From an uncultured Verrucomicrobiae bacterium (lineage in GTDB: Bacteria > Chlamydiota > Chlamydiia > Chlamydiales > Rhabdochlamydiaceae): 64,000 nt of DNA. The stretch spans positions 1 to 64,000 of the forward strand of contig OY970364.1 of NCBI GenBank assembly GCA_963718565.1, read 5' to 3'. Position numbers and translations under genes: made by a program. Under the pieces are notes generated by a model, which saw only the letters and a program-made list of their open reading frames with translations, had not been told where the DNA came from and searched no databases. Numbering within the stretch: position 1 is the first letter of the stretch; the number at the start of each line of letters is the position of its first letter. Positions 1 to 64,000 of the stretch are shown piece by piece.

Positions 1-336
1 AGGATCGGGACAGTCTGCTTGGCGCCGTGGATAAGCAGTCCGAAGATGCGCAGGAAGGCTGCGTTTTTGAAAAAGATGCGGGTGCGGCAGCTTTCTGTGC
101 ATCCGTTCCGCATAGCTCCACGTGCCATCCATCAAAAAAAGACCTAAATTTTTATCCGTTTCACTAAGGGGAGGAGCATCGATTTTCAATAAGAAATAAT
201 GCGATAAATCGGGGAGAGTATCTTTCGGATAGGTGAAAAAAAGGAAATCTGGACGTTTTTCGAGTCCGCGAAGAGAACATTTTTTAAGATTTTCTTTGCG
301 ATGGCGTAAAATAACTGTAGGAGGAAATAAAAACAT
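1..336 (-). CDS. TDD-superfamily (DTW/Tsr3-like) aminocarboxypropyltransferase-like protein, 3'-partial (runs off window)
   Basis: Hand translation from ATG at 336: MFLFPPTVILRHRKENLKKCSLRGLE...LMDGTWSYAERM...RSLPAHLRTAYPRRQ; has KKCS, DGTW and RSLP motifs. Not in ORF track because it is incomplete. Confidence 0.6.
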   Translation of the reverse strand, partial: MFLFPPTVILRHRKENLKKCSLRGLEKRPDFLFFTYPKDTLPDLSHYFLLKIDAPPLSETDKNLGLFLMDGTWSYAERMHRKLPHPHLFQKRSLPAHLRTAYPRRQADCPDP

Positions 337-405
337 TTTTTATAGAGAAGGGTTGGATAGCAAAAATAGAAGTTTAATTTTTTTGAGCACTTTCTATCAA
401 TAATT

Positions 406-1386
406 ATGCTGATTAGATTGATTTTAAATTGTTTGTTTTTATGTTTTATTTCAATTGCATTTGGCTCTCAATGGCAATTCGAAGAAAAAAATAGAATCAA
501 ATCTGCTCAAGCGGAAAATCGCCCCATTGTCGCAGTGTTTTTAGGAGAGGACTGTCCTTGGTCGAAGAAATTACGCCAAGAAGTTTTAGCATCTCCCTAT
601 TTTCTGGAAAAAATCCATGCAGAAGCCATTCTTTGGATCCATTTTTTGAAGCAACATGAAGAGGAAAAGCCTTTTATTCAAAAATACAAAGTCCAGCAGT
701 GCCCCGTATTTCTTTTGCTCGATCCCAATGGCAAAGAATTCGCTCGCTTCGATTATATCCCGTTAGATGCTCAAGGTTACACCGAAGCGATTATCAGTCA
801 AATCGAAAATTTTCAAGAAATCTGCCTTACTCTTGATCGGGAAGAGATGGATTTTGATGAACGGAAGTGGCAGGAGCTTTATCAAAAAGCAAAAAAGCTA
901 TCCGTCCCTTGCTTTCATCAGGTGATTTTAGAACGCGGGCTACACAAAGAAAAGGGTAATTATTTCCATCTGGAAAAATTCGCAACGCTTCTAGAAAAGT
1001 ATAAAATTAAACATCCCCAAGTGCGCAAAGCAAAACAACAGCTGCTCCATCGAGACCCCGACAATAAGTTCGGGATGCATTTTAGAGTTGCCGTACTCGA
1101 ATTCCAAAAAATCGCCTCGAGGTTTAAAACCAAAGATCAACCTGAAAAGGCCTTAGCTCCACTGTTACAATACATCCATCAATTTGGAAAAAAGGATGTG
1201 GAAAATTATTGGAAGAGTGAGTTGATGATCTCTAAATTTTTGTATGGTAATGAATTCATTCTTCCTGCACTAGAACATGCTGAAGCTGCGTACCTAACAA
1301 GTCCTGAGACAGCCAAACCGCAAATCGCTGAAACGATCTCTTTAATGAGGGAATTGCAAAACTCCTCGCCAGCAGAAAATCGATGA
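406..1386 (+). CDS. Exported thioredoxin-fold protein (CxxS variant); last 12 codons derive from a MITE
   Basis: Signal-peptide-like N-terminus, AQAENRPIVAVFLGEDCPWSKKL and PVFLLLDPNGKEF thioredoxin-like motifs; C-terminal RELQNSSPAENR is encoded by the MITE at 1347. Confidence 0.6.
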   Translation: MLIRLILNCLFLCFISIAFGSQWQFEEKNRIKSAQAENRPIVAVFLGEDCPWSKKLRQEVLASPYFLEKIHAEAILWIHFLKQHEEEKPFIQKYKVQQCPVFLLLDPNGKEFARFDYIPLDAQGYTEAIISQIENFQEICLTLDREEMDFDERKWQELYQKAKKLSVPCFHQVILERGLHKEKGNYFHLEKFATLLEKYKIKHPQVRKAKQQLLHRDPDNKFGMHFRVAVLEFQKIASRFKTKDQPEKALAPLLQYIHQFGKKDVENYWKSELMISKFLYGNEFILPALEHAEAAYLTSPETAKPQIAETISLMRELQNSSPAENR

Positions 1387-1604
1387 TTTTGGCACCTGTT
1401 GCCAGAACCCGCACAGCGGGTTCGGTTGGCGGCGGCGAAAGTATACTTGGATAAGTGGCTGCGAAGACACGAGAAGGTCCGGGGAACCTTCGTAAGTAGC
1501 AAAGCAGGTGAGCGAAGAGCGAACCGGGGCCGAAGGCAGCCGCCGCCAAGGCGACAGGTGCCAAAAGCGCGATTTTATGCGGCGAGGAGTTTTGCAATTC
1601 CCTC
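1347..1604 (+). mobile_element. MITE family A, long form (258 bp)
   Basis: 24-bp TIR GAGGGAATTGCAAAACTCCTCGCC / GGCGAGGAGTTTTGCAATTCCCTC, flanked by TAAT on both sides (4-bp TSD). Confidence 0.9.
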
Positions 1605-1624
1605 TAATGAAACAGAGTTTATAA

Positions 1625-2416
1625 ATGAAATCTACTTGTTGCTGGAAACGGTCAGCAAAAAAGAAATTCGGCGTTCTCTGCGGCGCGGAAAAAACCCAAG
1701 AATGGTTATTGCCATGGTGGTGGTCGCGTTATCGAGAACATAACGATTTTCCAGTGACCTTTTTTGATTTTGGAATGTCTGATGAGATGAAAGCGTGGTG
1801 CGCAGAAAGAGGGGAGCTTTGTTCGATCGAACTAGAACCGCCTTGCATCTTCCCGCGAAGCGCCATTGATCCAGGTCTTGCTAAAGAGTGGGAGCGCCTT
1901 TACGGATGGGTTGTATGGAGCTCGCGCCATATCTGGTTTAAAAAGCCTTTTGCTTTCTTAAATTCTTGTTATGAAAAAACAGTGTGGATCGACTTGGATT
2001 GCGAAATTTTAGGTCCTTTGGATTTTCTTTTTTCTCATTCCGATTCGATATCAGGTCTTGCCCTTGTGCGAGAATATGCTACCGAACATCTGCTTCAGCA
2101 CGATCCTCATGTCCGCTATAATGGAGGGGTGATTGTTTTTCAACATGGTCTGCCGATCATCGAAAAATGGGCAGAAGGTGCGATGACACAAAGTGATCGA
2201 TTTGGCGGAGATGACTTACTTCTGTCTCATCTTATCCATGAGCTTCGATTAAATGTAATGGAGCTTCCAGAAATCTACAATTGGAGAATGGCGCGCGGGC
2301 TCAATCTCAATGCTGTCATCCTGCACTGGCTAGGCAGCGGCGGCAAAGCTTACATCCGCAAGCACGGCGGACTCAAGCCTTCCCTCGACACGTTCTTCCA
2401 CTCCCGGAAAGGTTAA
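1625..2416 (+). CDS. Nucleotide-diphospho-sugar glycosyltransferase (GT-A fold)
   Basis: WFKKPFA, WIDLDCEI (DxD), YNGGVIVF, DDLLL, YNW...ILHW motifs typical of GT8-like enzymes. Confidence 0.65.
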   Translation: MKSTCCWKRSAKKKFGVLCGAEKTQEWLLPWWWSRYREHNDFPVTFFDFGMSDEMKAWCAERGELCSIELEPPCIFPRSAIDPGLAKEWERLYGWVVWSSRHIWFKKPFAFLNSCYEKTVWIDLDCEILGPLDFLFSHSDSISGLALVREYATEHLLQHDPHVRYNGGVIVFQHGLPIIEKWAEGAMTQSDRFGGDDLLLSHLIHELRLNVMELPEIYNWRMARGLNLNAVILHWLGSGGKAYIRKHGGLKPSLDTFFHSRKG

Positions 2417-2598
2417 GAGGGAATTGCAAAACTCCTCGCCAGCAGAAAATTGATGATTTTGGCACCTGTTGCCAGAACCCGCACAGCGGGTTCGGTTGGC
2501 GGCGGCGAAAGCATACTTGGATAAGTAGGAGATCCGCCGCCAAGGCGACAGGTACCAAAAGCGCGATTGTATGTGGCGAAGAGTTTTGCAATTCCCTC
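2417..2598 (+). mobile_element. MITE family A, short form (182 bp)
   Basis: Same TIRs; TTAA on both flanks, the left TTAA includes the stop codon of the upstream gene. Confidence 0.9.
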
Positions 2599-2607
2599 TT
2601 AAAAGAA

Positions 2608-3163
2608 TCAGTCGATGGTTTGCCAGGAGGTGATGCGGATGAGATCTTTGGGGATTTCGAAGAGGAATCGAGAGGGATTTGTGTGGATCTCTTTGCCCAT
2701 TTTTTTCCTTTTGCGGGCCATGCTCAACGTGAGAGACTTTTTTGCGCGGGTCATAGCGACGTACATGAGACGACGTTCTTCCTCGAGGCCGGTCTCCATC
2801 AGGCTTTTTTCATGGGGGATAATGTGATCTTCCAGGCCGATGAGATAACAGGCAGTAAATTCAAGCCCTTTAGCGCTGTGGAAGGTCATCAAGCTGACTT
2901 TATCTTCTTTTTGCGAATTGTCGCGATGAATCCTCCGTTCTTGGTCTAGAAGTGAGGTGCTTAAAAAAGAACTCAATGAAATCTCTTCCTCTTGGCCCAA
3001 GGTAGCTTGTTCTTCTTCATAAATGGCCATTGAGTCAATGCAGTGTGCGACATTTTCCCATTTGAAATCGCGCATTTTTTCAGTTTTTACGTCATCGAGG
3101 ATGGCTTTCTTGTAATCGATTTCGTCGATCAGCCAAGCAAATGTAGGATGAAGAGGCGGCCTT
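2608..3163 (-). pseudogene. Duplicated 3' fragment of uvrD
   Basis: Identical peptide to the UvrD C-terminus; produced by the 614-bp duplication. Confidence 0.75.
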
Positions 3164-3212
3164 AGGTACCAAAAGCGCGATTGTATGTGGCGAAGAGTTT
3201 TGCAATTCCCTC
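3164..3212 (+). mobile_element. MITE family A right-end fragment copied by the tandem duplication
   Basis: Identical to 2550-2598. Confidence 0.85.
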
Positions 3213-3221
3213 TTAAAAGAA

Positions 3222-5258
3222 TCAGTCGATGGTTTGCCAGGAGGTGATGCGGATGAGATCTTTGGGGATTTCGAAGAGGAATCGAGAGGGATTTGTGTGG
3301 ATCTCTTTGCCCATTTTTTTCCTTTTGCGGGCCATGCTCAACGTGAGAGACTTTTTTGCGCGGGTCATAGCGACGTACATGAGACGACGTTCTTCCTCGA
3401 GGCCGGTCTCCATCAGGCTTTTTTCATGGGGGATAATGTGATCTTCCAGGCCGATGAGATAACAGGCAGTAAATTCAAGCCCTTTAGCGCTGTGGAAGGT
3501 CATCAAGCTGACTTTATCTTCTTTTTGCGAATTGTCGCGATGAATCCTCCGTTCTTGGTCTAGAAGTGAGGTGCTTAAAAAAGAACTCAATGAAATCTCT
3601 TCCTCTTGGCCCAAGGTAGCTTGTTCTTCTTCATAAATGGCCATTGAGTCAATGCAGTGTGCGACATTTTCCCATTTGAAATCGCGCATTTTTTCAGTTT
3701 TTACGTCATCGAGGATGGCTTTCTTGTAATCGATTTCGTCGATCAGCCAAGCAAATGTAGGATGAAGAGGCGGCCTTGCGAATTTTAATTGTGCAGTTCT
3801 AATCAGTTCTACAAAGGAGCGAATCCCTGCAAGCGCTTTATCGGAAAGGTCATTTTTTAAACTTGAAGAAAGAGGTAGAGCAATTTCTGTAAGCAAAGTC
3901 CATAAAGGAATGTTGCGCGTTCGGTTGAACTGTGTCAATTGGTCTAAAGAGCGATCGGAGATTCCTCGACGAGGAACATTGATGATGCGAAGCAATGCTT
4001 CTTGGTCGAAAGGATTTGCAATAATGCGAAGGTAGGCGATCAGGTCTTTGATTTCGGCGCGTTCGTAAAATTCAGTTCCGCCAAAAACTTCATAAGGAAT
4101 CCCGCGGACCCATTTGCCCTCCTTTTCCCAAACTGCCTGCATTAAGGCCAATTCCAATGGCCTTGCAAGAATATTTGATCGGTAAAGAACAGCCATTTCA
4201 TTCCAAGGGATCTTTTTTTCTTTGTGTAACTTGATTATGCGTTGGATAATCGATTGCGCCTCATCTAACTCCGTCGGAGCATGAAAAAGTGTGATGAGAT
4301 CTCCACTTTCTGCGGTACTCCACAATTCTTTAGTGTGTCTTTGTTCATTGTTGGCAATGACCGCGTTAGCAGCTTTCAGGATTGTCGGCGTCGAACGATA
4401 ATTTTGTTCGAGTTTGATCACCGTCTCAGACTCGAATTGCAGAATGTTTTTAATCTCGGCACCGCGCCACCCATAAATCGACTGGTCGTCATCGCCGACG
4501 ACGCATAAATTGTTGTGTTTGCTCGAAATCAATTTCGCCAGACGGTACTGAATGGGGTTGGTGTCCTGGTATTCATCGATCATGATGTAACGGTAGCGTT
4601 CCTGATAACGGTCCAACACATCGGAGTGCTCCTCAAACAGCTGAACAGTCAAAGAAAGTAAACTGTCGAAATCGACGGCATTATAGGCGCGCATGCATGT
4701 TTTTAGGCGTTCATAGAGATCGGCGCTAAATTGATCGTGCCATGCTATTTTGTCTTTTGCAATTTCCTCAAATGAAAGGCCACGGCTTTTAGCAAAAGCG
4801 ATTTTATTGAAGGTTTTCTCTAGGGAAGGAAGTTCTCCTTCATGCTCAAGAAGGTGTCGAGCGAGCCCTTGTCCCAAGCGGCGGACATCTTTTTCATCAT
4901 AAAGCGTGAAATTTGAAGTGTAGCCTAATTTAGCAATCTCTTTGCGCAAAACCTGCATACAGAAGCTATGAAATGTGCTTAGCGTTACCTTCTTGGCAGC
5001 TTGATAAGAGACGATTTTGGCAACGCGCTGCCGCATTTCCTGTGCTGCTTTATTAGTGAATGTGAGGCCCAAAATCGCTTCTGGGGAAATTTTTAAATGC
5101 TGCAGCATGTGGGCGATCCGATAAGCGAGCACACTTGTTTTCCCACTGCCAGCTCCTGCAAGGATGAGCACACGGCCTTGCGCCGTCAGCACAGCTCTAC
5201 GTTGGGCGGGGTTAAGGTGGGAAAAAGCTTGTTGACCTGAGTTTTGGGTTTCTTTCAT
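3222..5258 (-). CDS. uvrD: UvrD/Rep/PcrA superfamily 1 DNA helicase
   Basis: AGAGSGKT (motif I), IDEYQDTN (II), VGDDDQSIYGWRGA, QNYRS, TFHSAKGLEF, EERRLMYVAMTRA. Confidence 0.92.
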   Translation of the reverse strand: MKETQNSGQQAFSHLNPAQRRAVLTAQGRVLILAGAGSGKTSVLAYRIAHMLQHLKISPEAILGLTFTNKAAQEMRQRVAKIVSYQAAKKVTLSTFHSFCMQVLRKEIAKLGYTSNFTLYDEKDVRRLGQGLARHLLEHEGELPSLEKTFNKIAFAKSRGLSFEEIAKDKIAWHDQFSADLYERLKTCMRAYNAVDFDSLLSLTVQLFEEHSDVLDRYQERYRYIMIDEYQDTNPIQYRLAKLISSKHNNLCVVGDDDQSIYGWRGAEIKNILQFESETVIKLEQNYRSTPTILKAANAVIANNEQRHTKELWSTAESGDLITLFHAPTELDEAQSIIQRIIKLHKEKKIPWNEMAVLYRSNILARPLELALMQAVWEKEGKWVRGIPYEVFGGTEFYERAEIKDLIAYLRIIANPFDQEALLRIINVPRRGISDRSLDQLTQFNRTRNIPLWTLLTEIALPLSSSLKNDLSDKALAGIRSFVELIRTAQLKFARPPLHPTFAWLIDEIDYKKAILDDVKTEKMRDFKWENVAHCIDSMAIYEEEQATLGQEEEISLSSFLSTSLLDQERRIHRDNSQKEDKVSLMTFHSAKGLEFTACYLIGLEDHIIPHEKSLMETGLEEERRLMYVAMTRAKKSLTLSMARKRKKMGKEIHTNPSRFLFEIPKDLIRITSWQTID

Positions 5259-5295
5259 TCAAAACCTAAAGTTTTGGGTTCCTTTCATAAGTACA

Positions 5296-5554
5296 GAGGG
5301 AATTGCAAAACTCCTCGCCGCATAAAACCGCGCCTTTGGCACCTGTCGCCTTGGCGGCGGCTGCCTTTCGGCCCCGGTTCGCTCTTCGCTCACCTGCTTT
5401 GCTACTTACGAAGGTTCCCCGGACCTTCTCGTGTCTTCGCAGCCACTTATCCAAGCATGCTTTCGCCGCCGCCAACCGAACCCGCTGTGCGGGTTCTGGC
5501 AACAGGTGCCAAAATCATCGATTTTCTGCTGGCGAAGAGTTTTGCAATTCCCTC
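5296..5554 (-). mobile_element. MITE family A, long form, inverted relative to 1347-1604
   Basis: Reverse complement of copy 1 with a few substitutions; TACA on both flanks. Confidence 0.9.
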
Positions 5555-5585
5555 TACAATGAACCAAAAACTCAGGCTCAAAGGA

Positions 5586-6023
5586 TCAAATCCAGCGGGA
5601 AAGGAGGTTTTTTAGGTCAGTTAAAATCTCTTGCTTAGAAAGATACATGCCATTCTTACGAGGGGAAACATTCAATTCTAAATCTTGAGGAAGAGACAGG
5701 TAAATTTCACGAAACGCTTCTCGCACCACTCGTTTGAAACGGTTGCGCAAGTGCGCTTTGCCGAACTTGCGAGAGACTGTGATTCCCAACCTGGCAGAAG
5801 AAAATGTTTTTCCCTGACAAATATCTATGGAAATCTGTTCGCCGGATAATCGGATAGAATTCTTGTGCAGATATCTGTAATGGACGCGCGACAACAGCCG
5901 GGCTGATTTTGGAAATTTTCCTGTTAGGTGCCTCTTGTGGAGCGAAACAACGGAAACGAGCTGCTCTTTCGCGGAAGTAATTTCACTCGTTTCCTCACAT
6001 AAGATTAAAGGAGCGCTGGTCAT
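5586..6023 (-). CDS. rnpA: Ribonuclease P protein component (true start may be downstream of 6023)
   Basis: FPKSARLL, RLGITVSRKFGKAHLRNRFKRVVREAFR (RNR motif); downstream of rpmH. Confidence 0.9.
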   Translation of the reverse strand: MTSAPLILCEETSEITSAKEQLVSVVSLHKRHLTGKFPKSARLLSRVHYRYLHKNSIRLSGEQISIDICQGKTFSSARLGITVSRKFGKAHLRNRFKRVVREAFREIYLSLPQDLELNVSPRKNGMYLSKQEILTDLKNLLSRWI

Positions 6024-6037
6024 CTAAAAAATATTTT

Positions 6038-6175
6038 TTAAGCAGTCGTGAGTTTTTTGCGTCCGGAACGGCGACGGCGATTAATGATGGCGCGTCCATC
6101 TTTAGTTTTCATCCGGTTGCGAAATCCGCAGTTTTTTTGGCGCTTTCTCTTGCTGGGTTGGTAAGTGCGTTTCAT
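6038..6175 (-). CDS. rpmH: 50S ribosomal protein L34
   Basis: Hand translation [45 protein letters not shown]. Confidence 0.95.
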
Positions 6176-6219
6176 GGAAGCTTCCTTAAAGTTAAGCGAT
6201 AACAAAATTTGTTGCCGTC

Positions 6220-6248
6220 AATATAGTTCATCATTAAAAATTCCTCAA
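6220..6248 (-). promoter_or_regulatory. Candidate sigma70/sigma66 promoter for rpmH-rnpA
   Basis: Minus strand TTGAGG-N17-TATATT, 45 bp upstream of the rpmH ATG. Confidence 0.5.
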
Positions 6249-6316
6249 GGAAATAAAAGGTTTTGTACAGGGCACAAGCAATTAATAGAAGTTTTTTAAA
6301 ATGGACAAACCTTTTG

Positions 6317-6393
6317 ATACCGCCTCCATTTCATATGTCGGAAACACGGCACTGGCGTGTCCGCGTTTCCGACATGTGAAAAAGAAGCAATAA
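6317..6393. repeat. Palindromic element, probably a decayed TATACC-ended MITE
   Basis: Stem TTTCATATGTCGGAAAC...GTTTCCGACATGTGAAA with degenerate outer arms ATACCGCCTCC / AAGAAGCAATAA. Confidence 0.55.
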
Positions 6394-6456
6394 AAAAAAC
6401 TTTTACTAAAATTAAAAAAATCTCTTAATTTTTTGTGCCCTGATTTTTGCAAATTC

Positions 6457-6486
6457 TTGCCAAGAAATCTAAGGATTGCGTATAAC
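6457..6486 (+). promoter_or_regulatory. Candidate promoter for rpmJ-rpsN
   Basis: TTGCCA-N18-TATAAC, 41 bp upstream of the rpmJ ATG. Confidence 0.45.
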
Positions 6487-6527
6487 GGTGGCTAACTTTA
6501 ATTTTCTATTTCTTTGCAAGGTAGTCC

Positions 6528-6665
6528 ATGAAAGTCAAAGCTTCGATCAAAGCCGACCCGTCCAAAGGAGACAAAGTCGTCCGCCGGAAAGGTCGTGTCT
6601 ATGTGATCAATAAAATCGATCCAAACCGCAAGCAGAGACAAAAAGGTCCTGCTCGTAAAAAGTAG
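6528..6665 (+). CDS. rpmJ: 50S ribosomal protein L36 (Cys-free type)
   Basis: Hand translation [45 protein letters not shown]. Confidence 0.95.
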
Positions 6666-6680
6666 TGAGAAAAGAGGAAT

Positions 6681-6986
6681 ATGGCAACAAAAGCCTGGAT
6701 AGCAAAACAAAAAAGACGTGAACGCTTAGTTCAACTCAAATGGGAAAAACGTCAAAATCTTAAAAAAGTCGTTCTCGATATGAATAAGAGTGAAGAAGAT
6801 CGTCAAGCAGCTAAGATGCAGCTGAATAAGATGCCGCGCAACTCTTCCCCCGTTCGTCTTCGCAGTCGCTGCCAGCTCACGGGCCGTTCCCGTGGGGTTC
6901 TAAAGAAATTTAAACTTTCCCGTCTCTGTTTCCGCGAAATGGCAAATAATGGTTTGATTCCCGGCGTTGTTAAAGCTAGCTGGTAA
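6681..6986 (+). CDS. rpsN: 30S ribosomal protein S14 (long, non-zinc type)
   Basis: [21 protein letters not shown]...[10 protein letters not shown]...IPGVVKASW. Confidence 0.97.
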
Positions 6987-7000
6987 ACCGTAAACCGAAC

Positions 7001-7046
7001 GCCTTTTCTTTGGAAAAGGCCGCATAGGCTCATGTGGCTTTTTTTC
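7001..7046 (+). terminator. Hairpins plus T-tract after rpsN (between convergent genes)
   Basis: GCCTTTTC-TT-GGAAAAGGC hairpin, then CCGCATAGGCTCATGTGG followed by TTTTTTT. Confidence 0.5.
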
Positions 7047-7058
7047 AGGTAAAGCAGG

Positions 7059-7466
7059 TTATGCAAGATGTCTAATGACTTCTTGGAACTTTTGCCAATT
7101 TTCCATCGATTCGTTCCACACGAAAGTGTTTTCTCGGATTTTACCTTCTACCCAAGCTCTGCTTAAGGCATCAAAGCTCATCGGCCCCATTTGGCTTTTC
7201 TGCTCATCAAGGAAATACCATAACTTTTCTTCATGAGAAGGAGAGAGAAGGGCGAGTTTAGGAATTTTTTGAGAAGGAAGCGCCTCGGAATGAGAAGTTG
7301 CACGGCGTCGTCGAGCAGGTAGAATGAAAATGACGATGAGTGCAAAAATTCCAAAAAGTAGACCCGCGATAAACCAATGTAGGGGACTACGTCTACGCTG
7401 TTTAGCCAAATGACTGCACCCCAAACCTAGAGTCAAACTCAGAAGAATAGTAAAAAATGTTTGCAT
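7059..7466 (-). CDS. Membrane protein with GYF_2 (DUF4339)-like domain
   Basis: Two hydrophobic segments, then WYFLDEQKSQMGPMSFDAL...TFVWNESMENW. Confidence 0.75.
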   Translation of the reverse strand: MQTFFTILLSLTLGLGCSHLAKQRRRSPLHWFIAGLLFGIFALIVIFILPARRRRATSHSEALPSQKIPKLALLSPSHEEKLWYFLDEQKSQMGPMSFDALSRAWVEGKIRENTFVWNESMENWQKFQEVIRHLA

Positions 7467-7665
7467 GGGGCTCTTCCCAATTTTGATTTCATCATAGAGA
7501 TTTTGCTCGTAAAGTACAATAATTTAATTGCTATTGATTGTGGCAAAAACTGAATTGTAAAAAAGGCGCAAAAAGCAGTAATTTTTGGAAAAAAATAGCC
7601 TACAGGGGTTATAATTAATGAGACGATAAAGAGCATGTAAGTTTTTTTTAGAAAAAAGAGGATGG

Positions 7666-8136
7666 ATGATGTATAATCCGTTGAAGCAAATTGATACCAA
7701 GGAATTAGAACTTCCTGAAACCGTCTTTATCCGCGACATCGAGAGCAAGGTATTTCAATCGATTGTTCTCCAATCGCTAAGTCAAATTGATGGCGTAGAG
7801 ACATTGGAAGGGAATCTTTTCGATAGCCTTTTGGGCGACAGCTTAGATGGCATCAAAGGGATCCATGTCGACCAAGATCAAAAAAATCACTCTGTGAATG
7901 TGCGCATTGAAATCAATGTCGCCTATGGGGTTTCTATTCCGGACAAAGCTGAGGAAATCCAGAATAAGATCCTTCAGGACATTAGCCGGTTAACGAGTTT
8001 GCATGTCGGAACAGTGCACGTCATTTTTAAAAATTTGATCTCTCCAAAGCCAAAGCCTAATATTGAAGAGTTACTGGAGAAAAAAGTTAAAGTGACGAAG
8101 TCTTCTGCATCAGAGCGATACGACGAGGTATTTTAA
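7666..8136 (+). CDS. Asp23/Gls24 family envelope stress protein
   Basis: KGIHVDQ...VNVRIEINVAYGVSIPDKAEEIQ...LTSLHVGTVHV pattern. Confidence 0.8.
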   Translation: MMYNPLKQIDTKELELPETVFIRDIESKVFQSIVLQSLSQIDGVETLEGNLFDSLLGDSLDGIKGIHVDQDQKNHSVNVRIEINVAYGVSIPDKAEEIQNKILQDISRLTSLHVGTVHVIFKNLISPKPKPNIEELLEKKVKVTKSSASERYDEVF

Positions 8137-8142
8137 TCCTTC

Positions 8143-8658
8143 TTGGTCCTTATGAAAACAGGTAACCTTCTCTTTTCAGCAGTGCAGTTTGTCTTTGTGA
8201 TGTTGGTGATTCTGTTGGGTATTTTTTTTATCGGTCTTCAACATGCGCCGCACTTGCGCGGTGCCATTGCCGATTTTTTTTTACAGACTGTCGTTCGTTT
8301 TTCTCTCGTTGGCTATCTGATCCTAGCTTGCGGCATTCTTTTATTGATTGGCTTTTATGTCATGCATCGGGGAGTGTATTACAACATCAAAATGGGACGA
8401 AATGAAGTCTTTGTCGATCCTCAGGTCGTCCAACAGTATGTCAAAGAATACTGGAAAACGATTTTTCCCGGTGACGATCATTCCATTGAGATCGGTTTTA
8501 GCAAGGACCAAAAGATTGAAATGTTTATCGAACTGCCTCTTTTATCTCCTGAAAAACAGAGGGCACTTTTGGAAAAGGCTGAAAGCGAACTCAACCACAT
8601 CCTTCAAAAGCATTTAGGTTATCGGAAAGAATTCATGCTTTCTATCCTCGTTAAGTAG
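8143..8658 (+). CDS. Hypothetical two-TM membrane protein (possible AmaP-like Asp23 anchor); start may be ATG 8152
   Basis: Two hydrophobic helices followed by a soluble domain; directly after the Asp23 gene. Confidence 0.5.
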   Translation: MVLMKTGNLLFSAVQFVFVMLVILLGIFFIGLQHAPHLRGAIADFFLQTVVRFSLVGYLILACGILLLIGFYVMHRGVYYNIKMGRNEVFVDPQVVQQYVKEYWKTIFPGDDHSIEIGFSKDQKIEMFIELPLLSPEKQRALLEKAESELNHILQKHLGYRKEFMLSILVK

Positions 8659-10483
8659 ACACCCAGAATTGTGCAAGCGTGTCGATATCTTTTTGCGTCA
8701 CTCCTTTCACTTGCTTTAATTCCTCTGGAGAGGCTCGTTTGATTTTTTCCACGCTTCCAAAATGGCGGAGAAGGCGTGCTCGTTTAATAGGTCCGATTCC
8801 TGGAATTGTATCCATGGCGCTGCTCAAAGAGCGCTTTTGACGTCTTTTCCGATGAAATCCGACAGCTTTGCGATGTGCCTCATCGCGCACTTTTTGAAGG
8901 AGGAAAAGAAGGCTGGAGTGAAGATTGAGATGAATCGGATCGTGATGTTCCGGCAGAAAAATTCTTTCGGCTGTCATTCCCTTATCATGACGACTTTCTT
9001 CTTTGGCAAGGGCGATCAGATCAACCGAAGCGACATCGAGGTCTTTAAAGACTTCGAGTCCAATATTTAAATGACCCTTGCCGCCATCGAGAATGATCAG
9101 ATCGGGCAAGTCATCGGCTTGTTTTGCGCGGGTGAGATGGCGTGTCAACACTTCCCGCATGGCGCCATAATCATCTCCTCTTAGAGCTGTCTTGATTTTA
9201 AACAGACGAGTCCGTTCAGAATCTTTTTCCCCATCGGTAAAAGCGACAAGGGAGGCCACAGGGTCTGTTCCTGAAATATGGGAAGTGTCAAAACATTCGA
9301 TGCGTTTCGGATAACGGTTCAGCTTGAGAGTGTCTTGAAGATCGAGGAGCATTTTTTCTTTAAGCTCTAGCTGATCTTTTTTTTGTTGGAAAACAGCTTC
9401 AGCATTTTCTTCTGCGATGCTGACAAGAGCTCGTTTTTCTCCTTTTTGCGGATAGAGGATAGAGATTCTTTTTTTCTTAGGGGATTCTGAGAGAATTTCA
9501 GAGATGAGGTCAGCGTCTTTTAAAGGAATGGGTAAAAGGATCTCATCCGGAGGCCTTTCTTGATGAGGGTAATGTTGCAGAATAAAAGAGGAAAACAGAT
9601 CTTCTTCATCTTCTAAAATATTGGAAAAAGAATAATGTTCCGAACCGATGAGCTTTCCTTCGCGGAATAGGAGTTGGACAAGCATCACTTCTTCTCCTTC
9701 GCGGTAGATGGCAAGGGCATCGCTATTTTTGCCGTTGACTTTGACAGCGAGGGGCTGTGCTTCAATGACATGTTCAATTTGTCTGATTGTCTGTAAAATT
9801 GCTGCTGCGCGTTCGTACTCTAAATTTTCCGATGCTTTTTTCATCTCGGCGTGTAGTTCTTTTAAAATTTCTTTGTCCTGTCCTTTTAAGAATTTGACTG
9901 CCCCATTGACAAAGGTGCTGTACTCTTCTTTTGAACATTTGCCGACACAGGGGGCGATACAGCGTTTGATCGAGTAAAGCAAGCAAGGGCGCGTACGCCG
10001 TTTCAATTCTTCATCCGTGCATTGCCTTAAGGGGAATAGCCGGGTAAGGATTTCATAAGTTTGGCGTGCGGCATAAGCACTCGTATAAGGCCCGAAATAA
10101 AGACCATCCTCTTTAGGCTTATTCTTATAACGGATAAGGCGGATCATCGGCCAAGGATGGCGGTTGTTGATCATCAGGCTGATGAAAGTTTTGTCATCTT
10201 TTAAAATCGCATTGAACTTGGGCTGATGTTTTTTGATGAGTGTATTTTCTAAAAGCAAAGCCTCTTTTTCAGAAGGCACGACAATCGTGTCGATATGGGA
10301 AATTTGGCGAAGAAGAAAAGGGACCATCGGACGGGTATCGCCAGTTGGGGCAAAGTATTGTTTGATTCTGCTTTTCAGAACATTGGCCTTACCGACATAA
10401 ATGACTTTATTTTCAGCATCTTTCATTAAATAGACGCCGGGCTTCATCGGAAACTGATCGAGGAGTCTAACGTCGAATAACAT
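8651..10483 (-). CDS. uvrC: Excinuclease ABC subunit C
   Basis: GIY-YIG PGVYLMKD...IYVGKA, RIECFDTSH, DLIILDGGKG, C-terminal HhH IPGIGP. Confidence 0.97.
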   Translation of the reverse strand: MLFDVRLLDQFPMKPGVYLMKDAENKVIYVGKANVLKSRIKQYFAPTGDTRPMVPFLLRQISHIDTIVVPSEKEALLLENTLIKKHQPKFNAILKDDKTFISLMINNRHPWPMIRLIRYKNKPKEDGLYFGPYTSAYAARQTYEILTRLFPLRQCTDEELKRRTRPCLLYSIKRCIAPCVGKCSKEEYSTFVNGAVKFLKGQDKEILKELHAEMKKASENLEYERAAAILQTIRQIEHVIEAQPLAVKVNGKNSDALAIYREGEEVMLVQLLFREGKLIGSEHYSFSNILEDEEDLFSSFILQHYPHQERPPDEILLPIPLKDADLISEILSESPKKKRISILYPQKGEKRALVSIAEENAEAVFQQKKDQLELKEKMLLDLQDTLKLNRYPKRIECFDTSHISGTDPVASLVAFTDGEKDSERTRLFKIKTALRGDDYGAMREVLTRHLTRAKQADDLPDLIILDGGKGHLNIGLEVFKDLDVASVDLIALAKEESRHDKGMTAERIFLPEHHDPIHLNLHSSLLFLLQKVRDEAHRKAVGFHRKRRQKRSLSSAMDTIPGIGPIKRARLLRHFGSVEKIKRASPEELKQVKGVTQKDIDTLAQFWVST

Positions 10484-10485
10484 GA

Positions 10486-13098
10486 CTACCTAAGTTTTTC
10501 CTTCCAATCTGTGATCTTCTTCAAAGCTTCTAAGGGCGTTAAATGGTTAGGGTCCAAGTTTTTTAATTCGGATGCAATCGCAGTCACACGAGAATCTTCG
10601 TTAAAGGAAGTAAAAAGAGAGAGTTGCTTTTGCTGGGGTGGTTTTACAGGGGATGAATCGCTGGTTCTGCCAGCGTTCTTTTCCAGTTTTTGCAGCATTT
10701 CGAGAGCGCGTTTGATGACGAGATGAGGGAGTCCGGCAAGTGTTGCAACATGAATGCCGTAGCTCTTGTCCGTCCCTCCTTTGAGGATCTTGCGTAAGAA
10801 AACAATCCCACGGTCTGATTCATGGACAGCGACGTTATAATTGACAGCGCCAGGGACAAGATTTTCTAATTCAGTCAGTTCCCAATAATGGGTAGCAAAC
10901 AGTGTCTTAGCACGTTTTTGCGGCTGGGTAAGTAAGTATTCGGCAACGGCCCAGGCGATTGAAATTCCGTCATAGGTACTTGTCCCACGGCCAATCTCGT
11001 CTAAAATGACAAGCGAGCGATCTGTGGCATTGTGAAGAATGTTCGCTGTTTCTGTCATCTCCACCATGAAAGTCGACTGCCCGCGAGATAGGTCGTCGCT
11101 AGCTCCAATCCGGCTGAAGACTTTATCAATGATACCGATATGTGCGCGTTTTGCCGGCACAAACGATCCCATTTGAGATAAGATGGCAATCAGGGCGACT
11201 TGCCGAATAAAGGTGGATTTTCCCGCCATATTCGGGCCAGTGATCAGGTAGAGCTGCTGGTTTTTCCGGTCTAAAAAGACATCGTTTGGGATAAATGTCT
11301 CTGTTCCGATTGTCGCCTCGATTACGGGATGTCGTCCTTGCTCCACATGGAGGATTTCACTGTCATCGACAAGGGGACGGACATAGTGGTAGGTCTTGGC
11401 AGTTTCTGCAAAAGAAAGGAGGCAGTCAAGAATGGCCACAGCTGTAGCGATTGTTCTCACTTGCGGAGCAAAAGAAGCCGCTTCTTTTCTCAAAAAATCA
11501 AAGAGTTCATATTCTAACGCTGCGATTTTCTCTTCTGCGTGCAGCATTTTATGTTCAAACTCCTTGAGTTCCGGGGTAATCAACCGTTCTGCATTGACAA
11601 GAGTTTGTCTTCTTTGGAAGCTTTCGGGGATTTTGTCCGACTGCCCCCTACTGACCTCAATGTAATAACCGAAGGCTTTCGTATAACCCACTTTTAGCGT
11701 TTTGATCTGAGTTTGCTCTTTGAGTTGGACTTGATAGCGGGCAATCCAAGCATGGCTGTCATTTTGCAGTGATCTCAACTCGTCGAGCTGGGGATGAAAG
11801 CCGCTGCGAAAAATTCCTCCATCGCTTAAGCGAAGCGGCGGTGTATCGACAAGGCTATTTTGGATTTTATTAACAATTGCCGTGACATCGGCTAAATTTT
11901 GCTTAGCCTGTACCAAGAGGGTTTCGGTAAATGAGGTTAAGACTTGGGAAAGCGGAGCGACATGTTCTAAAGAAAAGCGTAAGCCCGCCAAATCGCGTGG
12001 AGAAGCGTAACCTGTTTCGATACGCATCATCAGTCTTTCTAAATCGCGGATTTCGCTCAAGTGAGAGCGGATTTCCAGGCTCTTTTGCCAAGATTGAAGA
12101 AAGGCGGAGACTGCTTCTTGGCGAAGTTTGATCTCATCGACATCTAGAAGAGGGTGAGTCAGCCATCTTTTCAGCAGGCGCCCACCCATTGGGGTTACAG
12201 TGCGGTCTATACATTGAAGCAGTGTATGTTTTTTTTTGCCATCATGCAGCGACTCGAACAATTCGAGATGTTTTTGGGTGGAACGATCTAGCAATAGATA
12301 GCGATTTAGAGATTCTGTTGCGATCGATTTGATATGATCAATCGATACATTCAAATCTTCGTGGACATAATGCAGGATTGTGCCCGAGGCGTTGATTGCA
12401 GCAATCATCCCTTTCAATCCAAATCCATCGAGATTATGCACACGAAAATGTCGTAGGAGGACATCACAAGCATGACTGTGATCGAAATGCCAATCCTCTC
12501 TAATATGGATCGTGGAGCTGAATTGCCCTTTGATCTCTTCGACAAATGCCCCATATTTTTGATTCCACTTTTCCGCAATGAGGATCTCTTTGGGTCGCAG
12601 ACGGCATAATTCATCGATCAGTTCTTTGCAGTCATCGAACTCCATTGCCTTAAAATCAGCAGTGGTCACGTCCAAGAAGCTCAAACCATACGTCTCACCG
12701 ACTTGGGCAATGCATGCGAGATAATTGTTGGATTTGTCGGTTAACAGCGTTGAATTGATCACTGTGCCTGGAGTCACTACACGGACGATTTCACGTTTGA
12801 CTAGTCCTTTGGCGGCGCGCGGGTCTTCCATTTGCTCGGCAATTGCGACGCGGTATCCCTTGGCGACAAGTTTGTCGATATACGCTTCGCTGGTATGAAA
12901 CGGAACTCCGGCCATCGGAATCTCTTGACGCTTTGTGAGGGTCAAGTCGAGCTGTTCAGAAATGAGAATGGCGTCTTCGTAGAATGCTTCATAAAAATCG
13001 CCTAATCGGAACAAAAGGATCGCATTCGGCGCGCTTTTTTTACAGGCGTGCCATTGGGCCATCATCGGAGAAATTTTTTGTTCGTTCTCTACTGTCAT
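10486..13098 (-). CDS. mutS: DNA mismatch repair protein MutS
   Basis: FRLGDFYE, ITGPNMAGKST, STFMVEM, ILDEIGRGTST, FATHY. Confidence 0.98.
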   Translation of the reverse strand: MTVENEQKISPMMAQWHACKKSAPNAILLFRLGDFYEAFYEDAILISEQLDLTLTKRQEIPMAGVPFHTSEAYIDKLVAKGYRVAIAEQMEDPRAAKGLVKREIVRVVTPGTVINSTLLTDKSNNYLACIAQVGETYGLSFLDVTTADFKAMEFDDCKELIDELCRLRPKEILIAEKWNQKYGAFVEEIKGQFSSTIHIREDWHFDHSHACDVLLRHFRVHNLDGFGLKGMIAAINASGTILHYVHEDLNVSIDHIKSIATESLNRYLLLDRSTQKHLELFESLHDGKKKHTLLQCIDRTVTPMGGRLLKRWLTHPLLDVDEIKLRQEAVSAFLQSWQKSLEIRSHLSEIRDLERLMMRIETGYASPRDLAGLRFSLEHVAPLSQVLTSFTETLLVQAKQNLADVTAIVNKIQNSLVDTPPLRLSDGGIFRSGFHPQLDELRSLQNDSHAWIARYQVQLKEQTQIKTLKVGYTKAFGYYIEVSRGQSDKIPESFQRRQTLVNAERLITPELKEFEHKMLHAEEKIAALEYELFDFLRKEAASFAPQVRTIATAVAILDCLLSFAETAKTYHYVRPLVDDSEILHVEQGRHPVIEATIGTETFIPNDVFLDRKNQQLYLITGPNMAGKSTFIRQVALIAILSQMGSFVPAKRAHIGIIDKVFSRIGASDDLSRGQSTFMVEMTETANILHNATDRSLVILDEIGRGTSTYDGISIAWAVAEYLLTQPQKRAKTLFATHYWELTELENLVPGAVNYNVAVHESDRGIVFLRKILKGGTDKSYGIHVATLAGLPHLVIKRALEMLQKLEKNAGRTSDSSPVKPPQQKQLSLFTSFNEDSRVTAIASELKNLDPNHLTPLEALKKITDWKEKLR

Positions 13099-13128
13099 GG
13101 TTTTGAGACAATTCTCGCAGACAGACTC

Positions 13129-13683
13129 TTATTTTCCAATGAGCTTTTCCCACCAGCTTTTTGGTGTGGCAGAACCGGACAGATCAGGGGGGAATTCCTT
13201 TTGTTTTTCCTGAGGAGATTGCTGTTTAAAAAATGAAGATTGTGCGGAGACGGCCTCGTTAAAAGATTTTGAAACAGCGTCAGAGTCAGGTGTTGTGATA
13301 GAAGCTGTTACACTGTTTTTTGGCTCTTCTTCAGCAACGCAGAGGGCTTTTTGGATTTGACTCCGGCAGCTTTGACACCACAAAAGCAAAACTTTTAAAT
13401 CATTATCGAGAGTTTTGAGATGCTCGATGATTTCTTCGGGAGAGCGTTGATTTTTTTGTCTGTGCAGACGAGAAGGGAGGCTGAGGGATTGGCTAAGTTC
13501 AAGCTTGAATTGAAAAGTTTTAATTAAGAGAGGGATCATGACTTTTTTGATTTGGTCGCGCAATTGGCTCAGCGAGGGATCATTTAACATTCCTGCTTGG
13601 ACAAAATGCGCGGATTTTTCTTCGAAAGAATGAGAAGAATCTGAGAATTCTGCCTCGGGGTCGCTCATATTGAAAAAAACCAT
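13129..13683 (-). CDS. Hypothetical protein
   Basis: 184-aa ORF co-oriented with and just upstream of mutS; no recognised motif. Confidence 0.6.
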   Translation of the reverse strand: MVFFNMSDPEAEFSDSSHSFEEKSAHFVQAGMLNDPSLSQLRDQIKKVMIPLLIKTFQFKLELSQSLSLPSRLHRQKNQRSPEEIIEHLKTLDNDLKVLLLWCQSCRSQIQKALCVAEEEPKNSVTASITTPDSDAVSKSFNEAVSAQSSFFKQQSPQEKQKEFPPDLSGSATPKSWWEKLIGK

Positions 13684-13756
13684 TTTACAATTTTTGTCAA
13701 AGACCTACTAACTTTTTTTAAAGACATCCTGCTTTTTTATAAAGAGAATTTTTAAT

Positions 13757-13797
13757 GGAGCGATTCTCGCTGCACGCAGTGCAGCGAGAATCGCTCC
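13757..13797. repeat. Perfect 19-bp inverted repeat with 3-nt loop
   Basis: GGAGCGATTCTCGCTGCAC-GCA-GTGCAGCGAGAATCGCTCC in the divergent intergenic region before dnaG. Confidence 0.85.
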
Positions 13798-13846
13798 TCA
13801 TAGTTTCCAATAGACGATTTGACCAGTTCTCGGCAATAATGCACGT

Positions 13847-15625
13847 ATGTATACGAAAGACAGCTTAGAATTATTGCGCCAGCGTATCAATCTTGCAGAG
13901 GTTCTTTCTGCACATCTCAATTTACAAAGATCTGGATCCTCTTATAAAGCGCTATGTCCTTTTCATGAGGAAAAAACTCCTTCTTTCATGATTCAGAAGG
14001 GAGATTCACATTACCATTGTTTTGGATGCGGAGCCCATGGCGATGCGATTGCTTTTCTGATGTCGCATATCAAAATGAGTTTTACCGAGGCAGTTGAAAG
14101 TCTGGCCGAGAGATTTCAAGTGACTCTCGAAAAAACGGAAGAACCTGCCGGAGAAAAGGGGCCAAGCAAAGCCCAACTCAAGCAAGCTCTGGAGATGGCG
14201 TCCGGCCTTTTTCATTATTTGTTGATCCATTCTTCTGAAGGTCAAGTCGCATTGCAGTACCTTTATCAGAGGGGGCTGAACCTCGATTTTATTCGCCAAT
14301 TTCAGATCGGGTTCGCTCCTAAATATGGAGACGTTGTGATGCGATACTTGCACGAAATGGGCATCGATAGGAAGGTTCAAGAAGAAGCGGGATTAATCCT
14401 GATCACTCAACAGGGTAGACAACGCGATTTTTTTTCCGATCGGATTACTTTTCCCATTCGCGACCCGCTCGGGGCAGTCATTGGTTTTTCCGCTCGCAAA
14501 TTTAAAGAGGAGACTTTTGGTGGAAAATACATCAATACCCCTGAAACGGTCCTTTTCAAAAAGTCGCGCGTTCTTTTTGGACTCAGCTACTGCCGCAGCA
14601 GAATCGCTAAAGAAGCTCGGGCAATCATTGTCGAAGGGCAGATCGATTGTTTGCGGTTAATTCATGCGGGGTTTAATTATGCTGTAGCAGGTCAGGGTAC
14701 GGCATTTGGCGAAGAGCATGTTAAAGAGCTCCTGCATCTTGGGGTCAATCGGGTCTACCTCGCCCTCGATTCCGACGAAGCGGGTCTGGCAGCCACTGTA
14801 AAAATTGGACATTTGTTCCAAAAAAAAGGAGTGGAGGTCTTGGTCGTTTCTCTCCCTAAAAATAGTGACCCCGATTCTCTTCTTATCGAGAGCGGTCCTG
14901 AATTTTTTGCGGCTCTTCTCAAAGAGAGTGTTGAGTATTTGAATTTTTTATTTTCTTATTTATCTAAGGATAAGGATTTGAGTTCCCCTTCAAAAAAAAA
15001 TGAAATTGTCAGTGAAATTGTCGCTAAAATTAAGCAATGGGAAATGCCTGTGATGGTCCATGAGAGTTTGAGAAAACTTGCAGAAATTTCTCAAGTTCCC
15101 GAAGCCGCACTTGGCATTGGGCAAATTTCCTTGCCAGACTTATTCATCAAGAAGAGCTCTTCCTTGAAAATTCAAGAAATCGATCCTAATCGGATTTTAG
15201 AAGGTGATTTGATCCGTTGGCTTGTCTTTGCTTCTCCACAATATCCTCAGCTGATCACAATCGCTAAGGCTAACATTTCAGAAGGAGATTTGTGCATACC
15301 AGGAGCTGCTCGGCTTTACGCTGAGTTTTTGCAGACCTTTGAAGAGCAGCGGCCATGCGACCTTCTTGCTTTAGGAGCGTGCCTAGAAGGTGAAGAAGAT
15401 CAGAAATTATTGAGTGAAATCATGCAGCGCAAAATCAATCTTGTTAAAGCGGAAGAGGGCTTTAAAGAGACGATTCGCAAAATCCTTGTTCGTCAATGGA
15501 TGGATGAGCGCGAAGGCATTCGCGTCAAACTTCAAAGCGGGGCCTTAAGCGATGCAGAAGCCCTCGATTTGGCTCGCCAATTTGACGAGATTAAAAAACG
15601 CGTCCCCACGGTAATCACCCCATGA
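13847..15625 (+). CDS. dnaG: DNA primase
   Basis: CPFHEEKTPSF...HCFGCG zinc finger, KYINTPET, TOPRIM IIVEGQID / LDSDEAG. Confidence 0.97.
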   Translation: MYTKDSLELLRQRINLAEVLSAHLNLQRSGSSYKALCPFHEEKTPSFMIQKGDSHYHCFGCGAHGDAIAFLMSHIKMSFTEAVESLAERFQVTLEKTEEPAGEKGPSKAQLKQALEMASGLFHYLLIHSSEGQVALQYLYQRGLNLDFIRQFQIGFAPKYGDVVMRYLHEMGIDRKVQEEAGLILITQQGRQRDFFSDRITFPIRDPLGAVIGFSARKFKEETFGGKYINTPETVLFKKSRVLFGLSYCRSRIAKEARAIIVEGQIDCLRLIHAGFNYAVAGQGTAFGEEHVKELLHLGVNRVYLALDSDEAGLAATVKIGHLFQKKGVEVLVVSLPKNSDPDSLLIESGPEFFAALLKESVEYLNFLFSYLSKDKDLSSPSKKNEIVSEIVAKIKQWEMPVMVHESLRKLAEISQVPEAALGIGQISLPDLFIKKSSSLKIQEIDPNRILEGDLIRWLVFASPQYPQLITIAKANISEGDLCIPGAARLYAEFLQTFEEQRPCDLLALGACLEGEEDQKLLSEIMQRKINLVKAEEGFKETIRKILVRQWMDEREGIRVKLQSGALSDAEALDLARQFDEIKKRVPTVITP

Positions 15626-15969
15626 AACATTTAATCCTGTTCGATGATAGCTGTTCTTTATGCTGGCGCTCGGTCAATCGTATTCGAAGTTGGGATCGTA
15701 AAAAACAATTTGAGTATTCTCCGATCAAAGAAAAGCTGGCAAAACAAGCTCTTAAAACAAAATACAACACACTCAAAAATGCCAATACTCTTGTCTTGAT
15801 TGAAAACTATCAAGGCCGTTCTCCAAGGATTTGGGTTAAAGGAAGAGCTGTGATGAGAATTCTTTGGTTGATTGGCGGATGGAGAAAGCTTATTGGGTGG
15901 ATGGCCTTTGTTCCAATTGGCGTAGATCAGATCTATTCTTTTATCGCCAAAAGACGGCACCGATTTTAA
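15622..15969 (+). CDS. DCC1-like thiol-disulfide oxidoreductase family protein (DUF393)
   Basis: ILFDDSCSLC (DxxCxxC) N-terminus and YSFIAKRRHR C-terminus. Confidence 0.85.
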   Translation: MKHLILFDDSCSLCWRSVNRIRSWDRKKQFEYSPIKEKLAKQALKTKYNTLKNANTLVLIENYQGRSPRIWVKGRAVMRILWLIGGWRKLIGWMAFVPIGVDQIYSFIAKRRHRF

Positions 15970-16004
15970 GAGAGGGCCTTCAAATCATTTGAAGATACCC
16001 TCTC
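15970..16004. mobile_element. Miniature palindromic element family E
   Basis: GAGAGGGCCTTCAAATCATTTGAAGATACCCTCTC flanked by TAA on both sides (left TAA is the stop codon); related copy at 26789-26827. Confidence 0.6.
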
Positions 16005-16006
16005 TA

Positions 16007-16028
16007 ATACTGCGCCCAGTCTAAAAAC
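16007..16028 (+). repeat. Family C terminal motif (T)ATACTGCGCCCAGTCTAAAAA
   Basis: Same motif at 50928, at 63054, and split by IS607 at 47827/49046. Confidence 0.65.
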
Positions 16029-16029
16029 G

Positions 16030-16341
16030 TTAACGCGAACGCGATTTCTTTCGGCAGAGGAGAGCCATACCCGCTCCAATCACAACGAGGACGATACCTC
16101 CAACCATTAAGAGCATGACGGGTGTATTGTATGAAGAGATTTTGCCCTCCATAGCTCCGCCAACAGCTTGTCCGACTTGACCGCCGACAGAATTGCCAGA
16201 AAATAAACTGGTTCCTTTCTTGACATTTCCTTCAGCTTCAGCAATACGGCCTTTCTGATAATTTGCATAAAGAATAGCAATAATACCAATAATTAAAATG
16301 ACAATGCCAATAATGCGCTTAGTATTCACAATACCCTCCAA
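16030..16341 (-). CDS. Small two-TM membrane protein
   Basis: Hydrophobic N- and C-terminal helices with a Gly-rich linker. Confidence 0.65.
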   Translation of the reverse strand: MEGIVNTKRIIGIVILIIGIIAILYANYQKGRIAEAEGNVKKGTSLFSGNSVGGQVGQAVGGAMEGKISSYNTPVMLLMVGGIVLVVIGAGMALLCRKKSRSR

Positions 16342-16440
16342 TAACCAACTTTAATTTGCTTATAGTAAAATTAAATAAAAATTGTAAAGTAGAATTAGTG
16401 AGTTGATCATTAACTTTTTCATCCACGAAGGGTATAGGAA

Positions 16441-17460
16441 TTATTGTTTTGATGCGAGGTGAATTCTTTCGTTCAAGAAGTGTACGGCATTTTGGTTGGC
16501 GATTTTAAGCAAGCTGTGTTCTTTAAGCATTAATTTGCGGCTAAAGAGCTCCAAAAGCTTGGGATAAACAGAGGAGTCGCTAAATTCAGGATAAAATGCC
16601 TCAGACCGCTGATACTTTTCTTTCAAAAAATGAGAAAAATCTGAATCGCAAAAAAAGTCGGCTCCAAAACAGAGTGTATTTTCTGCTCCTAATTCGAGTC
16701 CGTATTCTATATGGCGTAGGATTGCAGAAGGGTCTGTTTTGTGAATGAAAGGGGCGAAAAGATTGAGCCCGATCAGCCCTTTGCGGCGGATGATCTCTTT
16801 TGCCAGATCATCAGGTAGATTGCGAGGATAGTCTGAGATTGAGCGAAAATTGGAATGACTGGCAATGATGGGGATCTCTAATGCATTTTGATCGATAAAA
16901 TTCAAAAGGTCATGGGCAAGTCTATCGGATGTATGGCTAAAATCTAGAGCAATGTTTTTCCTGTGCATCCATTCCACTAGACGTTTACCATCTTCTCTTA
17001 GTCCTACTGTTGAGCGATTGCCTCCCCCAAACCGGTTATCTTCGTCCCAAGTAAGGCTGATATAGAAAATCGTGCCAATGGCTTTCACGTATTCTTCTAA
17101 GCGGTGAATCGCCTCTAAAAGAGGTTCCGTTTCGCTGGAAAATGCCGAAGCATTTTCAAAAGCAGCGATGACGTGGACAATGGGTTTTTGTGCATCCAAA
17201 GGAAAGCGGTACGGAGCGAACATTGTTGGATATTGAGTCATCAATTGCATCCATGTTTCGACTTGCTTGCGCCCGTTTTCAACAGAATTTCCCCCGGTTT
17301 TACTGAAAATCGCAAGCGTCTGTAATTTGACATTTCCTTGAGTAAGCTGTTGATAGGAGCTACGAGAGATAGGATCTTCGGGGGAGCGTTCCGATGAATG
17401 CGACAAGTAAGACAATAGATCGCTATGCAAATCGATCACAGGTACTTCTGACTTTTTCAT
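16441..17460 (-). CDS. Membrane dipeptidase family (peptidase M19)
   Basis: VIDLHSD, ALDFSH, IASHSN, CFGADF; start reassigned to MKKSEVP just after the glyQS stop. Confidence 0.88.
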   Translation of the reverse strand: MKKSEVPVIDLHSDLLSYLSHSSERSPEDPISRSSYQQLTQGNVKLQTLAIFSKTGGNSVENGRKQVETWMQLMTQYPTMFAPYRFPLDAQKPIVHVIAAFENASAFSSETEPLLEAIHRLEEYVKAIGTIFYISLTWDEDNRFGGGNRSTVGLREDGKRLVEWMHRKNIALDFSHTSDRLAHDLLNFIDQNALEIPIIASHSNFRSISDYPRNLPDDLAKEIIRRKGLIGLNLFAPFIHKTDPSAILRHIEYGLELGAENTLCFGADFFCDSDFSHFLKEKYQRSEAFYPEFSDSSVYPKLLELFSRKLMLKEHSLLKIANQNAVHFLNERIHLASKQ

Positions 17461-17461
17461 C

Positions 17462-20400
17462 TTAAATCTCCTGGATTTTACTGAAATCGAGCAGCTCTTG
17501 AAAGAGGGCGAACACTTTTTGCAGCAGGGCGGTTCGATTTTCACGCAATTGAGGATCATCGGCAAGAATTTTCACTGTGTCAAAGAGCTTGGCAAGAGGA
17601 GCTTGTAACTTTGCAATCCTACGAAAAGCGTCGAGATATTTGCGCTCTTGGATAGTCTCTTTCCAATGTTTTTGCAGCACATCAAGGGCATACATTAACT
17701 CCTTCTCTGCTGGCTCAAGGGCGAGACTGGGTTGGAAGGAGGCTAATGCAGGTTTTTCTAGCTGGCCCTTGGCTCGTCTATAGACCTCGAAAAGTTTAGC
17801 GAATTCTGTTCCTGTACTGCGGAAAGCATGCAACGCCTGTGTTTTGCAGAACTGATCATAAGGATCGAAACAGAGGCCTTGCAAAGAGGCGTCGATCTCA
17901 TCTTTTTTAAACCCATATTCTTCAAATACGGATTTAGCGCGAGCAGTGATGAACGTAAGAATTTCTTGGACAGTCGAGGTAGCATTGTTTTTAATGCTGG
18001 GAAATGCACGGCATGCTTCTTGCAGCACTTTCCTTAAGTCAACGCTTTCTTTACCTTCGATGACAATTTTGAGCAGGCCGATGGATTGTCTGCGCAAAGC
18101 ATAAGGGTCGCTGGAAGAAGAAGGCTTAAGTCCAATGCTATAACATCCGATCAAATTATCGATCTTATCAGCAAGGCTTAAGATAATCCCTGTTCCTGTC
18201 TGAGGGAGCGGAGCGTGCTCAGCACGGGGCATCCAATGTTCTTGGATTGCTTCAGCGACTTCCCTGTCTTCCTTTTGAGCCAATGCGTAATATTTGCCGA
18301 TTGTCCCTTGCAGCTCTGGGAATTCTTTAACAAGAGCGGAAGCGAGATCTGCTTTGCATAGTAGGGCTGCCCGAGCGACTTTCCTTTGGTCGGCAACTTC
18401 CAAATGTTTGTTTAAGATTTCAGCAATCACAGCAAGGCGCTCTACTTTATCGAGCATCGTGCCGAGACCTTTCTGATGGGTCATTACACTTAGTTTTTCA
18501 TTAAACTTTTCCAAGGATGTTCTTAGGTCTTGTTCATAAAGAAAGACTCCATCAGAAAGCCGTGCGGAGAGGACTTTTTGATTGCCGCGCCGGATCAAAT
18601 CGCTAGGTTTATTGTCAGCCGTGATGATAAAAATATTTTTAAGACTGCCTTTGTTATCCGCAACAGGGAAATATTTTTGATGCTCGACCATTTCTGAGAT
18701 CAAGACCTCTTTGGGAGCTTTTAAAAATGTGGCATCAAACGTCGCTGAGGTCAGTTGCGGCCACTCCACGAGATGGAGAACTTGGGGAATCACTTTTTCG
18801 ATCTCAAGCGCTTGCCCTTTATTCTTCTTTTCGAGGGTTTTCAGCTGTGTGAAGATTCTTTGTTTGCGCTCTTCGATATCTGCAAGGACGTAATGCTTTT
18901 TTAGTTCTTTTGTGTAATCTTTGGGCGCTTTTAATGAAAATTTCTTTGGAGATAACTGCGCATGTCCGAGTGAAAAACGATTGGACAGGATCTCGCCGAC
19001 TTGGAACGGAATGATTTTCTCTCCAAAAAGAGCCAGGATCCAATGAATGGGGCGAGGATAGCTAATATCGAGATTTCCCCAGCGCATTTTCTTAGGAAAT
19101 TCCAAGTTGAGAATGAGTTTGGGAAGCTCTTCAGCTAGGAGGCAGAAAGTGGATTTTCCAGATTCGGAAATCGATGCAAATAAATAATCAGCCTCCTTGA
19201 TTTTATCCATCTTGAGGTTTTTGACTTTACCTTTTTGAATCGCATCCCATGTGACAGCTGAAATGCCCACTGATTTAAGAAATCCTTCCCCTTGAGGAGT
19301 CAATTTGCCAGAAGGATCAAATGCCGATGCAGCAGCAGGACCGCGGCGCAAGATTTCCTTGGGTTCTGTTCCTTCAATCAGACCTTTGACTGAGATAGCA
19401 AGCCGTTGCGGTGTTCCATAAATTTGTATCGAGTCAAAAGCAAGTTGTTGCTCTTTGAGAAAGCGCCGCATGGCCTTTTCTAAATTGGCACATCCAATGG
19501 GAATGAAAGTGGCTGGGAGCTGTTCAGAGCCAATCTCAAGGAGAAAATCCTGGCGTTTACCCGGAGTAAATTGTGGAGGTTTAACCACGGAAGCTTTTTT
19601 GGCAGATTTTTGTTTTTCTTTAAGAAGAGGGAATCCTAGTTTTTCTCTGGAGGAGGTATATTCGATAGCGATCAAGCGAGCAAGGTCGCGAATGCGTGCA
19701 ATATATCCCGTGCGCTCAGTGACGGAGATGGCACCGCGGGCATCTAGCATATTAAAAGCATGGGAAGCCTTGATGACAAAATCATAGGAGGGCAAAGGGA
19801 GGTGGCGGGCAATTAAGGTTTTTGCTTCTCTTTCATAATCCTCAAAATGACGGAGCCACATTGCTGTTGTCGATTCCTCAAAATTATAGATGCTCCATTC
19901 CACTTCGCTACGATGGATGATATCGCGAAGGGTCAGCTCTTCGTTCCACATCACATCGAAGATACTGTCTTTATTCTGAATGTACATGGCGAGACGCTCG
20001 AGTCCATAAGTAATCTCCGCACTGACAGGCTTAAGCGGGAGGCTTCCGATGGCTTGAAAATAAGTGAACTGCGTGATCTCCATACCATCGCACCAAATTT
20101 CCCATCCCAAACCCCAAGCTCCAAGCGTCGGTGATTCCCAATCGTCATGAACAAAGCGGATATCATGTTTTTTAAGATCGAAATTCAGGGCCTTGAGAGA
20201 GTCGAGATAGAGTTTTAAGACATCAGCAGGAGAAGGTTTGAGAATGACCTGAAACTGGTGGAATAGGTGTATTCGGTTAGGATTTTCTCCATATCTGGCA
20301 TCTGCCGGCCGGCGTGAGGGTTCCACATAGGCGGTATAATAGGGTTCAGGCCCAAGACAGCGTAAAAAAGTTGCGGGATTAAAAGTTCCAGCACCGACTT

Positions 20401-20485
20401 CCAAATCATGACCTTGATGGATGATGCAGTGATGCTTTTCCCAAAATTCGGTGAGGCGATGAATGATTTGCTGGAATGTAAGCAT
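17462..20485 (-). CDS. glyQS: Glycine-tRNA ligase, fused alpha/beta
   Basis: Alpha part [12 protein letters not shown]...EITYGLERL fused to beta part [12 protein letters not shown]...DPYALRR; 1007 aa. Confidence 0.97.
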
Positions 20486-20571
20486 AGGATATTTCTCCTG
20501 GAATTAGTCCAAACACCAATTTCTTGAAAACTCTTATTCTATGCACCTGTCTATAAATTTTGCACTTAAAA

Positions 20572-20665
20572 GAGGGAGTTTTGGTGTAAATAAAAGTGTT
20601 GAGGCTAGGCATTATTTCAATGCCTAGCCTCAACACTTTTATTTACACCCTTTTGCAATTCCCTC
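20572..20665. mobile_element. Family A ends enclosing a different 31-bp perfect hairpin
   Basis: GAGGGAGTTTT-[GGTGTAAATAAAAGTGTTGAGGCTAGGCATT-ATTTC-reverse complement]-CTTTTGCAATTCCCTC; AAAA on both flanks; related copy at 63128. Confidence 0.8.
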
Positions 20666-20768
20666 AAAATAGTGACAAGAATTCGCGTTGCTTCTTAAAG
20701 CACTATTCCTGTAAGATGTTCGATAAAAAATAGCCAAAAAGATCAAGTTTCTTTTTCTAAAATCTATC

Positions 20769-21842
20769 ATGGAATCTCTTCATAGTCTGAGTGTAGAGGA
20801 GCTGACGCAACTCCTTGCCGGAGAGGGAGAAAAGCCTTTTCGTGCCAAGCAAGTTTTTCACTGGGCTTATGAACGCAAAGTCAGTGATTGGGATCAAATG
20901 ACCGACCTCAATAAAGCTTTGCGCGCCAAACTGAAAGAAAAATTTTCACTCTTTTCGATCACACAACGCAACATTCAAGAATCTAAAGATGAAGAAACGA
21001 CAAAATTTCTTTGGGAATTGTCCGATGGAAAACTCGTTGAGTCAGTTCTCATCTGCTCGAAAGAGCGCCGTACAGTTTGTGTCTCTTCTCAGGTAGGTTG
21101 CCCAGCGCGGTGCGCCTTTTGCGCATCCGGTAAAGAAGGGCTGCTGCGTAACTTGACTGCTGTTGAAATTTTTGAACAAGTATACCAGATTGACTGTTTT
21201 TTACATCGCAAAGGGGAAAGAGTTTCCCATGTCGTATTCATGGGGATGGGGGAGCCCTTTGAAAATTATGACAATGTTCTCAAAGCGATCCACTTATTGA
21301 ACGATCCTTCGCGTTTAAACCTATCTCAACGCCGGATCACAGTTTCGACCGTTGGCGTGATAGACGGGATCCTCCGCTTTATGAAAGAGAATCTGAAAGT
21401 CAATCTCGTGCTTTCCCTGCACGCGCCGAATCAACATCTTCGTAAAAAAATTATTCCTTATGCCCGCAAATATCCTTTAGAAGATATTATGAGGGCGATG
21501 GTCGCCTTTGCAAGAGAGAGCAAGCGGGACATCACGTATGAGTACACGCTCATTGAGGGAATCAACGACCTCCCAGAGCACGCCGAAGAATTGGGGGTTT
21601 TATTAAAAGGGCAGCAATGTACAGTGAACCTTATTCCTTATAACCCTGTTGCTGGACTGAGCCTTAAGCGTCCTGAAAAAGAAATCATTGAAGAGTTTCG
21701 CCGCATTTTATCTTCCTTTGAAATTGTCACAACATGGAGATATACCAAAGGAAAAGATATCGCCGCGGCATGTGGGCAATTGGCGCTGCAGGAGAAGAAT
21801 TCTATCCCGAAATTAAATCAGCTTGTTATTGCTGCTTCCTAA
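20769..21842 (+). CDS. rlmN: 23S rRNA m2A2503 / tRNA m2A37 radical SAM methyltransferase
   Basis: CVSSQVGCPARCAFC, FMGMGEP, SLHAP, DIAAACGQL. Confidence 0.95.
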   Translation: MESLHSLSVEELTQLLAGEGEKPFRAKQVFHWAYERKVSDWDQMTDLNKALRAKLKEKFSLFSITQRNIQESKDEETTKFLWELSDGKLVESVLICSKERRTVCVSSQVGCPARCAFCASGKEGLLRNLTAVEIFEQVYQIDCFLHRKGERVSHVVFMGMGEPFENYDNVLKAIHLLNDPSRLNLSQRRITVSTVGVIDGILRFMKENLKVNLVLSLHAPNQHLRKKIIPYARKYPLEDIMRAMVAFARESKRDITYEYTLIEGINDLPEHAEELGVLLKGQQCTVNLIPYNPVAGLSLKRPEKEIIEEFRRILSSFEIVTTWRYTKGKDIAAACGQLALQEKNSIPKLNQLVIAAS

Positions 21843-21904
21843 AAAAAGGAAAAATGAATATATCCTTTTAAAAACCTGAGTTTGCGAGTTTTAGAGAAAA
21901 TCCT

Positions 21905-22495
21905 GTGAGTATTGCGCTTGTTCTTACACTCTCGAGAATTCTGCTGGGGCCCATATTTCTGGTCGTCTATCTTTATTCGCAGGATTTGGGGATTAGCCTC
22001 GCATGGCTCCCTTATATCTTGTTAATTCTGGCTGGGGTCTCAGAACTTTCCGATGCTTTTGATGGTGCGTTGGCCCGTAAGCAAAACAAAGTGACCGACC
22101 TGGGCAAACTGCTTGATCCCATGGCAGACAGTATTTTTAGATTATCTGTATTGCTTGCATTTACCCAAGGGGTGATCCAGCTGCCGCTTTTGCTTGTTTG
22201 TGTTTTCTTTTATCGGGACACAATTATTAGCACATTGCGTACTCTTTGCGCCCTTCGTGGGATTGCCCTTGCAGCCCGTCTTTCAGGCAAAATCAAAGCG
22301 GTGATTCAAGGGATAGTGGTCTTCTTCATTTTGATCCTAATGATTCCCTATTCGTTGGGGTGTTTAGACGTCAAACTCTTGCAAGTCATTAGTTTTTACA
22401 GTGTTCTTGTCACAGCCATCTATACTTTGTATTCTGGCACTGAATATATCATCGCTAACCGCAAATATATCAAAAAAGCCGTTGGTTTGCCTTAG
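21905..22495 (+). CDS. pgsA: CDP-diacylglycerol-glycerol-3-phosphate 3-phosphatidyltransferase
   Basis: SDAFDGALARKQNKVTDLGKLLDPMAD CDP-alcohol phosphotransferase motif. Confidence 0.88.
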   Translation: MSIALVLTLSRILLGPIFLVVYLYSQDLGISLAWLPYILLILAGVSELSDAFDGALARKQNKVTDLGKLLDPMADSIFRLSVLLAFTQGVIQLPLLLVCVFFYRDTIISTLRTLCALRGIALAARLSGKIKAVIQGIVVFFILILMIPYSLGCLDVKLLQVISFYSVLVTAIYTLYSGTEYIIANRKYIKKAVGLP

Positions 22496-22528
22496 ACACT
22501 AGGATCGATTTGGCGAAGTCGCAGCCTG

Positions 22529-24058
22529 TCAAAATTCACCAAACCTAACCGCGCGTCGTATAAGCTTTTGGTAAAGCGATACATATTCGGAAGCAGAATG
22601 TCTCCAACTGAAATCTTGACGCATGCCGTTCAAGATAAGCGACTGCCATTTTTGAGGCTGGTAGCTATAACAATCCAGAGCACGGCTCAGCGCCCAATCC
22701 ATTCCTTTGCGATCGGGAAAATCAAACGTAAAGCCATTGCGCATGCTGAGGGGACGAGATGAGGTGTCGACATCGAACACTGTATCGACAAGTCCCCCGG
22801 TTAATCGAGCAATGGGAATTGTCCCATAACGCAGGGCAATCAGCTGAGTCAGGCCGCAGGGTTCAAAAAGCGAGGGGATCACAAACATATCAGCGGCAGC
22901 AAAAATCTGATGAGCTAGCGCCTCGTTGTTGTCCAACAGGACAGCAGCATGATTACTGTTCTTAAACTCTTCTTTGAGTACCTCGAATTCTTTTTGCATC
23001 GCAGGGATTGGAGTGGTTCCCAAGAGGATAAACTGTCCTCCTTTGTCTACTGTCTGATAAAGGGCATATTGGATGAGGTCAGGATTTTTTTGAGGGACTA
23101 ATCTAGTGACGGAAGCAACGAGAGGAGCATGATCTTCTTTGATTCCAAAATGCACGCGCAGCTGGCGCTTATTTTCTTTTTTTGCTTCTATGACGCCGAA
23201 AAGCTTAGTCTTATCGATATTATATGTGGAATATCTTTGAATAAGATGAGGATCTTTTTCAGGATTCCAAAAATCTTCATCAATCCCATTTAAAATTCCC
23301 TGGAACTTTTCACGATTTTTAATTAAAACATCTTCTAAACCAAACCCACCTTCTGGGGTTTGGATTTCCTTTTCATAATTTGGCGATACCGTTGTGATTT
23401 GGTCTGCATATTCAATGCCTCCTTTCAATAGATTGATTAGTGTTAATGAATAAGGATCTTGCATTTTATCTGGGACAAGATAGCTGTCGCCGCGAAGACC
23501 GATGCGAGAGAGATTGAAGGGTTGACAACGCCCTTGATGTTCCATGTTATGGATTGTGAGCACTGTCCCACCTGCTTTGAAGCCGAGTGGTTGATACATG
23601 TCTTTGTAGAGAACAGGAACGACTGCTGTAGGCCAATCATGGACGTGGATAACATCAGGACTTCGGCCAGATTTGAAGACGAACTCCATAGCAGTCCGAG
23701 AAAAATAGATAAAGCGATCGATATCATCATGACACCCATAAATCACTCCGCGGCTAAAGTAGTATTGCGGGTGGTGCGGTTCTATGAGCAACAGTTTGAG
23801 GCCATCGATTTCTGCCGACCAAATGGTATTGTTGAATCGATGCATTCCATCGACTGACCACAGTTCCCGGAATTCTACTTTTAGATTTCGAAGTGTTCCA
23901 TAATTCAGACAATCATATTTGGGTAGAATAATTTCTACCTTGTGCCCTTGTTTGGACAACTCTTTAGAAAGGCCATAAATGACGTCCGCTAATCCACCGG
24001 CTCTAGCAACGGGGCAAAGCTCTGTCACAATCTGGACGATATACATAACCGCCTGCAT
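22529..24058 (-). CDS. glgA: Glycogen synthase (start may be at MYIVQ)
   Basis: ELCPVARAGGLADV, HVHDW, TIHN, GILNGID, PSLFEPCGLTQ, TGGLVDTV. Confidence 0.93.
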   Translation of the reverse strand: MQAVMYIVQIVTELCPVARAGGLADVIYGLSKELSKQGHKVEIILPKYDCLNYGTLRNLKVEFRELWSVDGMHRFNNTIWSAEIDGLKLLLIEPHHPQYYFSRGVIYGCHDDIDRFIYFSRTAMEFVFKSGRSPDVIHVHDWPTAVVPVLYKDMYQPLGFKAGGTVLTIHNMEHQGRCQPFNLSRIGLRGDSYLVPDKMQDPYSLTLINLLKGGIEYADQITTVSPNYEKEIQTPEGGFGLEDVLIKNREKFQGILNGIDEDFWNPEKDPHLIQRYSTYNIDKTKLFGVIEAKKENKRQLRVHFGIKEDHAPLVASVTRLVPQKNPDLIQYALYQTVDKGGQFILLGTTPIPAMQKEFEVLKEEFKNSNHAAVLLDNNEALAHQIFAAADMFVIPSLFEPCGLTQLIALRYGTIPIARLTGGLVDTVFDVDTSSRPLSMRNGFTFDFPDRKGMDWALSRALDCYSYQPQKWQSLILNGMRQDFSWRHSASEYVSLYQKLIRRAVRFGEF

Positions 24059-24120
24059 GTGTCGTGTTAATTATTTTTTTAATGTTAGTGAGATATTTGC
24101 CGCCACTGTAAATGTAAAAC

Positions 24121-25131
24121 ATGAAAAACATTGCTTTGATCACGGATATCCCTTTTTGGCAAATAGGACTCGGTAAAAATACCCGCATCCAAGAACTTTA
24201 TCATTTTCTTGCTGCTCATAGTCGCTTCACTCTCTATTATCTTGGAGATGAAAAGACTCCCTTTCGATGTCCTTCTTTTCAAGAACATGACAAGCTGTCA
24301 CAACTTCGAGCTTATCTCGAGGAAGCTGAGCACGACCTGCTGATCGTAGAGTATATTCATTTGCACTGGGTTGCAGACTTTCCCCTTAAGAAAACAAAAG
24401 TCTATCTGGATGCCCATGACTTTCTATCTGAGAGAACAAAGTCATTTGAATCGTTCCATCGCAAAAGCAATGCAATCACTTTAGAAGAGGAAATCGATTG
24501 TTTTCGCAAGTTTGACAAAGTCATGTTCATGCAAAAGGAAGAGATGGAAAAGGTTTGGCCGATGCTGGGTAAAGACTGTCTCCTTCTTTGCCCACATCCC
24601 ATCGTACCGGAGGTTAATGTTGCGCTTCGACAAGAAATAGAGGCCATCAGCTTTTTTGGGAGCCCCGCCTGGCCTAATATCGATGGGATCCAATGGTTCC
24701 ATGAGGCTGTGCTTCCTCTTCTTGGAGATTTAGCGCAGAAGTGTATTGTGAACGGGACAATAAGTACTTCCCCATTATCAATTTTTTTTCCCCGACTCGC
24801 CAAAGGAAAAGTTTTTTCCTCTATCGGCGACTATTACAAAAGCATCGATATTGCGATCAATCCTGTTCTCTACGGGAGCGGACTAAAGATTAAGACGGTA
24901 GAAGCCCTGGCTTATGGAATTCCTCTTGTGACTACAAGCATAGGAGCCCAGGGTCTTCGTGAAGAAGGCGGAAACTCTTTTCTTCTGGCTGATACGCCTG
25001 AAGAGTTTGCTAAGGCGATTTGCACACTGGCTGAATCTCCAGAGTTGCGGCGTCAGCTTTCCCTTAACGCTCGCGCTTTTACCCAAAAACATCTTAGTCC
25101 CATGGCTTGTTTTGGTGCTCTATTGAAGTAA
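24121..25131 (+). CDS. Glycosyltransferase family 4 (GT-B)
   Basis: PNIDGIQWF, PVLYGSGLKIKTVEALAYGIPLVTTSIGAQG. Confidence 0.85.
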   Translation: MKNIALITDIPFWQIGLGKNTRIQELYHFLAAHSRFTLYYLGDEKTPFRCPSFQEHDKLSQLRAYLEEAEHDLLIVEYIHLHWVADFPLKKTKVYLDAHDFLSERTKSFESFHRKSNAITLEEEIDCFRKFDKVMFMQKEEMEKVWPMLGKDCLLLCPHPIVPEVNVALRQEIEAISFFGSPAWPNIDGIQWFHEAVLPLLGDLAQKCIVNGTISTSPLSIFFPRLAKGKVFSSIGDYYKSIDIAINPVLYGSGLKIKTVEALAYGIPLVTTSIGAQGLREEGGNSFLLADTPEEFAKAICTLAESPELRRQLSLNARAFTQKHLSPMACFGALLK

Positions 25132-25134
25132 GTA

Positions 25135-25435
25135 GGGGGAATTACAAAACTCCTTGCCAGCAGAAAATCGATGATTTTGGCACCTGTTGCCAGAACCCGC
25201 ACAGCGGGTTCGGTTGGCGGCGGCGAAAGCATACTTGGATAAGTCGTACGTCCTCAAAAACCTATGGCAAGCACTGAATGTCATTTGGATCCATGCCAGG
25301 CTTTGCATTTATCGATCTCAATCAGGCATGGATCCAAATGGTCTTCAACTTTTGCCATGAGTTTTTAAGGACGTACGATAAGTCTGCGTCTCTGCGTTGA
25401 TCTCATCCTATATTTAAATTTTTTGCAATTCCCTC
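25135..25435 (+). mobile_element. Composite family A element interrupted by a nested family B element
   Basis: A left arm 25135-25245, B insertion, CTGCGTCTCTGCG repeat, then TTTTGCAATTCCCTC. Confidence 0.8.
25246..25376. mobile_element. MITE family B, complete (131 bp)
   Basis: TIR GTACGTCCTCAAAAAC / GTTTTTAAGGACGTAC; 8-bp direct repeat GATAAGTC at 25238-25245 and 25377-25384. Confidence 0.88.
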
Positions 25436-25549
25436 AAATAAAAATTTTCGTAGGCAACCTCTCAGGCTTGACCTTAGCAAGGCATTTATCGTTGCGTTTT
25501 ATTGCTCGGCCCATTAGCATAGCTATTTTTTGCAGAAAGACTTTGTTGA

Positions 25550-25621
<72 letters not shown>

Positions 25622-25636
25622 AGATTATTGTTACTT

Positions 25637-25818
25637 GAGGGAATTGCAAAACTCCTCGCCAGCAGAAAATCGATGCTTTTGGCACCTGTTGCCAGAACCC
25701 GCGCAGCGGGTTCGGTTGGCGGTGGCGAAAGCATACTTGGATAAGTAGGAGAGCCGCCGCCAAGGCGATAGGTGCCAAAAGCGCGATTTTATGCGGTGAG
25801 GAGTTTTGCAATTCCCTC
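25637..25818 (+). mobile_element. MITE family A, short form (182 bp)
   Basis: Near-identical to 2417-2598; flanks ACTT/ATTT (imperfect TSD). Confidence 0.9.
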
Positions 25819-25841
25819 ATTTATTACCCCAGCGAGTTTCA

Positions 25842-26780
25842 ATGTCTCAAAACAACGATTACGCGCTTTTTGCTGGCACCTCCCATCCGGAGCTTGCGCA
25901 ACAAATTGCGAGTTGTTTGGGAATTGCGCTGGGAAAAGCGCGCATCGAAATGTTTCCAGATGGCGAGATAGGCGCTCATGTATTAGAAAGCGTCCGTGGT
26001 CGGGATGTGTTTATAGTTCAATCTATAGCGCGCCATCCCAACTTCTATCTCATGGAACTATTGATTTTAGTCGATGCAATGAAACGCGCCTCTGCCCGCT
26101 CCATCATCGCTGTCATTCCCTATTACGGGTATGCACGGCAAGACAGAAGAGGGAAAGAGCGTGAGCCAATTACGGCAAAGCTCGTTGCCGACCTGTTGCA
26201 GACAGCAGGTGTGACGCGAGTTCTGACGATGGATTTGCATACCGAGCAAATCCAGGGGTTTTTCGATATTCCTGTCGACAACCTTTATGCTCGTCCACTG
26301 ATCGTCGAAGCTTTAGCCAAGCTGAAGATGGACGACACTGTCGTCGTAGCGCCGGATATTGGGAGCATCAAATTGGCCAGGTCATATGCTGAGGCTTTAA
26401 AATTCGATCTCGCTATTGTCGATAAGCGTCGTGTAAGTGCAGAACAAGTAGAAATGTCAGCCATGATCGGTGAGGTCAAGGACAAGAACGTCCTTCTCGT
26501 CGATGATGTATGTTCGACCGGTGGAACATTAAAAACAGCAGCGCGCGTTTGTAAACATGCCGGTGCAAAACGCATTTGGGCTGCTGTTACCCATGGCTTG
26601 TTTGTTGGAAGTAGGCTACTTGAGGAAAGCGAGATCGAAAGAATAATGATGAGCAATACCGTCCCAGCTCCAGAGACGATCGATCAGGACCATTTGGAAA
26701 TCGTCACTGCAGCGCCGCTCTTTGGCAAAGCGATCCAATCGATCATTGGTGCCAAGTCGATCTCCTCCCTCTATAATTAA
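25842..26780 (+). CDS. prs: Ribose-phosphate pyrophosphokinase
   Basis: FPDGEI, PYYGYARQDR, MDLH, VAPDIG, LLVDDVCSTGGT; start set at MSQNND outside the MITE. Confidence 0.96.
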   Translation: MSQNNDYALFAGTSHPELAQQIASCLGIALGKARIEMFPDGEIGAHVLESVRGRDVFIVQSIARHPNFYLMELLILVDAMKRASARSIIAVIPYYGYARQDRRGKEREPITAKLVADLLQTAGVTRVLTMDLHTEQIQGFFDIPVDNLYARPLIVEALAKLKMDDTVVVAPDIGSIKLARSYAEALKFDLAIVDKRRVSAEQVEMSAMIGEVKDKNVLLVDDVCSTGGTLKTAARVCKHAGAKRIWAAVTHGLFVGSRLLEESEIERIMMSNTVPAPETIDQDHLEIVTAAPLFGKAIQSIIGAKSISSLYN

Positions 26781-26788
26781 TTTACTGA

Positions 26789-26827
26789 GAGAGTCTTTTC
26801 AAATTAAAATGATTTGAAAACGCTTTC
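26789..26827. mobile_element. Family E miniature palindrome
   Basis: GAGAGTCTTTTCAAAT...ATTTGAAAACGCTTTC, similar to 15970-16004. Confidence 0.55.
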
Positions 26828-26998
26828 TATACCGCGCGCAGGAAGGTTTTGTGAATTTGGACTAGAGCGAGGCAAAGCACAATCGAAGCTTGCGGTCCGA
26901 ATGACGAAGCCATAGTGAAAACTATGACTGAGGGAGAGGATCGATTGGGCAAAGCCGCAGCCAGTCCAAATTCACAAAACCTGACGGAGCGCGGTATA
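26828..26998. mobile_element. MITE family D (TA-flanked, IS630-like ends)
   Basis: TATACCGCGC...AGGTTTTGTGAATTTGGACT / AGTCCAAATTCACAAAACCT...GCGCGGTATA inverted repeats. Confidence 0.85.
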
Positions 26999-27054
26999 AC
27001 ACTCATTATAAGTTTATTTGGAAAGATTTAGTTTTAAACTATTGGAGAACCTTT

Positions 27055-27612
27055 ATGAAACTCGCAGTGAAACAACGCGTTGGCGAGAAGAAGAAAGATA
27101 TTAAAGAGATTCGTCGGGAAGGGAATATTCCTGCGGTCATCTATTCTTCAAAAAGCCAACCAGAAAAATTAATCATCAATGGCGCAGAATTTAATGCGAT
27201 TTTGCGCGAGATGAGGCCTGGCCAGTTGCCGACGACAGCCTTTGTCCTTTCTGATAGCAAAAAAGAGCGACGCGCCATCATTAAAGACATTCAATATCAT
27301 CTCACGACGTACAATGTTTCACATATCGACTTTGAGGAACTCATTGAAAATGTCCCGGTCTGCGTCAAAGTGCCAGTCAATTGTACGGGTATAGTCGATT
27401 GCATGGGGATCAAGTTAGGGGGGTTTTTACGCCAAGTCATTCGACATGTGAAAGTCGAATGTTTACCAAAGAATATCCCTTCTGAATTTCTTATCGACGT
27501 TAAAGACTTGGGAATCCGGCAATCCAAGCGTTTAAAAGACCTTGCGATGCCCAGTGGTGTTAGGCCTCTTGCGAACCCTGAAGAAGTTGTCGTTGTGATT
27601 GCCAAGAGATAG
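27055..27612 (+). CDS. rplY: 50S ribosomal protein L25/Ctc
   Basis: RREGNIPAVIY, IKDIQYH...HIDF, GIKLGG; prs-rplY-pth order. Confidence 0.95.
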   Translation: MKLAVKQRVGEKKKDIKEIRREGNIPAVIYSSKSQPEKLIINGAEFNAILREMRPGQLPTTAFVLSDSKKERRAIIKDIQYHLTTYNVSHIDFEELIENVPVCVKVPVNCTGIVDCMGIKLGGFLRQVIRHVKVECLPKNIPSEFLIDVKDLGIRQSKRLKDLAMPSGVRPLANPEEVVVVIAKR

Positions 27613-27618
27613 TCGAAC

Positions 27619-28209
27619 ATGGATGAGTTTGAGAAATATCTCATTGTCGGATTGGGAAATCCAGGGGAAGCCTATGTGAAAACAAGGCATAACGTTGGAT
27701 TCACTATCGTTCAATCTTTGGCGAGAAAAAACGGCATGGGATTTAAACATACCTCCCATCTGATCGGAGAGATTGCTCAAGGAGAAATTCATGGGAAAAA
27801 AGGGTTGCTGCTACTGCCGATGACTTTTGTGAATTCCAGCGGTGATGCCGTCAGACGCTGCATGGATTATTTTAAAGTACCTCTCGATCACATGATTGTC
27901 GTATGCGATGATATTGCACTTCCTATTACAACCATGAGATTGCGTGGCCAAGGAAGCAGCGGCGGACACAATGGGCTAAAAAGCATCGAAACGCATGTGA
28001 ACACTCAGCACTATGCGCGTCTCAGGATCGGCGTGGGATCTCCTGAGCAAGAAAAGCTGGTCGACTATGTCCTGGGTAAATTCTCTCAAGAAGAGATCAA
28101 AAAGATCGAGGAAATCACAGTCAAAGCAATGGAAGTGTTGGAATTATGGATTGCAGCCGGAATTGCAATGGCAATGCAGACCGCTAACACACAAAAGTTA
28201 GAAACCTGA
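27619..28209 (+). CDS. pth: Peptidyl-tRNA hydrolase
   Basis: LIVGLGNPG...TRHNVGF, GGHNGLKSI, RLRIGVG. Confidence 0.97.
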   Translation: MDEFEKYLIVGLGNPGEAYVKTRHNVGFTIVQSLARKNGMGFKHTSHLIGEIAQGEIHGKKGLLLLPMTFVNSSGDAVRRCMDYFKVPLDHMIVVCDDIALPITTMRLRGQGSSGGHNGLKSIETHVNTQHYARLRIGVGSPEQEKLVDYVLGKFSQEEIKKIEEITVKAMEVLELWIAAGIAMAMQTANTQKLET

Positions 28210-28231
28210 GTTTTGGATTTATTTTATAGTA

Positions 28232-28253
28232 AAGGGAGTTTTGCAATTCCCTC
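28232..28253. mobile_element. Minimal family A relic (22 bp)
   Basis: AAGGGAGTTTTGCAATTCCCTC flanked by AGTA on both sides. Confidence 0.75.
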
Positions 28254-28273
28254 AGTAGATTAAGGAGAAAAAA

Positions 28274-28615
28274 ATGGTTAAACCGAGAAAACATCTTTAT
28301 GAAGGGATGTACATCTTAAGTGCGACACTGAGCGATGATGCCAGACAGAAAGCACTCGAGAAAATTACTACAGGCATTACCGGCCGTGGCGGAGAAATCC
28401 ACAAAGTCTTTGACCAAGGCCGCAGAAAGCTCGCTTATGAAATCAATGGAAGGAGAGAGGGCCACTATTTCCTCCTCTATTTTTCAACTCCTACGAGTAA
28501 CCTGGCAGAAATGTGGCGCGAGTATCATTTGAACGAAGATCTCGTCCGCTTTTTGACTTTGCGCACAGAGGCTGTACCAGAAAAAATAGAGTTTAAACAG
28601 TTAATTCAGGAATAA
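28274..28615 (+). CDS. rpsF: 30S ribosomal protein S6
   Basis: YEGMYIL, GRRKLAYEI, EGHY, LVRFL. Confidence 0.95.
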   Translation: MVKPRKHLYEGMYILSATLSDDARQKALEKITTGITGRGGEIHKVFDQGRRKLAYEINGRREGHYFLLYFSTPTSNLAEMWREYHLNEDLVRFLTLRTEAVPEKIEFKQLIQE

Positions 28616-28621
28616 GAAATT

Positions 28622-28894
28622 ATGAGCACGACAACTAGAAAGGAGAAAGAAAAAGCTCCCGCATCCTTAGAAGGCTTTTTTGTTAAAAAACGCAAAGTAT
28701 GCCCTTTTGTTGCTGCAGGAATCCGCAATATTGACTACAAAGACACCCATACTTTGTATCAGTTCATCACTGAACGCGGAAAGATTATCCCAAGACGAAT
28801 TACAGGTGTCTCAGCCTATTATCAACGACAGCTCGCTCTAGCGATCAAAAGGGCAAGGCACATGGCACTATTGCCGTTTGTCGCTCAAGAATAA
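28622..28894 (+). CDS. rpsR: 30S ribosomal protein S18
   Basis: IDYKD...[15 protein letters not shown]...[19 protein letters not shown]. Confidence 0.97.
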
Positions 28895-28913
28895 GAATGG
28901 AGAATTTAAATTT

Positions 28914-29411
28914 ATGCGAAATCAGTTATTACTTATCAAAGATGTCGAAGACCTCGGCCGCAGCGGCGATGTTGTGAGCGTTAAGCCAGGCTACAGTCGT
29001 AACTTTTTGCTTCCACAAAAAAAGGCTGTGATTGCAGACAAATTCACTTTGCGCATGCAGGTCAAGCTCAAAGAAGAGCGTGCAAGACGTGCTGAGCTAG
29101 ATCGCAAAGACGCGGAAGAGTTATCCCATAAAATTGAAGGGATGGTCCTTTCCACCGAAGTGAGGGTGGATCCAGACGGACATATGTACGGTTCCGTCTC
29201 TGCGCTGGATATTGTGCGCCTTTTTGCAGCTGAAGGGATTGTTATCGAGCGCCGCAATGTCGTGCTCCTTCATCCCATTAAAACGTTGGGAGTCCATTCG
29301 ATCAACCTCAACCTTAAAGAAGGGGTTTCTGCTCACATCACGCTAAAAGTGCATAGTGGCAGCGAAATTTCTCAAGAAAAAAATAAACAAGCCCCACAAG
29401 CACAAGAATAG
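28914..29411 (+). CDS. rplI: 50S ribosomal protein L9
   Basis: LLIKDVEDLGRSGDVVSVKPGYSRNFLLP, MYGSV, PIKTLG; start set at MRNQLL. Confidence 0.96.
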   Translation: MRNQLLLIKDVEDLGRSGDVVSVKPGYSRNFLLPQKKAVIADKFTLRMQVKLKEERARRAELDRKDAEELSHKIEGMVLSTEVRVDPDGHMYGSVSALDIVRLFAAEGIVIERRNVVLLHPIKTLGVHSINLNLKEGVSAHITLKVHSGSEISQEKNKQAPQAQE

Positions 29412-29438
29412 TGTTTCCGCATCTTTTCCTAAGGAAAA

Positions 29439-30098
29439 ATGAAAAAGTTGATTCAAGGAATCGTTGATTTCAGAAAAAGTCTGACTGAAGAGAGCAGATC
29501 GCTTTTTGCAAAACTAGCTCTTGGGCAGAAGCCTGATGCTCTCTTCATTTGTTGTTCTGACAGCCGTGTGGCGCCGAATGTTTTTGCATCGACAAATCCT
29601 GGAGATTTATTTGTCTTGCGCAACATCGGTAACCTGATTCCTCCGCACTCTTGTGCGTTGCAAGAAACCAGCGTTCCCGCGGCTGTGGAATTTTCACTGT
29701 TCTCTTTAAATGTTTCCGACATTATTGTTTGCGGACATTCTGAATGTGGAGCGATGCTTGCGCTTGCAGCAGGTACGGATGCCGTTTCTTGTCCCCATCT
29801 CAAATCTTGGCTTAAATATGGGGAAGAATCTTTAATTAAAGTTAGAAAAGGGCTAGTTGTTAATCCTCATTTGTTAGAACACAATCAAATTTCCCAGGTC
29901 AATGTACTCGAGCAGATGAAGCATATCGCAAGTTATCCCGCAGTCCGCGATCGGATAGAAAAAAAACGACTTCGAATCCACGGTTGGTGGTTCGACATCG
30001 CCCAGGCCGACGTGTATTGCTATGAACAAAACCTTCATCAATTTGTATTGATCGACAACAAAGAAGCAAAGCTAATCCTTGAAAGATTGGAAACCTGA
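29439..30098 (+). CDS. Beta-class carbonic anhydrase
   Basis: GQKPDALFICCSDSRV, PGDLFVLRNIGN, CGHSECGAM zinc ligands. Confidence 0.95.
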   Translation: MKKLIQGIVDFRKSLTEESRSLFAKLALGQKPDALFICCSDSRVAPNVFASTNPGDLFVLRNIGNLIPPHSCALQETSVPAAVEFSLFSLNVSDIIVCGHSECGAMLALAAGTDAVSCPHLKSWLKYGEESLIKVRKGLVVNPHLLEHNQISQVNVLEQMKHIASYPAVRDRIEKKRLRIHGWWFDIAQADVYCYEQNLHQFVLIDNKEAKLILERLET

Positions 30099-30106
30099 CT
30101 TTTGGG

Positions 30107-30222
30107 GTACGTCCTTAAAAACTCATGGCAAAAGTTGAAGACCATTTTGATCCATGCCAAACTTACCACTTATCGATCTTGATTGGGCACGGATCGAAAT
30201 GGTCTTCAACTTTTGCCAGAGT
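30107..30222. mobile_element. MITE family B, right end eroded
   Basis: GTACGTCCTTAAAAACTCATGGCAAAAGTTGAAGACCATTT...AAATGGTCTTCAACTTTTGCCA. Confidence 0.8.
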
Positions 30223-30395
30223 CTTCATTGTCCAGCTCGGTCTGACAATAGGATCTGACCTGGCTTTAGGAAAGGAAGGATCTAAATGGACGAGGTAAAA
30301 TCGTATCATATTTCCAAACACACTGTTGTGGAAGCGTATGCTGGTAAGATTTCTTTCTCTTTGTTAACATTCTAAAAACTCTAAAGGCACAATTC

Positions 30396-31391
30396 ATGAA
30401 TTCGAAAATCAAAGATGAGAAAGTCGTTGTGATTACAGGCGCTGCAGGTTTTATTGGTTCGTGTACAGTGAAATACCTCAATGAACAAGGAATCAATAAC
30501 CTTCTTCTTGTCGACGATGTTAAAAAGACGGAGAAATGGAAGAATCTTCTCAATAAAAAATGCATCGATTTTATCTCTCGCCACGATCTATTCAAGTGGT
30601 TGGAAGGGAAAGAGGATATCGTCAAAGCATTTATCCATCTAGGCGCATGTTCGGACACGTTGGAGGTGGATGGCAATTATCTCATGGAGAATAACTTCCG
30701 CTATACGGTGAGACTAGCCGAATATGCGATGAGCTACGGCCAACGTTTCATCTATGCATCCTCCGCAGCTACTTACGGTGATGGGATGCTTGGCTTTAGC
30801 GATGACCATGCGATGCTGGAGGATTTGCAGCCGTTGAATCTCTATGGATTTTCCAAATACTATTTTGATTTGTGGGCAAAACAACAAGGAATCCTCAACC
30901 AAGTGATCGGTTTGAAATATTTCAACGTGTTCGGACCTAATGAAAATCACAAAGGGCGCATGGCTTCAATGATATTCAAGATGCTGCCAGCTGCACAAAA
31001 CGAAGGAAGGATCCGTCTGTTTAAATCTTCTGAACCCGAACGTTTTGGCGATGGCGACCAGTGCCGAGATTTCATTTATGTCAAAGACGCGGTTCGGATG
31101 ACTTGTGACTTTTTGGAAAACAATATCGGCGGCATTTTTAATATCGGAACAGGAGAGACGACAACTTGGAATCTGCTTGCCAAAGCGGTATTCAAAGCTC
31201 TCGACAAACCCGCTCAAATCGAATATATCGATATGCCAAGCGACCTAAGTCGTCAATATCAAAACTACACTTGCGCCGATATGACCAAGTACAAGAAGCA
31301 AACAGGTGTCAACGCTATTTGCCGATATACGATTGAAGATGGAGTGATTGATTACGTCAGAAACTACTTATTAGAGGGCAAACGATGGTAA
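30396..31391 (+). CDS. hldD: ADP-L-glycero-D-manno-heptose 6-epimerase
   Basis: ITGAAGFIGS, HLGACSDT, YASSAATYG, PLNLYGFSK, YFNVFGPNENHKGRMAS. Confidence 0.93.
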   Translation: MNSKIKDEKVVVITGAAGFIGSCTVKYLNEQGINNLLLVDDVKKTEKWKNLLNKKCIDFISRHDLFKWLEGKEDIVKAFIHLGACSDTLEVDGNYLMENNFRYTVRLAEYAMSYGQRFIYASSAATYGDGMLGFSDDHAMLEDLQPLNLYGFSKYYFDLWAKQQGILNQVIGLKYFNVFGPNENHKGRMASMIFKMLPAAQNEGRIRLFKSSEPERFGDGDQCRDFIYVKDAVRMTCDFLENNIGGIFNIGTGETTTWNLLAKAVFKALDKPAQIEYIDMPSDLSRQYQNYTCADMTKYKKQTGVNAICRYTIEDGVIDYVRNYLLEGKRW

Positions 31392-32734
31392 AACTCAGCG
31401 GGATGTTAAGCCGATTTAGAGCAGTGCGTGTATTAGTCATTGGCGATTTCATGCTGGACACTTATACGACTGGGAAGGTCAAACGTATTTCTCCTGAAGC
31501 GCCTGTTTCTGTCCTTCATGTTCAAAGAGAGGAAAGCCTTCCTGGAGGCGCTGGAAATGTCGTCTTGAATTTAATCTCATTGGGCGCTCGAGTCATTGCT
31601 GTGGGTCGAATTGGCTATGATGCTGCTGGAGAAGAATTGCGCGATGCGTTGGAGCGCGAAGGAGCTGACGTTGAAAACCTCATCCTGCAAAAAGGCTACA
31701 AAACACCCGTTAAGAATCGCCTAATCGCGGATGCACAGCAAATTCTGCGCGTCGATTTTGAAACGATCAGTCCCTTGCCAGAGCAGATCGAAGAAGAAAT
31801 CTTAGAAGGTCTACCTCCTTTGATGGATAAGGTCCAGATCATTGCTATCTCTGATTATGATAAAGGATTTTTATCGCGCTCTTTTCTTAAAAAGACCATC
31901 GCAATGGCCTCAGAAAAAAGCATTCCTGTCATCGTCGACCCCAAAGGGGATGATTTTTCGAAATACTACGGTGCATCGGTGATTAAGCCGAATCTCACTG
32001 AAGCTTATGCAGCGGCCAAACTCCCCTCTGAGGTCCCCCTAGATCAAGTGGCTAATGTCATTCTTCAGAATTGTGGCGTAGAGATGTTAATCGTCACGCG
32101 CTCGGAAGCCGGAATCTCTTTGTTTAATAAGGCGGGCCAGCAATTTGATTTTCCTGTGCGCTCAAAAGAAGTGAAAGATGTCACAGGTGCAGGAGATACT
32201 GTTCTTTCCATGATCAGTGTGGCCCTTGCTAATAAATTAGATATCAAATATGGCGCTCAGCTTGCCAATATCGCAGCAGGAATGGCGATCGAAAGATTAG
32301 GCTGCGCCCGCATTAATCTCTCCGAGATGGCCGAACGCCTTTTAGAGTTTGATGTCGAAAATAAGATCTTTGATGAAGAACATCTGTTTGCCCTCCAACA
32401 AGCCTTGAAGGGAAAGCGTTATACGGTCTTAGGACTGAACAGTGCGCATGGGATGTCAACCGCTCTTTTCCGCTCTTTGCGCAAGCTGTCTTCTAAGGAC
32501 AGAGAGAAAAAGTTGATCGTCTATGTGCGCGACAGTGATCCTGATACTGAATTTGTCTCGCTTCTCTCTTCTCTTGCAGAAGTCGATTTCATTGTCCTCA
32601 AATGCGAAAGCTTAAAAAACCTTTGCGATATTATCCATCCGGATCAAGTTTTTATTATGGAAGAGGATAAACTGGTCACTCTGGATCACGCCACAGCGCT
32701 GCTTTCCAGGGTAAGAGAGAGTTCTCAAGCTTAA
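31385..32734 (+). CDS. hldE: HldE/RfaE heptose-7-phosphate kinase with a degenerate C-terminal adenylyltransferase-like domain
   Basis: VIGDFMLD...RISPEAPV, GGAGNV, SDYDKG, VDPKG, DVTGAGDT; the C-terminus lacks the TNGCFD/HxGH motif. Confidence 0.85.
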   Translation: MVKLSGMLSRFRAVRVLVIGDFMLDTYTTGKVKRISPEAPVSVLHVQREESLPGGAGNVVLNLISLGARVIAVGRIGYDAAGEELRDALEREGADVENLILQKGYKTPVKNRLIADAQQILRVDFETISPLPEQIEEEILEGLPPLMDKVQIIAISDYDKGFLSRSFLKKTIAMASEKSIPVIVDPKGDDFSKYYGASVIKPNLTEAYAAAKLPSEVPLDQVANVILQNCGVEMLIVTRSEAGISLFNKAGQQFDFPVRSKEVKDVTGAGDTVLSMISVALANKLDIKYGAQLANIAAGMAIERLGCARINLSEMAERLLEFDVENKIFDEEHLFALQQALKGKRYTVLGLNSAHGMSTALFRSLRKLSSKDREKKLIVYVRDSDPDTEFVSLLSSLAEVDFIVLKCESLKNLCDIIHPDQVFIMEEDKLVTLDHATALLSRVRESSQA

Positions 32735-32814
32735 CATTAAAACATTTAATGTGTTTTATGTTAAGGCCTCCTATAGTATGCTCTCTCTTGCTTAATTAGT
32801 GAGAGGGGAGTTCA

Positions 32815-33621
32815 ATGAAAAGATACATTTTACCTTTGTTAACGGCGACGACAGTTGTGACGACAGGAGGCTTTGCCGAAGAAGAGAAGCCTAAAGTTTC
32901 TATTTGTCAAGAGGCTGAATCTCAGGTTGCTGAAAGCCCTGTTCAACAAACCCTTCAAGAAACAAGAAAAAAACTTTCCGAGCTCGTGCATAATGATTCA
33001 GTGGTGATGAAAAACTTTGATCATCTTTCTGAAGGTCTCCTTGCTGCTTTTCAAAAGGAAAAGAGTATGACAGCTCAAGAGATTCAAGAAATTTGTTCTG
33101 GAGTTAGTTTTGCCGCTGAAAAGCATCGTTTCCAAACACGCAAAAACAAAGAAAAAACAGCTTACATTTCACATCCCATCGGTGTTGCCTATCATCTGGT
33201 GGATATCGGCGAAGTGAGAGAGATTTCGATCATTATTGGTGCTCTTCTACACGATACTGTCGAAGACACACAAACGACATTCGAAGAAATTGAGAATAAG
33301 TTTGGCAAACAAGTCGCCAGCTTAGTGCGTGAGGTGACGGATGATAAATCTCTTTCTAGAGAAGCTCGTCAGCGTCTTCAAGTGATCAATGCCTCCCACA
33401 AATCGAAAGGAGCAGCGCAAATTAAGCTTGCCGACAAGCTGTTTAACCTTAGTGATCTTTATAACAATCCTCCGCCTGACTGGACGCAAACCCGTATCGA
33501 CAGATATTACGAATGGGCCCAATCGGTGGTGGATCGTCTTCCTGCTTCTAATGATAAACTCCACGAGGCAGTCGAGGAGATCATCAATCAATATTGGGAA
33601 AAACAGGCTCCAAAAAAATAA
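32815..33621 (+). CDS. MESH1/HDDC3-like HD-domain (p)ppGpp hydrolase homologue with signal peptide
   Basis: AAEKHRFQTRK, YISHP, LLHDTVED, VREVTDDK, KLADKLFNL, PPDW...YYEWAQSVV; N-terminal MKRYILPLLTATTVVTTGGFA. Confidence 0.85.
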   Translation: MKRYILPLLTATTVVTTGGFAEEEKPKVSICQEAESQVAESPVQQTLQETRKKLSELVHNDSVVMKNFDHLSEGLLAAFQKEKSMTAQEIQEICSGVSFAAEKHRFQTRKNKEKTAYISHPIGVAYHLVDIGEVREISIIIGALLHDTVEDTQTTFEEIENKFGKQVASLVREVTDDKSLSREARQRLQVINASHKSKGAAQIKLADKLFNLSDLYNNPPPDWTQTRIDRYYEWAQSVVDRLPASNDKLHEAVEEIINQYWEKQAPKK

Positions 33622-33646
33622 ACCCAAAACTTTTGCAAGTGGCTCT

Positions 33647-34558
33647 TTAAGCTAAATGGCGTAGCCGATCGATCCGTTGTTCGAGAGGTGGGTGAGTGGC
33701 AAACAGCATCATCAAACCGCTTTTTCCGTGCGTAGAAATTTTAAGAGCCTGAAAAGAAGGTTTTTCTGTCTGTGGATCGCGGATCTGCTGCATCCTTTGC
33801 AGAGATTCTAAAGCGGCAATCATGTTGTTTTTTCCAGCTAAATCAGCACCCCCGCGGTCGGCGCGAAATTCGCGGAATCTCGAGAACCAGCAGACAACAA
33901 TCGAGCCTAAAATCATAAATACAACTTCAAAAAGGAAGACAAAGATCATGTAGCTAACGTAGGATCCGGAAGATCCTTGATCTCGGCTGCGGCCCATCCC
34001 CGAAAAAACATAGGCGAGGACGCGGGCGAGGAACATGACAAAGGCGTTGACGACTCCTTGAATTAAGGCCATTGTCACCATGTCACCGTTAGAAATATGG
34101 GAAATCTCATGAGCGAGCACGCCCTCCAATTCTTTTTGCGACATCTTACGCAAAAGGCCTGTTGAAACGGCGATGAGAGAGCGCCTTTTGGTTGGACCTG
34201 TCGCAAAGGCATTGGGCTCAGGAGATTCAAAAATGCCAACCTCAGGCATATCAGGGAGATGAGCATCGCGAGCAAGTTGATGAACCGTTGCAATCAAATG
34301 GCGAAGTTCAGAATCGCTCGTATCGGGATTGATGACATGAACGCCCATCATCCATTTTGCCATTTGTTTGGAGAGTGCAAGCGAAATAAAAGCACCCCCC
34401 ATGCCCCAAATAAAGCAAAAGATCAATAGGGATTGAATATTGAGTCCATATCCTTGTAAAAAGGGTTGAACGTGAAAAATATTGAGAATGATGGATAGGG
34501 TAACGACAACGAGAATATTGACTGCAAAAAATAAAAAAATCCGTTTAGCCATAGCCAT
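33647..34558 (-). CDS. htpX: Membrane zinc metalloprotease HtpX
   Basis: PNAFATG, VLAHEISH, NGDMVTMALIQG, FSRFREFRAD, THPPLEQRI. Confidence 0.95.
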   Translation of the reverse strand: MAMAKRIFLFFAVNILVVVTLSIILNIFHVQPFLQGYGLNIQSLLIFCFIWGMGGAFISLALSKQMAKWMMGVHVINPDTSDSELRHLIATVHQLARDAHLPDMPEVGIFESPEPNAFATGPTKRRSLIAVSTGLLRKMSQKELEGVLAHEISHISNGDMVTMALIQGVVNAFVMFLARVLAYVFSGMGRSRDQGSSGSYVSYMIFVFLFEVVFMILGSIVVCWFSRFREFRADRGGADLAGKNNMIAALESLQRMQQIRDPQTEKPSFQALKISTHGKSGLMMLFATHPPLEQRIDRLRHLA

Positions 34559-34584
34559 AACAACACCTTAAAAATTGAATCTCA

Positions 34585-34613
34585 ATTATGCCCTCAGGTT
34601 CTCTTGCTGTCAA
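34585..34613 (-). promoter_or_regulatory. Strong candidate sigma66 promoter for htpX
   Basis: Minus strand TTGACA-N17-CATAAT, 27 bp upstream of the ATG. Confidence 0.7.
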
Positions 34614-34623
34614 GGGTAGTAAA

Positions 34624-34695
34624 GAGGGAATTGCAAAACTCCTCGCCGCATAAAATCATCGATTTTCTGCTGACGAGGAGTTTTGCAATTCCCTC
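34624..34695 (-). mobile_element. MITE family A, internally deleted (72 bp)
   Basis: Both 24-bp TIRs retained; TAAA on both flanks. Confidence 0.88.
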
Positions 34696-34796
34696 TAAAG
34701 TATGAGAATTTCCTTTGCATAATAATTCGAAAATGTGTCATTTAGGACATTCAAATTTCCTTTTCGCACACTTTTTAACTGAGGTCTTGAGCGCAA

Positions 34797-35033
34797 ATGG
34801 TCATCGAACTCCGAAAAAGAGCAAAATGTAAAAGCAATCTTTCGTCTCAAGATTTACGTAATGCATTGGCAGAAAAAAATGCCTGCTATGTATTGATCAC
34901 TTGTGGTGAGCCAACAGAAGATGGTAAAATGGAGGTTGAAATGACTTTCGAGGGAGATGCTTCATTAGCAGCTTATCTTCTCGAAAGTGCACAGGGTCTC
35001 ATTGAAAGTCAAACTGAAGCTTCCCTCACTTGA
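34797..35033 (+). CDS. Small hypothetical protein
   Basis: 78-aa ORF with GAGG upstream; CYVLITC...MEVEMTFEGD...LAAYLLESAQ. Confidence 0.65.
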   Translation: MVIELRKRAKCKSNLSSQDLRNALAEKNACYVLITCGEPTEDGKMEVEMTFEGDASLAAYLLESAQGLIESQTEASLT

Positions 35034-35123
35034 GTATGTGAATCTTTTTTGCTGCTCATTTCGGTCTACTCAGCAAGTTATACTGTGCACGGTATAAATC
35101 ACGTCCCAGCTACAGAGGTAAAA

Positions 35124-36509
35124 ATGAGCTCACTTTCTCCGGAACAACTGAAAAAATGGTATAAGGAACACTACGACCAGACGATCAAGGACTTTTTCAC
35201 TTTCTTGAGTTTTCCAAGCATTAGTACAGATCCCAATTGTGAACAGGATTCACGTCGTACAGCAGATTGGCTATGCAATTACATGAAAAGTATTGGCTTA
35301 GAGGCCACTCTTTGGGAAACCCCAGGACTCCCTGTAGTTTTTGGCACGCATTTAAAAGCGGGAAAAGATTGTCCGACTCTTCTGATCTATCATCATTATG
35401 ATGTCCAGCCTGTTGACCCTCTCGATCTATGGAAGAGTGATCCGTTCAAACCTGTCATCAAGAATAATCAAGTATTTGCCAGGGGCGCTGCCGATAACAA
35501 AGGACAATGCTTCTATTCATTGACAGCTCTAAAGGCATTTCTCGAACTTTCTAAAGAATTTAACTTCAATATTAAAATATTTATCGAGGGCGAGGAAGAA
35601 TCAGGCGGTCGAGGGACTGCAGCGATCTTAAAACAGAAAGAAGCGGAGCTCAAAGCAGACCATCTATTGGTTATCGATTTTGATGTTCCTAATGCAGCAA
35701 CGCCAGCAATCACATTGGGCATGCGCGGTCTTGTCGGCCTCAACGTTGAATGTTCCAATTTATCTACCGATCTTCATTCAGGTGTGCATGGCGGCATTGT
35801 TTTAAATGCTAATCGCGCTCTTGTGACATTGCTTGCAGGGATATGGAATAAGAATGGAAAAGTGCAGATCCCACATTTTTATGATGACGTTCGCCCTCTG
35901 CCCAAGGAACATCTATCGCGGGTCGATATGTCCTTTGATGTCGAGCAATATAAGAAGAGTTTCGGAGTAGAAGCATTTTGTCCTGAAGAAGGATATTCGA
36001 TCAAAGAATCCAACTGGCTGCGTCCCACTTTTGAAATCAATGGAATGTGGGGCGGCTATACCGGACTGGGGTTCAAAACAGTCATTCCCGCTAAAGCTTA
36101 TGCAAGAATTTCATGTCGCCTTGTTCCCGATCAAGATCCAGAAAAAATCGCAAAAGACATCGCCGAATATCTTAAAAGGGAAGCACCTAAAGGCATAGAA
36201 ATCAAGGTCGAATTGCATCATGGGGCAAATGCTTACCGCAGCGCTCTTGATTCTTTTATTGTCAAAACTGCCGCTTTAGCCTATGAAGAAGTATTTGGCA
36301 AGCCATGTAAGTACCTCTTTTGCGGGGCCTCCGTTCCGATCGTCGTCGATCTTGTCCGTGCTTCTAAAGCTGAAGTGGCCATGATCGGGGTTGGTCTTGC
36401 TGATGATGACATTCATGCTCCTAATGAGCATTTTGGCCTCGATCGATTTGAACTGGGGTATTTGACCATCGGAAGAATTTTAAGCCGGCTTTCCACTGGC
36501 GGTCTCTAA
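35124..36509 (+). CDS. M20 family metallo-dipeptidase
   Basis: YHHYDVQP, ARGAADNKG, EGEEESG, DLHSG, IHAPNEHF; start set at MSSLSP behind GAGG. Confidence 0.92.
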   Translation: MSSLSPEQLKKWYKEHYDQTIKDFFTFLSFPSISTDPNCEQDSRRTADWLCNYMKSIGLEATLWETPGLPVVFGTHLKAGKDCPTLLIYHHYDVQPVDPLDLWKSDPFKPVIKNNQVFARGAADNKGQCFYSLTALKAFLELSKEFNFNIKIFIEGEEESGGRGTAAILKQKEAELKADHLLVIDFDVPNAATPAITLGMRGLVGLNVECSNLSTDLHSGVHGGIVLNANRALVTLLAGIWNKNGKVQIPHFYDDVRPLPKEHLSRVDMSFDVEQYKKSFGVEAFCPEEGYSIKESNWLRPTFEINGMWGGYTGLGFKTVIPAKAYARISCRLVPDQDPEKIAKDIAEYLKREAPKGIEIKVELHHGANAYRSALDSFIVKTAALAYEEVFGKPCKYLFCGASVPIVVDLVRASKAEVAMIGVGLADDDIHAPNEHFGLDRFELGYLTIGRILSRLSTGGL

Positions 36510-36552
36510 GGGCCGCTAGTCTAATTAAAGATTAAAAAAGTGGGAGAAAGGG

Positions 36553-37518
36553 ATGCAACACACAAATGACCTGAAGTTTCTCACCAAAGAGAATGTTCCT
36601 GTTAATCTGTCTTTATGGAATCAAATCGGTCCTTTTTTATTATTGGGCGCTTTCACCCTTCTTATTTTCAGGTATGCTCCCTTCTTCTCGCTGCTTCTTT
36701 TGACCTCGATTGTCGGTTACGCAGCTAATCTATTTTGGAAAAAAAGGGGATTTTATTTTTCTTTATTTAGCCTCATGGCTGTATCGATTTATACCATCCG
36801 ATCAGGCGTAGATCCTTTCTGGTCTTCTCTGTTCTCTGCTTCGATCGCGCTATCCTGGCTGCTCATATTTTTAGGAAAACAGGAATTCGAAACCCTTTCT
36901 TCGGGTCGAGAAGAAAACATTAAGATTCTTAAGGAAAGATGTGAAACCCTTTCGCAAGACATCTTTGCTTATCAACGCAAGGAAATCGCTTTCCAACACG
37001 GTCTTGAAGATGCACAGTCCCAGCTTTTAAAACTGAAAAATCAACTATACTGCAATCAGCCTGTCGAACAGAATAAGGAAAGCAAACCCGTTTCTGCGAA
37101 CATCATTCCTCAAGAAGAAAATGATCCGCAGGAAAAGGCGCGGCGAGAGCATGTCCAGCGTCAATATACTCTCCTTAGAGAGCAATTCGATGAAAAATCT
37201 GAGGCTCTCGACCAGGCGCGCAAAGATCTCTTTCGAGTCGAGAATGAACTTTTGGCATTACAAAGCATTTATCATGAAAAGACCTTAGAAATCCCTGAAG
37301 AAGATAGATTTCTAATGTCAGATTTGAAGAGGACAGAAGAGGAATGTGCTGAACTTGAGGCACAAGTCTTAGCTCTACAAGAATTGATTTCTGCGCTCCT
37401 TAGCCATAAGAAGCGTGCGGTCCGATCCCGCAAATCCCTAGACACTCAGGAAAGGCTACCTCTTTTGATCCAAGAAAAAATCGATCAGACCATCTCTAGT
37501 GATTCGACGTCAGGTTAA
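36553..37518 (+). CDS. Hypothetical membrane protein with C-terminal coiled coil
   Basis: About four hydrophobic segments followed by a Glu/Gln/Leu-rich heptad region. Confidence 0.65.
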   Translation: MQHTNDLKFLTKENVPVNLSLWNQIGPFLLLGAFTLLIFRYAPFFSLLLLTSIVGYAANLFWKKRGFYFSLFSLMAVSIYTIRSGVDPFWSSLFSASIALSWLLIFLGKQEFETLSSGREENIKILKERCETLSQDIFAYQRKEIAFQHGLEDAQSQLLKLKNQLYCNQPVEQNKESKPVSANIIPQEENDPQEKARREHVQRQYTLLREQFDEKSEALDQARKDLFRVENELLALQSIYHEKTLEIPEEDRFLMSDLKRTEEECAELEAQVLALQELISALLSHKKRAVRSRKSLDTQERLPLLIQEKIDQTISSDSTSG

Positions 37519-37523
37519 AACCT

Positions 37524-38390
37524 TCAGGTTAAAATTTCGTGTCCATCTTCTGTGATGAGAAGGGTGTGTTCCCATTGCGCGCTCGGCTTTCCGTCTTTTG
37601 TGCGCGCTGTCCAATGGTCGTATGGGTCGACATAGCCTTCGCGTACGCCAGCATTGATCATTGGCTCAATAGTGAAAGTCATTCCGGTGGCAAGCGGAAT
37701 TTTAATCTGATTGTAGTGATGGGGGATTTGCGGCGGCTCATGAAAATGAACGCCTGTTCCATGGCCGACAAATAGATTGACGACGGAGCAGCCTTGCCCC
37801 GTCGCGTAAGATTCAATGACATTGCCAATTTCGTAAATCATGACACCGGGCTTCAAAATGGCAATCGATCGCATGAGGCATTCATAGGACACATTCACCA
37901 CTTTTTGTTTTTCAGCATCGACTGTGCCAATGGTGACCATCCGGCTACAGTCTCCGTAATAACCGTTGAGAATGCAGGTCACATCGATATTGACAATGTC
38001 CCCCTCTTTGAGAGGAGTTTCATCCGGAATGCCGTGGCAGATGACGTCATTTAAAGAAGTACAAATGCTTTTGGGAAAGGGAGGATTCCCATAGCCAAGG
38101 GGAGCGGGAATGGTGCCCGCCTCGAGATGGAGTTGATGGGCGTAGGCATTGAGGGCATTTGTGGTCACTCCTGGTTTGGCCATTTTGCACGTTTTATCCA
38201 GGATTTGGGCTGCTAATTTACAAGAGCGTCGAATGCCCCGGATCTGTTCTGCAGTCTTTAAAAGGATCCCATATTTTTTTAGATACTGCTCTGAGAGGAA
38301 GGATGGCGATCCTGGTCCAGGATTTGGGAAATGACATTTTTTCCATTTTTGTCCACTTCCGCACCAACAGAGATCATTTCGAGAAACCAT
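37524..38390 (-). CDS. map: Methionine aminopeptidase with N-terminal SEC-C motif
   Basis: RNDLCWCGSGQKWKKCH; CHGIP, GDIVNIDVT, GHGTG..FHEPP, FTIEPMIN, AQWEHT. Confidence 0.96.
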   Translation of the reverse strand: MVSRNDLCWCGSGQKWKKCHFPNPGPGSPSFLSEQYLKKYGILLKTAEQIRGIRRSCKLAAQILDKTCKMAKPGVTTNALNAYAHQLHLEAGTIPAPLGYGNPPFPKSICTSLNDVICHGIPDETPLKEGDIVNIDVTCILNGYYGDCSRMVTIGTVDAEKQKVVNVSYECLMRSIAILKPGVMIYEIGNVIESYATGQGCSVVNLFVGHGTGVHFHEPPQIPHHYNQIKIPLATGMTFTIEPMINAGVREGYVDPYDHWTARTKDGKPSAQWEHTLLITEDGHEILT

Positions 38391-38405
38391 GAATTTACAC
38401 TCAGG

Positions 38406-39170
38406 TTAATAACACACACGTTTCAAAATTAAGCCATGCGCAGGGGCGGTGATGCCAGCTAAGGTACGGTCTTTGCTTGCCAAGATCATCGGGATTTGAT
38501 CTGCCTTGATCTTTCCGCATCCCACGTAAGCAAGGGTCCCTGCGATATTACGCGCCATTCTAAATAGAAAATGATCGCCCGTCATACAAATGTTAAGACG
38601 GTTTTCAGAATGAAAGAGAATTTCAGTGTTCTCGATTCGGCAAATCGGATCGCGGTCCCACAGGGAGCGCTCATTGCAAAAGGCCGAAAAATCATAAGTG
38701 CCGATGAGGTATTCTGCGGCTTTTCTCATCTTTTCGATATCTAAAAAATATGGGAAGTGCCAGGAAGTATGACGGAGAAATGGCAGCTGCAAAAATCCAT
38801 GGCAAATCTGATACCTATATTCTTTTTTCACACAAGAAAGCGTGGGATGGAAATCCTCGCGCATCTCTTCAGCGCTGACAACGGCGATTTCTTTAGGGAG
38901 CATTCCGGGGGAATTGCAATTCCCTCTTCCATTTAAACTAGACTGCAAGGACTTTAAACAAAGAACTTTTGAAGTCATGAAATTGACGACTTGTCCTTCG
39001 GCGTGGACTCCCGCATCAGTGCGGCTAGCAGCTTGAAGCTTGATTTCATGTTGAAGGATTTGCCGAAGAGCCTTTTCTAAAGTTTCCTCAATACTCGGCC
39101 CCATTTTGGTTTTTTGCCAACCCACAAAAGAGGCACCGAAATAGGTAATGACGAGTTTAATATTAGACAT
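38406..39170 (-). CDS. truA: tRNA pseudouridine(38-40) synthase with an 8-aa MITE-derived insertion
   Basis: ASRTDAGVHA, GTYDFSAF, FLFRMARNIAG, TAPAHGL; true start MSNIKL overlaps the marC stop (TAATG). Confidence 0.93.
   Translation of the reverse strand: MSNIKLVITYFGASFVGWQKTKMGPSIEETLEKALRQILQHEIKLQAASRTDAGVHAEGQVVNFMTSKVLCLKSLQSSLNGRGNCNSPGMLPKEIAVVSAEEMREDFHPTLSCVKKEYRYQICHGFLQLPFLRHTSWHFPYFLDIEKMRKAAEYLIGTYDFSAFCNERSLWDRDPICRIENTEILFHSENRLNICMTGDHFLFRMARNIAGTLAYVGCGKIKADQIPMILASKDRTLAGITAPAHGLILKRVCY
38907..38926. mobile_element. Minimal family A palindrome inserted in frame in truA
   Basis: GGGGGAATTGCAATTCCCTC flanked by TTCC on both sides; 20+4 = 24 bp. Confidence 0.85.
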
Positions 39171-39997
39171 TACTTGGAAACGTAGTTTATACCGAAACAA
39201 CATGAAGAATCGGTTTTTGGCTGCGCTGGACATCCCAGATTTTGATCCCGGCTGCATCTCACAACTTGTTCAGTGTGCCTGCTTCCCTGACAAAAGAGCA
39301 ATCGTGCTCTTTTGTAAGTGTCCGCAGCGCCGCCGCTTCGCTGGTTCAAACTCCGGGCGCCAGCTTTGCCAAAATCTCGATTCTTCATGTTGTTTCGGTA
39401 TACGAACATATCGGTTCCTTCGAGGAACATCTGCACAGCGATCAACGTCAAGATTAGGCCCATCAATCTTTCACAAGCGACAAGGCCGCGCCATCCTAAA
39501 AGTTTCTTCCATAAAGAAGAACTGAGCAAAATCAGTGTCGAGGCTGCCCACGCAATGACGATAGCGCACAGAGGGAGCATTAAATCATTGTTGTGCTGGC
39601 CTGAATAGAGCATGACAGCGGCCAAAACCGCAGGACCAGCAACTAGAGGGGTTGCCAATGGAACGATGAAGGGTTCTTTATCGTGGGGAAGTTCAACGTC
39701 TGGATCTCTTCTACCCGGGAAAATCATTTTTAAAGCGATGAGGAAGAGAATGATTCCTCCTGAGATGAGGATTGTCGGCATTGTGACGTTGAGAAAACCG
39801 AGCAAAGCATCACCGATAAAATAGAACAGGATGATGATGATGAGCGCAATGATGAGTTCGCGGATAATGATTTTGTGATGTCGGCTCGCATCAATGTCTT
39901 TTAGTACCGAAACAAAAATTGGGACGTTTCCGATGGGATCCATCAGCAAAAAAAGCGCAAGCGCCATTGAGAACATATGCATCCACCAGGAGTCCAT
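39170..39997 (-). CDS. marC: MarC family membrane protein with a 71-aa in-frame MITE insertion
   Basis: MDPIGNVPIF, GGIILFLIA, VPLATPLVAGP, ERLMGLIL; 275 aa minus the 71-aa insert gives 204 aa. Confidence 0.9.
   Translation of the reverse strand: MDSWWMHMFSMALALFLLMDPIGNVPIFVSVLKDIDASRHHKIIIRELIIALIIIILFYFIGDALLGFLNVTMPTILISGGIILFLIALKMIFPGRRDPDVELPHDKEPFIVPLATPLVAGPAVLAAVMLYSGQHNNDLMLPLCAIVIAWAASTLILLSSSLWKKLLGWRGLVACERLMGLILTLIAVQMFLEGTDMFVYRNNMKNRDFGKAGARSLNQRSGGAADTYKRARLLFCQGSRHTEQVVRCSRDQNLGCPAQPKTDSSCCFGINYVSK
39188..39402. mobile_element. MITE family F (TA-flanked, IS630-like ends) inside marC
   Basis: 25-bp perfect TIR TATACCGAAACAACATGAAGAATCG / CGATTCTTCATGTTGTTTCGGTATA. Confidence 0.9.
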
Positions 39998-40014
39998 ATT
40001 TTACATCCCCTCTC

Positions 40015-41052
40015 TTATATGGATTCAGTTTCAATAATATCCCATAATTGATTTAAGAAACAGATCTGCCTTTCTTCAAGCGGGAATAGAAATAAAAGGA
40101 AGTCGTGATTTTTGCTAAAAGCCGCTTTTGTCCAATTGGCAGACCCCATCACGAGGATTTCTTCATCGATGACTGCCCATTTATGGTGCAAGAGCTCCTT
40201 TCCTTGGCTTAAAAAAAGACTTATCCCCTGCTTTTCTAATGTTTGGATCATTTTTTTGCTTGCGCCGCGGGCAGTATAAGCGTCCACTGCGATTGAGATA
40301 GCGATGCCGCGTCTTTTTGCGCACGAAAGCGCTTCGCCGATTTCAGGGTGCGTCAATGTGAACATGGCAATGGTGATTTTTCTTTTTGCCCTATTAATAG
40401 TATCGATGAGGCGAGAAAACCCGGTTTTGAGAGGATCTGGGAGGAGATAGAGCTCGCCTTGCTGGCGCTCGACCTTAAAAAAATAAGAAGTTGCCGTTGG
40501 ACACTCCAGGAAGGCAGCAAGTTGAGGATGATAAAGACCTACGACGAAATTCGCATGATGGTGTAAAGAAGTTGGAGTGAGATTGGCCGTGCCTAAAAAG
40601 ACCTGGGCTTTATCGACGAGGATGATTTTGCGGTGCATCAATCCCGATGTTTTAATAGGATGAATATGAACTGAAGAGGGCAGTAATTTTTTTAAAGGCG
40701 CAGAAGCTGAAGGGTCGTATTCAACAGAGATGGGAAAATTTTCAGAAGTTTTTTTGCGAATGGTGGCGAGGATCTCGGAATCTGTGATCCCATAAACACT
40801 TAAAAAAATGGACTGGTTGGCCTGATTTAAGGCTTGAAGGAATGTGAGCTTGATATCTTGTCGAGTCTGGTTTGAATAAAACCGGATCGGATGGTCTTGA
40901 TCAGGTAACCTGGCCCGCGTCGCAGAAAAAACAACCCAGGCGTAGAAACAAGCAAAACCGCCTATCAAGGAAAAGAACAAGACCCAACGGGGGATTTTTT
41001 TAATAGACGGTGACAGTGAAAGGGCTAATTTAAATACGTTCGCCTTTGGCAC
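40015..41052 (-). CDS. Phospholipase D family protein (two HKD motifs)
   Basis: MHRKIILVD...GTANLT and LHHKWAVID...GSANWT; N-terminal TM anchor. Confidence 0.88.
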   Translation of the reverse strand: MPKANVFKLALSLSPSIKKIPRWVLFFSLIGGFACFYAWVVFSATRARLPDQDHPIRFYSNQTRQDIKLTFLQALNQANQSIFLSVYGITDSEILATIRKKTSENFPISVEYDPSASAPLKKLLPSSVHIHPIKTSGLMHRKIILVDKAQVFLGTANLTPTSLHHHANFVVGLYHPQLAAFLECPTATSYFFKVERQQGELYLLPDPLKTGFSRLIDTINRAKRKITIAMFTLTHPEIGEALSCAKRRGIAISIAVDAYTARGASKKMIQTLEKQGISLFLSQGKELLHHKWAVIDEEILVMGSANWTKAAFSKNHDFLLFLFPLEERQICFLNQLWDIIETESI

Positions 41053-41305
41053 GCAAATCGCGAATGATCATTGGGAGTCCGACTTTATCGATGGTGCGCA
41101 AAGCATTCGTTGAAAGACGTAAAGTAACGAAACGATTCTCTTCAGCAAACCAGAGACGCTTCTTCTTCAGATTAGGTTGAAAACGCCGTTTTTTAATTCC
41201 AGTGATTTTCAAGCCGATTCCCTTTTTACTTTTTGCGATCCCGCGGATCGCATAAGACTTGCCGCGGACAGGGACTTTGCCAGTCACTTGACATCTCTTA
41301 GACAT
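41030..41305 (-). CDS. rpmB: 50S ribosomal protein L28
   Basis: MSKRCQVTGK...RRFQPNL...LRLSTNALRTIDKVG. Confidence 0.95.
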   Translation of the reverse strand: MSKRCQVTGKVPVRGKSYAIRGIAKSKKGIGLKITGIKKRRFQPNLKKKRLWFAEENRFVTLRLSTNALRTIDKVGLPMIIRDLRAKGERI

Positions 41306-41425
41306 GATTCTTCTCCTAAGAATTCTCAATGAAGGCGTCATCTTATCATCTTAAAACATATTGAACAAGAATATTTTCAGTGTTAATTTAAAAATTAAAC
41401 TTTGCAAATTCACAAATGCGTTTCT

Positions 41426-42826
41426 ATGGTGGAAGAACTTTACGCTGATTTTGTCGTCATTGGATCGGGTCCCGCTGGTCAGAAAGCTGCAATACAGGCC
41501 GCAAAGCTTGGGAAGAGCGTTATTGTCATAGAAAAGGATTCGCACCCAGGAGGTGCGTCGCTGAATTCGGGGACGATCCCTTCGAAATCTTTAAGAGAGG
41601 CGATCCTTGATTTAACCGACTTTTACGAGCGCAGTTTTTATGGTCAAGATCGCGTGATCCGTGAGATTTCAATCAATGATTTGAATTATAGGCTCAATAT
41701 CGTTCTTGAGGAGCAGCGCAAAATGCTGCTGCGGCAATTTGAGAAAAATAACATCCGTTTGATGCACGGCATCGCGCGTTTTCAGGATAGGAATCACATT
41801 GCTGTCATTAGTGAGGGTGGAAGTTCTCAATTCCGCATTACTGCAGACTACAGTTTGATTGCTACAGGCTCTAAACCGCGCAATCCCATCAATGTGCCTT
41901 TTGATAAAGAAAAGATCTTGGATTCAACGCGCTTACTTTCGATCGATCACGTGCCCAAAACGCTCATCGTTCTTGGCGGAGGGATTCTCGGTGCCGAGTA
42001 CGCAAGTTTTTTTGCTGCATTAGGAACAGAAGTGATCGTTGTCGATAGACGAGAGCACCTTTTGCCGCTTTTAGATCATGAGATCGGAATGCACTTGCAA
42101 AAAGCGCTAGGTACCATCGGTTTAAAATTTATTGGCAATAAAGAAGTCGATGATATTCGGCGCGTCGATGACCATGCTGAGGTTTGTTTTAAAGACGGCA
42201 GCAAAATGCAGTGTGAAATGCTGCTTTACGCTCTTGGAAGGGAAGCAAATGTCGATAAGCTTCAGATTGAAAATGTAGGAATTTTTCTCGACGAGTGGGG
42301 CTATATTCCCGTCAATGCTTTGTTTCAGACTATTGTTCCGAACATTTATGCCGCCGGCGATGTGATCGGCGCGCCTGCGCTCGCATCGACAAGCATGGAG
42401 CAAGGGAGGTTGGCCGCACGTCATGCTTTCGGAGCGAAAACACATCACTTTCCCTCATTTTATCCTATTGGCATTTATACGATTCCAGAAATTTCTTCTT
42501 GTGGTTATACTGAAAGTGAACTTAAAGAGCTCGGTTTCCGTTATGAGATTGGGCGTGCATATTATTATGAGATAGCGCGCAATCAGATTGTCGGGAACGA
42601 CCCAGGAATGTTTAAAATCTTATTCCACGCTGAAACGTTGGAAATTTTGGGCATTCACATCATTGGCCGGGCAGCGACAGAAGTGATCCACATTGGCCAA
42701 GTGGCGATGAGTTTTAATGCTCGGATTGATTATTTTATCGATCAGATTTTCAATTATCCCACGTATGCTGAAGGTTATCGAATTGCGGCTTTGAACGGAT
42801 TCAACAAAGTCAAGCATAGGAAATAA
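41426..42826 (+). CDS. sthA: Soluble pyridine nucleotide transhydrogenase
   Basis: VIGSGPAG, GGASLNSGTIPSKSLRE (no redox disulfide), LASTSMEQGR, GIYTIPEIS, FNYPTYAEGYRIAALNG. Confidence 0.9.
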   Translation: MVEELYADFVVIGSGPAGQKAAIQAAKLGKSVIVIEKDSHPGGASLNSGTIPSKSLREAILDLTDFYERSFYGQDRVIREISINDLNYRLNIVLEEQRKMLLRQFEKNNIRLMHGIARFQDRNHIAVISEGGSSQFRITADYSLIATGSKPRNPINVPFDKEKILDSTRLLSIDHVPKTLIVLGGGILGAEYASFFAALGTEVIVVDRREHLLPLLDHEIGMHLQKALGTIGLKFIGNKEVDDIRRVDDHAEVCFKDGSKMQCEMLLYALGREANVDKLQIENVGIFLDEWGYIPVNALFQTIVPNIYAAGDVIGAPALASTSMEQGRLAARHAFGAKTHHFPSFYPIGIYTIPEISSCGYTESELKELGFRYEIGRAYYYEIARNQIVGNDPGMFKILFHAETLEILGIHIIGRAATEVIHIGQVAMSFNARIDYFIDQIFNYPTYAEGYRIAALNGFNKVKHRK

Positions 42827-42832
42827 AATCGA

Positions 42833-43318
42833 ATGGCGATCTACGATTTCTCGAAAACGGAAAAGAATGACCTTAATGCTTCTACGCTTTGCCAACATCG
42901 CAGTTTTGAAGAAAAAGAATTTTCCGCGGAACCAGAAATGCCCGAAACGCTTCAGAACAGAGTGAAAACACGCGATCGCTTCTTCTCTTCGCTTGCAGCA
43001 CGCTTGTTTTTTTTGTTGCTGCTTGGCGGAAATCTACTTTGGACCTGCTATGCTTTGATCCGATTGTCTTTTTCCTTAATCGGTCGTCTGCTTACAGCAG
43101 ATAAAGTCGCCGTTTTTAAATCTATTGGCGAAAAAGCCTGGGTGTCTTTACTGCGATCCCTTATTTGCGGCGTTTCGTTGTTCTTCGCTTTATTTAGCCC
43201 GGCTTTTGGAATTATGATCGCCTGTACTTACTTTCTGATGTATGACAAATCAGGAATCCAAGAAGTCATTCCTTCCTCACTGCAGTCGCAGTTCAAAGAG
43301 TTTTTCCCGAAAGAGTAG
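42833..43318 (+). CDS. Hypothetical membrane protein
   Basis: 161-aa ORF with hydrophobic segments, directly after sthA. Confidence 0.6.
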   Translation: MAIYDFSKTEKNDLNASTLCQHRSFEEKEFSAEPEMPETLQNRVKTRDRFFSSLAARLFFLLLLGGNLLWTCYALIRLSFSLIGRLLTADKVAVFKSIGEKAWVSLLRSLICGVSLFFALFSPAFGIMIACTYFLMYDKSGIQEVIPSSLQSQFKEFFPKE

Positions 43319-43375
43319 AGGGAATTGCAAGACTAACGACCAAAAAATCACTTTTTGGTCGTTAGTCTTGTAATT
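43318..43375. mobile_element. Family A-type end with a third interior (24-bp stem)
   Basis: GAGGGAATTGCAAGACTAACGACCAAAAA-ATCAC-TTTTTGGTCGTTAGTCTTGTAATT; overlaps the TAG stop, between convergent genes. Confidence 0.7.
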
Positions 43376-43430
43376 GCGTGAAAAATTCTTGGAAAATCCG
43401 CATCTTTTGCAAAAACGAGTCCATAGTTTT

Positions 43431-44035
43431 TTAGGTTGGGATGCATGACCACCCTTTTTTTACCAAAAGAGAGATTAATCCGTCTCCAGTCTCCACATGA
43501 TCGGGAAAGTGATCACACCCTACCGCGAAGAAAGGCAAAAGGGATTTTTCATTGAGGGCTTTGTCCATCTGATCGCTCATCGTGATATTTCTATCGGTTA
43601 TCAAACATTGTAAGACCCCTAGACCATCGTGTTTGCCAACTGCATATTGTACAAGCTTATGAAGGTGTTGTGAGAGTTCATTGGAACTCCCCTTTTCCCA
43701 GCATTGCCGTATTTCAGTCAAATCAGTCAAAGTAGGATAGGGGAAGAAAGGGTTGGACAGACTCACGGCTCGGAAATGATCGCGCTCGCTTTCTAAACTT
43801 ATGACTTGCTTGCCCATTGCTTTGGCTTGCTCTGTAAGCTTAAGGTCCATCGCACCTAATTTTTGACCAAATCGTGATGTAAACCATTTAGCTATTTCTT
43901 TATGTCTACAAAAACGTGTGATGTCTATTTCTGGGAAAAAGGCATTACATTTAGCAAAAGCTTTTTGAATTTTAGGGCGAAACTTGAAGAATTCGACTGG
44001 AATACAATGAGAAGTAGCTAGGGCGTAGCCGCGTG
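43431..44035 (-). pseudogene. TraB/GumN-family fragment, 5' end cut by a family B MITE
   Basis: GYALATSH (cf. YLFGTxH), MDLKLTEQAKAMGKQVISLE, DRNITM, FAVGCDHF; the called start MLAIGF lies inside the MITE. Confidence 0.65.
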
Positions 44036-44156
44036 AAAAACCTATGGCAAGCACTGAATGTCATTTGGATCCATGCCAGGCTTTGCATTTATCGATCTCA
44101 ATCAGGCATGGATCAAAATGGTCTTCAACTTTTGCCATGAGTTTTTAAGGACGTAC
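44036..44156. mobile_element. MITE family B, left tip missing
   Basis: Nearly identical to 25256-25376; ends TTTTTAAGGACGTAC. Confidence 0.85.
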
Positions 44157-44225
44157 TTTTTAAGCGATGCCGAACGCGCTTAGCTCAGAGCGCAACACAG
44201 ACAAGAACGGGACAAGAGGATCTCT
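44157..44225 (+). pseudogene. Relic of an IS630-type transposase N-terminus
   Basis: Translates FLSDAERA*LRAQHRQERDKRIS, resembling the start of the IS630 transposase in this window (LSNEQRLYLEQLVKKTRDVNE). Confidence 0.5.
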
Positions 44226-44260
44226 GCAACAGAACCCGCAGAGGACGAGAAGAAGGCACC

Positions 44261-44318
44261 TTGACTGGGTAAAGTCATAGGTGCCGCTATAGATGTTCAT
44301 CGGGCGCTAGGACCTGGC
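44261..44318 (+). pseudogene. Relic of a GxxExxY-family (PD-(D/E)XK) protein N-terminus
   Basis: Translates (LT)GKVIGAAIDVHRALGPG, the IGAAxxVHxxLGPG signature. Confidence 0.6.
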
Positions 44319-44801
44319 TCAATTAAAGGAAACGTTCTTCACATCGACCATAGCAATATGCCCATATTTTCTTAAATCGATTGAAAAATTGTGGCCTGAG
44401 GACCAGTGCATGTTGTCAGTGACATTGGTAGGCGGAACACAGAACTTGAAGTCGATTGTACCATTCATCTGTTCAGGTGGAACATGAAAAGTAAATGTTC
44501 TCTCATAGAAATTCGAAGTCGTTTGCTGATCTGCGTGCCGATCCGTTCCCCAGCTGAGAGGCCCCATACTGCCGCGGATGGTGACGGGATGATCGCTCTT
44601 TTCAGACAGTGTAGCGGCAATGCGCACGACTTTTCCCGCTTGTTGGCAAAACGGCTGGTCGAAAGTTGGATTTTCTGAAATCAGCGTCGCATAGGATATG
44701 GCACCTTTTCCAGGTTCAGAAAGATGCGGCAAGAGAGTTTGGATGTCTCGAAAATGTTGAGCAACGATTGTCTGGGGATTCAATTGTGTTTGCGTGGCCA
44801 T
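44319..44801 (-). CDS. Hypothetical protein with a CBM20-like (starch/glycogen-binding) C-terminal domain
   Basis: VTIRGSMGPLSWG...IDFKFCV...WSSGHNFSI resembles the CBM20 GSxxxLxxW / EYKF / WExGxNR pattern. Confidence 0.5.
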   Translation of the reverse strand: MATQTQLNPQTIVAQHFRDIQTLLPHLSEPGKGAISYATLISENPTFDQPFCQQAGKVVRIAATLSEKSDHPVTIRGSMGPLSWGTDRHADQQTTSNFYERTFTFHVPPEQMNGTIDFKFCVPPTNVTDNMHWSSGHNFSIDLRKYGHIAMVDVKNVSFN

Positions 44802-44910
44802 AGATACCTCATCTATTTAAGATGTTTTGAAAAAGTCTTTGAACTCAATGAGAGCAAAAACTTAGCTAAAATTTTATATGGCATTAACAAAAACTTTACA
44901 ATCGAAAAAA

Positions 44911-45822
44911 TCATAGATTGAGAATTTCACGATCGTAATGGTCGAGAAGATCCGGATGGTTTACCAATTGTTGGCGCAAAGCCTTTGTCACAGATTTAAT
45001 GTGGGGAATGTAATTTTTTTTGAGCTTCATCTCTTCGTATTGGATGAGGTCGCCCACATCGATATGAATGGCTCGATTGTCAAGAATTCCATAATTTTTG
45101 CGCAGAACAGGATCATTGTTCGCATATCCCTTTTGAGCACATGCCTTGATCAAAAGGATGACATTGCTCACAAGTTTTTTTGCTTCATCGATCCTGTTTT
45201 CGCGAATCAACGTTTCCAACTTGAAAAAAATCAGATCTGCTTTTCGCTGCAAGAGGAATGTCACATCGTCAAGAGAAATGCGATATTCGTTCCTCATTGT
45301 GTCAACAAGAATCACTGATTTGCCTAAGTGATCAGAGCGGTTGATATGCAAAAGAAGCAACCCTGTTTCTTCCTTAAGATTGGAATAACTGTCTTTATAA
45401 CTTTTGAGATTGACGAGCAGTCTTTCTAGATTGTGCTCTTTGATTTTTTGACGATGCTCATTAAATAAATACGAAAATGGGCGATAAGCCCAAGAAAAAC
45501 GACGCATGTGGGAAGCGTAACGATGAAATTTGATCACATATTGCTGATCTTCAGAAACAAAAGCATAACAATGGCAGCCCTTTGCTAAATAGCGGAACTT
45601 TTGCTTCAAAATCTCATCGATGGATACTTCTTCATTAGAGTCTAATGGGGGAAGCTCCCAGTCAGGATTGTCTTTGATGGAAGAATATAAAAAAGCGACG
45701 CAAAAACCATTATTCTGCTTGAAAAACAGACGATTGATATAAAACAAAGCTCCGAAAAATAGCGTGCACGCAGTTAAAAATAGGATTTTATTCTTCCAGA
45801 GCATCGATTTCCATGATCTCAT
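44911..45822 (-). CDS. Membrane-anchored protein-kinase-like hypothetical protein
   Basis: N-terminal TM; YLAKGCHCYAF...YVIKF, NNDPVLRKNYG, IHIDVG. Confidence 0.6.
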   Translation of the reverse strand: MRSWKSMLWKNKILFLTACTLFFGALFYINRLFFKQNNGFCVAFLYSSIKDNPDWELPPLDSNEEVSIDEILKQKFRYLAKGCHCYAFVSEDQQYVIKFHRYASHMRRFSWAYRPFSYLFNEHRQKIKEHNLERLLVNLKSYKDSYSNLKEETGLLLLHINRSDHLGKSVILVDTMRNEYRISLDDVTFLLQRKADLIFFKLETLIRENRIDEAKKLVSNVILLIKACAQKGYANNDPVLRKNYGILDNRAIHIDVGDLIQYEEMKLKKNYIPHIKSVTKALRQQLVNHPDLLDHYDREILNL

Positions 45823-46705
45823 TGAGGCGCTTTTCGCTATGAGAATAGAGTTCTGGATGATATTTTCGTAAGAAGCGAGATAAGCGTTGTGTTTTGTTGA
45901 TGATTTCTTTTTTATAATTGCTGGGATTTTTTACTGTCTCATCGTAATCAAAGGAGCTTAAGTCTAACGTGACGGCTTTCTCATCTATAAACCCAAAGTT
46001 ATTTCTTAAGGAATGGTCGTAATCGCGGAGGCCTTGTTTACAAAGGGTGAGAAGGCAATTGAGAAAATCGTCAATACATTGTTTAGCTTCGTCCATTTTC
46101 TTTTGTTTTGATAGGTATTGCAGATGCGGAAAGAGAAGATCAGCCCTTTTTTGAACCACGAATTCCGTTTTGTCCAAGTCAATGGTATGGTGGATGCCAA
46201 TATTGTCGATCAAGGTCACGGGCTTATGTTTGCCTTGCGTCTTGTTTAAATGGACATAGAGAATTCCTGACCGCTCTTTTGCTTGGGTATAGAGCAGCAT
46301 ACAGCTTTTAAAATTGAATTCTTGAAAATAAGGAACATTTTGAGGCCAAGGGTCGCTCTGGAGAAAGAGTTTTTTAAATGAAAATTTCTTAAAGAAGGAA
46401 GAGAGAAGGAGATGCGAGTGCTTATAGAATTTGAGAACAGTGTGTTGATCTTCTCCCAAAAAGGCAAAGCACCAACCTCCAGATCCTAAAAAAGTAAAGG
46501 ATTGGCCGAGAAGTTTGTCGATATTTTTTTGTTCTTCATCAGTCAGTGGGGGCGCTTCCCAACGCGGTTCATTGGGAAGATTGGATAGGATTAGATAGGG
46601 GCGGAATCCATGCGTTTGCTTTAGACAAAACAAATAGAGACCTGTAAATAAGGTTGACAATATTAAAAAATAAAAAGAGATGCGCACTGTTTTTTTGAGG
46701 ACCAT
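45788..46705 (-). CDS. Membrane-anchored protein-kinase-like hypothetical protein (paralogue of the adjacent gene)
   Basis: N-terminal TM; FLGSGGWCFAF...TVLKF, DYDHSLRNNFG, VTLDLS; shares LHxNxx..KxVxLxD and F.xQxxADL motifs with its neighbour. Confidence 0.6.
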   Translation of the reverse strand: MVLKKTVRISFYFLILSTLFTGLYLFCLKQTHGFRPYLILSNLPNEPRWEAPPLTDEEQKNIDKLLGQSFTFLGSGGWCFAFLGEDQHTVLKFYKHSHLLLSSFFKKFSFKKLFLQSDPWPQNVPYFQEFNFKSCMLLYTQAKERSGILYVHLNKTQGKHKPVTLIDNIGIHHTIDLDKTEFVVQKRADLLFPHLQYLSKQKKMDEAKQCIDDFLNCLLTLCKQGLRDYDHSLRNNFGFIDEKAVTLDLSSFDYDETVKNPSNYKKEIINKTQRLSRFLRKYHPELYSHSEKRLNEIMEIDALEE

Positions 46706-47828
46706 ATACTCTAGAAAATTGAAGTCTGGAGAGGATTGAGTTCAATTGTTTGGAAATTGTCGTTAATTCGCTTTTTCAGCATGTCTTTTAAATTAATAAC
46801 GCCAGTGTTGAAAAAATCTCTAATTTTCTCAGTAAATTCATTGAATTTTGAATACAGTGTATTATAAGTAACACACTCTCTCATAACTTTCCATAAACGC
46901 TCAATAGCATTCAAATTTGGGGAATACGGAGGTAAGTAGTGTATTTGAATTTTGGTTTGGCTATCCAAATATTTTTGCACTTCCTTATTCTTGTTTGATC
47001 TGCCGTTGTCTAAGATTAAGTGGATTTTTTTTGCATCTGTATTAGCCGCTAACGTTTGGAGAAAATCGACCGCACTTGCAGCATCCACAGTGCTATATTC
47101 CTTCGTCACGACTTGCATTGCAGTCAATTCAATGGCACCAATAAAATGCAATCGCTCTTGCTTAGCGGTTGTTCCTAATGTCTTTATTTCGTTTTTTAGG
47201 ATCCACCCAGCCACAGACTGGCTCTGATACTCAGGGTGTACAGCATCTCCAAAGAAAATTTTCTCGCCTTCTTGGAGACCGGCTTTCAATTCATTGTATT
47301 TTTTAAGGAACGCAGCTTGTTTTTCGGGATCGAGCTTTCCTGGTACTTTGATTGGATGTTTATAAACAAATCCATGCCTCTTCAACCAATTTGTCATACC
47401 AGCCACAGTGTATTTCACTTGATATGCGTCTAGAACGTAGAGACAAATTTTGCTCATTTTGAGATACGTTATTTGACTCAAATGTCTCCTCAGCGCATCT
47501 TCTTGGTCTAGGGTTAACTTGGAGGCCTTTCCCAAATGTGGATCATTGATAGTTTTTTGCTTGGCATCGTATTCTCTTTGATAATCATAAACGGACGACT
47601 CGCTAATTCTTAAAATCGCCGCTATTTCCCCTGGACTGTGGCAATCATCCCTACCTAAAATGACGCATACACGGTTCCGTTCGTTGACATCTCTTGTTTT
47701 TTTTACAAGCTGTTCTAAATATAAACGCTGCTCATTGGACAACTTTTGCATAGAAGCATTATCCACTATCGCTGAAATATTTTTTAGGGAAATTTAAAAT
47801 TTTACAGAATCCAATCATGAATAGTATA
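46705..47828 (-). mobile_element. IS630-family insertion sequence, apparently intact
   Basis: Imperfect TIRs TATACTCTAGAAAATTGAAGTCTG / CAGAATCCAATCATGAATAGTATA with TA at each end. Confidence 0.88.
46711..47766 (-). CDS. IS630 DDE transposase
   Basis: FFGDAVHP, LILDNG, YLPPYSPNLNAIERLWK; N-terminal HTH. Confidence 0.93.
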   Translation of the reverse strand: MDNASMQKLSNEQRLYLEQLVKKTRDVNERNRVCVILGRDDCHSPGEIAAILRISESSVYDYQREYDAKQKTINDPHLGKASKLTLDQEDALRRHLSQITYLKMSKICLYVLDAYQVKYTVAGMTNWLKRHGFVYKHPIKVPGKLDPEKQAAFLKKYNELKAGLQEGEKIFFGDAVHPEYQSQSVAGWILKNEIKTLGTTAKQERLHFIGAIELTAMQVVTKEYSTVDAASAVDFLQTLAANTDAKKIHLILDNGRSNKNKEVQKYLDSQTKIQIHYLPPYSPNLNAIERLWKVMRECVTYNTLYSKFNEFTEKIRDFFNTGVINLKDMLKKRINDNFQTIELNPLQTSIF

Positions 47829-47845
47829 TACTGCAACCATTATTT

Positions 47846-48379
47846 CTAATTGCGTGGGGTTTTGTCTTTGAGGAGATGTGCTTCGGGTAATTCGAGAGTG
47901 AGGAAGCGGCGCTTGCGGTCCTGGCCCATTCCAAGGGAGAGGAACAAGGCTTTGCCTTGAATCTTGAAACCTTTTTCTGGTTCATCGTAAAAAAGAGAAA
48001 ACCAGTCCCGTTTCCAGGCCCGAAATTTGGGCCAACCCATCTGTTTGCCTTTCCGTTTTCCTTTTTTTGATTTTTGATGAACCCGGATTGCTTCACTAAG
48101 TCTCAAAGCGGTATTTTTTAATGGAGAAGAGTGGACGACTTTTAGAAAGGGGTGCTCTTCCTTGAGTTTTGGAAGTTCATTTCTGAGTCCTCTTTCTGTA
48201 TAGAGGGTCTTTGATGCCTCCGGGTTGCCGGAATGGATAAATTCCCGCTTGAGTTCCAGGCTTTTTTCTAGCAGATGATTATAAAGCCAATTACAGATCC
48301 GCGATTGCCCATCGAGCTCAGAAATTGTTTGAGGGTCTGCTTCAATTCTCAGCTTAAGAACCAGATTCTCTTTAGACAT
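47846..48379 (-). pseudogene. tnpB: Truncated TnpB (HTH and N-terminal part only, no RuvC)
   Basis: CNWLYNHLL, LPKLKEEHPFLKVVHSSPLKN, GWPKFR; stops after about 177 aa. Confidence 0.85.
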
Positions 48380-48992
48380 TGGCGACCGCATTTTGAAGGT
48401 TGGCCAAAAGCTGTTTGTTCTTATGGCTTCTTGAACCATATAGCCTTGCAGAAAAGACGGTAATGATTTCCAAAACGTCTTTGGCAAGTTCCTCCTCGAA
48501 GGAAGGTTCGTCTCCCTGGTTGGTAATCACCACTTCGACATTTTTGACTGCGCAAAGAGAGAAGACAAGCTCTGCTCCGAATCGCAAAAGGCGGTCTTTA
48601 TGCGTGAGAACCAGGCGGCCAATCTCTCCGTTCATAATTTGCTCAAGCAGTTGTTTTAGCCCACGTTTATTATAGTTCATCCCGGAACCGAGGTCTTTGG
48701 TTACTGAAAACACCCATCCTTTTGCAGAGCAGTAAATTTCTAACATATGGACTTGTCGTTGTAAATCTTCTTTTTGATCATGACTCGAAACTCTTGCGTA
48801 GGCAACAGTTAGACGATCAGAGGTTTTATCTCCGCAATTAAATGGCTGTAACTGAGTGAGACTATAGCGGCGTTGGCCGCCCTGTGTGCGATGACAGGGA
48901 ACGATTTTCTTTTGTCTTTCCCATCGGCGGAGTGTTTGTGGAGACACTCCCAAACATTTTGCTGCTTCCTGAATGCTTAAAAACTTGTTCAT
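48372..48992 (-). CDS. tnpA: IS607 serine recombinase transposase TnpA
   Basis: MerR-like HTH (EAAKCLGVSPQTLRRW) before YARVSSHDQKEDL, DLGSGMN, HKDRLLRFG, VFSARLYG. Confidence 0.95.
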   Translation of the reverse strand: MNKFLSIQEAAKCLGVSPQTLRRWERQKKIVPCHRTQGGQRRYSLTQLQPFNCGDKTSDRLTVAYARVSSHDQKEDLQRQVHMLEIYCSAKGWVFSVTKDLGSGMNYNKRGLKQLLEQIMNGEIGRLVLTHKDRLLRFGAELVFSLCAVKNVEVVITNQGDEPSFEEELAKDVLEIITVFSARLYGSRSHKNKQLLANLQNAVANV

Positions 48993-49073
48993 TCTGATAA
49001 TATATAATCAGGTTTGAATAAGTTCAAGGGATTCTGTTACAAGCCCCAGTCCAAAAATGCGAATTTATAACTT

Positions 49074-49514
49074 CTAAGAGGAGGGCTTGCTTGGTCGTGC
49101 CTTAACGCTGACACCGGAATTAAGATTCACAATCGAGCAAGGATAATCTGGATCTCCGCTAGGGATAATTTTAACAGGAAAAGGAGTGATCCAAATCGCG
49201 GATGTCGGCACATCGCTAGGAGCTATTTCCCAAAGAGAATTGTCCGAAAGTTCGATCTTCTGACCGTTATCAATATTAATGGAAAGGGAGAGTTCAGACT
49301 GCTGGGGTGGTGGCGCTTCTTCTTTAGACTTCAGAACGAAATTCTGATTCAGCCAAGCCTCTAAAGCCGTCTTTTGAGTTCTAGATAAAGTCGCTACCCC
49401 TGTCTTTTTTTGTTCGTCTCGTGACATCACTTCATCGAGGATGATTTGGGCTTGAAGCTGTGACAAAGTCATCACAAACATCGTCAAGAGGAGAGGAAAT
49501 GTTGTATACTGCAT
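49074..49514 (-). CDS. Hypothetical exported protein
   Basis: Signal-peptide-like start MQYTTFPLLLTMFVMTLSQLQA; the longer called start runs into the upstream terminator. Confidence 0.65.
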   Translation of the reverse strand: MQYTTFPLLLTMFVMTLSQLQAQIILDEVMSRDEQKKTGVATLSRTQKTALEAWLNQNFVLKSKEEAPPPQQSELSLSINIDNGQKIELSDNSLWEIAPSDVPTSAIWITPFPVKIIPSGDPDYPCSIVNLNSGVSVKARPSKPSS

Positions 49515-49526
49515 AGCTTTCTCCAG

Positions 49527-49557
49527 AAAAAAACCGCTCACGAGTGTGTGAGCGGTC
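49527..49557 (-). terminator. Intrinsic terminator of porin copy 1
   Basis: ACCGCTCAC/GTGAGCGGT stem followed by T8 on the minus strand. Confidence 0.8.
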
Positions 49558-49581
49558 ATATTCTAAGGGGCTTAAGTAGAG

Positions 49582-50790
49582 TTAGAACGCGAATTCAGCT
49601 CTAAGAGTGAAACCTTGGAAAGAGAGGTTTCCAGGGGCATTGTTATTCATCAAGAAGAAGAAATTGTTCTGATTGAACCAGATTTGATCTTCCCAGCCAG
49701 CGGCAAGTGAAAACATATAAGCGTCATCGCAGAATGCCCACTCGAAGAAGAGGCCAAGCCCGACTTCGAGGACAGCTGTGACATCAAAGATCTTATCTTT
49801 GGTGTTTTCGCTGTTGAACTCTGTGGCCGCAGACGTATTGATTTCTACTTCACGACGTTCATGGAAACGGTTCCACAATGTTGTTACTGCAAAGTCGCCA
49901 TAGCCGCCGAGCCATTTGCAGAAATACCATTGAGTGTCCATACCAGCGCGGAGTCCAACGCCAAATTCCCTTTGTTTGAAGTCGAGTTTGACATTTGATC
50001 CAAGCGGGATCGTAGAAGTTGAAGACGGAACGTCACTTTGATCTCCTATGAATAGGATGTCATCGTATTTGACTTTATACTTCTGGTGCTGCCATGAGAA
50101 TTTCAAGCCGCCAAAAGGTCTCAAAGTCAGAAATTTACTGATGTAAAAATCACGTCCGAGTTCGAGATCGAGGACATTGAAACTGTTCAATCTCCAGTTG
50201 GCCCCCTCTGCACCCATCAGTACAGCTTCTGGGCATGCCGCTGTCGAAAGCCAATAGTCAGACTTAGTAGTGACAGTCTCAACGACGCAGCAATCTTCTT
50301 CTTCTTCATTACTTTCTGCTTTAGAGCGCAGCCATGTGTATTGAGCGTATAAGTCCCAACCGTCATGAGAAAATTTATTGCCGAGGCCGATCTTAAAACC
50401 AGACTCCCATTTAAACTTAGGGCGGAGCACTTCGCCTGAGGTTGCGCTAGCAGGGTTTACTGCTGTGGGAGCATTGGGGACCCCATCATAGGCATAAGCA
50501 AGACCTTCTTCATAAGCTTTCCAGTAGATGTAATCTGCTGTGATGAAAGGATTGAACGATCCATCTGGCTTAGGATTAGCTACAGGAGTGATTTGGTTGT
50601 CACGCCATCTTTGCTCGAACTGCTTTTGGGATTCTGTCTTCTTTTTTTGATTCATCTGATTCTGATTAGACATTTGAGAATTATTGTTTCCATTCCCACT
50701 ACCTTGGCTAATCATGTTATCCACGTCTGCGCAAAGAGGCGCTATTGCTGCGCAGAGCAATGGAATCGTTGTTAGAGAAAATTGCTTCAT
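49582..50790 (-). CDS. MOMP-like / Legionella OMP (Lpg1974-type) outer-membrane beta-barrel porin, copy 1
   Basis: Signal peptide; ADYIYWKA, WESGFKIGLG, DGWDLYAQYTW, LDLELGR, LRPFGGL, AGWEDQIW, C-terminal LRAEFAF. Confidence 0.85.
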   Translation of the reverse strand: MKQFSLTTIPLLCAAIAPLCADVDNMISQGSGNGNNNSQMSNQNQMNQKKKTESQKQFEQRWRDNQITPVANPKPDGSFNPFITADYIYWKAYEEGLAYAYDGVPNAPTAVNPASATSGEVLRPKFKWESGFKIGLGNKFSHDGWDLYAQYTWLRSKAESNEEEEDCCVVETVTTKSDYWLSTAACPEAVLMGAEGANWRLNSFNVLDLELGRDFYISKFLTLRPFGGLKFSWQHQKYKVKYDDILFIGDQSDVPSSTSTIPLGSNVKLDFKQREFGVGLRAGMDTQWYFCKWLGGYGDFAVTTLWNRFHERREVEINTSAATEFNSENTKDKIFDVTAVLEVGLGLFFEWAFCDDAYMFSLAAGWEDQIWFNQNNFFFLMNNNAPGNLSFQGFTLRAEFAF

Positions 50791-50877
50791 TTCATACCCC
50801 TTGGTTGGATGCCATACACGGCATATTAAAGTGTATAAGTCTTTGGATGAATTTTTTCAAAATGATTTTTTTATAAA

Positions 50878-50928
50878 GAGGGAATTGTAAAACTCCTCGC
50901 CAGCAGAAAATCGATGATTTTGGCACCT
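50878..50928 (+). mobile_element. MITE family A left-end fragment
   Basis: GAGGGAATTGTAAAACTCCTCGCCAGCAGAAAATCGATGATTTTGGCACCT, cut by a family C end. Confidence 0.8.
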
Positions 50929-51080
50929 ATACTGCGCCCAGTCTAAAAATGTGAATTTATGGGGCCATTATAACAGCCCATCTTTGAACGATCGCTCTCT
51001 CCCTTTGCGTCTCTGCGGCTTGGCGTCTTTGCGTTTTCGTCTTTCTGCACTACAATATGGGAGAAAACGCAGAGACGCAA
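50928..51080. repeat. Family C end followed by GCGTCTCTGCG-type palindromic repeats
   Basis: TATACTGCGCCCAGTCTAAAAATGTGAATTTAT, then GCGTCTTTGCGTTTTC...GAAAACGCAGAGACGC inverted pair. Confidence 0.65.
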
Positions 51081-51092
51081 TTGTGCAAAAAC

Positions 51093-51122
51093 AAAAAAAC
51101 CGCTCACGAATGTGTGAGCGGT
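51093..51122 (-). terminator. Intrinsic terminator of porin copy 2
   Basis: Same hairpin and T-tract as 49527-49557. Confidence 0.8.
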
Positions 51123-51147
51123 CATATTCTAAGGGGCTTAAGTAGAG

Positions 51148-52359
51148 TTAGAACGCGAATTCAGCTCTAAGAGTGAAACCTTGGAAAGAGAGGTTTCCAG
51201 GGGCATTGTTATTCATCAAGAAGAAGAAATTGTTCTGATTGAACCAGATTTGATCTTCCCAGCCAGCGGCAAGTGAAAACATATAGGCGTCATCGCAGAA
51301 TGCCCACTCGAAGAAGAGGCCAAGCCCGACTTCGAGGACAGCTGTGACATCAAAGATTTTATCTTTGGTGTTTTCGCTGTTGAACTCTGTGGCCGCAGAC
51401 GTATTGATTTCTACTTCACGACGTTCATGGAAACGGTTCCACAATGTTGTTACTGCAAAGTCGCCATAGCCGCCGAGCCATTTGCAGAAATACCATTGAG
51501 TGTCCATACCAGCGCGGAGCCCAACGCCAAATTCTCTTTGTTTGAAGTCGAGTTTGACATTTGATCCGAGCGGGATTGTAGAAGTTGAAGACGGAACGTC
51601 ACTTTGATCTCCTATGAACAGGATGTCGTTGTATTTGACTTTATACTTCTGGTGCTGCCATGAGAATTTCAAGCCGCCAAAAGGTCTCAAAGTCAGAAAT
51701 TTACTGATGTAAAAATCACGTCCGAGTTCGAGATCGAGGACATTGAAACTGTTCAATCTCCAGTTGGCCCCCTCTGCACCCATTAGTACAGCTTCTGGGC
51801 ATGCCGCCGTCGAAAGCCAATAGTCAGATTTAGTAGTGACAGTCTCAACGACGCAGCAATCTTCTTCTTCTTCATTACTTTCTGCTTTAGAGCGCAGCCA
51901 TGTGTATTGAGCGTATAAGTCCCAACCATCATGAGAAAATTTATTGCCGAGGCCGATCTTAAAACCAGACTCCCATTTAAACTTAGGGCGGAGCACTTCG
52001 CCTGAAGTTGCGCTAGCAGGGTTTACTGCTGTGGGAGCATTGGGAACTCCATCATAGGCATAAGCAAGACCTTCTTCATAAGCTTTCCAGTAGATGTAAT
52101 CTGCTGTGATGAAAGGATTGAACGATCCATCTGGCTTAGGATTAGCTACAGGAGTGATTTGGTTGTCACGCCATCTTTGCTCGAATTGTTTTTGCGATTC
52201 TGTCTTCTTTTTTTGATTCATCTGATTCTGATTAGACATTTGAGAATTATTGCTTCCATTCCCATTACCTTGGCTAATCATGTTATCCACGTTGTCTGCG
52301 CAAAGAGGCGCTATCGCCGCGCAGAGCAATGGGATCGTTGATAGAGAAAATTGCTTCAT
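51148..52359 (-). CDS. MOMP-like / Legionella OMP porin, copy 2
   Basis: Differs from copy 1 by four substitutions and one inserted residue. Confidence 0.85.
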   Translation of the reverse strand: MKQFSLSTIPLLCAAIAPLCADNVDNMISQGNGNGSNNSQMSNQNQMNQKKKTESQKQFEQRWRDNQITPVANPKPDGSFNPFITADYIYWKAYEEGLAYAYDGVPNAPTAVNPASATSGEVLRPKFKWESGFKIGLGNKFSHDGWDLYAQYTWLRSKAESNEEEEDCCVVETVTTKSDYWLSTAACPEAVLMGAEGANWRLNSFNVLDLELGRDFYISKFLTLRPFGGLKFSWQHQKYKVKYNDILFIGDQSDVPSSTSTIPLGSNVKLDFKQREFGVGLRAGMDTQWYFCKWLGGYGDFAVTTLWNRFHERREVEINTSAATEFNSENTKDKIFDVTAVLEVGLGLFFEWAFCDDAYMFSLAAGWEDQIWFNQNNFFFLMNNNAPGNLSFQGFTLRAEFAF

Positions 52360-52439
52360 ACGTCTCTCCGTATTTTAGGTTCTCATACTTCGCATGGTAA
52401 AGAAATAAGAATAAATTGCAAACGAATATTTAAAATATC

Positions 52440-54031
52440 TCAAGGCTCGGGACAACTTCTACGTAAGCTTTCTCGAACTGAGCGGAGTGCTTTGGGCTGA
52501 TGTCCTCGTATAAATGCGAGAGATTCCGTTTGTTTTAGGTAGCTCCATGCTTGATTATAATCGAGACGTTCTAAGCATAAAACTGCGAGATAATATTCAA
52601 CAATGCAATTGTGCGGATCGAGCTTATGATAATCTTCTAGAATCTCCTTGGCCTCAGTTGTACGCCCGAGTTGAAGCCATGTCGTGGCAAGGTGGAGCTT
52701 CCCTGCGCGAAAATGGGGGTATTTCTTGAGGATTTGTTCGAGCTCTTTTTGCTTTTTTACAATGGATTCTCGCGTTTCATCCACGGGTAAAAAGACAGCT
52801 TTGAGCCCTTCGACATCAATTTTACTGCTCAGATAATCATCGGGAATGGACTCTGGAGAAACCGACTCGTCAAAAGTCATATGGCGGATTTCTCTGAGGA
52901 GTTTAATGGCATCGCTATTTCTACCGACGAAGAGATAATTGACAGCCATGAACATTTTGAGTAGTGGATCTGTGGGTAGAAAAGGAAAGGCTTTTTCATA
53001 GAGAGAGACTGTTTTAGCATAATCTTGTTTTGCCCAAAATACCGACGCTTGGTTGATGAAGGCCATGCCGATCACTTCCTTTAGATTGCGCTGTTGCAGG
53101 CGGCGAGTGTTAATTCCTAAATAGACTTCAGAAGGCAAATCAATTCCTCTAGCGGTTGTTTCAATGTTGATGATCTTACTGCCATTACTATAACGCACGT
53201 AGATGTGACCTGGGGGAGTGATGATTTCTAAAGGAAGATCTAGTCGCTGCGCGAGAGCCAAATAAAGGATGGATACGCCCAAGCATACACCCTGTCGGTT
53301 ATCCAATACGGACGGAAGAAATGTGTAAAGATCGATGTCATTGGCATAAAGGGAATGGGGGGGAAGCGAAATTGCATTTCTTGAAAAATGAATCGGTTGA
53401 TTTCGCGAATTTTATCTTCATTGGAGGCATTCAAGAGGAGTCGTGTTGCGATCTGTAAGGCCATAAGATCGATGCTAGCCTCATATTGGAGTATTTCATT
53501 CTTGGCGTCTGGAGATTCGTCTAATTGGAAAACAAGTAATCCTCGTGCAATATCGACTTCTTCAGGAAGCAGCCTTAAGATCTCTTCTTTTGTCCAGACT
53601 TGATGCCCTTTGATTTTACGATTGGTTAAACGTTCGGAAATTTTTGCAATGAGTTCGAGCTGCTGCTTGTTTAATGGGACCCGGGATTCAAAAGATTGAC
53701 GGGTGATTAAGGATAGGATTGCCTGAATATCGACGACGGGGAGTGTTGTTGCAGAATCTTTGTCTGACATGGAAACTCCTCCGCTCAGCAGTGACCAAGC
53801 ACGTTTCAAAGAGGCTTTTCCTTCCTTAGTTTCTGGATAAAGCTCATAAAAGGCTAGATGTTGGGAGACGGAGTGGGGATCCAAGCTGTTAAATAAAGAT
53901 TTTATTGAAGACTCTGCATTCTGGGGAGGGACTTCCCTTTCTTCAATTTTTACGTGTTTTTTAGCCAAAAGTTCTGAAGTAGATGTTAGGAAAATGCCAA
54001 AAAAAAGCAGAAATCTAATCAAGTTACACAT
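52440..54031 (-). pseudogene. Transglutaminase-like (SirB1-type) plus TPR protein split by a 1-bp frameshift
   Basis: Adding one C to the C7 run (G7 at 53357-53363) gives FRFPPHSLYANDIDLYTFLPSVLDNRQGVCLGVSILY...PGHIYVR...IETT in one frame. Confidence 0.75.
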
Positions 54032-54067
54032 ACCTTAAGAACCTGAATAATGGACTTCTTTTATATT

Positions 54068-54098
54068 TTTACCACCCGCTTCGCAAGCGGGTGGTAAA
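54068..54098. repeat. 14-bp perfect hairpin inside a decayed larger inverted repeat (about 54033-54149)
   Basis: TTTACCACCCGCTT-CGC-AAGCGGGTGGTAAA; outer arms TGAATAATGG / CCATTATTCA. Confidence 0.65.
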
Positions 54099-54226
54099 TA
54101 AATTTATAAAAACGTGCCAATGTGGGAAAACCCATTATTCATGGTTAAGAATAATGCCTTGAAGATTTGATGAGAAGAGATTACCGGACCAAAAGGTATA
54201 CCGTCCCGGCATCAACGTGAGAAAGA

Positions 54227-55246
54227 TCAGTTTAAAAGAATATATCCTGCACCGACGAGAGCTGTTTTGGCAGCGTTAGATGCAATTCCGTTCCAGTCGA
54301 CTCCAGAGAGGTCTGCTTCTGCTTGCTGCATCGTTTTGAGTTCTTGGATTTCTTGAGTAATCGATTCGGTTGTTAATACTTCATAGGTACGAGTCGTTGA
54401 AGCTGGGATGGAAAGCTGTTGTTCTATGTCATACAATTCCGCTTCAATTTGTTTTCGGTAAGTGTCTAATCCTTGATAAGCGACTAGAGTGTCTTCACCG
54501 GTCAAGCCGCGCGCAATCGCTGTCTGGTATTTTCTCCAGGCTTGATCGAGTTGTCCATTCCAATCTCCAAAATAATCCCCGCAAAGTTCTTGGTACTTTT
54601 GCTTGAGAAGTTCTTTTCTCAGCTTTAAGTCCTCTTCAAAATTGAGGGCAGCTTTTTCCGTGCTGAGGATCTGATTGAGTTGGTTTTGACGCGCGTCTCG
54701 TTTTGCCACAATTGCCTTAAATCCGTCGATTTTCGTTTTGGCGAATGCTTTCTTATCATTGGGGTCAACGTCAATGCCTAATTGGTCGAAAAGGGCATCG
54801 GGGTCAAGGTTCAATTGGTCGAAAATGGCATCGAATTGATCTGCCCTTTTCACGTTAAATCCAATGGCGGCATATACGGCTTCTACAAGTTTATCCCATG
54901 CCTTTTTCAGTGTGGAATTAGGGTCTTGGTAGTAAGAACCATTCATGCGGGTGAGGGCCTCCACGCATTTTTGCTTTTCTTCTTGAATGGCATGGATTGT
55001 ATTCGAGACTTTACCTTTAAAAACTTGGCCAGTTTTATCTGTCAGAGATTGTTCTAAAGATTGAATCTCTTGAGTAAGACTTGCGGCTTTTTTGGAATGC
55101 TCGTTTTGGGGTAGCCAAGTGGCTAATCTTTCCGCGTTAAGTCCAGTGGCGGCATATACAAACTTGCCCCATGCCTTTTTCGGGGTGGAATTAGGGTCTT
55201 GAGTGGTTGTTGTTGAACTTAGAAATTTTGGAAAGTAAAGTGTCAT
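54227..55246 (-). CDS. Hypothetical coiled-coil protein with internal repeats (candidate T3SS effector)
   Basis: Ser/Thr-rich N-terminus; QDPNSTxKKAWxK...VYAAxG twice; adjacent to the T3SS operon. Confidence 0.6.
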   Translation of the reverse strand: MTLYFPKFLSSTTTTQDPNSTPKKAWGKFVYAATGLNAERLATWLPQNEHSKKAASLTQEIQSLEQSLTDKTGQVFKGKVSNTIHAIQEEKQKCVEALTRMNGSYYQDPNSTLKKAWDKLVEAVYAAIGFNVKRADQFDAIFDQLNLDPDALFDQLGIDVDPNDKKAFAKTKIDGFKAIVAKRDARQNQLNQILSTEKAALNFEEDLKLRKELLKQKYQELCGDYFGDWNGQLDQAWRKYQTAIARGLTGEDTLVAYQGLDTYRKQIEAELYDIEQQLSIPASTTRTYEVLTTESITQEIQELKTMQQAEADLSGVDWNGIASNAAKTALVGAGYILLN

Positions 55247-55337
55247 AATATTTCCTAATTAAATTAAGGATTAATTCTCTGTGCTAATTATAGCGTAAAT
55301 AATTATAAATGTCTAGTTAATAAACTTTATTTATTTT

Positions 55338-56957
55338 TTAAACTTTAACGGAAGGGGGTGTAGGAGAAGAGAGGATTTTTTCTATTTTTGAAAAAAGTCC
55401 TTGATGGGAAACGATCTGTTCCACAGACGGCCTAAATCGATAGCTCCAGTTTTTTGGAGAGACAGTCCCTGGAACATTGATCCGCTCATCTTCAGGATTC
55501 GGCCAGACGAGTTCGGGGAAAAATGCAAGGTATTCTTGCAGCAGGTTCGTATGGAAAAGACTTGTCGTGTGATGGCTTTCCCAAAGGATCTCTTCCCGCT
55601 GCTTTTCTGTTAACTCGGGGGCGTAGGGCCATTGTTTAAAGTTGGCGTAAGCTTTTGCTTCGTCTTTAAAATTTTTCCACCATAGCGTTAAAGTTTCCGA
55701 GTCATGGGTAGAGACACTCGTCATGCTGATGGGAGGGTAATGTTGCATGGGAATATAGCGATTGTCTTCCTCATATTTTCTTTCCCAGCGCATGATTTTT
55801 GTGCTGCAGATTCCCATTTCTTTAAGGACTGGACGCACAACATTCGGCACGGTGCCTAAGTCTTCGGCAATGGGAAGCATACCCGAGGAAGAGCAGATCA
55901 TCGTGAGCAATTCCCTTCCTTGAGGTTCCCATTCCTTTTCATCTTCTGGGATATAATACCCTTCTTTGCTGGGATGGGTAGGAGGAATCGCCCAAATCCG
56001 AAAAAACCCGATGACATGGTCGATGCGAAAAATATCGAAAAAAACTTCAGCGTAGCGAAGGCGTGTTTTCCACCAGGAGAAATGGTTTTTTATCATGGCG
56101 TCCCAATTAAAGATGGGTAGGCCCCAGTTTTGGCCATTAGGATTATAATAATCTGGCGGAGCCCCTGCAGACAGGTGGTGGTCGAAATATTGAGGAAATT
56201 GCCAAGAGTCAGCGCTTTCGCTGCTGAGCATGATTGGGATGTCACCCATTAAATAAACCCCTTTGAGATTTGCATATTCTCGAATTTTTTTGAGCTGATT
56301 AAAGCACAAAAACTGCATGAGATTATAGAAGGAGATGGAAGTATCGTACTGTTCATAGAGGGATTGGAGCTTTTTTGGAGAGGGGAAACGCAAGTCTTCG
56401 GGCCAAGTCCTCCAGGAAGTATTGCTGAGATGGTCTTTGAGGGCGCGGAACAAAGAGTAGGGTCGGACCCACTCATTTTCAGCGATGAATTGTTTGGCCT
56501 CTTCACTTTTTAAAAGCTCAGTGCCCACTTCATCGAAATAGCCTCTGAGCCAGCCTAATTTATGTGCGACGACCTCCGCGTAATTAATCCGGGACGTTTC
56601 ATTGAAGGTGCTGAAGTCTTTGAGTTTTTTCTTTAACTGGGGGAGTCTTTCGATGTAGGGCAATGTTTGCAGCGAAAGATAGAGAAAATTGATCGCACAA
56701 GAAGAAATCGCATTATAAGGACTAGGATCGGATTCGGAATTCGAATTATTAAGAGGAAGAAGTTGGATAAAATCGATTTTCAAGCGATGGCACCAGTCAA
56801 TGATGGGGATAAGATCGAAAAGCTCTCCAATCCCACAACTATTTTCGCTATGAAGGGCAGAGAGCGGCAGATAAATGCCGTGATGATTTTTTACGCCAAT
56901 TTTTTTCCAAGCCTTGCCTGTGAGCGAATGAAGGAGAGAGTCTGTTAATTCATCCAT
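55338..56957 (-). CDS. malQ: 4-alpha-glucanotransferase (GH77)
   Basis: QLLPLN, SPYNAISS, GDIPI, GAPPDYY...GQNWGLP, RIDHVIGF, AEDLG, STHDSETL, RINVPG. Confidence 0.95.
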   Translation of the reverse strand: MDELTDSLLHSLTGKAWKKIGVKNHHGIYLPLSALHSENSCGIGELFDLIPIIDWCHRLKIDFIQLLPLNNSNSESDPSPYNAISSCAINFLYLSLQTLPYIERLPQLKKKLKDFSTFNETSRINYAEVVAHKLGWLRGYFDEVGTELLKSEEAKQFIAENEWVRPYSLFRALKDHLSNTSWRTWPEDLRFPSPKKLQSLYEQYDTSISFYNLMQFLCFNQLKKIREYANLKGVYLMGDIPIMLSSESADSWQFPQYFDHHLSAGAPPDYYNPNGQNWGLPIFNWDAMIKNHFSWWKTRLRYAEVFFDIFRIDHVIGFFRIWAIPPTHPSKEGYYIPEDEKEWEPQGRELLTMICSSSGMLPIAEDLGTVPNVVRPVLKEMGICSTKIMRWERKYEEDNRYIPMQHYPPISMTSVSTHDSETLTLWWKNFKDEAKAYANFKQWPYAPELTEKQREEILWESHHTTSLFHTNLLQEYLAFFPELVWPNPEDERINVPGTVSPKNWSYRFRPSVEQIVSHQGLFSKIEKILSSPTPPSVKV

Positions 56958-56961
56958 GTGG

Positions 56962-57417
56962 CTATTCCTTCATCCCAAATATTCCACTGACTGGTTTAGA
57001 AGCTGTCGAAACAAGGTGAGAAGTATGTCCCGTTTCTATGCCGATGCGCCACTGATTGGCCTTGTCGACAAAAGCTGCCAAAAATTCAGCGAGCTTTTTG
57101 CCAGTTAACCCTGCTAGGCGAAAATAGGAAAAAAGCACTAATTTGTTATTGCGGTCTGAATAAGCAAGTGTCCCGCTTACAGGAAATGGGCCATTGGCTT
57201 TCAGGGCATCTTTGAGAATATTTTCACGGTATTTTCCTGGAGGAATATCGCAGATGAAAGTCGCGACAAGGAGATTTTCTTGATGAGCGTCGCATTCGAT
57301 CTGGAGGTGAAATATCTCGTTGATTTTGAGTGTGCAGGCTCCTTTTCTATCGGGATGTAAAGTTGTTCCCAATTCAGGGCCGAGTTCATGTAATAATTCT
57401 TCAAACCGGTCGATCAT
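56962..57417 (-). CDS. CesT/SycE-family type III secretion chaperone (Scc1 position)
   Basis: 151 aa, PPGKYRENILKDALKANG; lies between copN and malQ as in chlamydial T3SS loci. Confidence 0.8.
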   Translation of the reverse strand: MIDRFEELLHELGPELGTTLHPDRKGACTLKINEIFHLQIECDAHQENLLVATFICDIPPGKYRENILKDALKANGPFPVSGTLAYSDRNNKLVLFSYFRLAGLTGKKLAEFLAAFVDKANQWRIGIETGHTSHLVSTASKPVSGIFGMKE

Positions 57418-58613
57418 TTTTTGTCTTTTGCCTCGTCCTTTTCTTCTTCATCTTCTTCTTTTCCCTCTTCATCGAGGCGTTCATCTAATTCTTCGATGAC
57501 GTCGATGAAGGCATTGAGAAGGTCTTGTCGGTGTTGATCGGATTTAAAAAGTCTAGGAGCTATTTGGCGCATCGCATCACGCATTTGCGTAAAGATGATG
57601 ATTTGTGCGAGGATCTCTTCGGAAAGGCCGAGTTGGACTCCAAGCTGTAAAATTTTGTCAGCGGAAGGATAACGCTCTTGAACAGCTTTCATAAACTGCT
57701 TAGCGAGCATTTCGAAGGTGAGGCGCATCGGAAGTTGCATTCCTTGACGGTCAAACGCAGAAGCGATGAGATTCATTCGGGATTTAAAGAAGCGAAAAAT
57801 ACCAAGAATGCCTTGAAGTTTGCGCGATTCTGAAAAGAGTCGATGAAGTTCTCCGCGATCGATGGAGGGTCCTTTGGACTTAAGATCGGTTCCCATGGAA
57901 TGCAATAAGAAATCGATCACGGTTTTCATTTTATCGAAATTGAATGTAGAGGTCAGCTCATTGAATAGCGTGCCGGCATCGCGGGGATTTCCAGTGACTT
58001 CGCGATAAAGATTGCGAAGCCCGGTCGGTGTCCCTAATCCTTGCTTTGAGAACTCGCGGGCTGCTTCAGCGATATTCTTTCCGGCTTTAACTTCCCGACC
58101 ATGGAGAGCATTCAGCTCTTCTTTGGCGGCGCGGACCTCTTCTGCCAAAGAGCCTTCGGTTGTCATCAATAAGAAATCTAAAGCTTCGTCGGCTAAAGAG
58201 TAATCGGGGTACATTTCAAGGACTTTTCGCAGGATCTCCTCTCTGCTGTCGCGCTGGGTAATGCGCGCGCGCAACAAGAGAAGAGAGCGTGTCTGCAGTT
58301 CCGGATTTTTTCGACTGAATTGTTCGCCGACCTCTTCTAGACGTTTAACTTGAAGAACTTCTTCTTTGCGCTCTACTTTCTCAGCTTCTTCTTCGCGCCC
58401 TATTCGTTTGCGCTTATTTTCAAGAGTTTCAAAGCGGCGTGACATCATTGTTAGGCTGAAGGCCCCTTCATCGATCCAGGATTGAAATCCTATTTCGGTT
58501 TCTTCTTGAGCGGCCACCATCCCGCGTGCCGTCTGCTGAGCAGCTGCTTGCTGTGCTCTTGTCGTATCGAGTTGCACGGGTTGAATGCGAGATGGGGTAA
58601 GGTCGTCTGACAT
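57414..58613 (-). CDS. copN: T3SS gatekeeper SctW/CopN
   Basis: YPDYSLADEALDFL, LRNLYRE, FLLHSMGTDLKSKGPSI, RQIAPRLF; directly after sctV. Confidence 0.85.
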   Translation of the reverse strand: MSDDLTPSRIQPVQLDTTRAQQAAAQQTARGMVAAQEETEIGFQSWIDEGAFSLTMMSRRFETLENKRKRIGREEEAEKVERKEEVLQVKRLEEVGEQFSRKNPELQTRSLLLLRARITQRDSREEILRKVLEMYPDYSLADEALDFLLMTTEGSLAEEVRAAKEELNALHGREVKAGKNIAEAAREFSKQGLGTPTGLRNLYREVTGNPRDAGTLFNELTSTFNFDKMKTVIDFLLHSMGTDLKSKGPSIDRGELHRLFSESRKLQGILGIFRFFKSRMNLIASAFDRQGMQLPMRLTFEMLAKQFMKAVQERYPSADKILQLGVQLGLSEEILAQIIIFTQMRDAMRQIAPRLFKSDQHRQDLLNAFIDVIEELDERLDEEGKEEDEEEKDEAKDKK

Positions 58614-58624
58614 TTTTTATCCGT

Positions 58625-60758
58625 TCAAGAGAGTTGGATTCTTCCAAGAGGCTGAATTCTGATTTCTGGGACAATCTCTTGATAAGAAACCACAGCCATA
58701 TCAGGAAATTCTCCTTCGATCAATTTTCGCACAAACCTTCTGACGTCGATTGCGGTGAGCATCACGGGAGGCTGCCCTCCGACAGGAGTAGGGACGATCG
58801 TCGTGCGCATCGCATGTAGAATCAACTGCACGGAGTCAGGGTCTAAAGCCAAATAAGAACCGGCAGAGGTTTGCTTGATCGCTCCACGGACCATATCTTC
58901 GATTTCAGGATCGAGCAAGTAGACGGAAAGAATCGATTGTCCTTGAGAGTATTTGTAGCTGATGTAACGTTTTAAAGAAGAACGCACATATTCGGTCAAA
59001 AGCACTGTGTCTTTTTCTGTTTGGGCCCATTCGGACAAGGCCTCTAAAATCGTCCGCAGGTCTTTGATCGAGATTTGTTCTTGAACTAAGCCGCTTAAAG
59101 ATCTCGGTCAATTTTTGCAGCGGAACAAGGCGCGTGACTTCTTTGATCAGATCGGGGAACGATTTTTCGACGAATTCTAAAATACCTCTGACTTCTTGAA
59201 TCCCGATGAAATCGGCGGCGTGTTGACGATAGAAATAGGAAAGATGAAGGATCATCACGTCAAGCGGCTTCCAAAATTTGATGCCAGCTTTTTGCAAAAT
59301 TTCCTGATATTTACTATCGACCCAGACAGAAGGTTGGCCGATGTTGTTTTTGGTCGTTGTGAAGGGAATATTATAACGACGCAGATTATCGGGAGTCTCC
59401 GTTGTCAGCAAAGCATTTTCGATGATCTTTCCGCGGACGATCGGGACCTCGTTTAAATAGATCGAATACTCGTCTGCTTCCAAAGTAGGAGAATCGGTCC
59501 GAACGTGCACACCGGGAAAGCGCACCCCCAGGTCTTGATAAAGAGCATGTCGCATTTTGGGGATCATGTCCTCGATAAAAGTTGTCCCCTGTTTTTCTTT
59601 GCGGATGACCCCAGAGAGGAGTTTGCCAACTTCGAGGATCACAGGCAGGGTCAGGGCATAGTCGTCGACTCCGCCGCGGATGACAGTATGGCCTTCGATA
59701 TCGGTCTCGACTTTGGCTGCGGAAATTCCTGCCTGGGCTTTGGCAGCTGCCTTTTTGGAGTTGTACCAAACGGTGAAGCCGACGCCGAATAAAAGCAAAG
59801 CGATAACGATAAAAATAATCGTAGGAAAGCCTTGAATAAAAGACATCATGAACATTACGCCAGACGCAAGCATGATCGCTTTAGGTTGATTGAGCAGCTG
59901 TCCAGAGATTTCTTTACCGAGATGAGAATCTTTCTTTTCGGAAGAAACGCGTGTGGTGACAATACCCGCTGTCAGCGAGATCAAAAGTGAAGGAATTTGT
60001 GCCACGAGACCGCCGCCGATGGAGAGCAGGGTATAGGTTCTCGCTGCCTGAAGCGCGGTCATCCCATGCATGGCCACCCCGATGATCAAACCCCCGACGA
60101 TGTTGATGACAGCGATCACGATCCCTGCGATGACGTCTCCTTTGACGAATTTCATCGCACCGTCCATCGCTCCGTATAGCTGGCTTTCTTTCGTCAACGC
60201 CAAACGCAGATCGCGCGCTTGAGCGGCATCGATAATCCCGCTGCGCATGTCGGCGTCGATACTCATTTGCTTACCGGGCATCGCATCCAAAGTGAAGCGA
60301 GCGGCGACCTCTGCGACGCGCTCAGCACCTTTGGTCACAACGATGAACTGCACGATAGTGATGATCAAGAAGATAATACCGCCGACGACAAAATTGCCGC
60401 CGACGACAAAATTTCCAAAAGCAAAGATGATATGTCCCGCATTGGCATGGAGTAGGATCTGTCGTGTTGCAGAGATTTCGATTCCTAGCCGGAAAAGTGT
60501 TGTGATTAAAAGCAGGGAGGGGAACATCGAGAGCTGTACAGCCTTAGGGATGTAGAGAGCCACCATCAGGAGGGCGATCGAAATGGTCATGTTAAGGGCG
60601 ATCAAATTATCGATGATGCCAGGAGAAACGGGGATGATGATCATCATGATGAGCACGATGATGAACAGTGCCAAAACGATGTCGCTGGATGAGTGAATGA
60701 TGTTAAGCGCTTTACTCCCCCCGAGGGTTCGAGCAAGGCGGTCTAAAAAATTTTTCAT
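58625..60758 (-). CDS. sctV: T3SS export apparatus SctV/CdsV, interrupted by an apparent +1 frameshift near 59087
   Basis: VTKGAERVAEVAARFTLDAMPGKQMSIDAD, YGAMDGAMKFVKGD; deleting one base restores KRLVQEQISIKDLRTILEALSEWAQ. Confidence 0.9.
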
Positions 60759-61828
60759 TTAAAAAGCTCCAATCCCGTTGTCTCTAATGTTTCGATGCCT
60801 TCCAACCAGCGCAAAATCTCTGCTACAGCCTTATAGGTCTCTTCAGGAATATAATCGCTAATTTTCCCTTTTTCAAAAAGGGTTTGTGCCAAAACCACAT
60901 TGCGCATGATCGGAATCCCATTTTCCTGGGCGATCCTCGTAATCAGGTCGGCAATTGTTCCTTTCCCCATGGTGACAATTTTTGGCACTGGTTCTGTCTC
61001 GGCATTGTATTCGACAGCTACAGCGATGTGAATAGGGTTGGTAATGACTGCTTTGGCGCGCTTGACCGACATCGGTCCTTCCTGATACGCGATCTCTTGC
61101 GCTGTCTGCCGACGTTTGCTCTTGATCTGAGGATCTCCTTCTGTATCTTTATATTCCTGTTTGACCTCGAATTTTTCCATCTTCATTTCTTTAGCAAAGT
61201 TTCTTTTTTGGAAAACAAGGTCAAAAACAGCGATGACTAAAAAGAAAATGCCCACACGGATGATGACCTTGATCAAAAAGTCGGAAAAGACGAGGGCGCT
61301 CCCTACTACAGGCAGTGCTGCTGTGGAGATAATTTCTGGAATGCTGTACCAGACAACCGAATAAATCAGTATCAGCGCGCCTGTGATTTTGAAAATAGAT
61401 TTTAAAAGTTCAAACAATGTTTTAAATTTAAAGAGATTTTTTATATTTGTCACAGGATTGAGGCGTTTGATGTCCGGTTTCATCGCTTCAACAGAAAACA
61501 TGGGGCCAACGATAAGAAAGTTAGTCAAGACCCCGATACATACCGTCAGCGCTAAGATCGGCATGCTCGTATTGAAAATCACTTGAATTGCCTGGGAAAA
61601 AATGCCGGGGGCGCGATTTTGTAAATCGATGTTTGTGCTCGAAAGCTTGAACATAGAAATAGTATAGGAGGCCAGGACTTCAAAAAGATACCCCGCGCTG
61701 ATGATCGTAGTAGCGATCGAAACAATAAAAGTAAAAGCAGAAGGAAAATCTTGAGATTTGGCAACCTGTCCTTTTTTGCGCGCGTCGCGCAGCTTTTTCG
61801 GGGTCGCCTTTTCTGTTTTTTCGGCCAT
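60755..61828 (-). CDS. sctU: T3SS switch protein SctU/CdsU
   Basis: EKTEKATPKKLRDARKKGQVAKS, EYKDTEGDPQIKSKRR, VITNPIHIAVA. Confidence 0.93.
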   Translation of the reverse strand: MAEKTEKATPKKLRDARKKGQVAKSQDFPSAFTFIVSIATTIISAGYLFEVLASYTISMFKLSSTNIDLQNRAPGIFSQAIQVIFNTSMPILALTVCIGVLTNFLIVGPMFSVEAMKPDIKRLNPVTNIKNLFKFKTLFELLKSIFKITGALILIYSVVWYSIPEIISTAALPVVGSALVFSDFLIKVIIRVGIFFLVIAVFDLVFQKRNFAKEMKMEKFEVKQEYKDTEGDPQIKSKRRQTAQEIAYQEGPMSVKRAKAVITNPIHIAVAVEYNAETEPVPKIVTMGKGTIADLITRIAQENGIPIMRNVVLAQTLFEKGKISDYIPEETYKAVAEILRWLEGIETLETTGLELFK

Positions 61829-61898
61829 GAATAAATCCTAACACAGGGATCCAATTCCCCAAGGTCACATTGAAATCTATAGAAGAAGATCACTTAGG

Positions 61899-63032
61899 TC
61901 AAGAAGAACTATCGAGCTCTAGCTTGATGGAGATGAGTTTAAAAAGATCTTGGGCGGTTAAAATTCCGACGAGCCGTCTTCCTTTAACTACGAGCAGAAT
62001 CGGCATTTCTGTTTGATTGAGGAGGTCGAGTGCTTCCAAGGCACTTGTTTCTGGGGAGACTGTTTTAAATTCAGAGCTGGGTACCATCACTTCTTTGACT
62101 AGAGTTTTTTTCCGATTTTCGGGAGGAGTTAACTTGACTTCTCTTAAGCTGACATATCCGAGCAGGGTTTCATGTTCCGTGACCGGATAGAGATGATGAT
62201 AGGAATGGTAAACACAATGATCAACGAATTCTTGAATAGAAATGTCTGGAGAGACGCAGATGGGGTTTTTAGTCATAAATTTTTGAACTTTTTCGCCGTG
62301 GAGCTCCTGGGCGATATAATGCTGGGAGCGCGACATCGCGGCCGCTCTTTGCAGAAACAGACCTAGGATGACAAACCAGACCCCAGCGATGAAATTTCCG
62401 GTAATCAGGGAGAAGATGCCCAGAAAAATTAAAATCATCCCAAACCCCGATCCTATTCGCGATGCAACTCTCGTTGCCCATCCGGAATCTTTTTTGATCC
62501 ACCAGAGAATGGAACGGAAGATACGACCTCCATCTAATGGAAATGCGGGAATCAAATTGAAAATGGCGAGCACGATATTGATCAGAGCTAAATAAGCTGT
62601 GACGGCAATCATGGGAACGGGCCAAAAAGAGTGTTGGCCTAAAACCGTTAAAAGATACAACCCTCCTGCGAGGACGACGCTGACAATAGGACCAGCGATT
62701 GCCATCAGAAATTCAACTTTTGGCGTTTGGGGTTCCTTTTTGATTTCGGCAACCCCTCCGAAAACAAATAGAGTAATTTGTGAAATAGGTAATTTATAGT
62801 ATTTGGCAACCATCGCATGGCCCAGTTCGTGCAGGACAATGCATACGAACAGTCCGAGCATTCCAGAGATCCCCATTATCCAATATGTTCCTAAAGAAAA
62901 GTTGGGATAATAGTAGGGGAAGTAGCCAGCGGCAAGTGACCAGGAGAGCAGGATGGCAATTAAAAACCAGCTGAAATCGATACCGATCTTAATGCCCGCT
63001 ATTGAGAGAAAATTAAATCGCCTGCCGAACAT
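61899..63032 (-). CDS. Site-2 protease (M50) with two CBS domains
   Basis: VLHELGH, AIAGP, FNLIPAFPLDGGR; C-terminal CBS pair. Confidence 0.92.
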   Translation of the reverse strand: MFGRRFNFLSIAGIKIGIDFSWFLIAILLSWSLAAGYFPYYYPNFSLGTYWIMGISGMLGLFVCIVLHELGHAMVAKYYKLPISQITLFVFGGVAEIKKEPQTPKVEFLMAIAGPIVSVVLAGGLYLLTVLGQHSFWPVPMIAVTAYLALINIVLAIFNLIPAFPLDGGRIFRSILWWIKKDSGWATRVASRIGSGFGMILIFLGIFSLITGNFIAGVWFVILGLFLQRAAAMSRSQHYIAQELHGEKVQKFMTKNPICVSPDISIQEFVDHCVYHSYHHLYPVTEHETLLGYVSLREVKLTPPENRKKTLVKEVMVPSSEFKTVSPETSALEALDLLNQTEMPILLVVKGRRLVGILTAQDLFKLISIKLELDSSS

Positions 63033-63053
63033 GGTCCTCGCATGTGAAAAAGC

Positions 63054-63071
63054 TATACTGCGCCCAGTCTA
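63054..63071 (+). repeat. Family C terminal motif
   Basis: TATACTGCGCCCAGTCTA. Confidence 0.65.
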
Positions 63072-63127
63072 TTCTTGATGTAGCAGATCTATCAGAGAGA
63101 GTACAGTTTTTTTTGTCCCATTCAAAG

Positions 63128-63212
63128 GAGGGAATTGCAAAAGGGTGTAAATAAAAGTGTTGAGGCTAGGCATTACTTCAATGCCTAGCCTCAACACTAG
63201 TTTTGCAATTCC
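63128..63212. mobile_element. Family A ends with the GTGTTGAGGCTAGGCATT hairpin interior
   Basis: GAGGGAATTGCAAAAGGGTGTAAATAAAAGTGTTGAGGCTAGGCATT...AATGCCTAGCCTCAACACTAGTTTTGCAATTCC; matches 20572-20665. Confidence 0.8.
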
Positions 63213-63312
63213 ATTAACTTATTCATTATTAGATAGATATGATTTTTATGTACAAAATTACCCCTATATTTTATACGTTTTAAGAACGAAATAACCCTAT
63301 ATTTTCATACAC

Positions 63313-64000
63313 ATGCAACGCTTTTTTAGAAAAATACTTAGTAAATGGAAGAATAGCCCGGTCAGGATTCCCTTAATCGTAAGGGGGGCAAGGCAGGTTG
63401 GGAAAACTTTCATTATAGAAATGTTCGGACGCGAAGAATTTAAGAATTTTGTTTTAATTAACTTTGAGTCCTCCTCTGTCTATAAGCAATGTTTTGAGAC
63501 ATTTGACCCTCCCTCTATCTTGAACCAGCTGGAGATTTTAACCCGCCAGAAAATTACTCCAGGGGAAACATTGCTTTTTCTAGACGAGATTCAACAATGC
63601 CCAAAGGCATTGCAGTCTTTGCGATACTTTAAAGAACAGTTACCAGGCTTGCACCTTATTGCAGCAGGCTCACTTTTAGAATTTATTATTCGAGATGAAG
63701 ATTTTTCATTTCCAGTTGGAAGAGTCCAATTTGCTAAACTTTACCCGTTGTCTTTTGAGGAATTTCTCATTGGCTTGGGAGAATCCCCCTTACAGGAGGC
63801 TCTTGCTTCATTTGGTATAGCAAACCCTCCTCCACCTGCTATTCACGCTCAGCTCCTTAAAAAGGTGAAGGATTATTTTATAGTGGGCGGAATGCCGGCA
63901 AGCGTAATTACTTTTTTAAAAACGCATTCCTATTTAGAAGTAAAATACGCTCAAAAAGCTTTATGGGATACTTATGAAGCTGATTTTGGAAAGTATGCGA
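63313..64000 (+). CDS. AAA_14 / DUF4143-type ATPase, 3'-partial
   Basis: Hand translation MQRFFRKILSKWKNSPVRIPLIVRGARQVGKT...LFLDEIQ...IAAGSLL...LYPLSFEEFL...IVGGMPA. Confidence 0.88.
   Translation, partial: MQRFFRKILSKWKNSPVRIPLIVRGARQVGKTFIIEMFGREEFKNFVLINFESSSVYKQCFETFDPPSILNQLEILTRQKITPGETLLFLDEIQQCPKALQSLRYFKEQLPGLHLIAAGSLLEFIIRDEDFSFPVGRVQFAKLYPLSFEEFLIGLGESPLQEALASFGIANPPPPAIHAQLLKKVKDYFIVGGMPASVITFLKTHSYLEVKYAQKALWDTYEADFGKYA

Follow-up and report, generated by a model that had tools for sequence, protein, structure and literature searches.

Correia/NEMIS elements (Neisseria) and ERIC elements (enterobacteria) are short, imperfectly palindromic sequences bounded by terminal inverted repeats; they lie mostly between genes and come in several size classes that arise by internal deletions or insertions. 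The target of Correia elements is TA, and we know of no autonomous parent for Correia/NEMIS or ERIC. The Rickettsia palindromic elements (RPEs) of an obligate intracellular bacterium are reported to lie in frame inside housekeeping genes (PMC10969869). ISCaa15, an IS1182-family insertion sequence (IS) of Amoebophilus asiaticus, an intracellular amoeba symbiont, is tabulated with 18/18 inverted repeats and 4-bp direct repeats (PMC3196728). Here we describe a repeat family (family A) in a 64,000-nucleotide stretch of DNA from an uncultured Verrucomicrobiae bacterium (GCA_963718565.1, OY970364.1:1-64000; hereafter the window). The repeats form a prokaryotic MITE family, an ordinary kind of mobile DNA, whose decay stages are unusually clear here.

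The 15-mer GAGGGAATTGCAAAA, which forms the family end, matched at 21 positions in the whole window with two mismatches or fewer, 14 of them exactly, compared with a mean of 0.55 and a maximum of 3 in 100 dinucleotide-preserving shuffles, none of which reached 21. All 13 coordinates named in the original prediction carry at least one such end, and the repeats that it proposed are thus real; its sizes of 258/259, 182, 94, 72, 22, and 20 bp were also correct when re-read from the sequence. Its count of about 13 copies needs adjusting, in that an end is present at every site but two of them (3164 and 43318) are not independent family-A insertions. When the copies were searched against the window with BLAST, no further family-A members appeared. 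A one-mismatch match to the 15-mer at 4755–4769, which has neither a partner end nor a duplication, was taken as coincidental; it sits within a helicase gene, where its codons read Glu-Glu-Ile-Ala-Lys. The family spans 20–301 bp with no transposase gene inside the copies, and the 258-, 182-, and 72-bp copies have perfect inverted ends of 17–24 nt. All copies except one are intergenic, often directly after stop codons. Copies in the window are 94–98% identical, and this identity points to a fairly recent spread.

The full-size form is represented by a 258-bp copy at 1347–1604 (plus strand; flanks TAAT/TAAT) and by a 259-bp copy in inverted orientation at 5296–5554 (minus strand; TACA/TACA), which lies between rnpA and a helicase gene and is 97.7% identical to the first. 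The 1347 copy, whose DNA hairpin has a folding energy of −94.1 kcal/mol (z = −15.4), is inserted five codons ahead of the native stop of the open reading frame (ORF) at 406–1386, so that the last 13 codons of this ORF are now MITE-encoded; excision in silico gives back ‘...ISLMKQSL*’, with the next gene's ATG after it. The 182-bp copy at 2417–2598 (plus; TTAA/TTAA) is without a 76-nt internal segment and is 98% identical to the 258-bp form over positions 1–110, and its left TTAA includes the TAA stop of the ORF at 1625–2416. The right 49 bp of this copy recur at 3164–3212 (plus) as part of a perfect 614-bp tandem duplication (2550–3163 = 3164–3777), which rules out an independent insertion at 3164. 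Another 182-bp copy, at 25637–25818 (plus), begins 15 bp past tRNA-Gln and has flanks that differ by one mismatch (ACTT/ATTT).

Two ‘B’ variants are listed without strand. The 94-bp copy at 20572–20665 (AAAA/AAAA) has the family right end; its left end is rearranged (GAGGGAGTTTTG...), and the perfect hairpin inside it is a different one. In the 88-bp copy at 63128–63215, which has no matching flanks, the left end is intact, the right end is degenerate (…TTGCAATTCCATT), and the hairpin is shorter on one side. At 25135–25435 (plus) lies a 301-bp composite with non-matching outer flanks (AGTA/AAAT): its left 110 bp are family A at 97%, a second palindromic repeat flanked by ATAAGT/ATAAGT is nested at 25245–25377, and the short, divergent right part terminates in the family end motif. 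A truncated left end of 51 bp at 50878–50928 (plus; 98% identity) breaks off where another repeat (ATACTGCGCCCAGTCTA...) starts. Three collapsed copies remain. In the 72-bp copy at 34624–34695 (minus; TAAA/TAAA), ∼44 nt from one arm meet ∼28 nt from the second at a junction within a direct repeat, AAAA(Y)C. The 22-bp copy at 28232–28253 (minus; AGTA/AGTA) lies between pth and rpsF and joins the outermost 6 nt of one end to the final 16 nt of the opposite end (19/19 identical to the A end). The smallest, listed without strand, is a 20-bp near-perfect palindrome at 38907–38926 (TTCC/TTCC) with 10 nt from each end. Together with its TTCC duplication it makes up 24 nt, an in-frame insertion of eight codons (GRGNCNSP) in truA, and it is the only intragenic family copy; in a protein-level comparison, exactly these eight TruA residues were missing from 12/12 closest relatives.

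The flanking 4-mers TAAT, TTAA, TACA, AAAA, AGTA, TAAA, and TTCC had been taken as target-site duplications of a true MITE family; all are as stated, and comparison with other genomes bears this reading out. In the window, perfect 4-bp repeats flank 7/10 two-ended copies; among the other three, the 25637 copy is one base off and the 25135 and 63128 copies show no match. Over 44 two-ended elements (the window plus the other-genome matches listed), 17 have perfect 4-nt repeats vs. 0–2 in controls slid by 1–8 nt, and the best fit among the repeat lengths tested was exactly 4. The remaining 27 differ at one base (8 elements) or at two or more (19 elements). The perfect duplications are 88% A/T; one of the 17 (TTAA) fits a YTAR target, and AAAA, TTCC, and GAAA hold no TA at all.

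A cognate transposase was absent from the window, as originally predicted (tblastn with the parent transposase, best E-value 0.9), and the sole trace of a parent IS there is an end remnant at 43318–43386 (plus) with a terminal repeat and a subterminal hairpin whose center is deleted. This remnant starts at the stop codon of the ORF at 42833–43318 and matches the left end of the parent (98% to positions 73–119 and 90% to positions 1–40 of copy L065); it is not a family-A MITE. The search proposed with the original prediction, for a transposase between matching terminal inverted repeats, located the parent in other genomes: an IS of 1555–1575 bp with the family's 17-bp ends GAGGGAATTGCAAAACT and one DDE transposase. 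Copies include L055 (10001–11575, 1575 bp; duplication AATG), L072 (TTTT), L088/L089 (AAGC, or AAGCT if 5 bp, which fits better), and L065 (121–1675, 1555 bp; without matching flanks). The outer 17 bp are common to MITEs and IS, and 4-bp duplications of A/T-rich target flank both. The transposase is a single ORF of 383–390 aa with matches to PF01609 (DDE_Tnp_1, 7e-14) and PF05598 (DUF772, 5e-8). IS and MITEs occur together in a Rhabdochlamydiaceae MAG (L055, L072, and L088/89 plus the 191-bp L094) and in MAG nzgw621 (L036 and L050 plus L033, L074, and L087), and chlamydia-like bacteria and other members of the PVC group (Planctomycetes-Verrucomicrobia-Chlamydiae) commonly carry the parent IS. 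Among the 120 transposase clusters listed (at least 68% identity), none was on the contig carrying the window's TruA.

The hairpin MITEs very probably descend from this ∼1.56-kb, IS1182-related IS, their interiors having been lost by deletion. They are long hairpins assembled from IS-type end sequences; the transposase would bind the shared ends in trans, cutting the target with a 4-bp stagger and inserting the element. Because the MITEs are near-perfect palindromes, their interiors could be lost by deletion between facing short direct repeats, through replication slippage or interrupted gap repair after excision, and such a deletion would leave the element's termini and its target duplication untouched. 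Each of the small forms is readable as the product of such a deletion across the hairpin: AAAA(Y)C would give the 72-bp form, GAGGGA/GAGGA the 22-bp form, and TTGCAA the 20-bp form, the last of these collapses producing the 24-nt insertion in truA. The stepwise hairpin collapse that had been suggested for the whole size series thus fits the 72-, 22-, and 20-bp forms but not the rest: the 258- and 182-bp forms are separated by an internal indel of 76 nt that shows no clear microhomology, the 94/88- and 301-bp copies, whose interiors are different or nested, do not belong to a single series of steps, and the rearranged ends of the ‘B’ variants are not derivable by a single step. Collapsed forms of 33–100 bp are present in other genomes too, and those of 33–34 bp recur (L033 11272–11305, L048, and L029).

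At each end, the parent IS carries a ∼100-nt hairpin formed between the terminal repeat and an inverted copy of that repeat lying further inside. All six IS ends tested fold alike (terminal repeat, stem, inner inverted copy), with stem sequences that differ, and window copies of at least 69 nt have hairpin z-scores of −7.7 to −18. In ∼164-bp elements (n = 11, from at least nine assemblies), 95% of stem positions pair and 26/57 stem pairs show compensatory double changes, a number as high being reached in 0/500 shuffles and slid controls giving 3–13. Motifs outside the pairing are constant: an unpaired GATGA lies 35–36 nt from one end in 12/13 elements and is also found in the window's copies. 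It is possible, though doubtful, that the hairpin is a functional, selected feature of the IS/MITE lineage across the PVC group. If so, the transposase may require an end that is structured and asymmetric, or the elements may act at the RNA or DNA level as hairpins tolerated or exploited by the host, e.g., as terminators downstream of stop codons. More ordinarily, repair within the hairpin could make the two arms evolve in concert.

The original prediction had assigned the family to an IS5-type element such as IS1106. The IS5 group makes 4-bp duplications at YTAR targets, and the length of the duplication agrees with such a parent, as do the Pfam domains DDE_Tnp_1 and DUF772, which IS5 and IS1182 transposases have in common, an IS5_4 model match at E = 7.9e-17, and a 76%-identical protein named ‘IS5 family transposase’ in one metagenome source. 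Yet the IS5 NCBIfam models scored 61.5, 37.1, and 34.5 bits, below their own curated cut-offs (140, 110, and 140 bits, respectively) and below the best model, IS1182 (NF033551, transpos_IS1182), at 86.7 and 78.6 bits; the single YTAR site among 17 duplications speaks against the IS5 target as well. The transposase, with 86.7 bits at best, also falls short of the curated IS1182 cut-off of 270 bits, so that the basis for placing it in the family is ∼45% identity to annotated relatives plus end similarity. All nine annotated relatives above 40% identity (42.6–44.7% over 97–99%) are labeled IS1182 family or ISUnCu17 except one, named tnpA only; the closest, an ‘IS1182-like element ISUnCu17 family transposase,’ shares 44.7% identity over 97% of the protein (E = 4e-97). 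A copy of ISUnCu17 has the ends GAGCCTCTTGCAAAA and GAGCTTCTTGCAAAA and a 4-bp duplication (ATGA), 11/15 end positions are shared with it, and an Acinetobacter IS1182-family element starts GAGGCACTTGCAAAACTCC. An IS5-type origin, with IS1106 judged through the IS5 group, is therefore quite improbable, and on sequence grounds the parent is a putative IS1182-like or IS1182-related element with ISUnCu17 among its nearest named relatives. Still less credible, to the point of being negligible, is mobilization by the IS630-family transposase encoded at 46711–47766. It is the only intact DDE transposase gene in the window, and IS630/mariner elements are classic parents of MITEs; however, IS630 elements duplicate TA, whereas the duplications here are 4 bp long and several are without TA, no GAGGGAATTGCAAAA-like inverted repeat flanks the gene, and the full IS with exactly these ends carries a transposase other than the IS630 type.

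The palindromes might instead be REP/REPIN-like, spread by a RAYT tyrosine transposase, to which REP/REPIN elements are linked, or by recombination, and their retention would then reflect a role in termination or RNA stability. The position of all but one copy between genes, often just after stop codons, would suit such elements, as would the strong hairpins and the compensatory changes in other genomes (26/57 pairs, above every shuffle). This reading is nonetheless very improbable: REP-type elements, to our knowledge, make no target duplication and the present elements do, their ends are shared with a DDE-encoding IS, and no Rfam family matches them. A host function on top of DDE-driven mobility is conceivable. 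For the 20- and 22-bp forms alone, we also considered that they are the smallest mobile units, or excision footprints, rather than copies collapsed in place. Both retain intact 4-bp duplications, the 20-bp form holds 10 nt of each end, and relatives of 33–34 bp recur in other genomes. An intact duplication is, however, expected equally after in-place deletion, the two forms keep just 6–16 nt of each 17-nt end, each occurs once in the window, and their junctions lie in direct repeats, as deletion predicts; we consider an origin other than collapse in place unlikely.

Descent from an IS1182-related parent thus remains the preferred reading, and the parent can be set beside its named relatives. 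ISUnCu17 and other IS1182 elements were compared through NCBI annotation (plasmids NZ_AP026405.1 and NZ_CP039154.1). They resemble the parent IS in having a single DDE transposase of ∼370–390 aa and the end pattern GAG-NNNN-TTGCAAAA, and ISUnCu17 also in its 4-bp duplication; ISUnCu17 differs at 4/15 end positions, and a ∼100-nt hairpin at each end is a feature of the chlamydial-type IS. The ends of Correia and ERIC elements differ from those of the present family, which, unlike Correia/NEMIS and ERIC, has an identified parent IS. ISCaa15 is listed as 1434 bp long with a 457-aa transposase (PMC3196728), compared with 1555–1575 bp and 383–390 aa for the parent IS. The likeness to the RPEs is a palindromic repeat in frame in a gene, here the 24-nt insert in truA. 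RPEs are reported to be ∼150 bp long and to encode a conserved peptide, whereas here a single collapsed 20-bp copy is intragenic, and the present family differs from them in having well-defined terminal repeats, target-site duplications, and a parent of the DDE type.

The 15-nt end motif of the family-A MITEs, GAGGGAATTGCAAAA, matched 21 places in the window at ≤2 mismatches (14 of them exactly), against a mean of 0.55 in 100 shuffles, none of which gave 21. It was present at every coordinate named in the original prediction, and the element sizes given there were correct. The predicted 4-bp target site duplication (TSD) was likewise recovered, with perfect direct repeats (TAAT, TTAA, TACA, AAAA, AGTA, TAAA, and TTCC) flanking seven of the ten two-ended copies. 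When the two-ended elements of the window were pooled with those of other genomes (n = 44), 17 had a perfect 4-nt repeat, vs. 0–2 of 44 when the right flank was shifted by 1–8 nt in an otherwise identical test. A length of exactly 4 nt fit these 44 elements best when alternatives were tried, and A/T made up 88% of the duplications. Copies within the window shared 94–98% identity, and those of at least 69 nt folded into DNA hairpins with z scores of −7.7 to −18 relative to shuffles.

Several listed copies required reinterpretation. The "copy" at 3164 arose when a perfect 614-bp tandem duplication (2550–3163 and 3164–3777, 100% identity) repeated the rightmost 49 bp of the 2417 copy. This duplication starts inside the MITE at 2417–2598 and ends inside a PcrA/UvrD-type helicase gene, which is present at full length at 3222–5258; a 155-aa ORF encoding a C-terminal helicase fragment (2608–3075) lies next to it as a by-product. 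The element at 50878 is a truncated 51-bp left end, apparently cut by an adjoining repeat that begins with ATACTGCGCCCAGTCTA at 50929, and 43318–43386 is a remnant of the parent insertion sequence (IS) rather than a family-A MITE. The copy at 25135–25435 is a composite of 110 bp of family A, a nested second palindromic repeat with an ATAAGT duplication, and a short, divergent right part. The elements at 20572 and 63128 retain the family ends, one of them rearranged or degenerate in each case, around an inner hairpin of another kind. One further match, the 15-mer GAGGAAATTGCAAAA at 4755–4769, differs from the MITE end by one mismatch; it lies within the helicase coding sequence, where it reads Glu-Glu-Ile-Ala-Lys, has neither partner end nor duplication, and is probably a coincidence in coding DNA.

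Other repeats share the window with family A. The second palindromic family, with ends CGTACGTCCTYAAAAAC (four matches vs. 0.02 expected), occurs at 25245–25377, 30106–30237, and 44036–44157; its 25245 copy, nested in a family-A MITE with ATAAGT on both sides, hints at a further MITE, one that makes a 6-bp duplication. The ATACTGCGCCCAGTCTA repeat is found in three exact copies (16007–16033, 50929–50955, and 63055–63081; 0.03 expected). A 24-nt motif, ACCTGAGTTTTGGGTTTCTTTCAT, has five loose copies (75–100%) at 5235–5288, 28204–28227, 30093–30116, and 54041–54064; its complement takes in the start (ATG and first codons) of the helicase gene, and the motif is present in tandem immediately upstream of the 5296 MITE. 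Between the two copies of a ∼1.2-kb duplicated stretch (49509–50744 and 51075–52310) lies the truncated 50878 MITE; the copies carry two paralogous neighbors of ∼400 aa with the Pfam Legionella_OMP domain (49582–50790 and 51148–52359). A mobile-gene cluster at 46711–48992 comprises an IS630-family transposase (46711–47766, minus strand), a short TnpB-like ORF (47846–48487), and an IS607-family serine transposase (48372–48992); a search near the IS630 gene found no clear inverted ends.

All but one of the window's copies are intergenic, and several lie at gene ends. The stop codon of the gene upstream of the 2417 copy falls within its TTAA duplication, and the 1347 copy was inserted five codons ahead of a stop, such that the last 13 codons of that gene are now supplied by the MITE. 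We considered whether the ORFs at 406–1386 and 1625–2416 are a single gene split by this MITE, an idea rejected because in silico excision restores a stop five codons later. The only clear empty-site comparison, at the protein level, comes from truA, which contains a 24-nt in-frame insert encoding GRGNCNSP and made up of a 20-bp copy and its TTCC duplication. These eight residues are absent from 12 of the 12 closest TruA relatives (67–83% identity), which read ...SLN-[G/R/F]-MLPKE... without interruption, and the E. coli TruA has gaps at the same place. Their absence from all 12 relatives shows that the small palindrome was genuinely inserted and is not a chance sequence, and truA provides one case of a mobile-element remnant turned into eight residues of a housekeeping enzyme.

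As predicted, the window holds no cognate transposase: none was found there with the parent transposase as query, while a transposase gene flanked by the same terminal inverted repeats was found in other genomes. A search of one genome per species with the 17-mer GAGGGAATTGCAAAACT returned at least 97 stretches in at least 96 loci. Among the matches listed, which do not include the host genome of the window, the motif recurs in numerous MAGs of chlamydiae and also in others labeled Verrucomicrobia, Victivallales, and Acidobacteria. Isolated matches in Morganella, Polaribacter, Fusobacterium, and others, all from unrelated phyla, were put down to chance; by a rough estimate, not computed by a tool, ∼70 chance 17-mer matches are expected in 596 Gb on two strands. 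In one Rhabdochlamydiaceae MAG, inverted motif pairs lie 1575 bp apart in three places, with duplications AATG, TTTT, and AAGC(T), and a shorter IS of 1555 bp occurs at L065, another of the motif-bearing loci. Each IS copy has a single ORF of 383–390 aa with DUF772 and DDE_Tnp_1 domains, and at least 7,954 related proteins (E ≤1e-10) were found in public metagenomes, chiefly on contigs of 1.5–2 kb.

The affinity of the ends to IS5 elements such as IS1106, as originally proposed, did not hold up. IS5 models scored lower for the parent transposase than IS1182, the best-scoring model, and the ends and duplication fit IS1182 relatives. The IS1182 score itself was 86.7 bits, under the cut-off of 270, and the nearest annotated relatives are plasmid-borne IS1182-family transposases with 42.6–44.7% identity over almost the full length. 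Judged from these sequence comparisons, the parent IS would be best placed with the IS1182 family and not with IS5/IS1106, though below the curated IS1182 threshold. The remnant at 43318–43386 matches the left terminus of the IS at L065 (90% at positions 1–40 and 98% at 73–119, with the hairpin center absent), so the lineage of the window must once have had a full IS. In the 4-kb contig of L065 itself, an unrelated second transposase-like ORF of 412 aa (1657–2895) begins right at the end of the IS; together with the absence of matching flanks around this IS, the adjoining ORF suggests mobile elements nested in one another.

The MITEs are made of sequences of the IS-end type. Each IS end is itself a hairpin of ∼100 nt in which the inner terminal repeat pairs with its own inverted copy ∼100 bp inward, a fold found in six of six ends tested from four IS variants with differing stem sequences. 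Some MITEs are perfect fold-backs of a single end (97 bp at L080 and 114 bp at L047). In the widespread ∼164-bp class, as in family A of the window, the two arms differ: one has GATGA 35–36 nt in from its end (in 12 of 13 elements), and the other has GCGC at the matching position. The 258-bp form contains a 76-nt segment that the 182-bp form lacks; elements at L023 and L061, in two other MAGs, include a stretch 87% identical to it, so the 182-bp form arose by deletion from an older 258-bp form. A Victivallales-labeled MAG (55% G+C) has its own subfamilies with identical ends, including a G+C-rich 152-bp subfamily with at least three copies (L062, L076, and L078) and a 190-bp form (L038, 4036–4225) with tandem ACAGAATAC repeats in its interior.

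Pairing within the hairpins is conserved. In an alignment of 11 elements of ∼164 bp from at least nine assemblies, 95% of stem cells were paired and 26 of 57 pairs had changes on both sides, compared with 3–13 pairs in a slid-partner control; none of 500 shuffles matched any of five pairing measures. The outer 18 pairs, which form the terminal repeat, are conserved without covariation, while the inner stems covary and the bulges are unchanged. Repair between the two arms is the most likely of three explanations for this covariation, which may also reflect a requirement for a structured end or a role of the hairpin at the level of the host. Existing knowledge of MITE function is unaltered by these findings.

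The proposed stepwise hairpin collapse accounts for only part of the size series. The 72-, 22-, and 20-bp forms can each be derived from a full-size copy by removing what lies between two short direct repeats opposed across the stem, and all retain their 4-bp duplications: the 72-bp form lost 187 nt with AAAA(Y)C at the junction, the 22-bp form fuses the left-tip GAGGGA to sequence after a GAGGA close to the right tip, and in the 20-bp form the TTGCAA hexamers of both ends are merged into a palindrome with 10 nt from each end. Deletion of a palindrome by slippage, or by interrupted repair following excision, would yield such junctions at direct repeats. Collapse does not describe the step from 258 to 182 bp, which lacks clear microhomology, or the 94-, 88-, and 301-bp elements, which are different constructs. 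The size series is thus not a single ladder. Its spread is the same in other genomes, whose elements measure 33, 34, 46, 54–60, 70–100, 114, 152, 157–166, and 180–191 bp. With the duplication always kept, the window's elements run from 258 bp down to a 20-bp palindrome, a clean natural series that should be useful for studies of palindromic DNA decay.

The window (44% G+C) encodes a fused glycine-tRNA ligase (PRK14908 type), sctU, sctV, sctW, glgA, and malQ, a gene content characteristic of a chlamydia-like bacterium. Classical chlamydiae are almost free of repeats. The genome of Waddlia, an environmental chlamydia with the same 44% G+C as the window, has many reported repeats, those >200 bp making up 4.9% of the genome, which are not described in the passages that report them (PMC2878342). 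The present family and its parent IS would account for a good part of repeats of this kind in chlamydia-like bacteria, and could serve there as a marker for genome dynamics and strain typing; spurious ORFs within the MITE proved too noisy as a measure of copy number. To check the NCBI taxon labels of the other genomes (Verrucomicrobia, Acidobacteria, Victivallales, and others), we analyzed 21 proteins from seven loci. One locus (L035) had a sub-threshold match to the chlamydial CT351 outer-membrane family and another (L032, 43.5% G+C) had a V-type ATPase adjoining rpoBC; some labels are thus open to doubt, and only inside the PVC group is the family's spread outside Chlamydiae secure.

We found no printed description of the family in the literature, Rfam, or the plasmid collection (ISfinder was not covered). 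Rfam at gathering score returned only tRNA-Gln across the whole window, and a permissive search of 1300–1650 gave only a sub-threshold sRNA match (22.5 vs. 81.9 bits). The plasmid collection had no DNA match to the 258-bp MITE or the IS, and the end sequence and its complement, searched as four overlapping strings, were not found in the literature. A search combining IS1182 with Chlamydia gave no paper whose title or abstract concerned this element, one on the IS1182 family, MITEs, and target site duplication found nothing relevant, and Waddlia, IS1182, and words beginning with Chlamydi or Verrucomicrob are all absent from the main text of a MITE census (PMC11602168). We rate the MITE family as new, but of a kind already known.

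Named elements share its features. A copy of ISUnCu17 has the ends GAGCCTCTTGCAAAA and GAGCTTCTTGCAAAA and an ATGA duplication, and an Acinetobacter relative of the IS1182 family starts with GAGGCACTTGCAAAACTCC; both the 4-bp duplication and the end pattern GAG-NNNN-TTGCAAAA are thus characteristic of the family. ISCaa15 (IS1182 family) is likewise listed with a 4-bp direct repeat in a table of PMC3196728. In mechanism and anatomy, family A is a classic bacterial MITE family.

Follow-up and report, generated by a model that had tools for sequence, protein, structure and literature searches.

In the window, the 64,000-nucleotide stretch of chlamydial DNA that was analysed, the gene marC lies on the minus strand directly ahead of truA, and its last codons contain a complete MITE, through which the reading frame stays open. 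The features of the locus are:

39170..39997, minus strand: marC open reading frame with the insert, 275 aa plus stop; Pfam MarC (PF01914) at aa 6-197, E 7.9e-53
39401..39997, minus strand: 199 codons of native MarC ahead of the insert, ending ...DMFV
39401..39402, no strand: TA target-site duplication on the marC side, the last two bases of the GTA codon of V199
39378..39402, no strand: inverted-repeat arm, 23-nt TIR plus TA, partner of 39188..39212
39190..39400, no strand: the MITE itself, 211 bp, TACCG...CGGTA, an A-type copy
39287..39318, no strand: internal 14-bp hairpin, within the ~44-bp segment that separates A-type (~211 bp) from B-type (169 bp) copies
39188..39400, minus strand: 71 inserted codons, YRNNMKNRDFGKAGARSLNQRSGG...DSSCCFGI
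39188..39212, no strand: inverted-repeat arm, TA plus 23-nt TIR, 25 nt, 100% complementary to its partner
39188..39189, no strand: TA target-site duplication on the truA side
39170..39187, minus strand: probable native MarC tail NYVSK and stop TAA
38406..39170, minus strand: truA, 254 aa, start MSNIKLVITYFG

On the minus strand the native codons GAT ATG TTC GTA run directly into TAC CGA AAC AAC ATG of the element, and the last inserted codons, TTC GGT ATA, are followed by AAC TAC GTT TCC AAG TAA TG. The insertion point thus lies between GTA and AAC, five codons ahead of the stop. The marC stop TAA (39172-39170) and the truA ATG (39170-39168) have one base in common (TAATG), and Pfam assigns the product of the downstream ORF to PseudoU_synth_1. 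The termini of the MITE begin TACCGAAAC. A repeat search recovers the arms 39188-39212 and 39378-39402 with 100% complementarity, in line with a preceding sequence-only reading that described a TA-flanked element with a perfect 25-bp TIR. What that reading called a 213-bp MITE is a real insertion, but 213 bp is the net gain, whereas the element proper measures 211 bp, or 215 bp with both TA dinucleotides. The net gain, comprising the element and one TA, corresponds to 71 stop-free codons; frame arithmetic on the 275-aa ORF (275-71) returns the anticipated 204-aa MarC ending in NYVSK, and the minus-strand sequence agrees with the claim that the extra codons are open and that the old stop still overlaps the truA start. 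Among 5000 composition-matched shuffles the marC frame is open through the element in only 2.5%, and 1.5% have at least two open frames. Beyond MarC, no Pfam family is detected in the 275-aa host protein. A scan of 38900-40200 places neither a promoter-like nor a terminator-like site in the element, and an Rfam search of 39100-39500 returns two sub-threshold miRNA matches only.

Chlamydial orthologues of MarC are 193-207 aa long and, as had been predicted, the extension is present in none of the 22 that were aligned. In this alignment the insertion point is found two residues past the last conserved F. MarC without its insert shares 94% aa identity with the closest orthologue (L045), with a dS of 0.51 and a dN/dS of 0.05, a ratio that covers all the time since the split from L045 and not the time since the insertion. 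The marC and truA genes are neighbours in most of 55 chlamydial loci. No conspecific genome with an empty marC site was found, and a DNA-level empty site could not be rebuilt from other species, the MarC tail being too diverged. Because the tail is too variable for such a reconstruction, the assignment of NYVSK plus stop as the native tail draws on its protein-level likeness to the tail of one orthologue (L042, ...DMFMKNYPVK plus stop), which suggests that these residues are the original C-terminus.

Misplacement of a repeat copy into marC during assembly, or mis-polishing of its length, is extremely improbable. The genome has the look of a single contig derived from a metagenome, the relatives found are MAGs, and repeats break short-read contigs; however, the marC copy carries substitutions of its own and a 2-bp deletion with respect to a 213-bp sister copy, and its TA duplications are exact. 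The junctions were compared with short Logan contigs from four runs of soil or other metagenomes, which are possibly the assembly's own source, and contigs over 39257-39475 show 0 differences. One short-read contig (39300-39475, 0 differences) crosses the junction on the marC side, but none bridges that on the truA side (39188), where all contigs reaching the element end ran on into other sequence. An empty marC site was not seen in the short contigs of these four runs.

A similarity search with the marC element gives 74 matches in its own 2.28-Mb genome. The family comprises, besides fragments, 37 full-length TIR-bounded copies in four sub-families, with a full copy defined by the pairing of at least 15 of 20 terminal bases at the two ends. 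Copy sizes range from 143 to 288 bp, and TA is present on both flanks in 35 of the 37. The marC copy is 93-94% identical to its two sister copies. Outside this genome, the element has DNA-level matches in 20 of 40 related genomes and in 11 of 18 congeners. Size, lack of a transposase gene, TIR, target-site duplication, dispersed copies and presence or absence in relatives all correspond to those of a MITE, and the copy number together with the regular TA flanks confirms that the element is mobile, TA-targeting and non-autonomous, as proposed. The A- and B-type copies have element frame 0 open in both orientations, whereas 15 of 17 D-type copies are closed in all six frames, and D-type copies bring a TGA after three codons. 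Sub-families with a net length that is a multiple of three and a stop-free frame sit inside genes and the all-frame-closed one is not in frame there, a contrast that is partly circular because genic copies were recognised by their open frame.

The parentage of the MITE is indicated by an IS in a related chlamydial genome (L341 in G030), which encodes a DDE_3 plus HTH_33 transposase of the IS630 family. Both ends of this IS begin TATACCG and are TA-flanked, and its left end, TATACCGAAACAACTTAAAGAAT, agrees with the MITE TIR in 21 of 23 positions. The IS occurs once, in a genome of another chlamydial family, and its boundaries are taken from its inverted ends alone. The match therefore supports the earlier designation of the element as IS630-type with a TA target. 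The window also contains a resident IS of the same family:

46704..47830, minus strand: resident IS630-family IS, transposase at 46711-47766; not itself a close match to the MITE ends

This resident IS is present in 15 near-identical copies with ends TATACTCTAGAAAATTGAAG and TATACTATTCATGATTGG, unlike the MITE TIR, and its transposase is 41% identical to that of the G030 IS (E 1e-73). By repeat and end comparison, no autonomous partner with matching ends was found in this genome. An exact-TIR scan of a collection of genome contigs gives 15 loci, all of them MITEs or solo ends with no adjoining transposase. TIR pairs 0.5-2.5 kb apart, considered as candidate autonomous elements, are separate MITEs flanking ordinary genes, and none of the large repeats considered as partners (DDE_Tnp_1 of three kinds, Mutator-type, TnpB-like, rve, DDE_5 and IS630-family) has ends that match. 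A profile of mariner Transposase_1 (PF01359) had no match, and its control likewise matched nowhere.

The marC insertion is not isolated. At least three further in-frame copies are found in conserved genes of this genome, encoding a CPBP protease, an MFS transporter and a secreted protein, with uninterrupted orthologues in congeners. In the CPBP protease, 12 of 18 congeners align to aa 2-79 and 134-357 as abutting segments. The MFS transporter of G004 begins MKQKLSSLLVLATFF, where G000 has MKQKL, 57 aa and SSLLILATFF. In the secreted protein the insert separates MKKFV from the hydrophobic core and is absent in all three orthologues examined. A fourth further copy is located at the start of ybeY, where the gene caller begins YbeY at an ATG within the TIR. 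With the inserted peptide as query, in-frame copies were also found in congeners, in a RecD-like helicase, an FKBP protein and two others. A profile of the peptide matches 245 predicted protein clusters in public data at E<=1e-3, these predicted proteins being gene-caller output and no proof of translation. Among the matches listed (150 of the 245 clusters), 41 have at least 200 aa, 20 of these with Pfam domains, and peptide-bearing clusters include MutL, TrmH, LplA and MnmE; also among the matches listed, the peptide lies within the domain envelope of SpoU, LplA-B_cat, 5-FTHF ligase and Lant_dehydr_N. The behaviour postulated from the marC locus, like that of the Rickettsia palindromic elements (RPEs), thus recurs in conserved genes here, in congeners and in the public clusters.

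The in-frame copies have a common hydrophilic peptide, Y(R/P)NN(M/L)KN..FGK.GA...SSC(C/L)(F/G)I, and the five copies here and the four examined in congeners share orientation and frame; moreover, the family has more open frames than expected from shuffles. These features would be expected if the peptide had been co-opted as a functional C-terminal module of MarC, and likewise in its other hosts, and were selected for its own sequence. Such co-option is nevertheless very unlikely. The orientation of the congener copies is biased, because the search used a peptide query. The hosts and sites are unrelated (N-terminus, signal peptide, mid-membrane loop and C-terminus), peptide identity between sub-families is no more than 36-42%, and the inserted peptide is predicted to be disordered. 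All ten protein clusters that were checked are singletons, so that no insertion is demonstrated as old and conserved. In the one reported test, on the RPE insert in gmk, a review describes the insert as neutral or slightly detrimental.

The most satisfactory explanation, and one that we hold with considerable confidence, is that an IS630-derived MITE entered a TA in the marC tail, that the gene was kept open, and that the insert is read through as a tolerated passenger. In this mechanism a non-autonomous, IS630-family-derived MITE integrated at a TA within the last marC codons, at a point where the last helix of the MarC domain has ended and the protein tail is variable. The net 213 bp keeps the frame, and the element is free of stops in the frame set by the TA at codon positions 2-3. 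Net length, stop-free frame and variable site together would therefore have left marC open, with the old stop and the truA overlap kept. The most likely product would be a MarC that carries, close to its C-terminus, 71 additional hydrophilic residues, probably disordered. In an AlphaFold2 model of this protein the core has pLDDT values of 70-88, and residues 209-275 are below 50. The insert would be tolerated as a passenger, presumably neutral, and would not serve a new function. Coupling to truA may have favoured an insertion that can be read through, and the same sieve would act genome-wide, with frame-keeping, stop-free sub-families persisting inside genes.

At the RNA level the MITE folds into a single long hairpin of -109.8 kcal/mol (z -11.7), and translation of the insert, which is assumed by analogy, would have to proceed through this structure of about -110 kcal/mol. 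The stability of the hairpin also lends some weight to an opposite reading, in which the insertion has killed or crippled marC through cleavage, stalling or termination on the mRNA and the gene is a young, undecayed nascent pseudogene. The insertion is lineage-specific, since no relative shares it, and MarC is generally non-essential. ERIC elements in Yersinia are reported in the review literature to destabilise the mRNA upstream of them. Loss of marC is, however, unlikely in view of its 275 codons without stop or frameshift, where shuffles stay open in only the small fraction given above. Since its identity to the sister copies is only 93-94%, the marC copy is not very recent; in-frame copies occur in three or more other conserved genes, and public data show the same peptide again in housekeeping enzymes. 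A truncating insertion would, in addition, uncouple truA. Read-through of a tolerated passenger accordingly remains the preferred reading for marC.

In-frame MITE fusions are already known from Rickettsia, Coxiella, enterobacteria and Neisseria (PMC10969869, PMC2229807, PMC5896051, PMC3184786), and a passage of a 2024 review calls them 'not unusual' (PMC10969869); the chlamydial element is a further case of this kind. A close parallel is provided by the RPEs, for which PMC10969869 and PMC2229807 summarise the work of Ogata et al. (2000, 2002). These are small repeats that form hairpins, and their hosts are likewise obligate intracellular bacteria; they lie in frame within conserved, unrelated genes, add a few dozen residues, fall into several sub-families and in some cases have TA at their termini. 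The likeness is one of behaviour. Differences from the RPEs are the length of the TIR (23 nt, versus ~12), the regular TA duplication (35/37) and an autonomous relative that can be named, of the IS630 family. Translation, furthermore, is demonstrated for the RPE host gmk according to the same reviews, and is predicted for the chlamydial insert.

ERIC/IRU elements are likewise described as MITEs with TIRs, TA at both termini and TATAC... ends, and also occur in frame within genes (PMC3184786, PMC2229807). A Vibrio cholerae ERIC copy shares its first 19 nt, base for base, with both ends of the C-type copies; these 19 nt have 17 exact matches in this genome, and the terminus pattern is also found in Vibrio, Shewanella and Enterovibrio. 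The chlamydial elements, however, measure 169-211 bp versus ~127 bp for ERIC (PMC3184786, PMC2229807). The ERIC central core is not found in this genome, a BLAST search with V. cholerae and E. coli ERIC copies matching nt 1-19/20 only, and the ERIC2 primer site of the E. coli copy has no counterpart in the chlamydial element.

The argument for parentage is of the same kind as that made for RUP of Streptococcus pneumoniae and IS630-Spn1, where the TIRs resemble an IS630-family IS and insertion is at TA; among the bacterial MITEs treated in the sections consulted of the 2007 review, RUP is the only one for which a matching IS is named (PMC2229807). RUP belongs to another phylum, differs in sequence, and is described there as intergenic and without ORF, unlike the in-frame chlamydial copies. 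QMITE1/2 of Coxiella burnetii resemble the present case in their intracellular host and in their location at 3' gene ends, where they alter C-terminal residues or supply a stop (PMC5896051); marC is also a 3'-end insertion, and the chlamydial D-type copies supply a TGA. In marC, in contrast, the frame crosses the element from end to end and then rejoins the native tail with its stop, and the family and phylum are different. The Correia/NEMIS elements of Neisseria share the TA target, TIRs of ~24 bp, and a division into an open short form fused to genes and an intergenic long form with stops in all frames, reminiscent of the split between A/B- and D-type copies (PMC2229807), although they are unrelated in sequence and occur in another host group. 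Within the literature searched, comprising titles and abstract starts with subscription journals outside the scope, no description of chlamydial MITEs was found, and the review PMC10969869 contains no word beginning 'Chlamyd'.

With the marC insertion, coding MITEs, a peculiarity for which Rickettsia is the textbook example, extend to another phylum of obligate intracellular bacteria that is unrelated to the first. Here a name can be given to the family of the transposase, and comparison can draw on many sites that are uninterrupted. How proteins tolerate 57-71 additional residues, be it in a loop, a signal peptide or a terminus, becomes testable, as does the question whether such inserts ever gain a function. 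For annotation, the pattern Y(R/P)NN(M/L)KN...SSC.GI in proteins of chlamydial MAGs denotes a transposon and not a lineage-specific domain, and start sites may be mis-called at an ATG inside the TIR, as at ybeY here. The termini common to ERIC are a lead toward the enzyme that moves ERIC-type elements. More tentatively, and with somewhat less than even confidence, these elements could form a phylum-wide superfamily of IS630-derived, TA-targeting MITEs in environmental Chlamydiota, routinely read through in housekeeping genes such as MutL, TrmH, LplA, MnmE, RecD and YidD. Such a superfamily, if real, would amount to a second 'RPE world', independent of the first, in intracellular bacteria unrelated to Rickettsia. 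On the same reading, because the termini equal Vibrio and enterobacterial ERIC ends, and because there are ISs of the IS630 family that end in this way, ERIC itself may be mobilised by that transposase clade.

The marC reading frame contains a complete MITE close to its 3′ end, arranged as follows:

39170-39997, reverse strand: marC ORF with the insert, 275 codons
39190-39400: MITE proper, TACCG...CGGTA, 211 bp as read from its ends
39188-39189 and 39401-39402: TA flanks of the MITE

Residues 6-197 of the 275-codon ORF match the MarC family (PF01914, E 7.9e-53). Beyond codon 199 (GTA, V) the ORF reads TAC CGA AAC AAC ATG AAG AAT CG..., and the insert ends 71 codons later with ...TTC GGT ATA, followed by the tail AAC TAC GTT TCC AAG TAA. 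The inverted arms found in a repeat search (39188-39212 and 39378-39402) are 25 nt long and 100% complementary, the TA flanks included, exactly the TA-flanked element with a perfect 25-bp inverted repeat that the sequence-only reading had described. Its account of the frame is likewise confirmed: the 71 extra codons are open, and translation would end at the native TAA (39172-39170), the last A of which is shared with the ATG of the downstream ORF, a TruA-type pseudouridine synthase (PF01416). The length of 213 bp given there for the MITE is correct for the net insertion, i.e. the MITE plus one TA, by which the marC frame is kept, but not for the element itself, which measures 211 bp; all its other descriptive statements hold. 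Ahead of the truA ATG the truA frame stays open for another 29 codons, reaching into the MITE, where an ATG occurs at 39257 (window 38406-39257, reverse strand); a gene caller could therefore extend truA into the MITE, overlapping marC.

Eighty related loci were retrieved, the closest being from Chlamydiota MAGs, some of them mislabelled Verrucomicrobia. In 27 of these the orthologous marC ORF was read to its stop; they encode 193-207 aa and none is extended. As had been anticipated, the insert is also absent from all 22 MarC orthologues aligned with the window protein. In this alignment the insertion point falls within a tail of variable length and sequence, two residues past the last phenylalanine that is conserved. 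The tail of one orthologue, ...DMFMKNYPVK* (L042), resembles ...DMFV-[insert]-NYVSK* in the window, which supports a single TA as the target and NYVSK* as the old MarC end. The empty site cannot be rebuilt at the DNA level from other species, because the MarC tails are too diverged. One short-read contig (record 13 of run X5) bridges the marC-side junction with 0 differences. For the 199 pre-insert codons, comparison with the closest orthologue gives a dN/dS of 0.05 at dS 0.51; on this measure marC is without sign of decay, the ratio spanning far more time than the insertion.

At the RNA level the MITE is predicted to form a single long hairpin (-109.8 kcal/mol, z -11.7). In an AlphaFold2 model based on the orthologue alignment, pLDDT is 70-88 over most of the MarC core, whereas residues 209-275 stay below 50. 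In most of 55 chlamydial loci truA lies within 40 nt of marC or overlaps it (16 overlaps), and a read-through insertion would therefore preserve any coupling present. This adjacency may explain why only a stop-free MITE copy persisted in marC. In four relatives (L042, L047, L067 and L071) truA does not abut marC but lies 1.3-1.7 kb downstream, so that something is inserted between the two genes.

The window covers the initial 64 kb of a single-contig genome (G000; 2,284,058 bp, 43.6% G+C), in which the marC MITE has 74 BLAST matches. A search for paired termini yields 37 distinct full copies, 35 of which have TA on both flanks. The family comprises:

A type: 3 copies, 210-213 bp, including the marC copy
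B type: 9 copies, 169-170 bp, TIR the same as in the A type
C type: 8 copies, TIR TACCCAAACAACTTGAAAAAT
D type: 17 copies, TIR TACCGAAATGAA
Mini-derivatives: G000:C1:575050-575074, 2280338-2280362, 478237-478283, 2042596-2042635 and 345887-345930

The A type differs from the B type by an additional internal segment, about 44 bp long, that contains a small hairpin. The marC copy is 2 bp short of its 213-bp sister copy, and thus its net length is a multiple of three. Of 40 related genomes, 20 contain DNA matches to the MITE, among them 11 of the 18 congeners, and copies of 157-160 bp with the same termini are present in other chlamydial MAGs. The mini-derivatives, TA-flanked and 26-47 bp long, consist of little more than one TIR, or of two abutting TIR pieces, and could be internal-deletion products or excision/repair footprints.

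When all copies were scanned for stop-free frames continuing into long ORFs, four further in-frame cases were obtained, all of the B type. A CPBP/Rce1-like protease (G000 2019832-2020905) has its insert between residues 78 and 135, and the two flanks match as abutting segments in 12 of the 18 congeners, so that the gene is uninterrupted there. An MFS transporter reads MKQKL-[57 aa]-SSLLILATFF, and its orthologue in the related genome G004 starts MKQKLSSLLVLATFF. In a secreted protein the insert separates MKKFV from the hydrophobic core of the signal peptide, and is absent from the 3 orthologues examined. In ybeY the MITE occupies the position of the relatives' start codon, and the public protein set has the YbeY start called at an ATG inside the TIR (P0006). 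Orientation and frame of the MITE are the same in marC and these four genes, and the peptide from the five copies is YRNNMKNR.FGKAGA.SLNQRSG...DSSCCFGI. Congeners have in-frame copies in a RecD-like helicase, an FKBP-domain protein, a secreted protein and the orthologue of window ORF 36553-37518 (forward strand). The latter orthologue, in G013 (L187:2262-3401), contains an in-frame C-type MITE following MNKALL; no MITE is present in the window ORF, which encodes a coiled-coil membrane protein without a Pfam family. In YidD of another organism the peptide follows codon 4 (P0007).

A profile of nine in-frame peptides, compared with 1.84 billion representative proteins, matches 245 proteins at E≤1e-3 and 34 at E≤1e-10. 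Among the 150 matches listed (of the 245), 41 are at least 200 aa long, 20 of which have a Pfam name: NusB, porphobilinogen deaminase, UvrD, two chorismate-binding enzymes, DNA polymerase III delta′, MnmE, a RING protein, SpoU/TrmH, LplA/B, two methyltransferases, an ABC transporter, lantibiotic dehydratase, shikimate kinase, OMP decarboxylase, 5-formyl-THF cyclo-ligase, GNAT, a protein kinase and MutL. For SpoU, LplA-B_cat, 5-FTHF ligase and Lant_dehydr_N, the domain envelope encloses the peptide. All 10 clusters looked up are singletons, and the only organism label among them is a Chlamydiia MAG. As predicted proteins, the matches represent open frames, not translation, and because the profile query fixes one orientation they are unusable for orientation statistics.

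Element frame 0 contains no stop in either orientation of the A and B copies, whereas in the D type (net length 172 in its common form) all six frames are closed in 15 of the 17 copies; no D-type copy reading through a gene was found among these 17 copies in G000. Composition-matched shuffles of the marC copy have the marC frame open in 2.5% of cases and at least two of the six frames open in 1.5%. The split between A/B and D resembles the pattern outlined for Correia elements in a review (PMC2229807), with an open short form fused to genes and a closed long form that is intergenic; the open/closed contrast in G000 is suggestive rather than a test, since the 'in a gene' class used the open frame itself. 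Long ORFs of 317, 526, 346, 139 and 104 codons enter a D-type end and stop three codons in, at the TGA of TACCGAAATGA (G000:C1:1426649, 1638410, 1422885, 1222277 and 2122688), and the stop codons of the neighbouring genes seem to come from these D-type copies. A 160-bp D-like variant (G000:C1:1422885-1423044, net 162 bp) has one open frame, which leads into an ORF of 383 codons whose start is signal-peptide-like; the sole in-frame ATG upstream of this ORF is within the TIR.

The resident IS630-family IS (about 1125 bp, DDE_3 and HTH_33 domains) is found at window positions 46704-47830 and in 14 other places in G000, its 15 copies being TA-flanked and 99.5-100% identical; its ends, TATACTCTAGAAAATTGAAG... 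and TATACTATTCATGATTGG..., differ from the MITE ends. None of the other large-repeat transposase families found in G000 is of a kind known to duplicate TA. A TnpB-like repeat (Cas12f1-like_TNB/OrfB_IS605; window 47848-48487 and beyond), with about 10 occurrences in G000, adjoins the IS630-family copy. Repeats of at least 500 bp at no less than 90% identity cover about 224 kb of G000, or some 10% of its 2.28 Mb; seven or more transposase types are represented among them (three kinds of DDE_Tnp_1, Mutator, rve, DDE_5 and IS630).

A scan of 81 genomes of the order for DDE_3 was followed by a search of 30 returned loci for the MITE terminus, which reveals one IS630-family IS with a matching terminus among those 30, in the related genome G030 (L341:144-1348). 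The left end of this IS, TATACCGAAACAACTTAAAGAAT, equals the A/B TIR at 21 of 23 positions, its right end also begins TATACCG, with a GGCAAGGCTG motif like the GGCAAAGCTGG of the MITE, and TA flanks both ends. Its transposase is 41% identical to the resident one (E 1e-73). As the IS is single-copy in G030, its limits are set by the inverted ends only. This terminus match in another chlamydial genome supports the designation of the MITE as IS630-type.

The degenerate MITE terminus also matches Vibrio, Shewanella and Enterovibrio. A V. cholerae copy (L258:1589-1719) shows 77% identity, over its full length, to E. coli repeats that are present in 5426 of 5426 E. coli genomes in a median of 7 places. 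The E. coli copy examined (L312:301-429) contains the ERIC2 primer site with 2 mismatches; the primer sequence used for this comparison appears in print in 161 papers. Over its first 19 nt the Vibrio ERIC is identical to both ends of C-type copies (17 exact matches); beyond the first 19-20 nt, the Vibrio ERIC compared has no match in G000. The chlamydial MITEs thus share termini with ERIC but are without the ERIC core, and are not ERIC members. By hand count, 18 of the first 21 bases agree between the left ends of the resident IS630-family IS and of the E. coli ERIC. Presumably, judging from these termini, a transposase clade is common to the chlamydial MITEs and ERIC; a literature search found no paper linking ERIC-type termini to an IS630-family IS. 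In L312 (E. coli NZ_CP030281.1 4085637-4086365) an ERIC copy interrupts an Rpn-family recombination-promoting nuclease gene, the two parts of which are annotated as partial pseudogenes.

The MITE insertion in marC is real and was correctly interpreted in the sequence-only reading. In-frame MITEs as such are already known in other bacteria: reviews call it 'not unusual' for MITE ORFs to be fused in frame with host ORFs, and name RPE, ERIC, BOX, QMITE and Anabaena MITEs (PMC10969869, PMC3184786, PMC2229807), and Coxiella QMITEs are described at the 3′ ends of functional genes (PMC5896051). A literature search gave no description of in-frame MITEs of Chlamydiota, and the 2024 review (PMC10969869) is without mention of this phylum. 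Of wider reach are two leads. One is how broadly in-frame copies are spread across Chlamydiota; the other is the link between IS630 and ERIC termini, in which the first 19-20 nt that Vibrio ERIC elements have in common with the chlamydial MITE ends and with the L341 IS end point towards a transposase family for ERIC-type elements.

Follow-up and report, generated by a model that had tools for sequence, protein, structure and literature searches.

How did a 20-bp palindrome, bracketed by two copies of a 4-bp sequence, come to lie in frame within the truA gene of an uncultured member of the Rhabdochlamydiaceae, and is it a native part of the protein, the remains of a larger mobile element, or a mobile element in its own right? 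The window analyzed here is a stretch of 64,000 nucleotides (positions 1 to 64,000 of contig OY970364.1, assembly GCA_963718565.1), and the genome to which it belongs consists of one contig of 2,284,058 bp with 43.6% G+C. The original prediction had placed TTCC-GGGGGAATTGCAATTCCCTC-TTCC at 38903-38930 inside truA, and the window sequence reads exactly so. The locus is composed of the following features:

38406-39170, minus strand: truA, encoding tRNA pseudouridine 38-40 synthase; 254 aa, intact, with the 8-aa insert as residues 81-88.
38903-38906, no strand assigned: left copy of the target-site duplication, TTCC (GGAA on the coding strand), read from the window sequence and present as a single GGAA in the relative.
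38907-38926, no strand assigned: 20-bp remnant GGGGGAATTGCAATTCCCTC, two outer family A tips joined at TTGCAA, as judged from the junction microhomology.
38927-38930, no strand assigned: right copy of the target-site duplication, TTCC, read from the window sequence.

The product is a TruA protein both by its profile score, which lies above the cut-off (TIGR00071, 144 bits against 142.85), and by its catalytic aspartate motif (SRTDAGVHA), which is intact. The same product has a PF01416 match in the Pfam profile search, and E. coli TruA (1dj0_A) matches it with an E-value of 1.7e-34. Residues R50, T51 and D52 occupy invariant columns in an alignment of 32 sequences, in agreement with the earlier statement that the RTD motif had been spared. 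Around the insert the protein reads SLN-GRGNCNSP-GMLPKEI, and the 24 bp made up of the 20-mer and the duplication correspond to eight codons and are free of stops in every frame. An AlphaFold model built from the 32-sequence alignment has a mean pLDDT of 92.8, falling to 69 over residues 81-90, and places the insert in coil between a helix (72-80) and a strand (95-103); in this model, GRGNCNSP extends the loop between the two. Most of the genomes searched encode two TruA paralogues that are about 36-42% identical (with an entry at 2262902-2263633 in the window genome), and the copy with the insert is the one beside marC.

Orthologues of this TruA came from 28 relatives within the order and from three metagenome loci, and the eight residues fall into an alignment gap in all 31 of them, as the claim that the segment has no counterpart would have it. 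The closest relative (L003; protein 83% identical) carries the empty site with a single GGAA, AAC-GGAA-TGCTC, where the window has AAT-GGAA-(20-mer)-GGAA-TGCTC. The difference between the two DNA sequences is thus exactly the 20-mer and a 4-bp target duplication. With the outer tip of a MITE family (family A) at both ends, a 4-bp duplication around it and an empty site in the relative, the insert is almost certainly the remnant of a family A element together with its target duplication. Nothing lies between the two tips, and the family sequence beyond them is absent; we class the truA copy as a remnant or minimal form of family A and not as a full member.

Family A is abundant in this genome. 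The sequence GGGAATTG is found at 225 places on one strand and at 212 on the other, and pairing of the tips gave 96 elements with the TIR GAGGGAATTGCAAAACTCCTCGCC..., which fall into size classes of 20 bp (n = 19), 47-137 bp (n = 23), about 182 bp (n = 26), about 258 bp (n = 19) and others (n = 9). The two ends read GAGGGAA-TTGCAA-AACTCC... and ...GGAGTT-TTGCAA-TTCCCTC, and a second subfamily has the first 17 tip bases in common and then continues with TAACAAAACGGGG.... Perfect 4-bp duplications surround 37 of 45 full-size copies, and the target is biased, with T as its first base in 40/53 cases and A as its last in 34/53. A 137-bp copy at 1524109, for instance, has the duplication TTAA. The window itself holds five longer members:

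1347-1604, no strand assigned: family A copy of 258 bp, duplication TAAT.
2417-2598, no strand assigned: family A copy of 182 bp, duplication TTAA.
5296-5554, no strand assigned: family A copy of 259 bp, duplication TACA.
25637-25818, no strand assigned: family A copy of 182 bp, flanks ACTT/ATTT.
34624-34695, no strand assigned: family A deletion derivative of 72 bp, duplication TAAA, with its junction at the 6-bp microhomology AAAATC.

The 20-mer in truA had been read as two family A tips fused head to head, and this holds with a refinement: the tips contribute 13 bases each and overlap in the hexamer TTGCAA. Compared with the family form GAGGGAATTGCAATTCCCTC, the truA copy differs by one base (19/20 identical), and its core GGGAATTGCAATTCCC (38909-38924) is a perfect 16-bp palindrome that occurs 16 times exactly in the whole genome. 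With up to two mismatches, GAGGGAATTGCAATTCCCTC was found at 22 places genome-wide and a reversed control pattern at none; 14 of these are exact, five (including truA) have one mismatch and three have two. Perfect 4-bp duplications flank 14 of the 22, and the other scars of this kind that had been foreseen thus exist (21 further 20-mers, 13 of them with a perfect duplication). An additional copy with three mismatches carries the duplication TGAC, while the copy at 422975, with two mismatches, fits better into the class of one-sided remnants described below. Two 20-mers have inverted and not direct flanks (TGTA/TACA and CCAG/CTGG), giving perfect palindromes of 30 and 28 bp. Such flanks would fit hairpin-templated correction, and these sites seem to fold in vivo. 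The DNA hairpin of the consensus 20-mer has a predicted energy of -6.0 kcal/mol, and none of 200 shuffles folds as well.

How the short forms arose was approached by aligning the derivatives from both ends to the family A consensus. Among the 23 derivatives of 47-137 bp, 20 different types of junction can be told apart, at microhomologies of 0-6 bp, so that the interior of family A has been lost in many ways while both ends and the duplication stay. In the 20-mers, the junction lies at a 6-bp microhomology in all 19 of the set (TTGCAA in 17 and a one-base variant in two). We also found 13 one-sided remnants of 20-22 bp, consisting of the first 20-22 TIR bases, ending in CCTC and bearing a perfect duplication on both sides (e.g., at 722531, 1783741 and 2236206). 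A deletion running from the inner CCTC of one TIR to the terminal CCTC of the other explains them. Since they could hardly be moved as two-ended elements, they argue that in-place deletion down to about 20 bp occurs in this genome. Perfect duplications are rarer in the short forms (27/45) than in the full-size copies (37/45; Fisher p = 0.035), as expected if the short forms are on average later stages, but the 20-mers alone (14/22) do not differ significantly from the full-size copies (p = 0.13). The outer tips of the 20-mers have diverged at 11 of 440 bases and those of longer copies at 36 of 1680, the latter counted on 168 tips chosen by their inner sequence from 184, with the other 16 (at least three mismatches) dropped; this equal divergence gives no sign of the scars being older.

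Some of the 20-mers lie within genes. By a crude rule, which asks for an open frame of at least 60 codons beyond both element ends, four of the 22 20-mers are inside long frames, compared with two of 77 longer elements (Fisher p = 0.021) and none of the 13 one-sided remnants. The frame is kept only by the 24-bp form. Besides truA there is one secure case, an RluD-like pseudouridine synthase (PF00849 and an S4 domain; L042/L047) with the 20-mer at 1426097-1426116, where the protein reads FHC-RGNCNSL-YSIP a few residues before HRLDKDTSG. It is the copy with the inverted flanks TGTA/TACA and the 30-bp palindrome, and its insert is absent in all nine orthologues examined (a tenth match had no locus and was left out). 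A third 20-mer is in a putative ORF (2129506-2130630) that has no Pfam family and no match in 12 relatives, and the remaining one of the four is probably upstream of a start codon. A 20-mer near nrdR lies upstream of the start of the zinc ribbon. All three mid-gene 20-mers are read in the GNCNS frame.

The truA insert is, in our view, probably the end state of an in situ collapse of a longer copy. We infer that a family A member entered truA at GGAA after the split from the closest sequenced relative, duplicating 4 bp, and that its whole interior was then lost in place, by a deletion that would have fused the TTGCAA of one terminal repeat (positions 8-13) with that of the other. Because this hexamer is self-complementary, it stands in the same orientation in both terminal repeats, as a direct repeat at the foot of the hairpin that the element can form, and what remains after deletion from one copy to the other is precisely the 20-mer. 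This might have happened by strand slippage during replication across the hairpin, or by break repair after excision, in which newly copied ends would first anneal at the self-complementary TTGCAA; the sequence would fit either route. The 24-bp product would have restored the truA reading frame. Neither the 20-mer nor the one-sided 21-mer can be shortened any more in this way, and both would hence accumulate as end states. Several observations count against the collapse. The tip-rich relatives hold no 20-mer, although an intrinsic hot spot should show there too. Two 20-mers, at 1184289 and 1185592, are just 1.3 kb apart (by simple arithmetic, 22 copies would be expected to give about 0.26 such pairs). 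No longer-element allele was seen at any of the 22 sites. In a separate search for paralogous sites, a comparison of the 150-bp flanks of all 22 copies with the genome gave no duplicated site with a longer or an empty allele.

The main competitor is a 20-bp palindrome that is itself mobile. A transposase acting in trans would recognize tips of 10-13 bp, the 20-mer would have inserted into truA directly, and the 22 copies would represent an amplification within the lineage; on the evidence that follows, we regard this as unlikely. The original prediction had offered collapse and mobility of the 20-mer side by side. Its view of the insert as a tip-derived scar is borne out, whereas between its two alternatives the evidence leans toward collapse.

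What keeps a mobile 20-mer alive is mainly the comparison with relatives. With up to one mismatch, there are 19 copies in the window genome and none in 40 relatives with the same tips, so that its abundance is specific to the lineage. The 16-base tip itself (up to one mismatch) was found in 25 of these 40, spread over several families of the order, with 68, 62 and 23 matches in G008, G009 and G010. A single search pattern for other tiny derivatives gave seven in four relatives of the genus (29-54 bp overall, 25-50 bp between the two-base tips) and three in the window genome. The relatives thus have seven other derivatives and no 20-mer against three and 16 here (Fisher p = 0.0002), where the 20-mers of the window genome are represented by the 16 exact 16-base cores. 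A mobile 20-mer would also account for its single junction type, set against 20 types in the 23 other derivatives, for a tip divergence equal to that of the family and for a target bias like that of the family (T first in 9/12, A last in 7/12, compared with 40 and 34 of 53). Short derivatives can evidently be copied, since two 113-bp derivatives share private changes. These two belong to the A2 subfamily (1094713 and 2264281), have the same junction and show no matching 4-bp flanks.

Other findings speak against it. Ten to 13 bases per end without a spacer fall far short of what DDE transposases are known to require, and a 20-bp duplex would hardly allow its two ends to be paired. The one-sided remnants of 20-22 bp with perfect duplications indicate that in-place deletion makes products of this size, and perfect duplications are no commoner around 20-mers than around full-size copies. 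The excess of 20-mers within open frames would be expected if 24 bp entered genes directly, but selection explains it just as well, the 24-bp form being the only one to keep the frame. In a scan of one genome per bacterial or archaeal species, a single exact 20-mer was found in each of four other, distant chlamydial records (L064-L067), titled Simkaniaceae, Waddliaceae, Chlamydiae and uncultured bacterium. Their flanks are decayed and one of these genomes is without any other family tip; a lone 20-mer in such a record is what would be expected of a lasting scar. That tips with nothing between them were transposed in trans and amplified in one chlamydial lineage seems, taken as a whole, slightly more doubtful still. 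If true, the palindrome would rank as the smallest mobile DNA element to make a target duplication, and it could insert eight residues into proteins directly.

A mobile 20-mer also lacks a transposase gene bounded by its tips in this genome, where no autonomous element with family A ends was found; on this search of the window genome, family A does not qualify as a MITE in the strict sense, one moved in trans by a known IS. A 1740-bp tip-bounded stretch (1624273-1626012, L001) was considered as an ISAs1-type parent, its ORF being an ISAs1-family transposase (NF033564, E-value 1.8e-81), but self-comparison identified bases 73-1373 as a separate 1301-bp IS nested in an A2-type MITE, which rules the candidate out; this IS has 12 further near-identical copies in the genome. 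Tip-bounded stretches of 1634, 1727, 2058 and 2595 bp were rejected as partners as well, holding host genes, an integrase-like ORF or a second large ORF. Two more A2 copies carry inserts, at 320392-322449 (integrase-like ORF) and 1251729-1254323 (543-aa ORF), and the integrase-like and the second large ORF may be of IS3 and IS66 type, respectively. A2-type MITEs seem to attract insertions. The three repeat-bounded end sets derived for other DDE_Tnp_1 elements (from four seed ORFs of 630, 378, 541 and 318 aa) are unlike the tips, and no common transposase was found within 2.5 kb inward of solitary tips.

By comparison with both the collapse and a mobile 20-mer, the idea that the insert is a native, lineage-specific extension of the TruA loop, or a chance palindrome unrelated to mobile DNA, has next to no probability. 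The site is indeed a variable loop, and in one relative (L017) a 10-residue insert lies slightly farther upstream, while L014 carries one of 4 residues. However, 19 of the 20 bases are those of a 22-copy repeat, an exact 4-bp duplication faces an exact empty site in the relative, none of the 31 orthologues has the insert, and the 16-mer (up to two mismatches) has one match in the window where 0.05 are expected from 100 shuffles. This reading is refuted in practice. That the 24 bp are an artefact of assembly is just as improbable, since short-read contigs from the public runs X1 (38705-39071) and X3 (38858-39017) span the insert without any difference or gap and thus exclude the slip of a single assembly, although these runs may be the window's own source. 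The truA stretch is present in one study with four runs, the insert being spanned only by these two contigs; both carry the window allele, and no alternative allele was seen in them. A metagenome scan with TruA gave no near-identical strain but six loci of other species with 37-73% identity.

Short palindromes within bacterial genes have been described before. Rickettsia palindromic elements (RPE) are, according to PMC10969869, MITE-like sequences of about 150 bp that sit within protein genes without breaking the frame; they code for a conserved peptide. The truA insert resembles them in being a mobile palindromic repeat, found in an obligate intracellular bacterium, that sits in frame in a housekeeping gene, with an open frame and an intact host protein, and the RPE type of in-frame insertion, with the host frame kept, is what we see in truA. 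Compared by description, the two differ in that the object in truA is remnant-like, 20 bp with a 4-bp duplication and from another phylum, whereas RPE measure about 100-150 bp.

In its outcome, the proposed collapse is closest to the nearly precise excision of Tn10, which reportedly removes the DNA between short direct repeats located within the inverted terminal repeats. It is said to leave a palindromic remnant of about 50 bp with the target duplication kept, to be independent of transposase and to be helped by the inverted repeats. The likeness is one of outcome only, the TTGCAA junction being present in both TIRs and the duplication intact in the truA copy. Tn10 excision is reportedly a laboratory event that involves longer repeats; here, a 6-bp self-complementary hexamer would leave a 20-bp remnant, and, unlike with Tn10, a natural genome carries about 20 fixed copies, of which two lie in frame within genes. 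Internally deleted MITEs and other non-autonomous derivatives of DNA transposons likewise keep their ends and the duplication and lose the interior at microhomologies, with many junctions. Eukaryotic cut-and-paste excision footprints usually keep a few bases of each end, but here one product of 10 + 10 bases dominates.

A further comparison is with REP sequences, extragenic palindromes of 20-40 bp with a GTAG or CGTC head (PMC3733652). The 20-mer is similar in size, palindromic shape and copy number; it differs in its GAGG head, its 4-bp duplication and its sequence, which is that of the tips of TIR elements, and it does not fall under the REP/RAYT type. REPs are moved by RAYT enzymes and are not known to make a target duplication. 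In the main-text passages of the chlamydial literature covered by our searches (including PMC9723776, PMC9997750 and PMC9769881), neither this repeat family nor scars of this kind are mentioned.

If the collapse took place as proposed, it represents a way in which a gene struck by a mobile hairpin element can be rescued although excision is not precise. The self-complementary hexamer in the terminal repeat would direct the collapse to 24 bp, with the frame kept and a stop-free loop peptide as the result. A clean rule would thus predict the deletion product, and the second gene that was struck adds to its interest, two pseudouridine synthase genes each carrying a scar in this genome. Although they are a record of past insertions, such scars are easily overlooked by repeat finders and may pass for native indels when proteins are aligned. 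The 20-mer is strongly in excess in a single lineage and, should this stem from mobility of its own, the known minimum of a transposable substrate would be lowered.

Further repeats were noted along the way. A 22-mer, GAGGGAATTGCAAAACTCAGGT, occurs five times (358673, 582256, 1356990, 1884452 and 1161154), each time followed by unrelated sequence and with no clear duplication. A second MITE family has the tip TATACCGAAACAACATGAAGAATCG, matched 29 and 35 times genome-wide. Its main size is 173/174 bp, and it likewise includes two short derivatives, of 44 and 51 bp. The original prediction spoke of two independent families around marC, the one in truA being the second to hit there, and this is right: a 215-bp element of the family with the tip TATACCGAAACAACATGAAGAATCG lies between marC and truA (39188-39402). 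The marC frame continues through this element to the start of truA, which would give MarC a foreign tail of about 70 residues.
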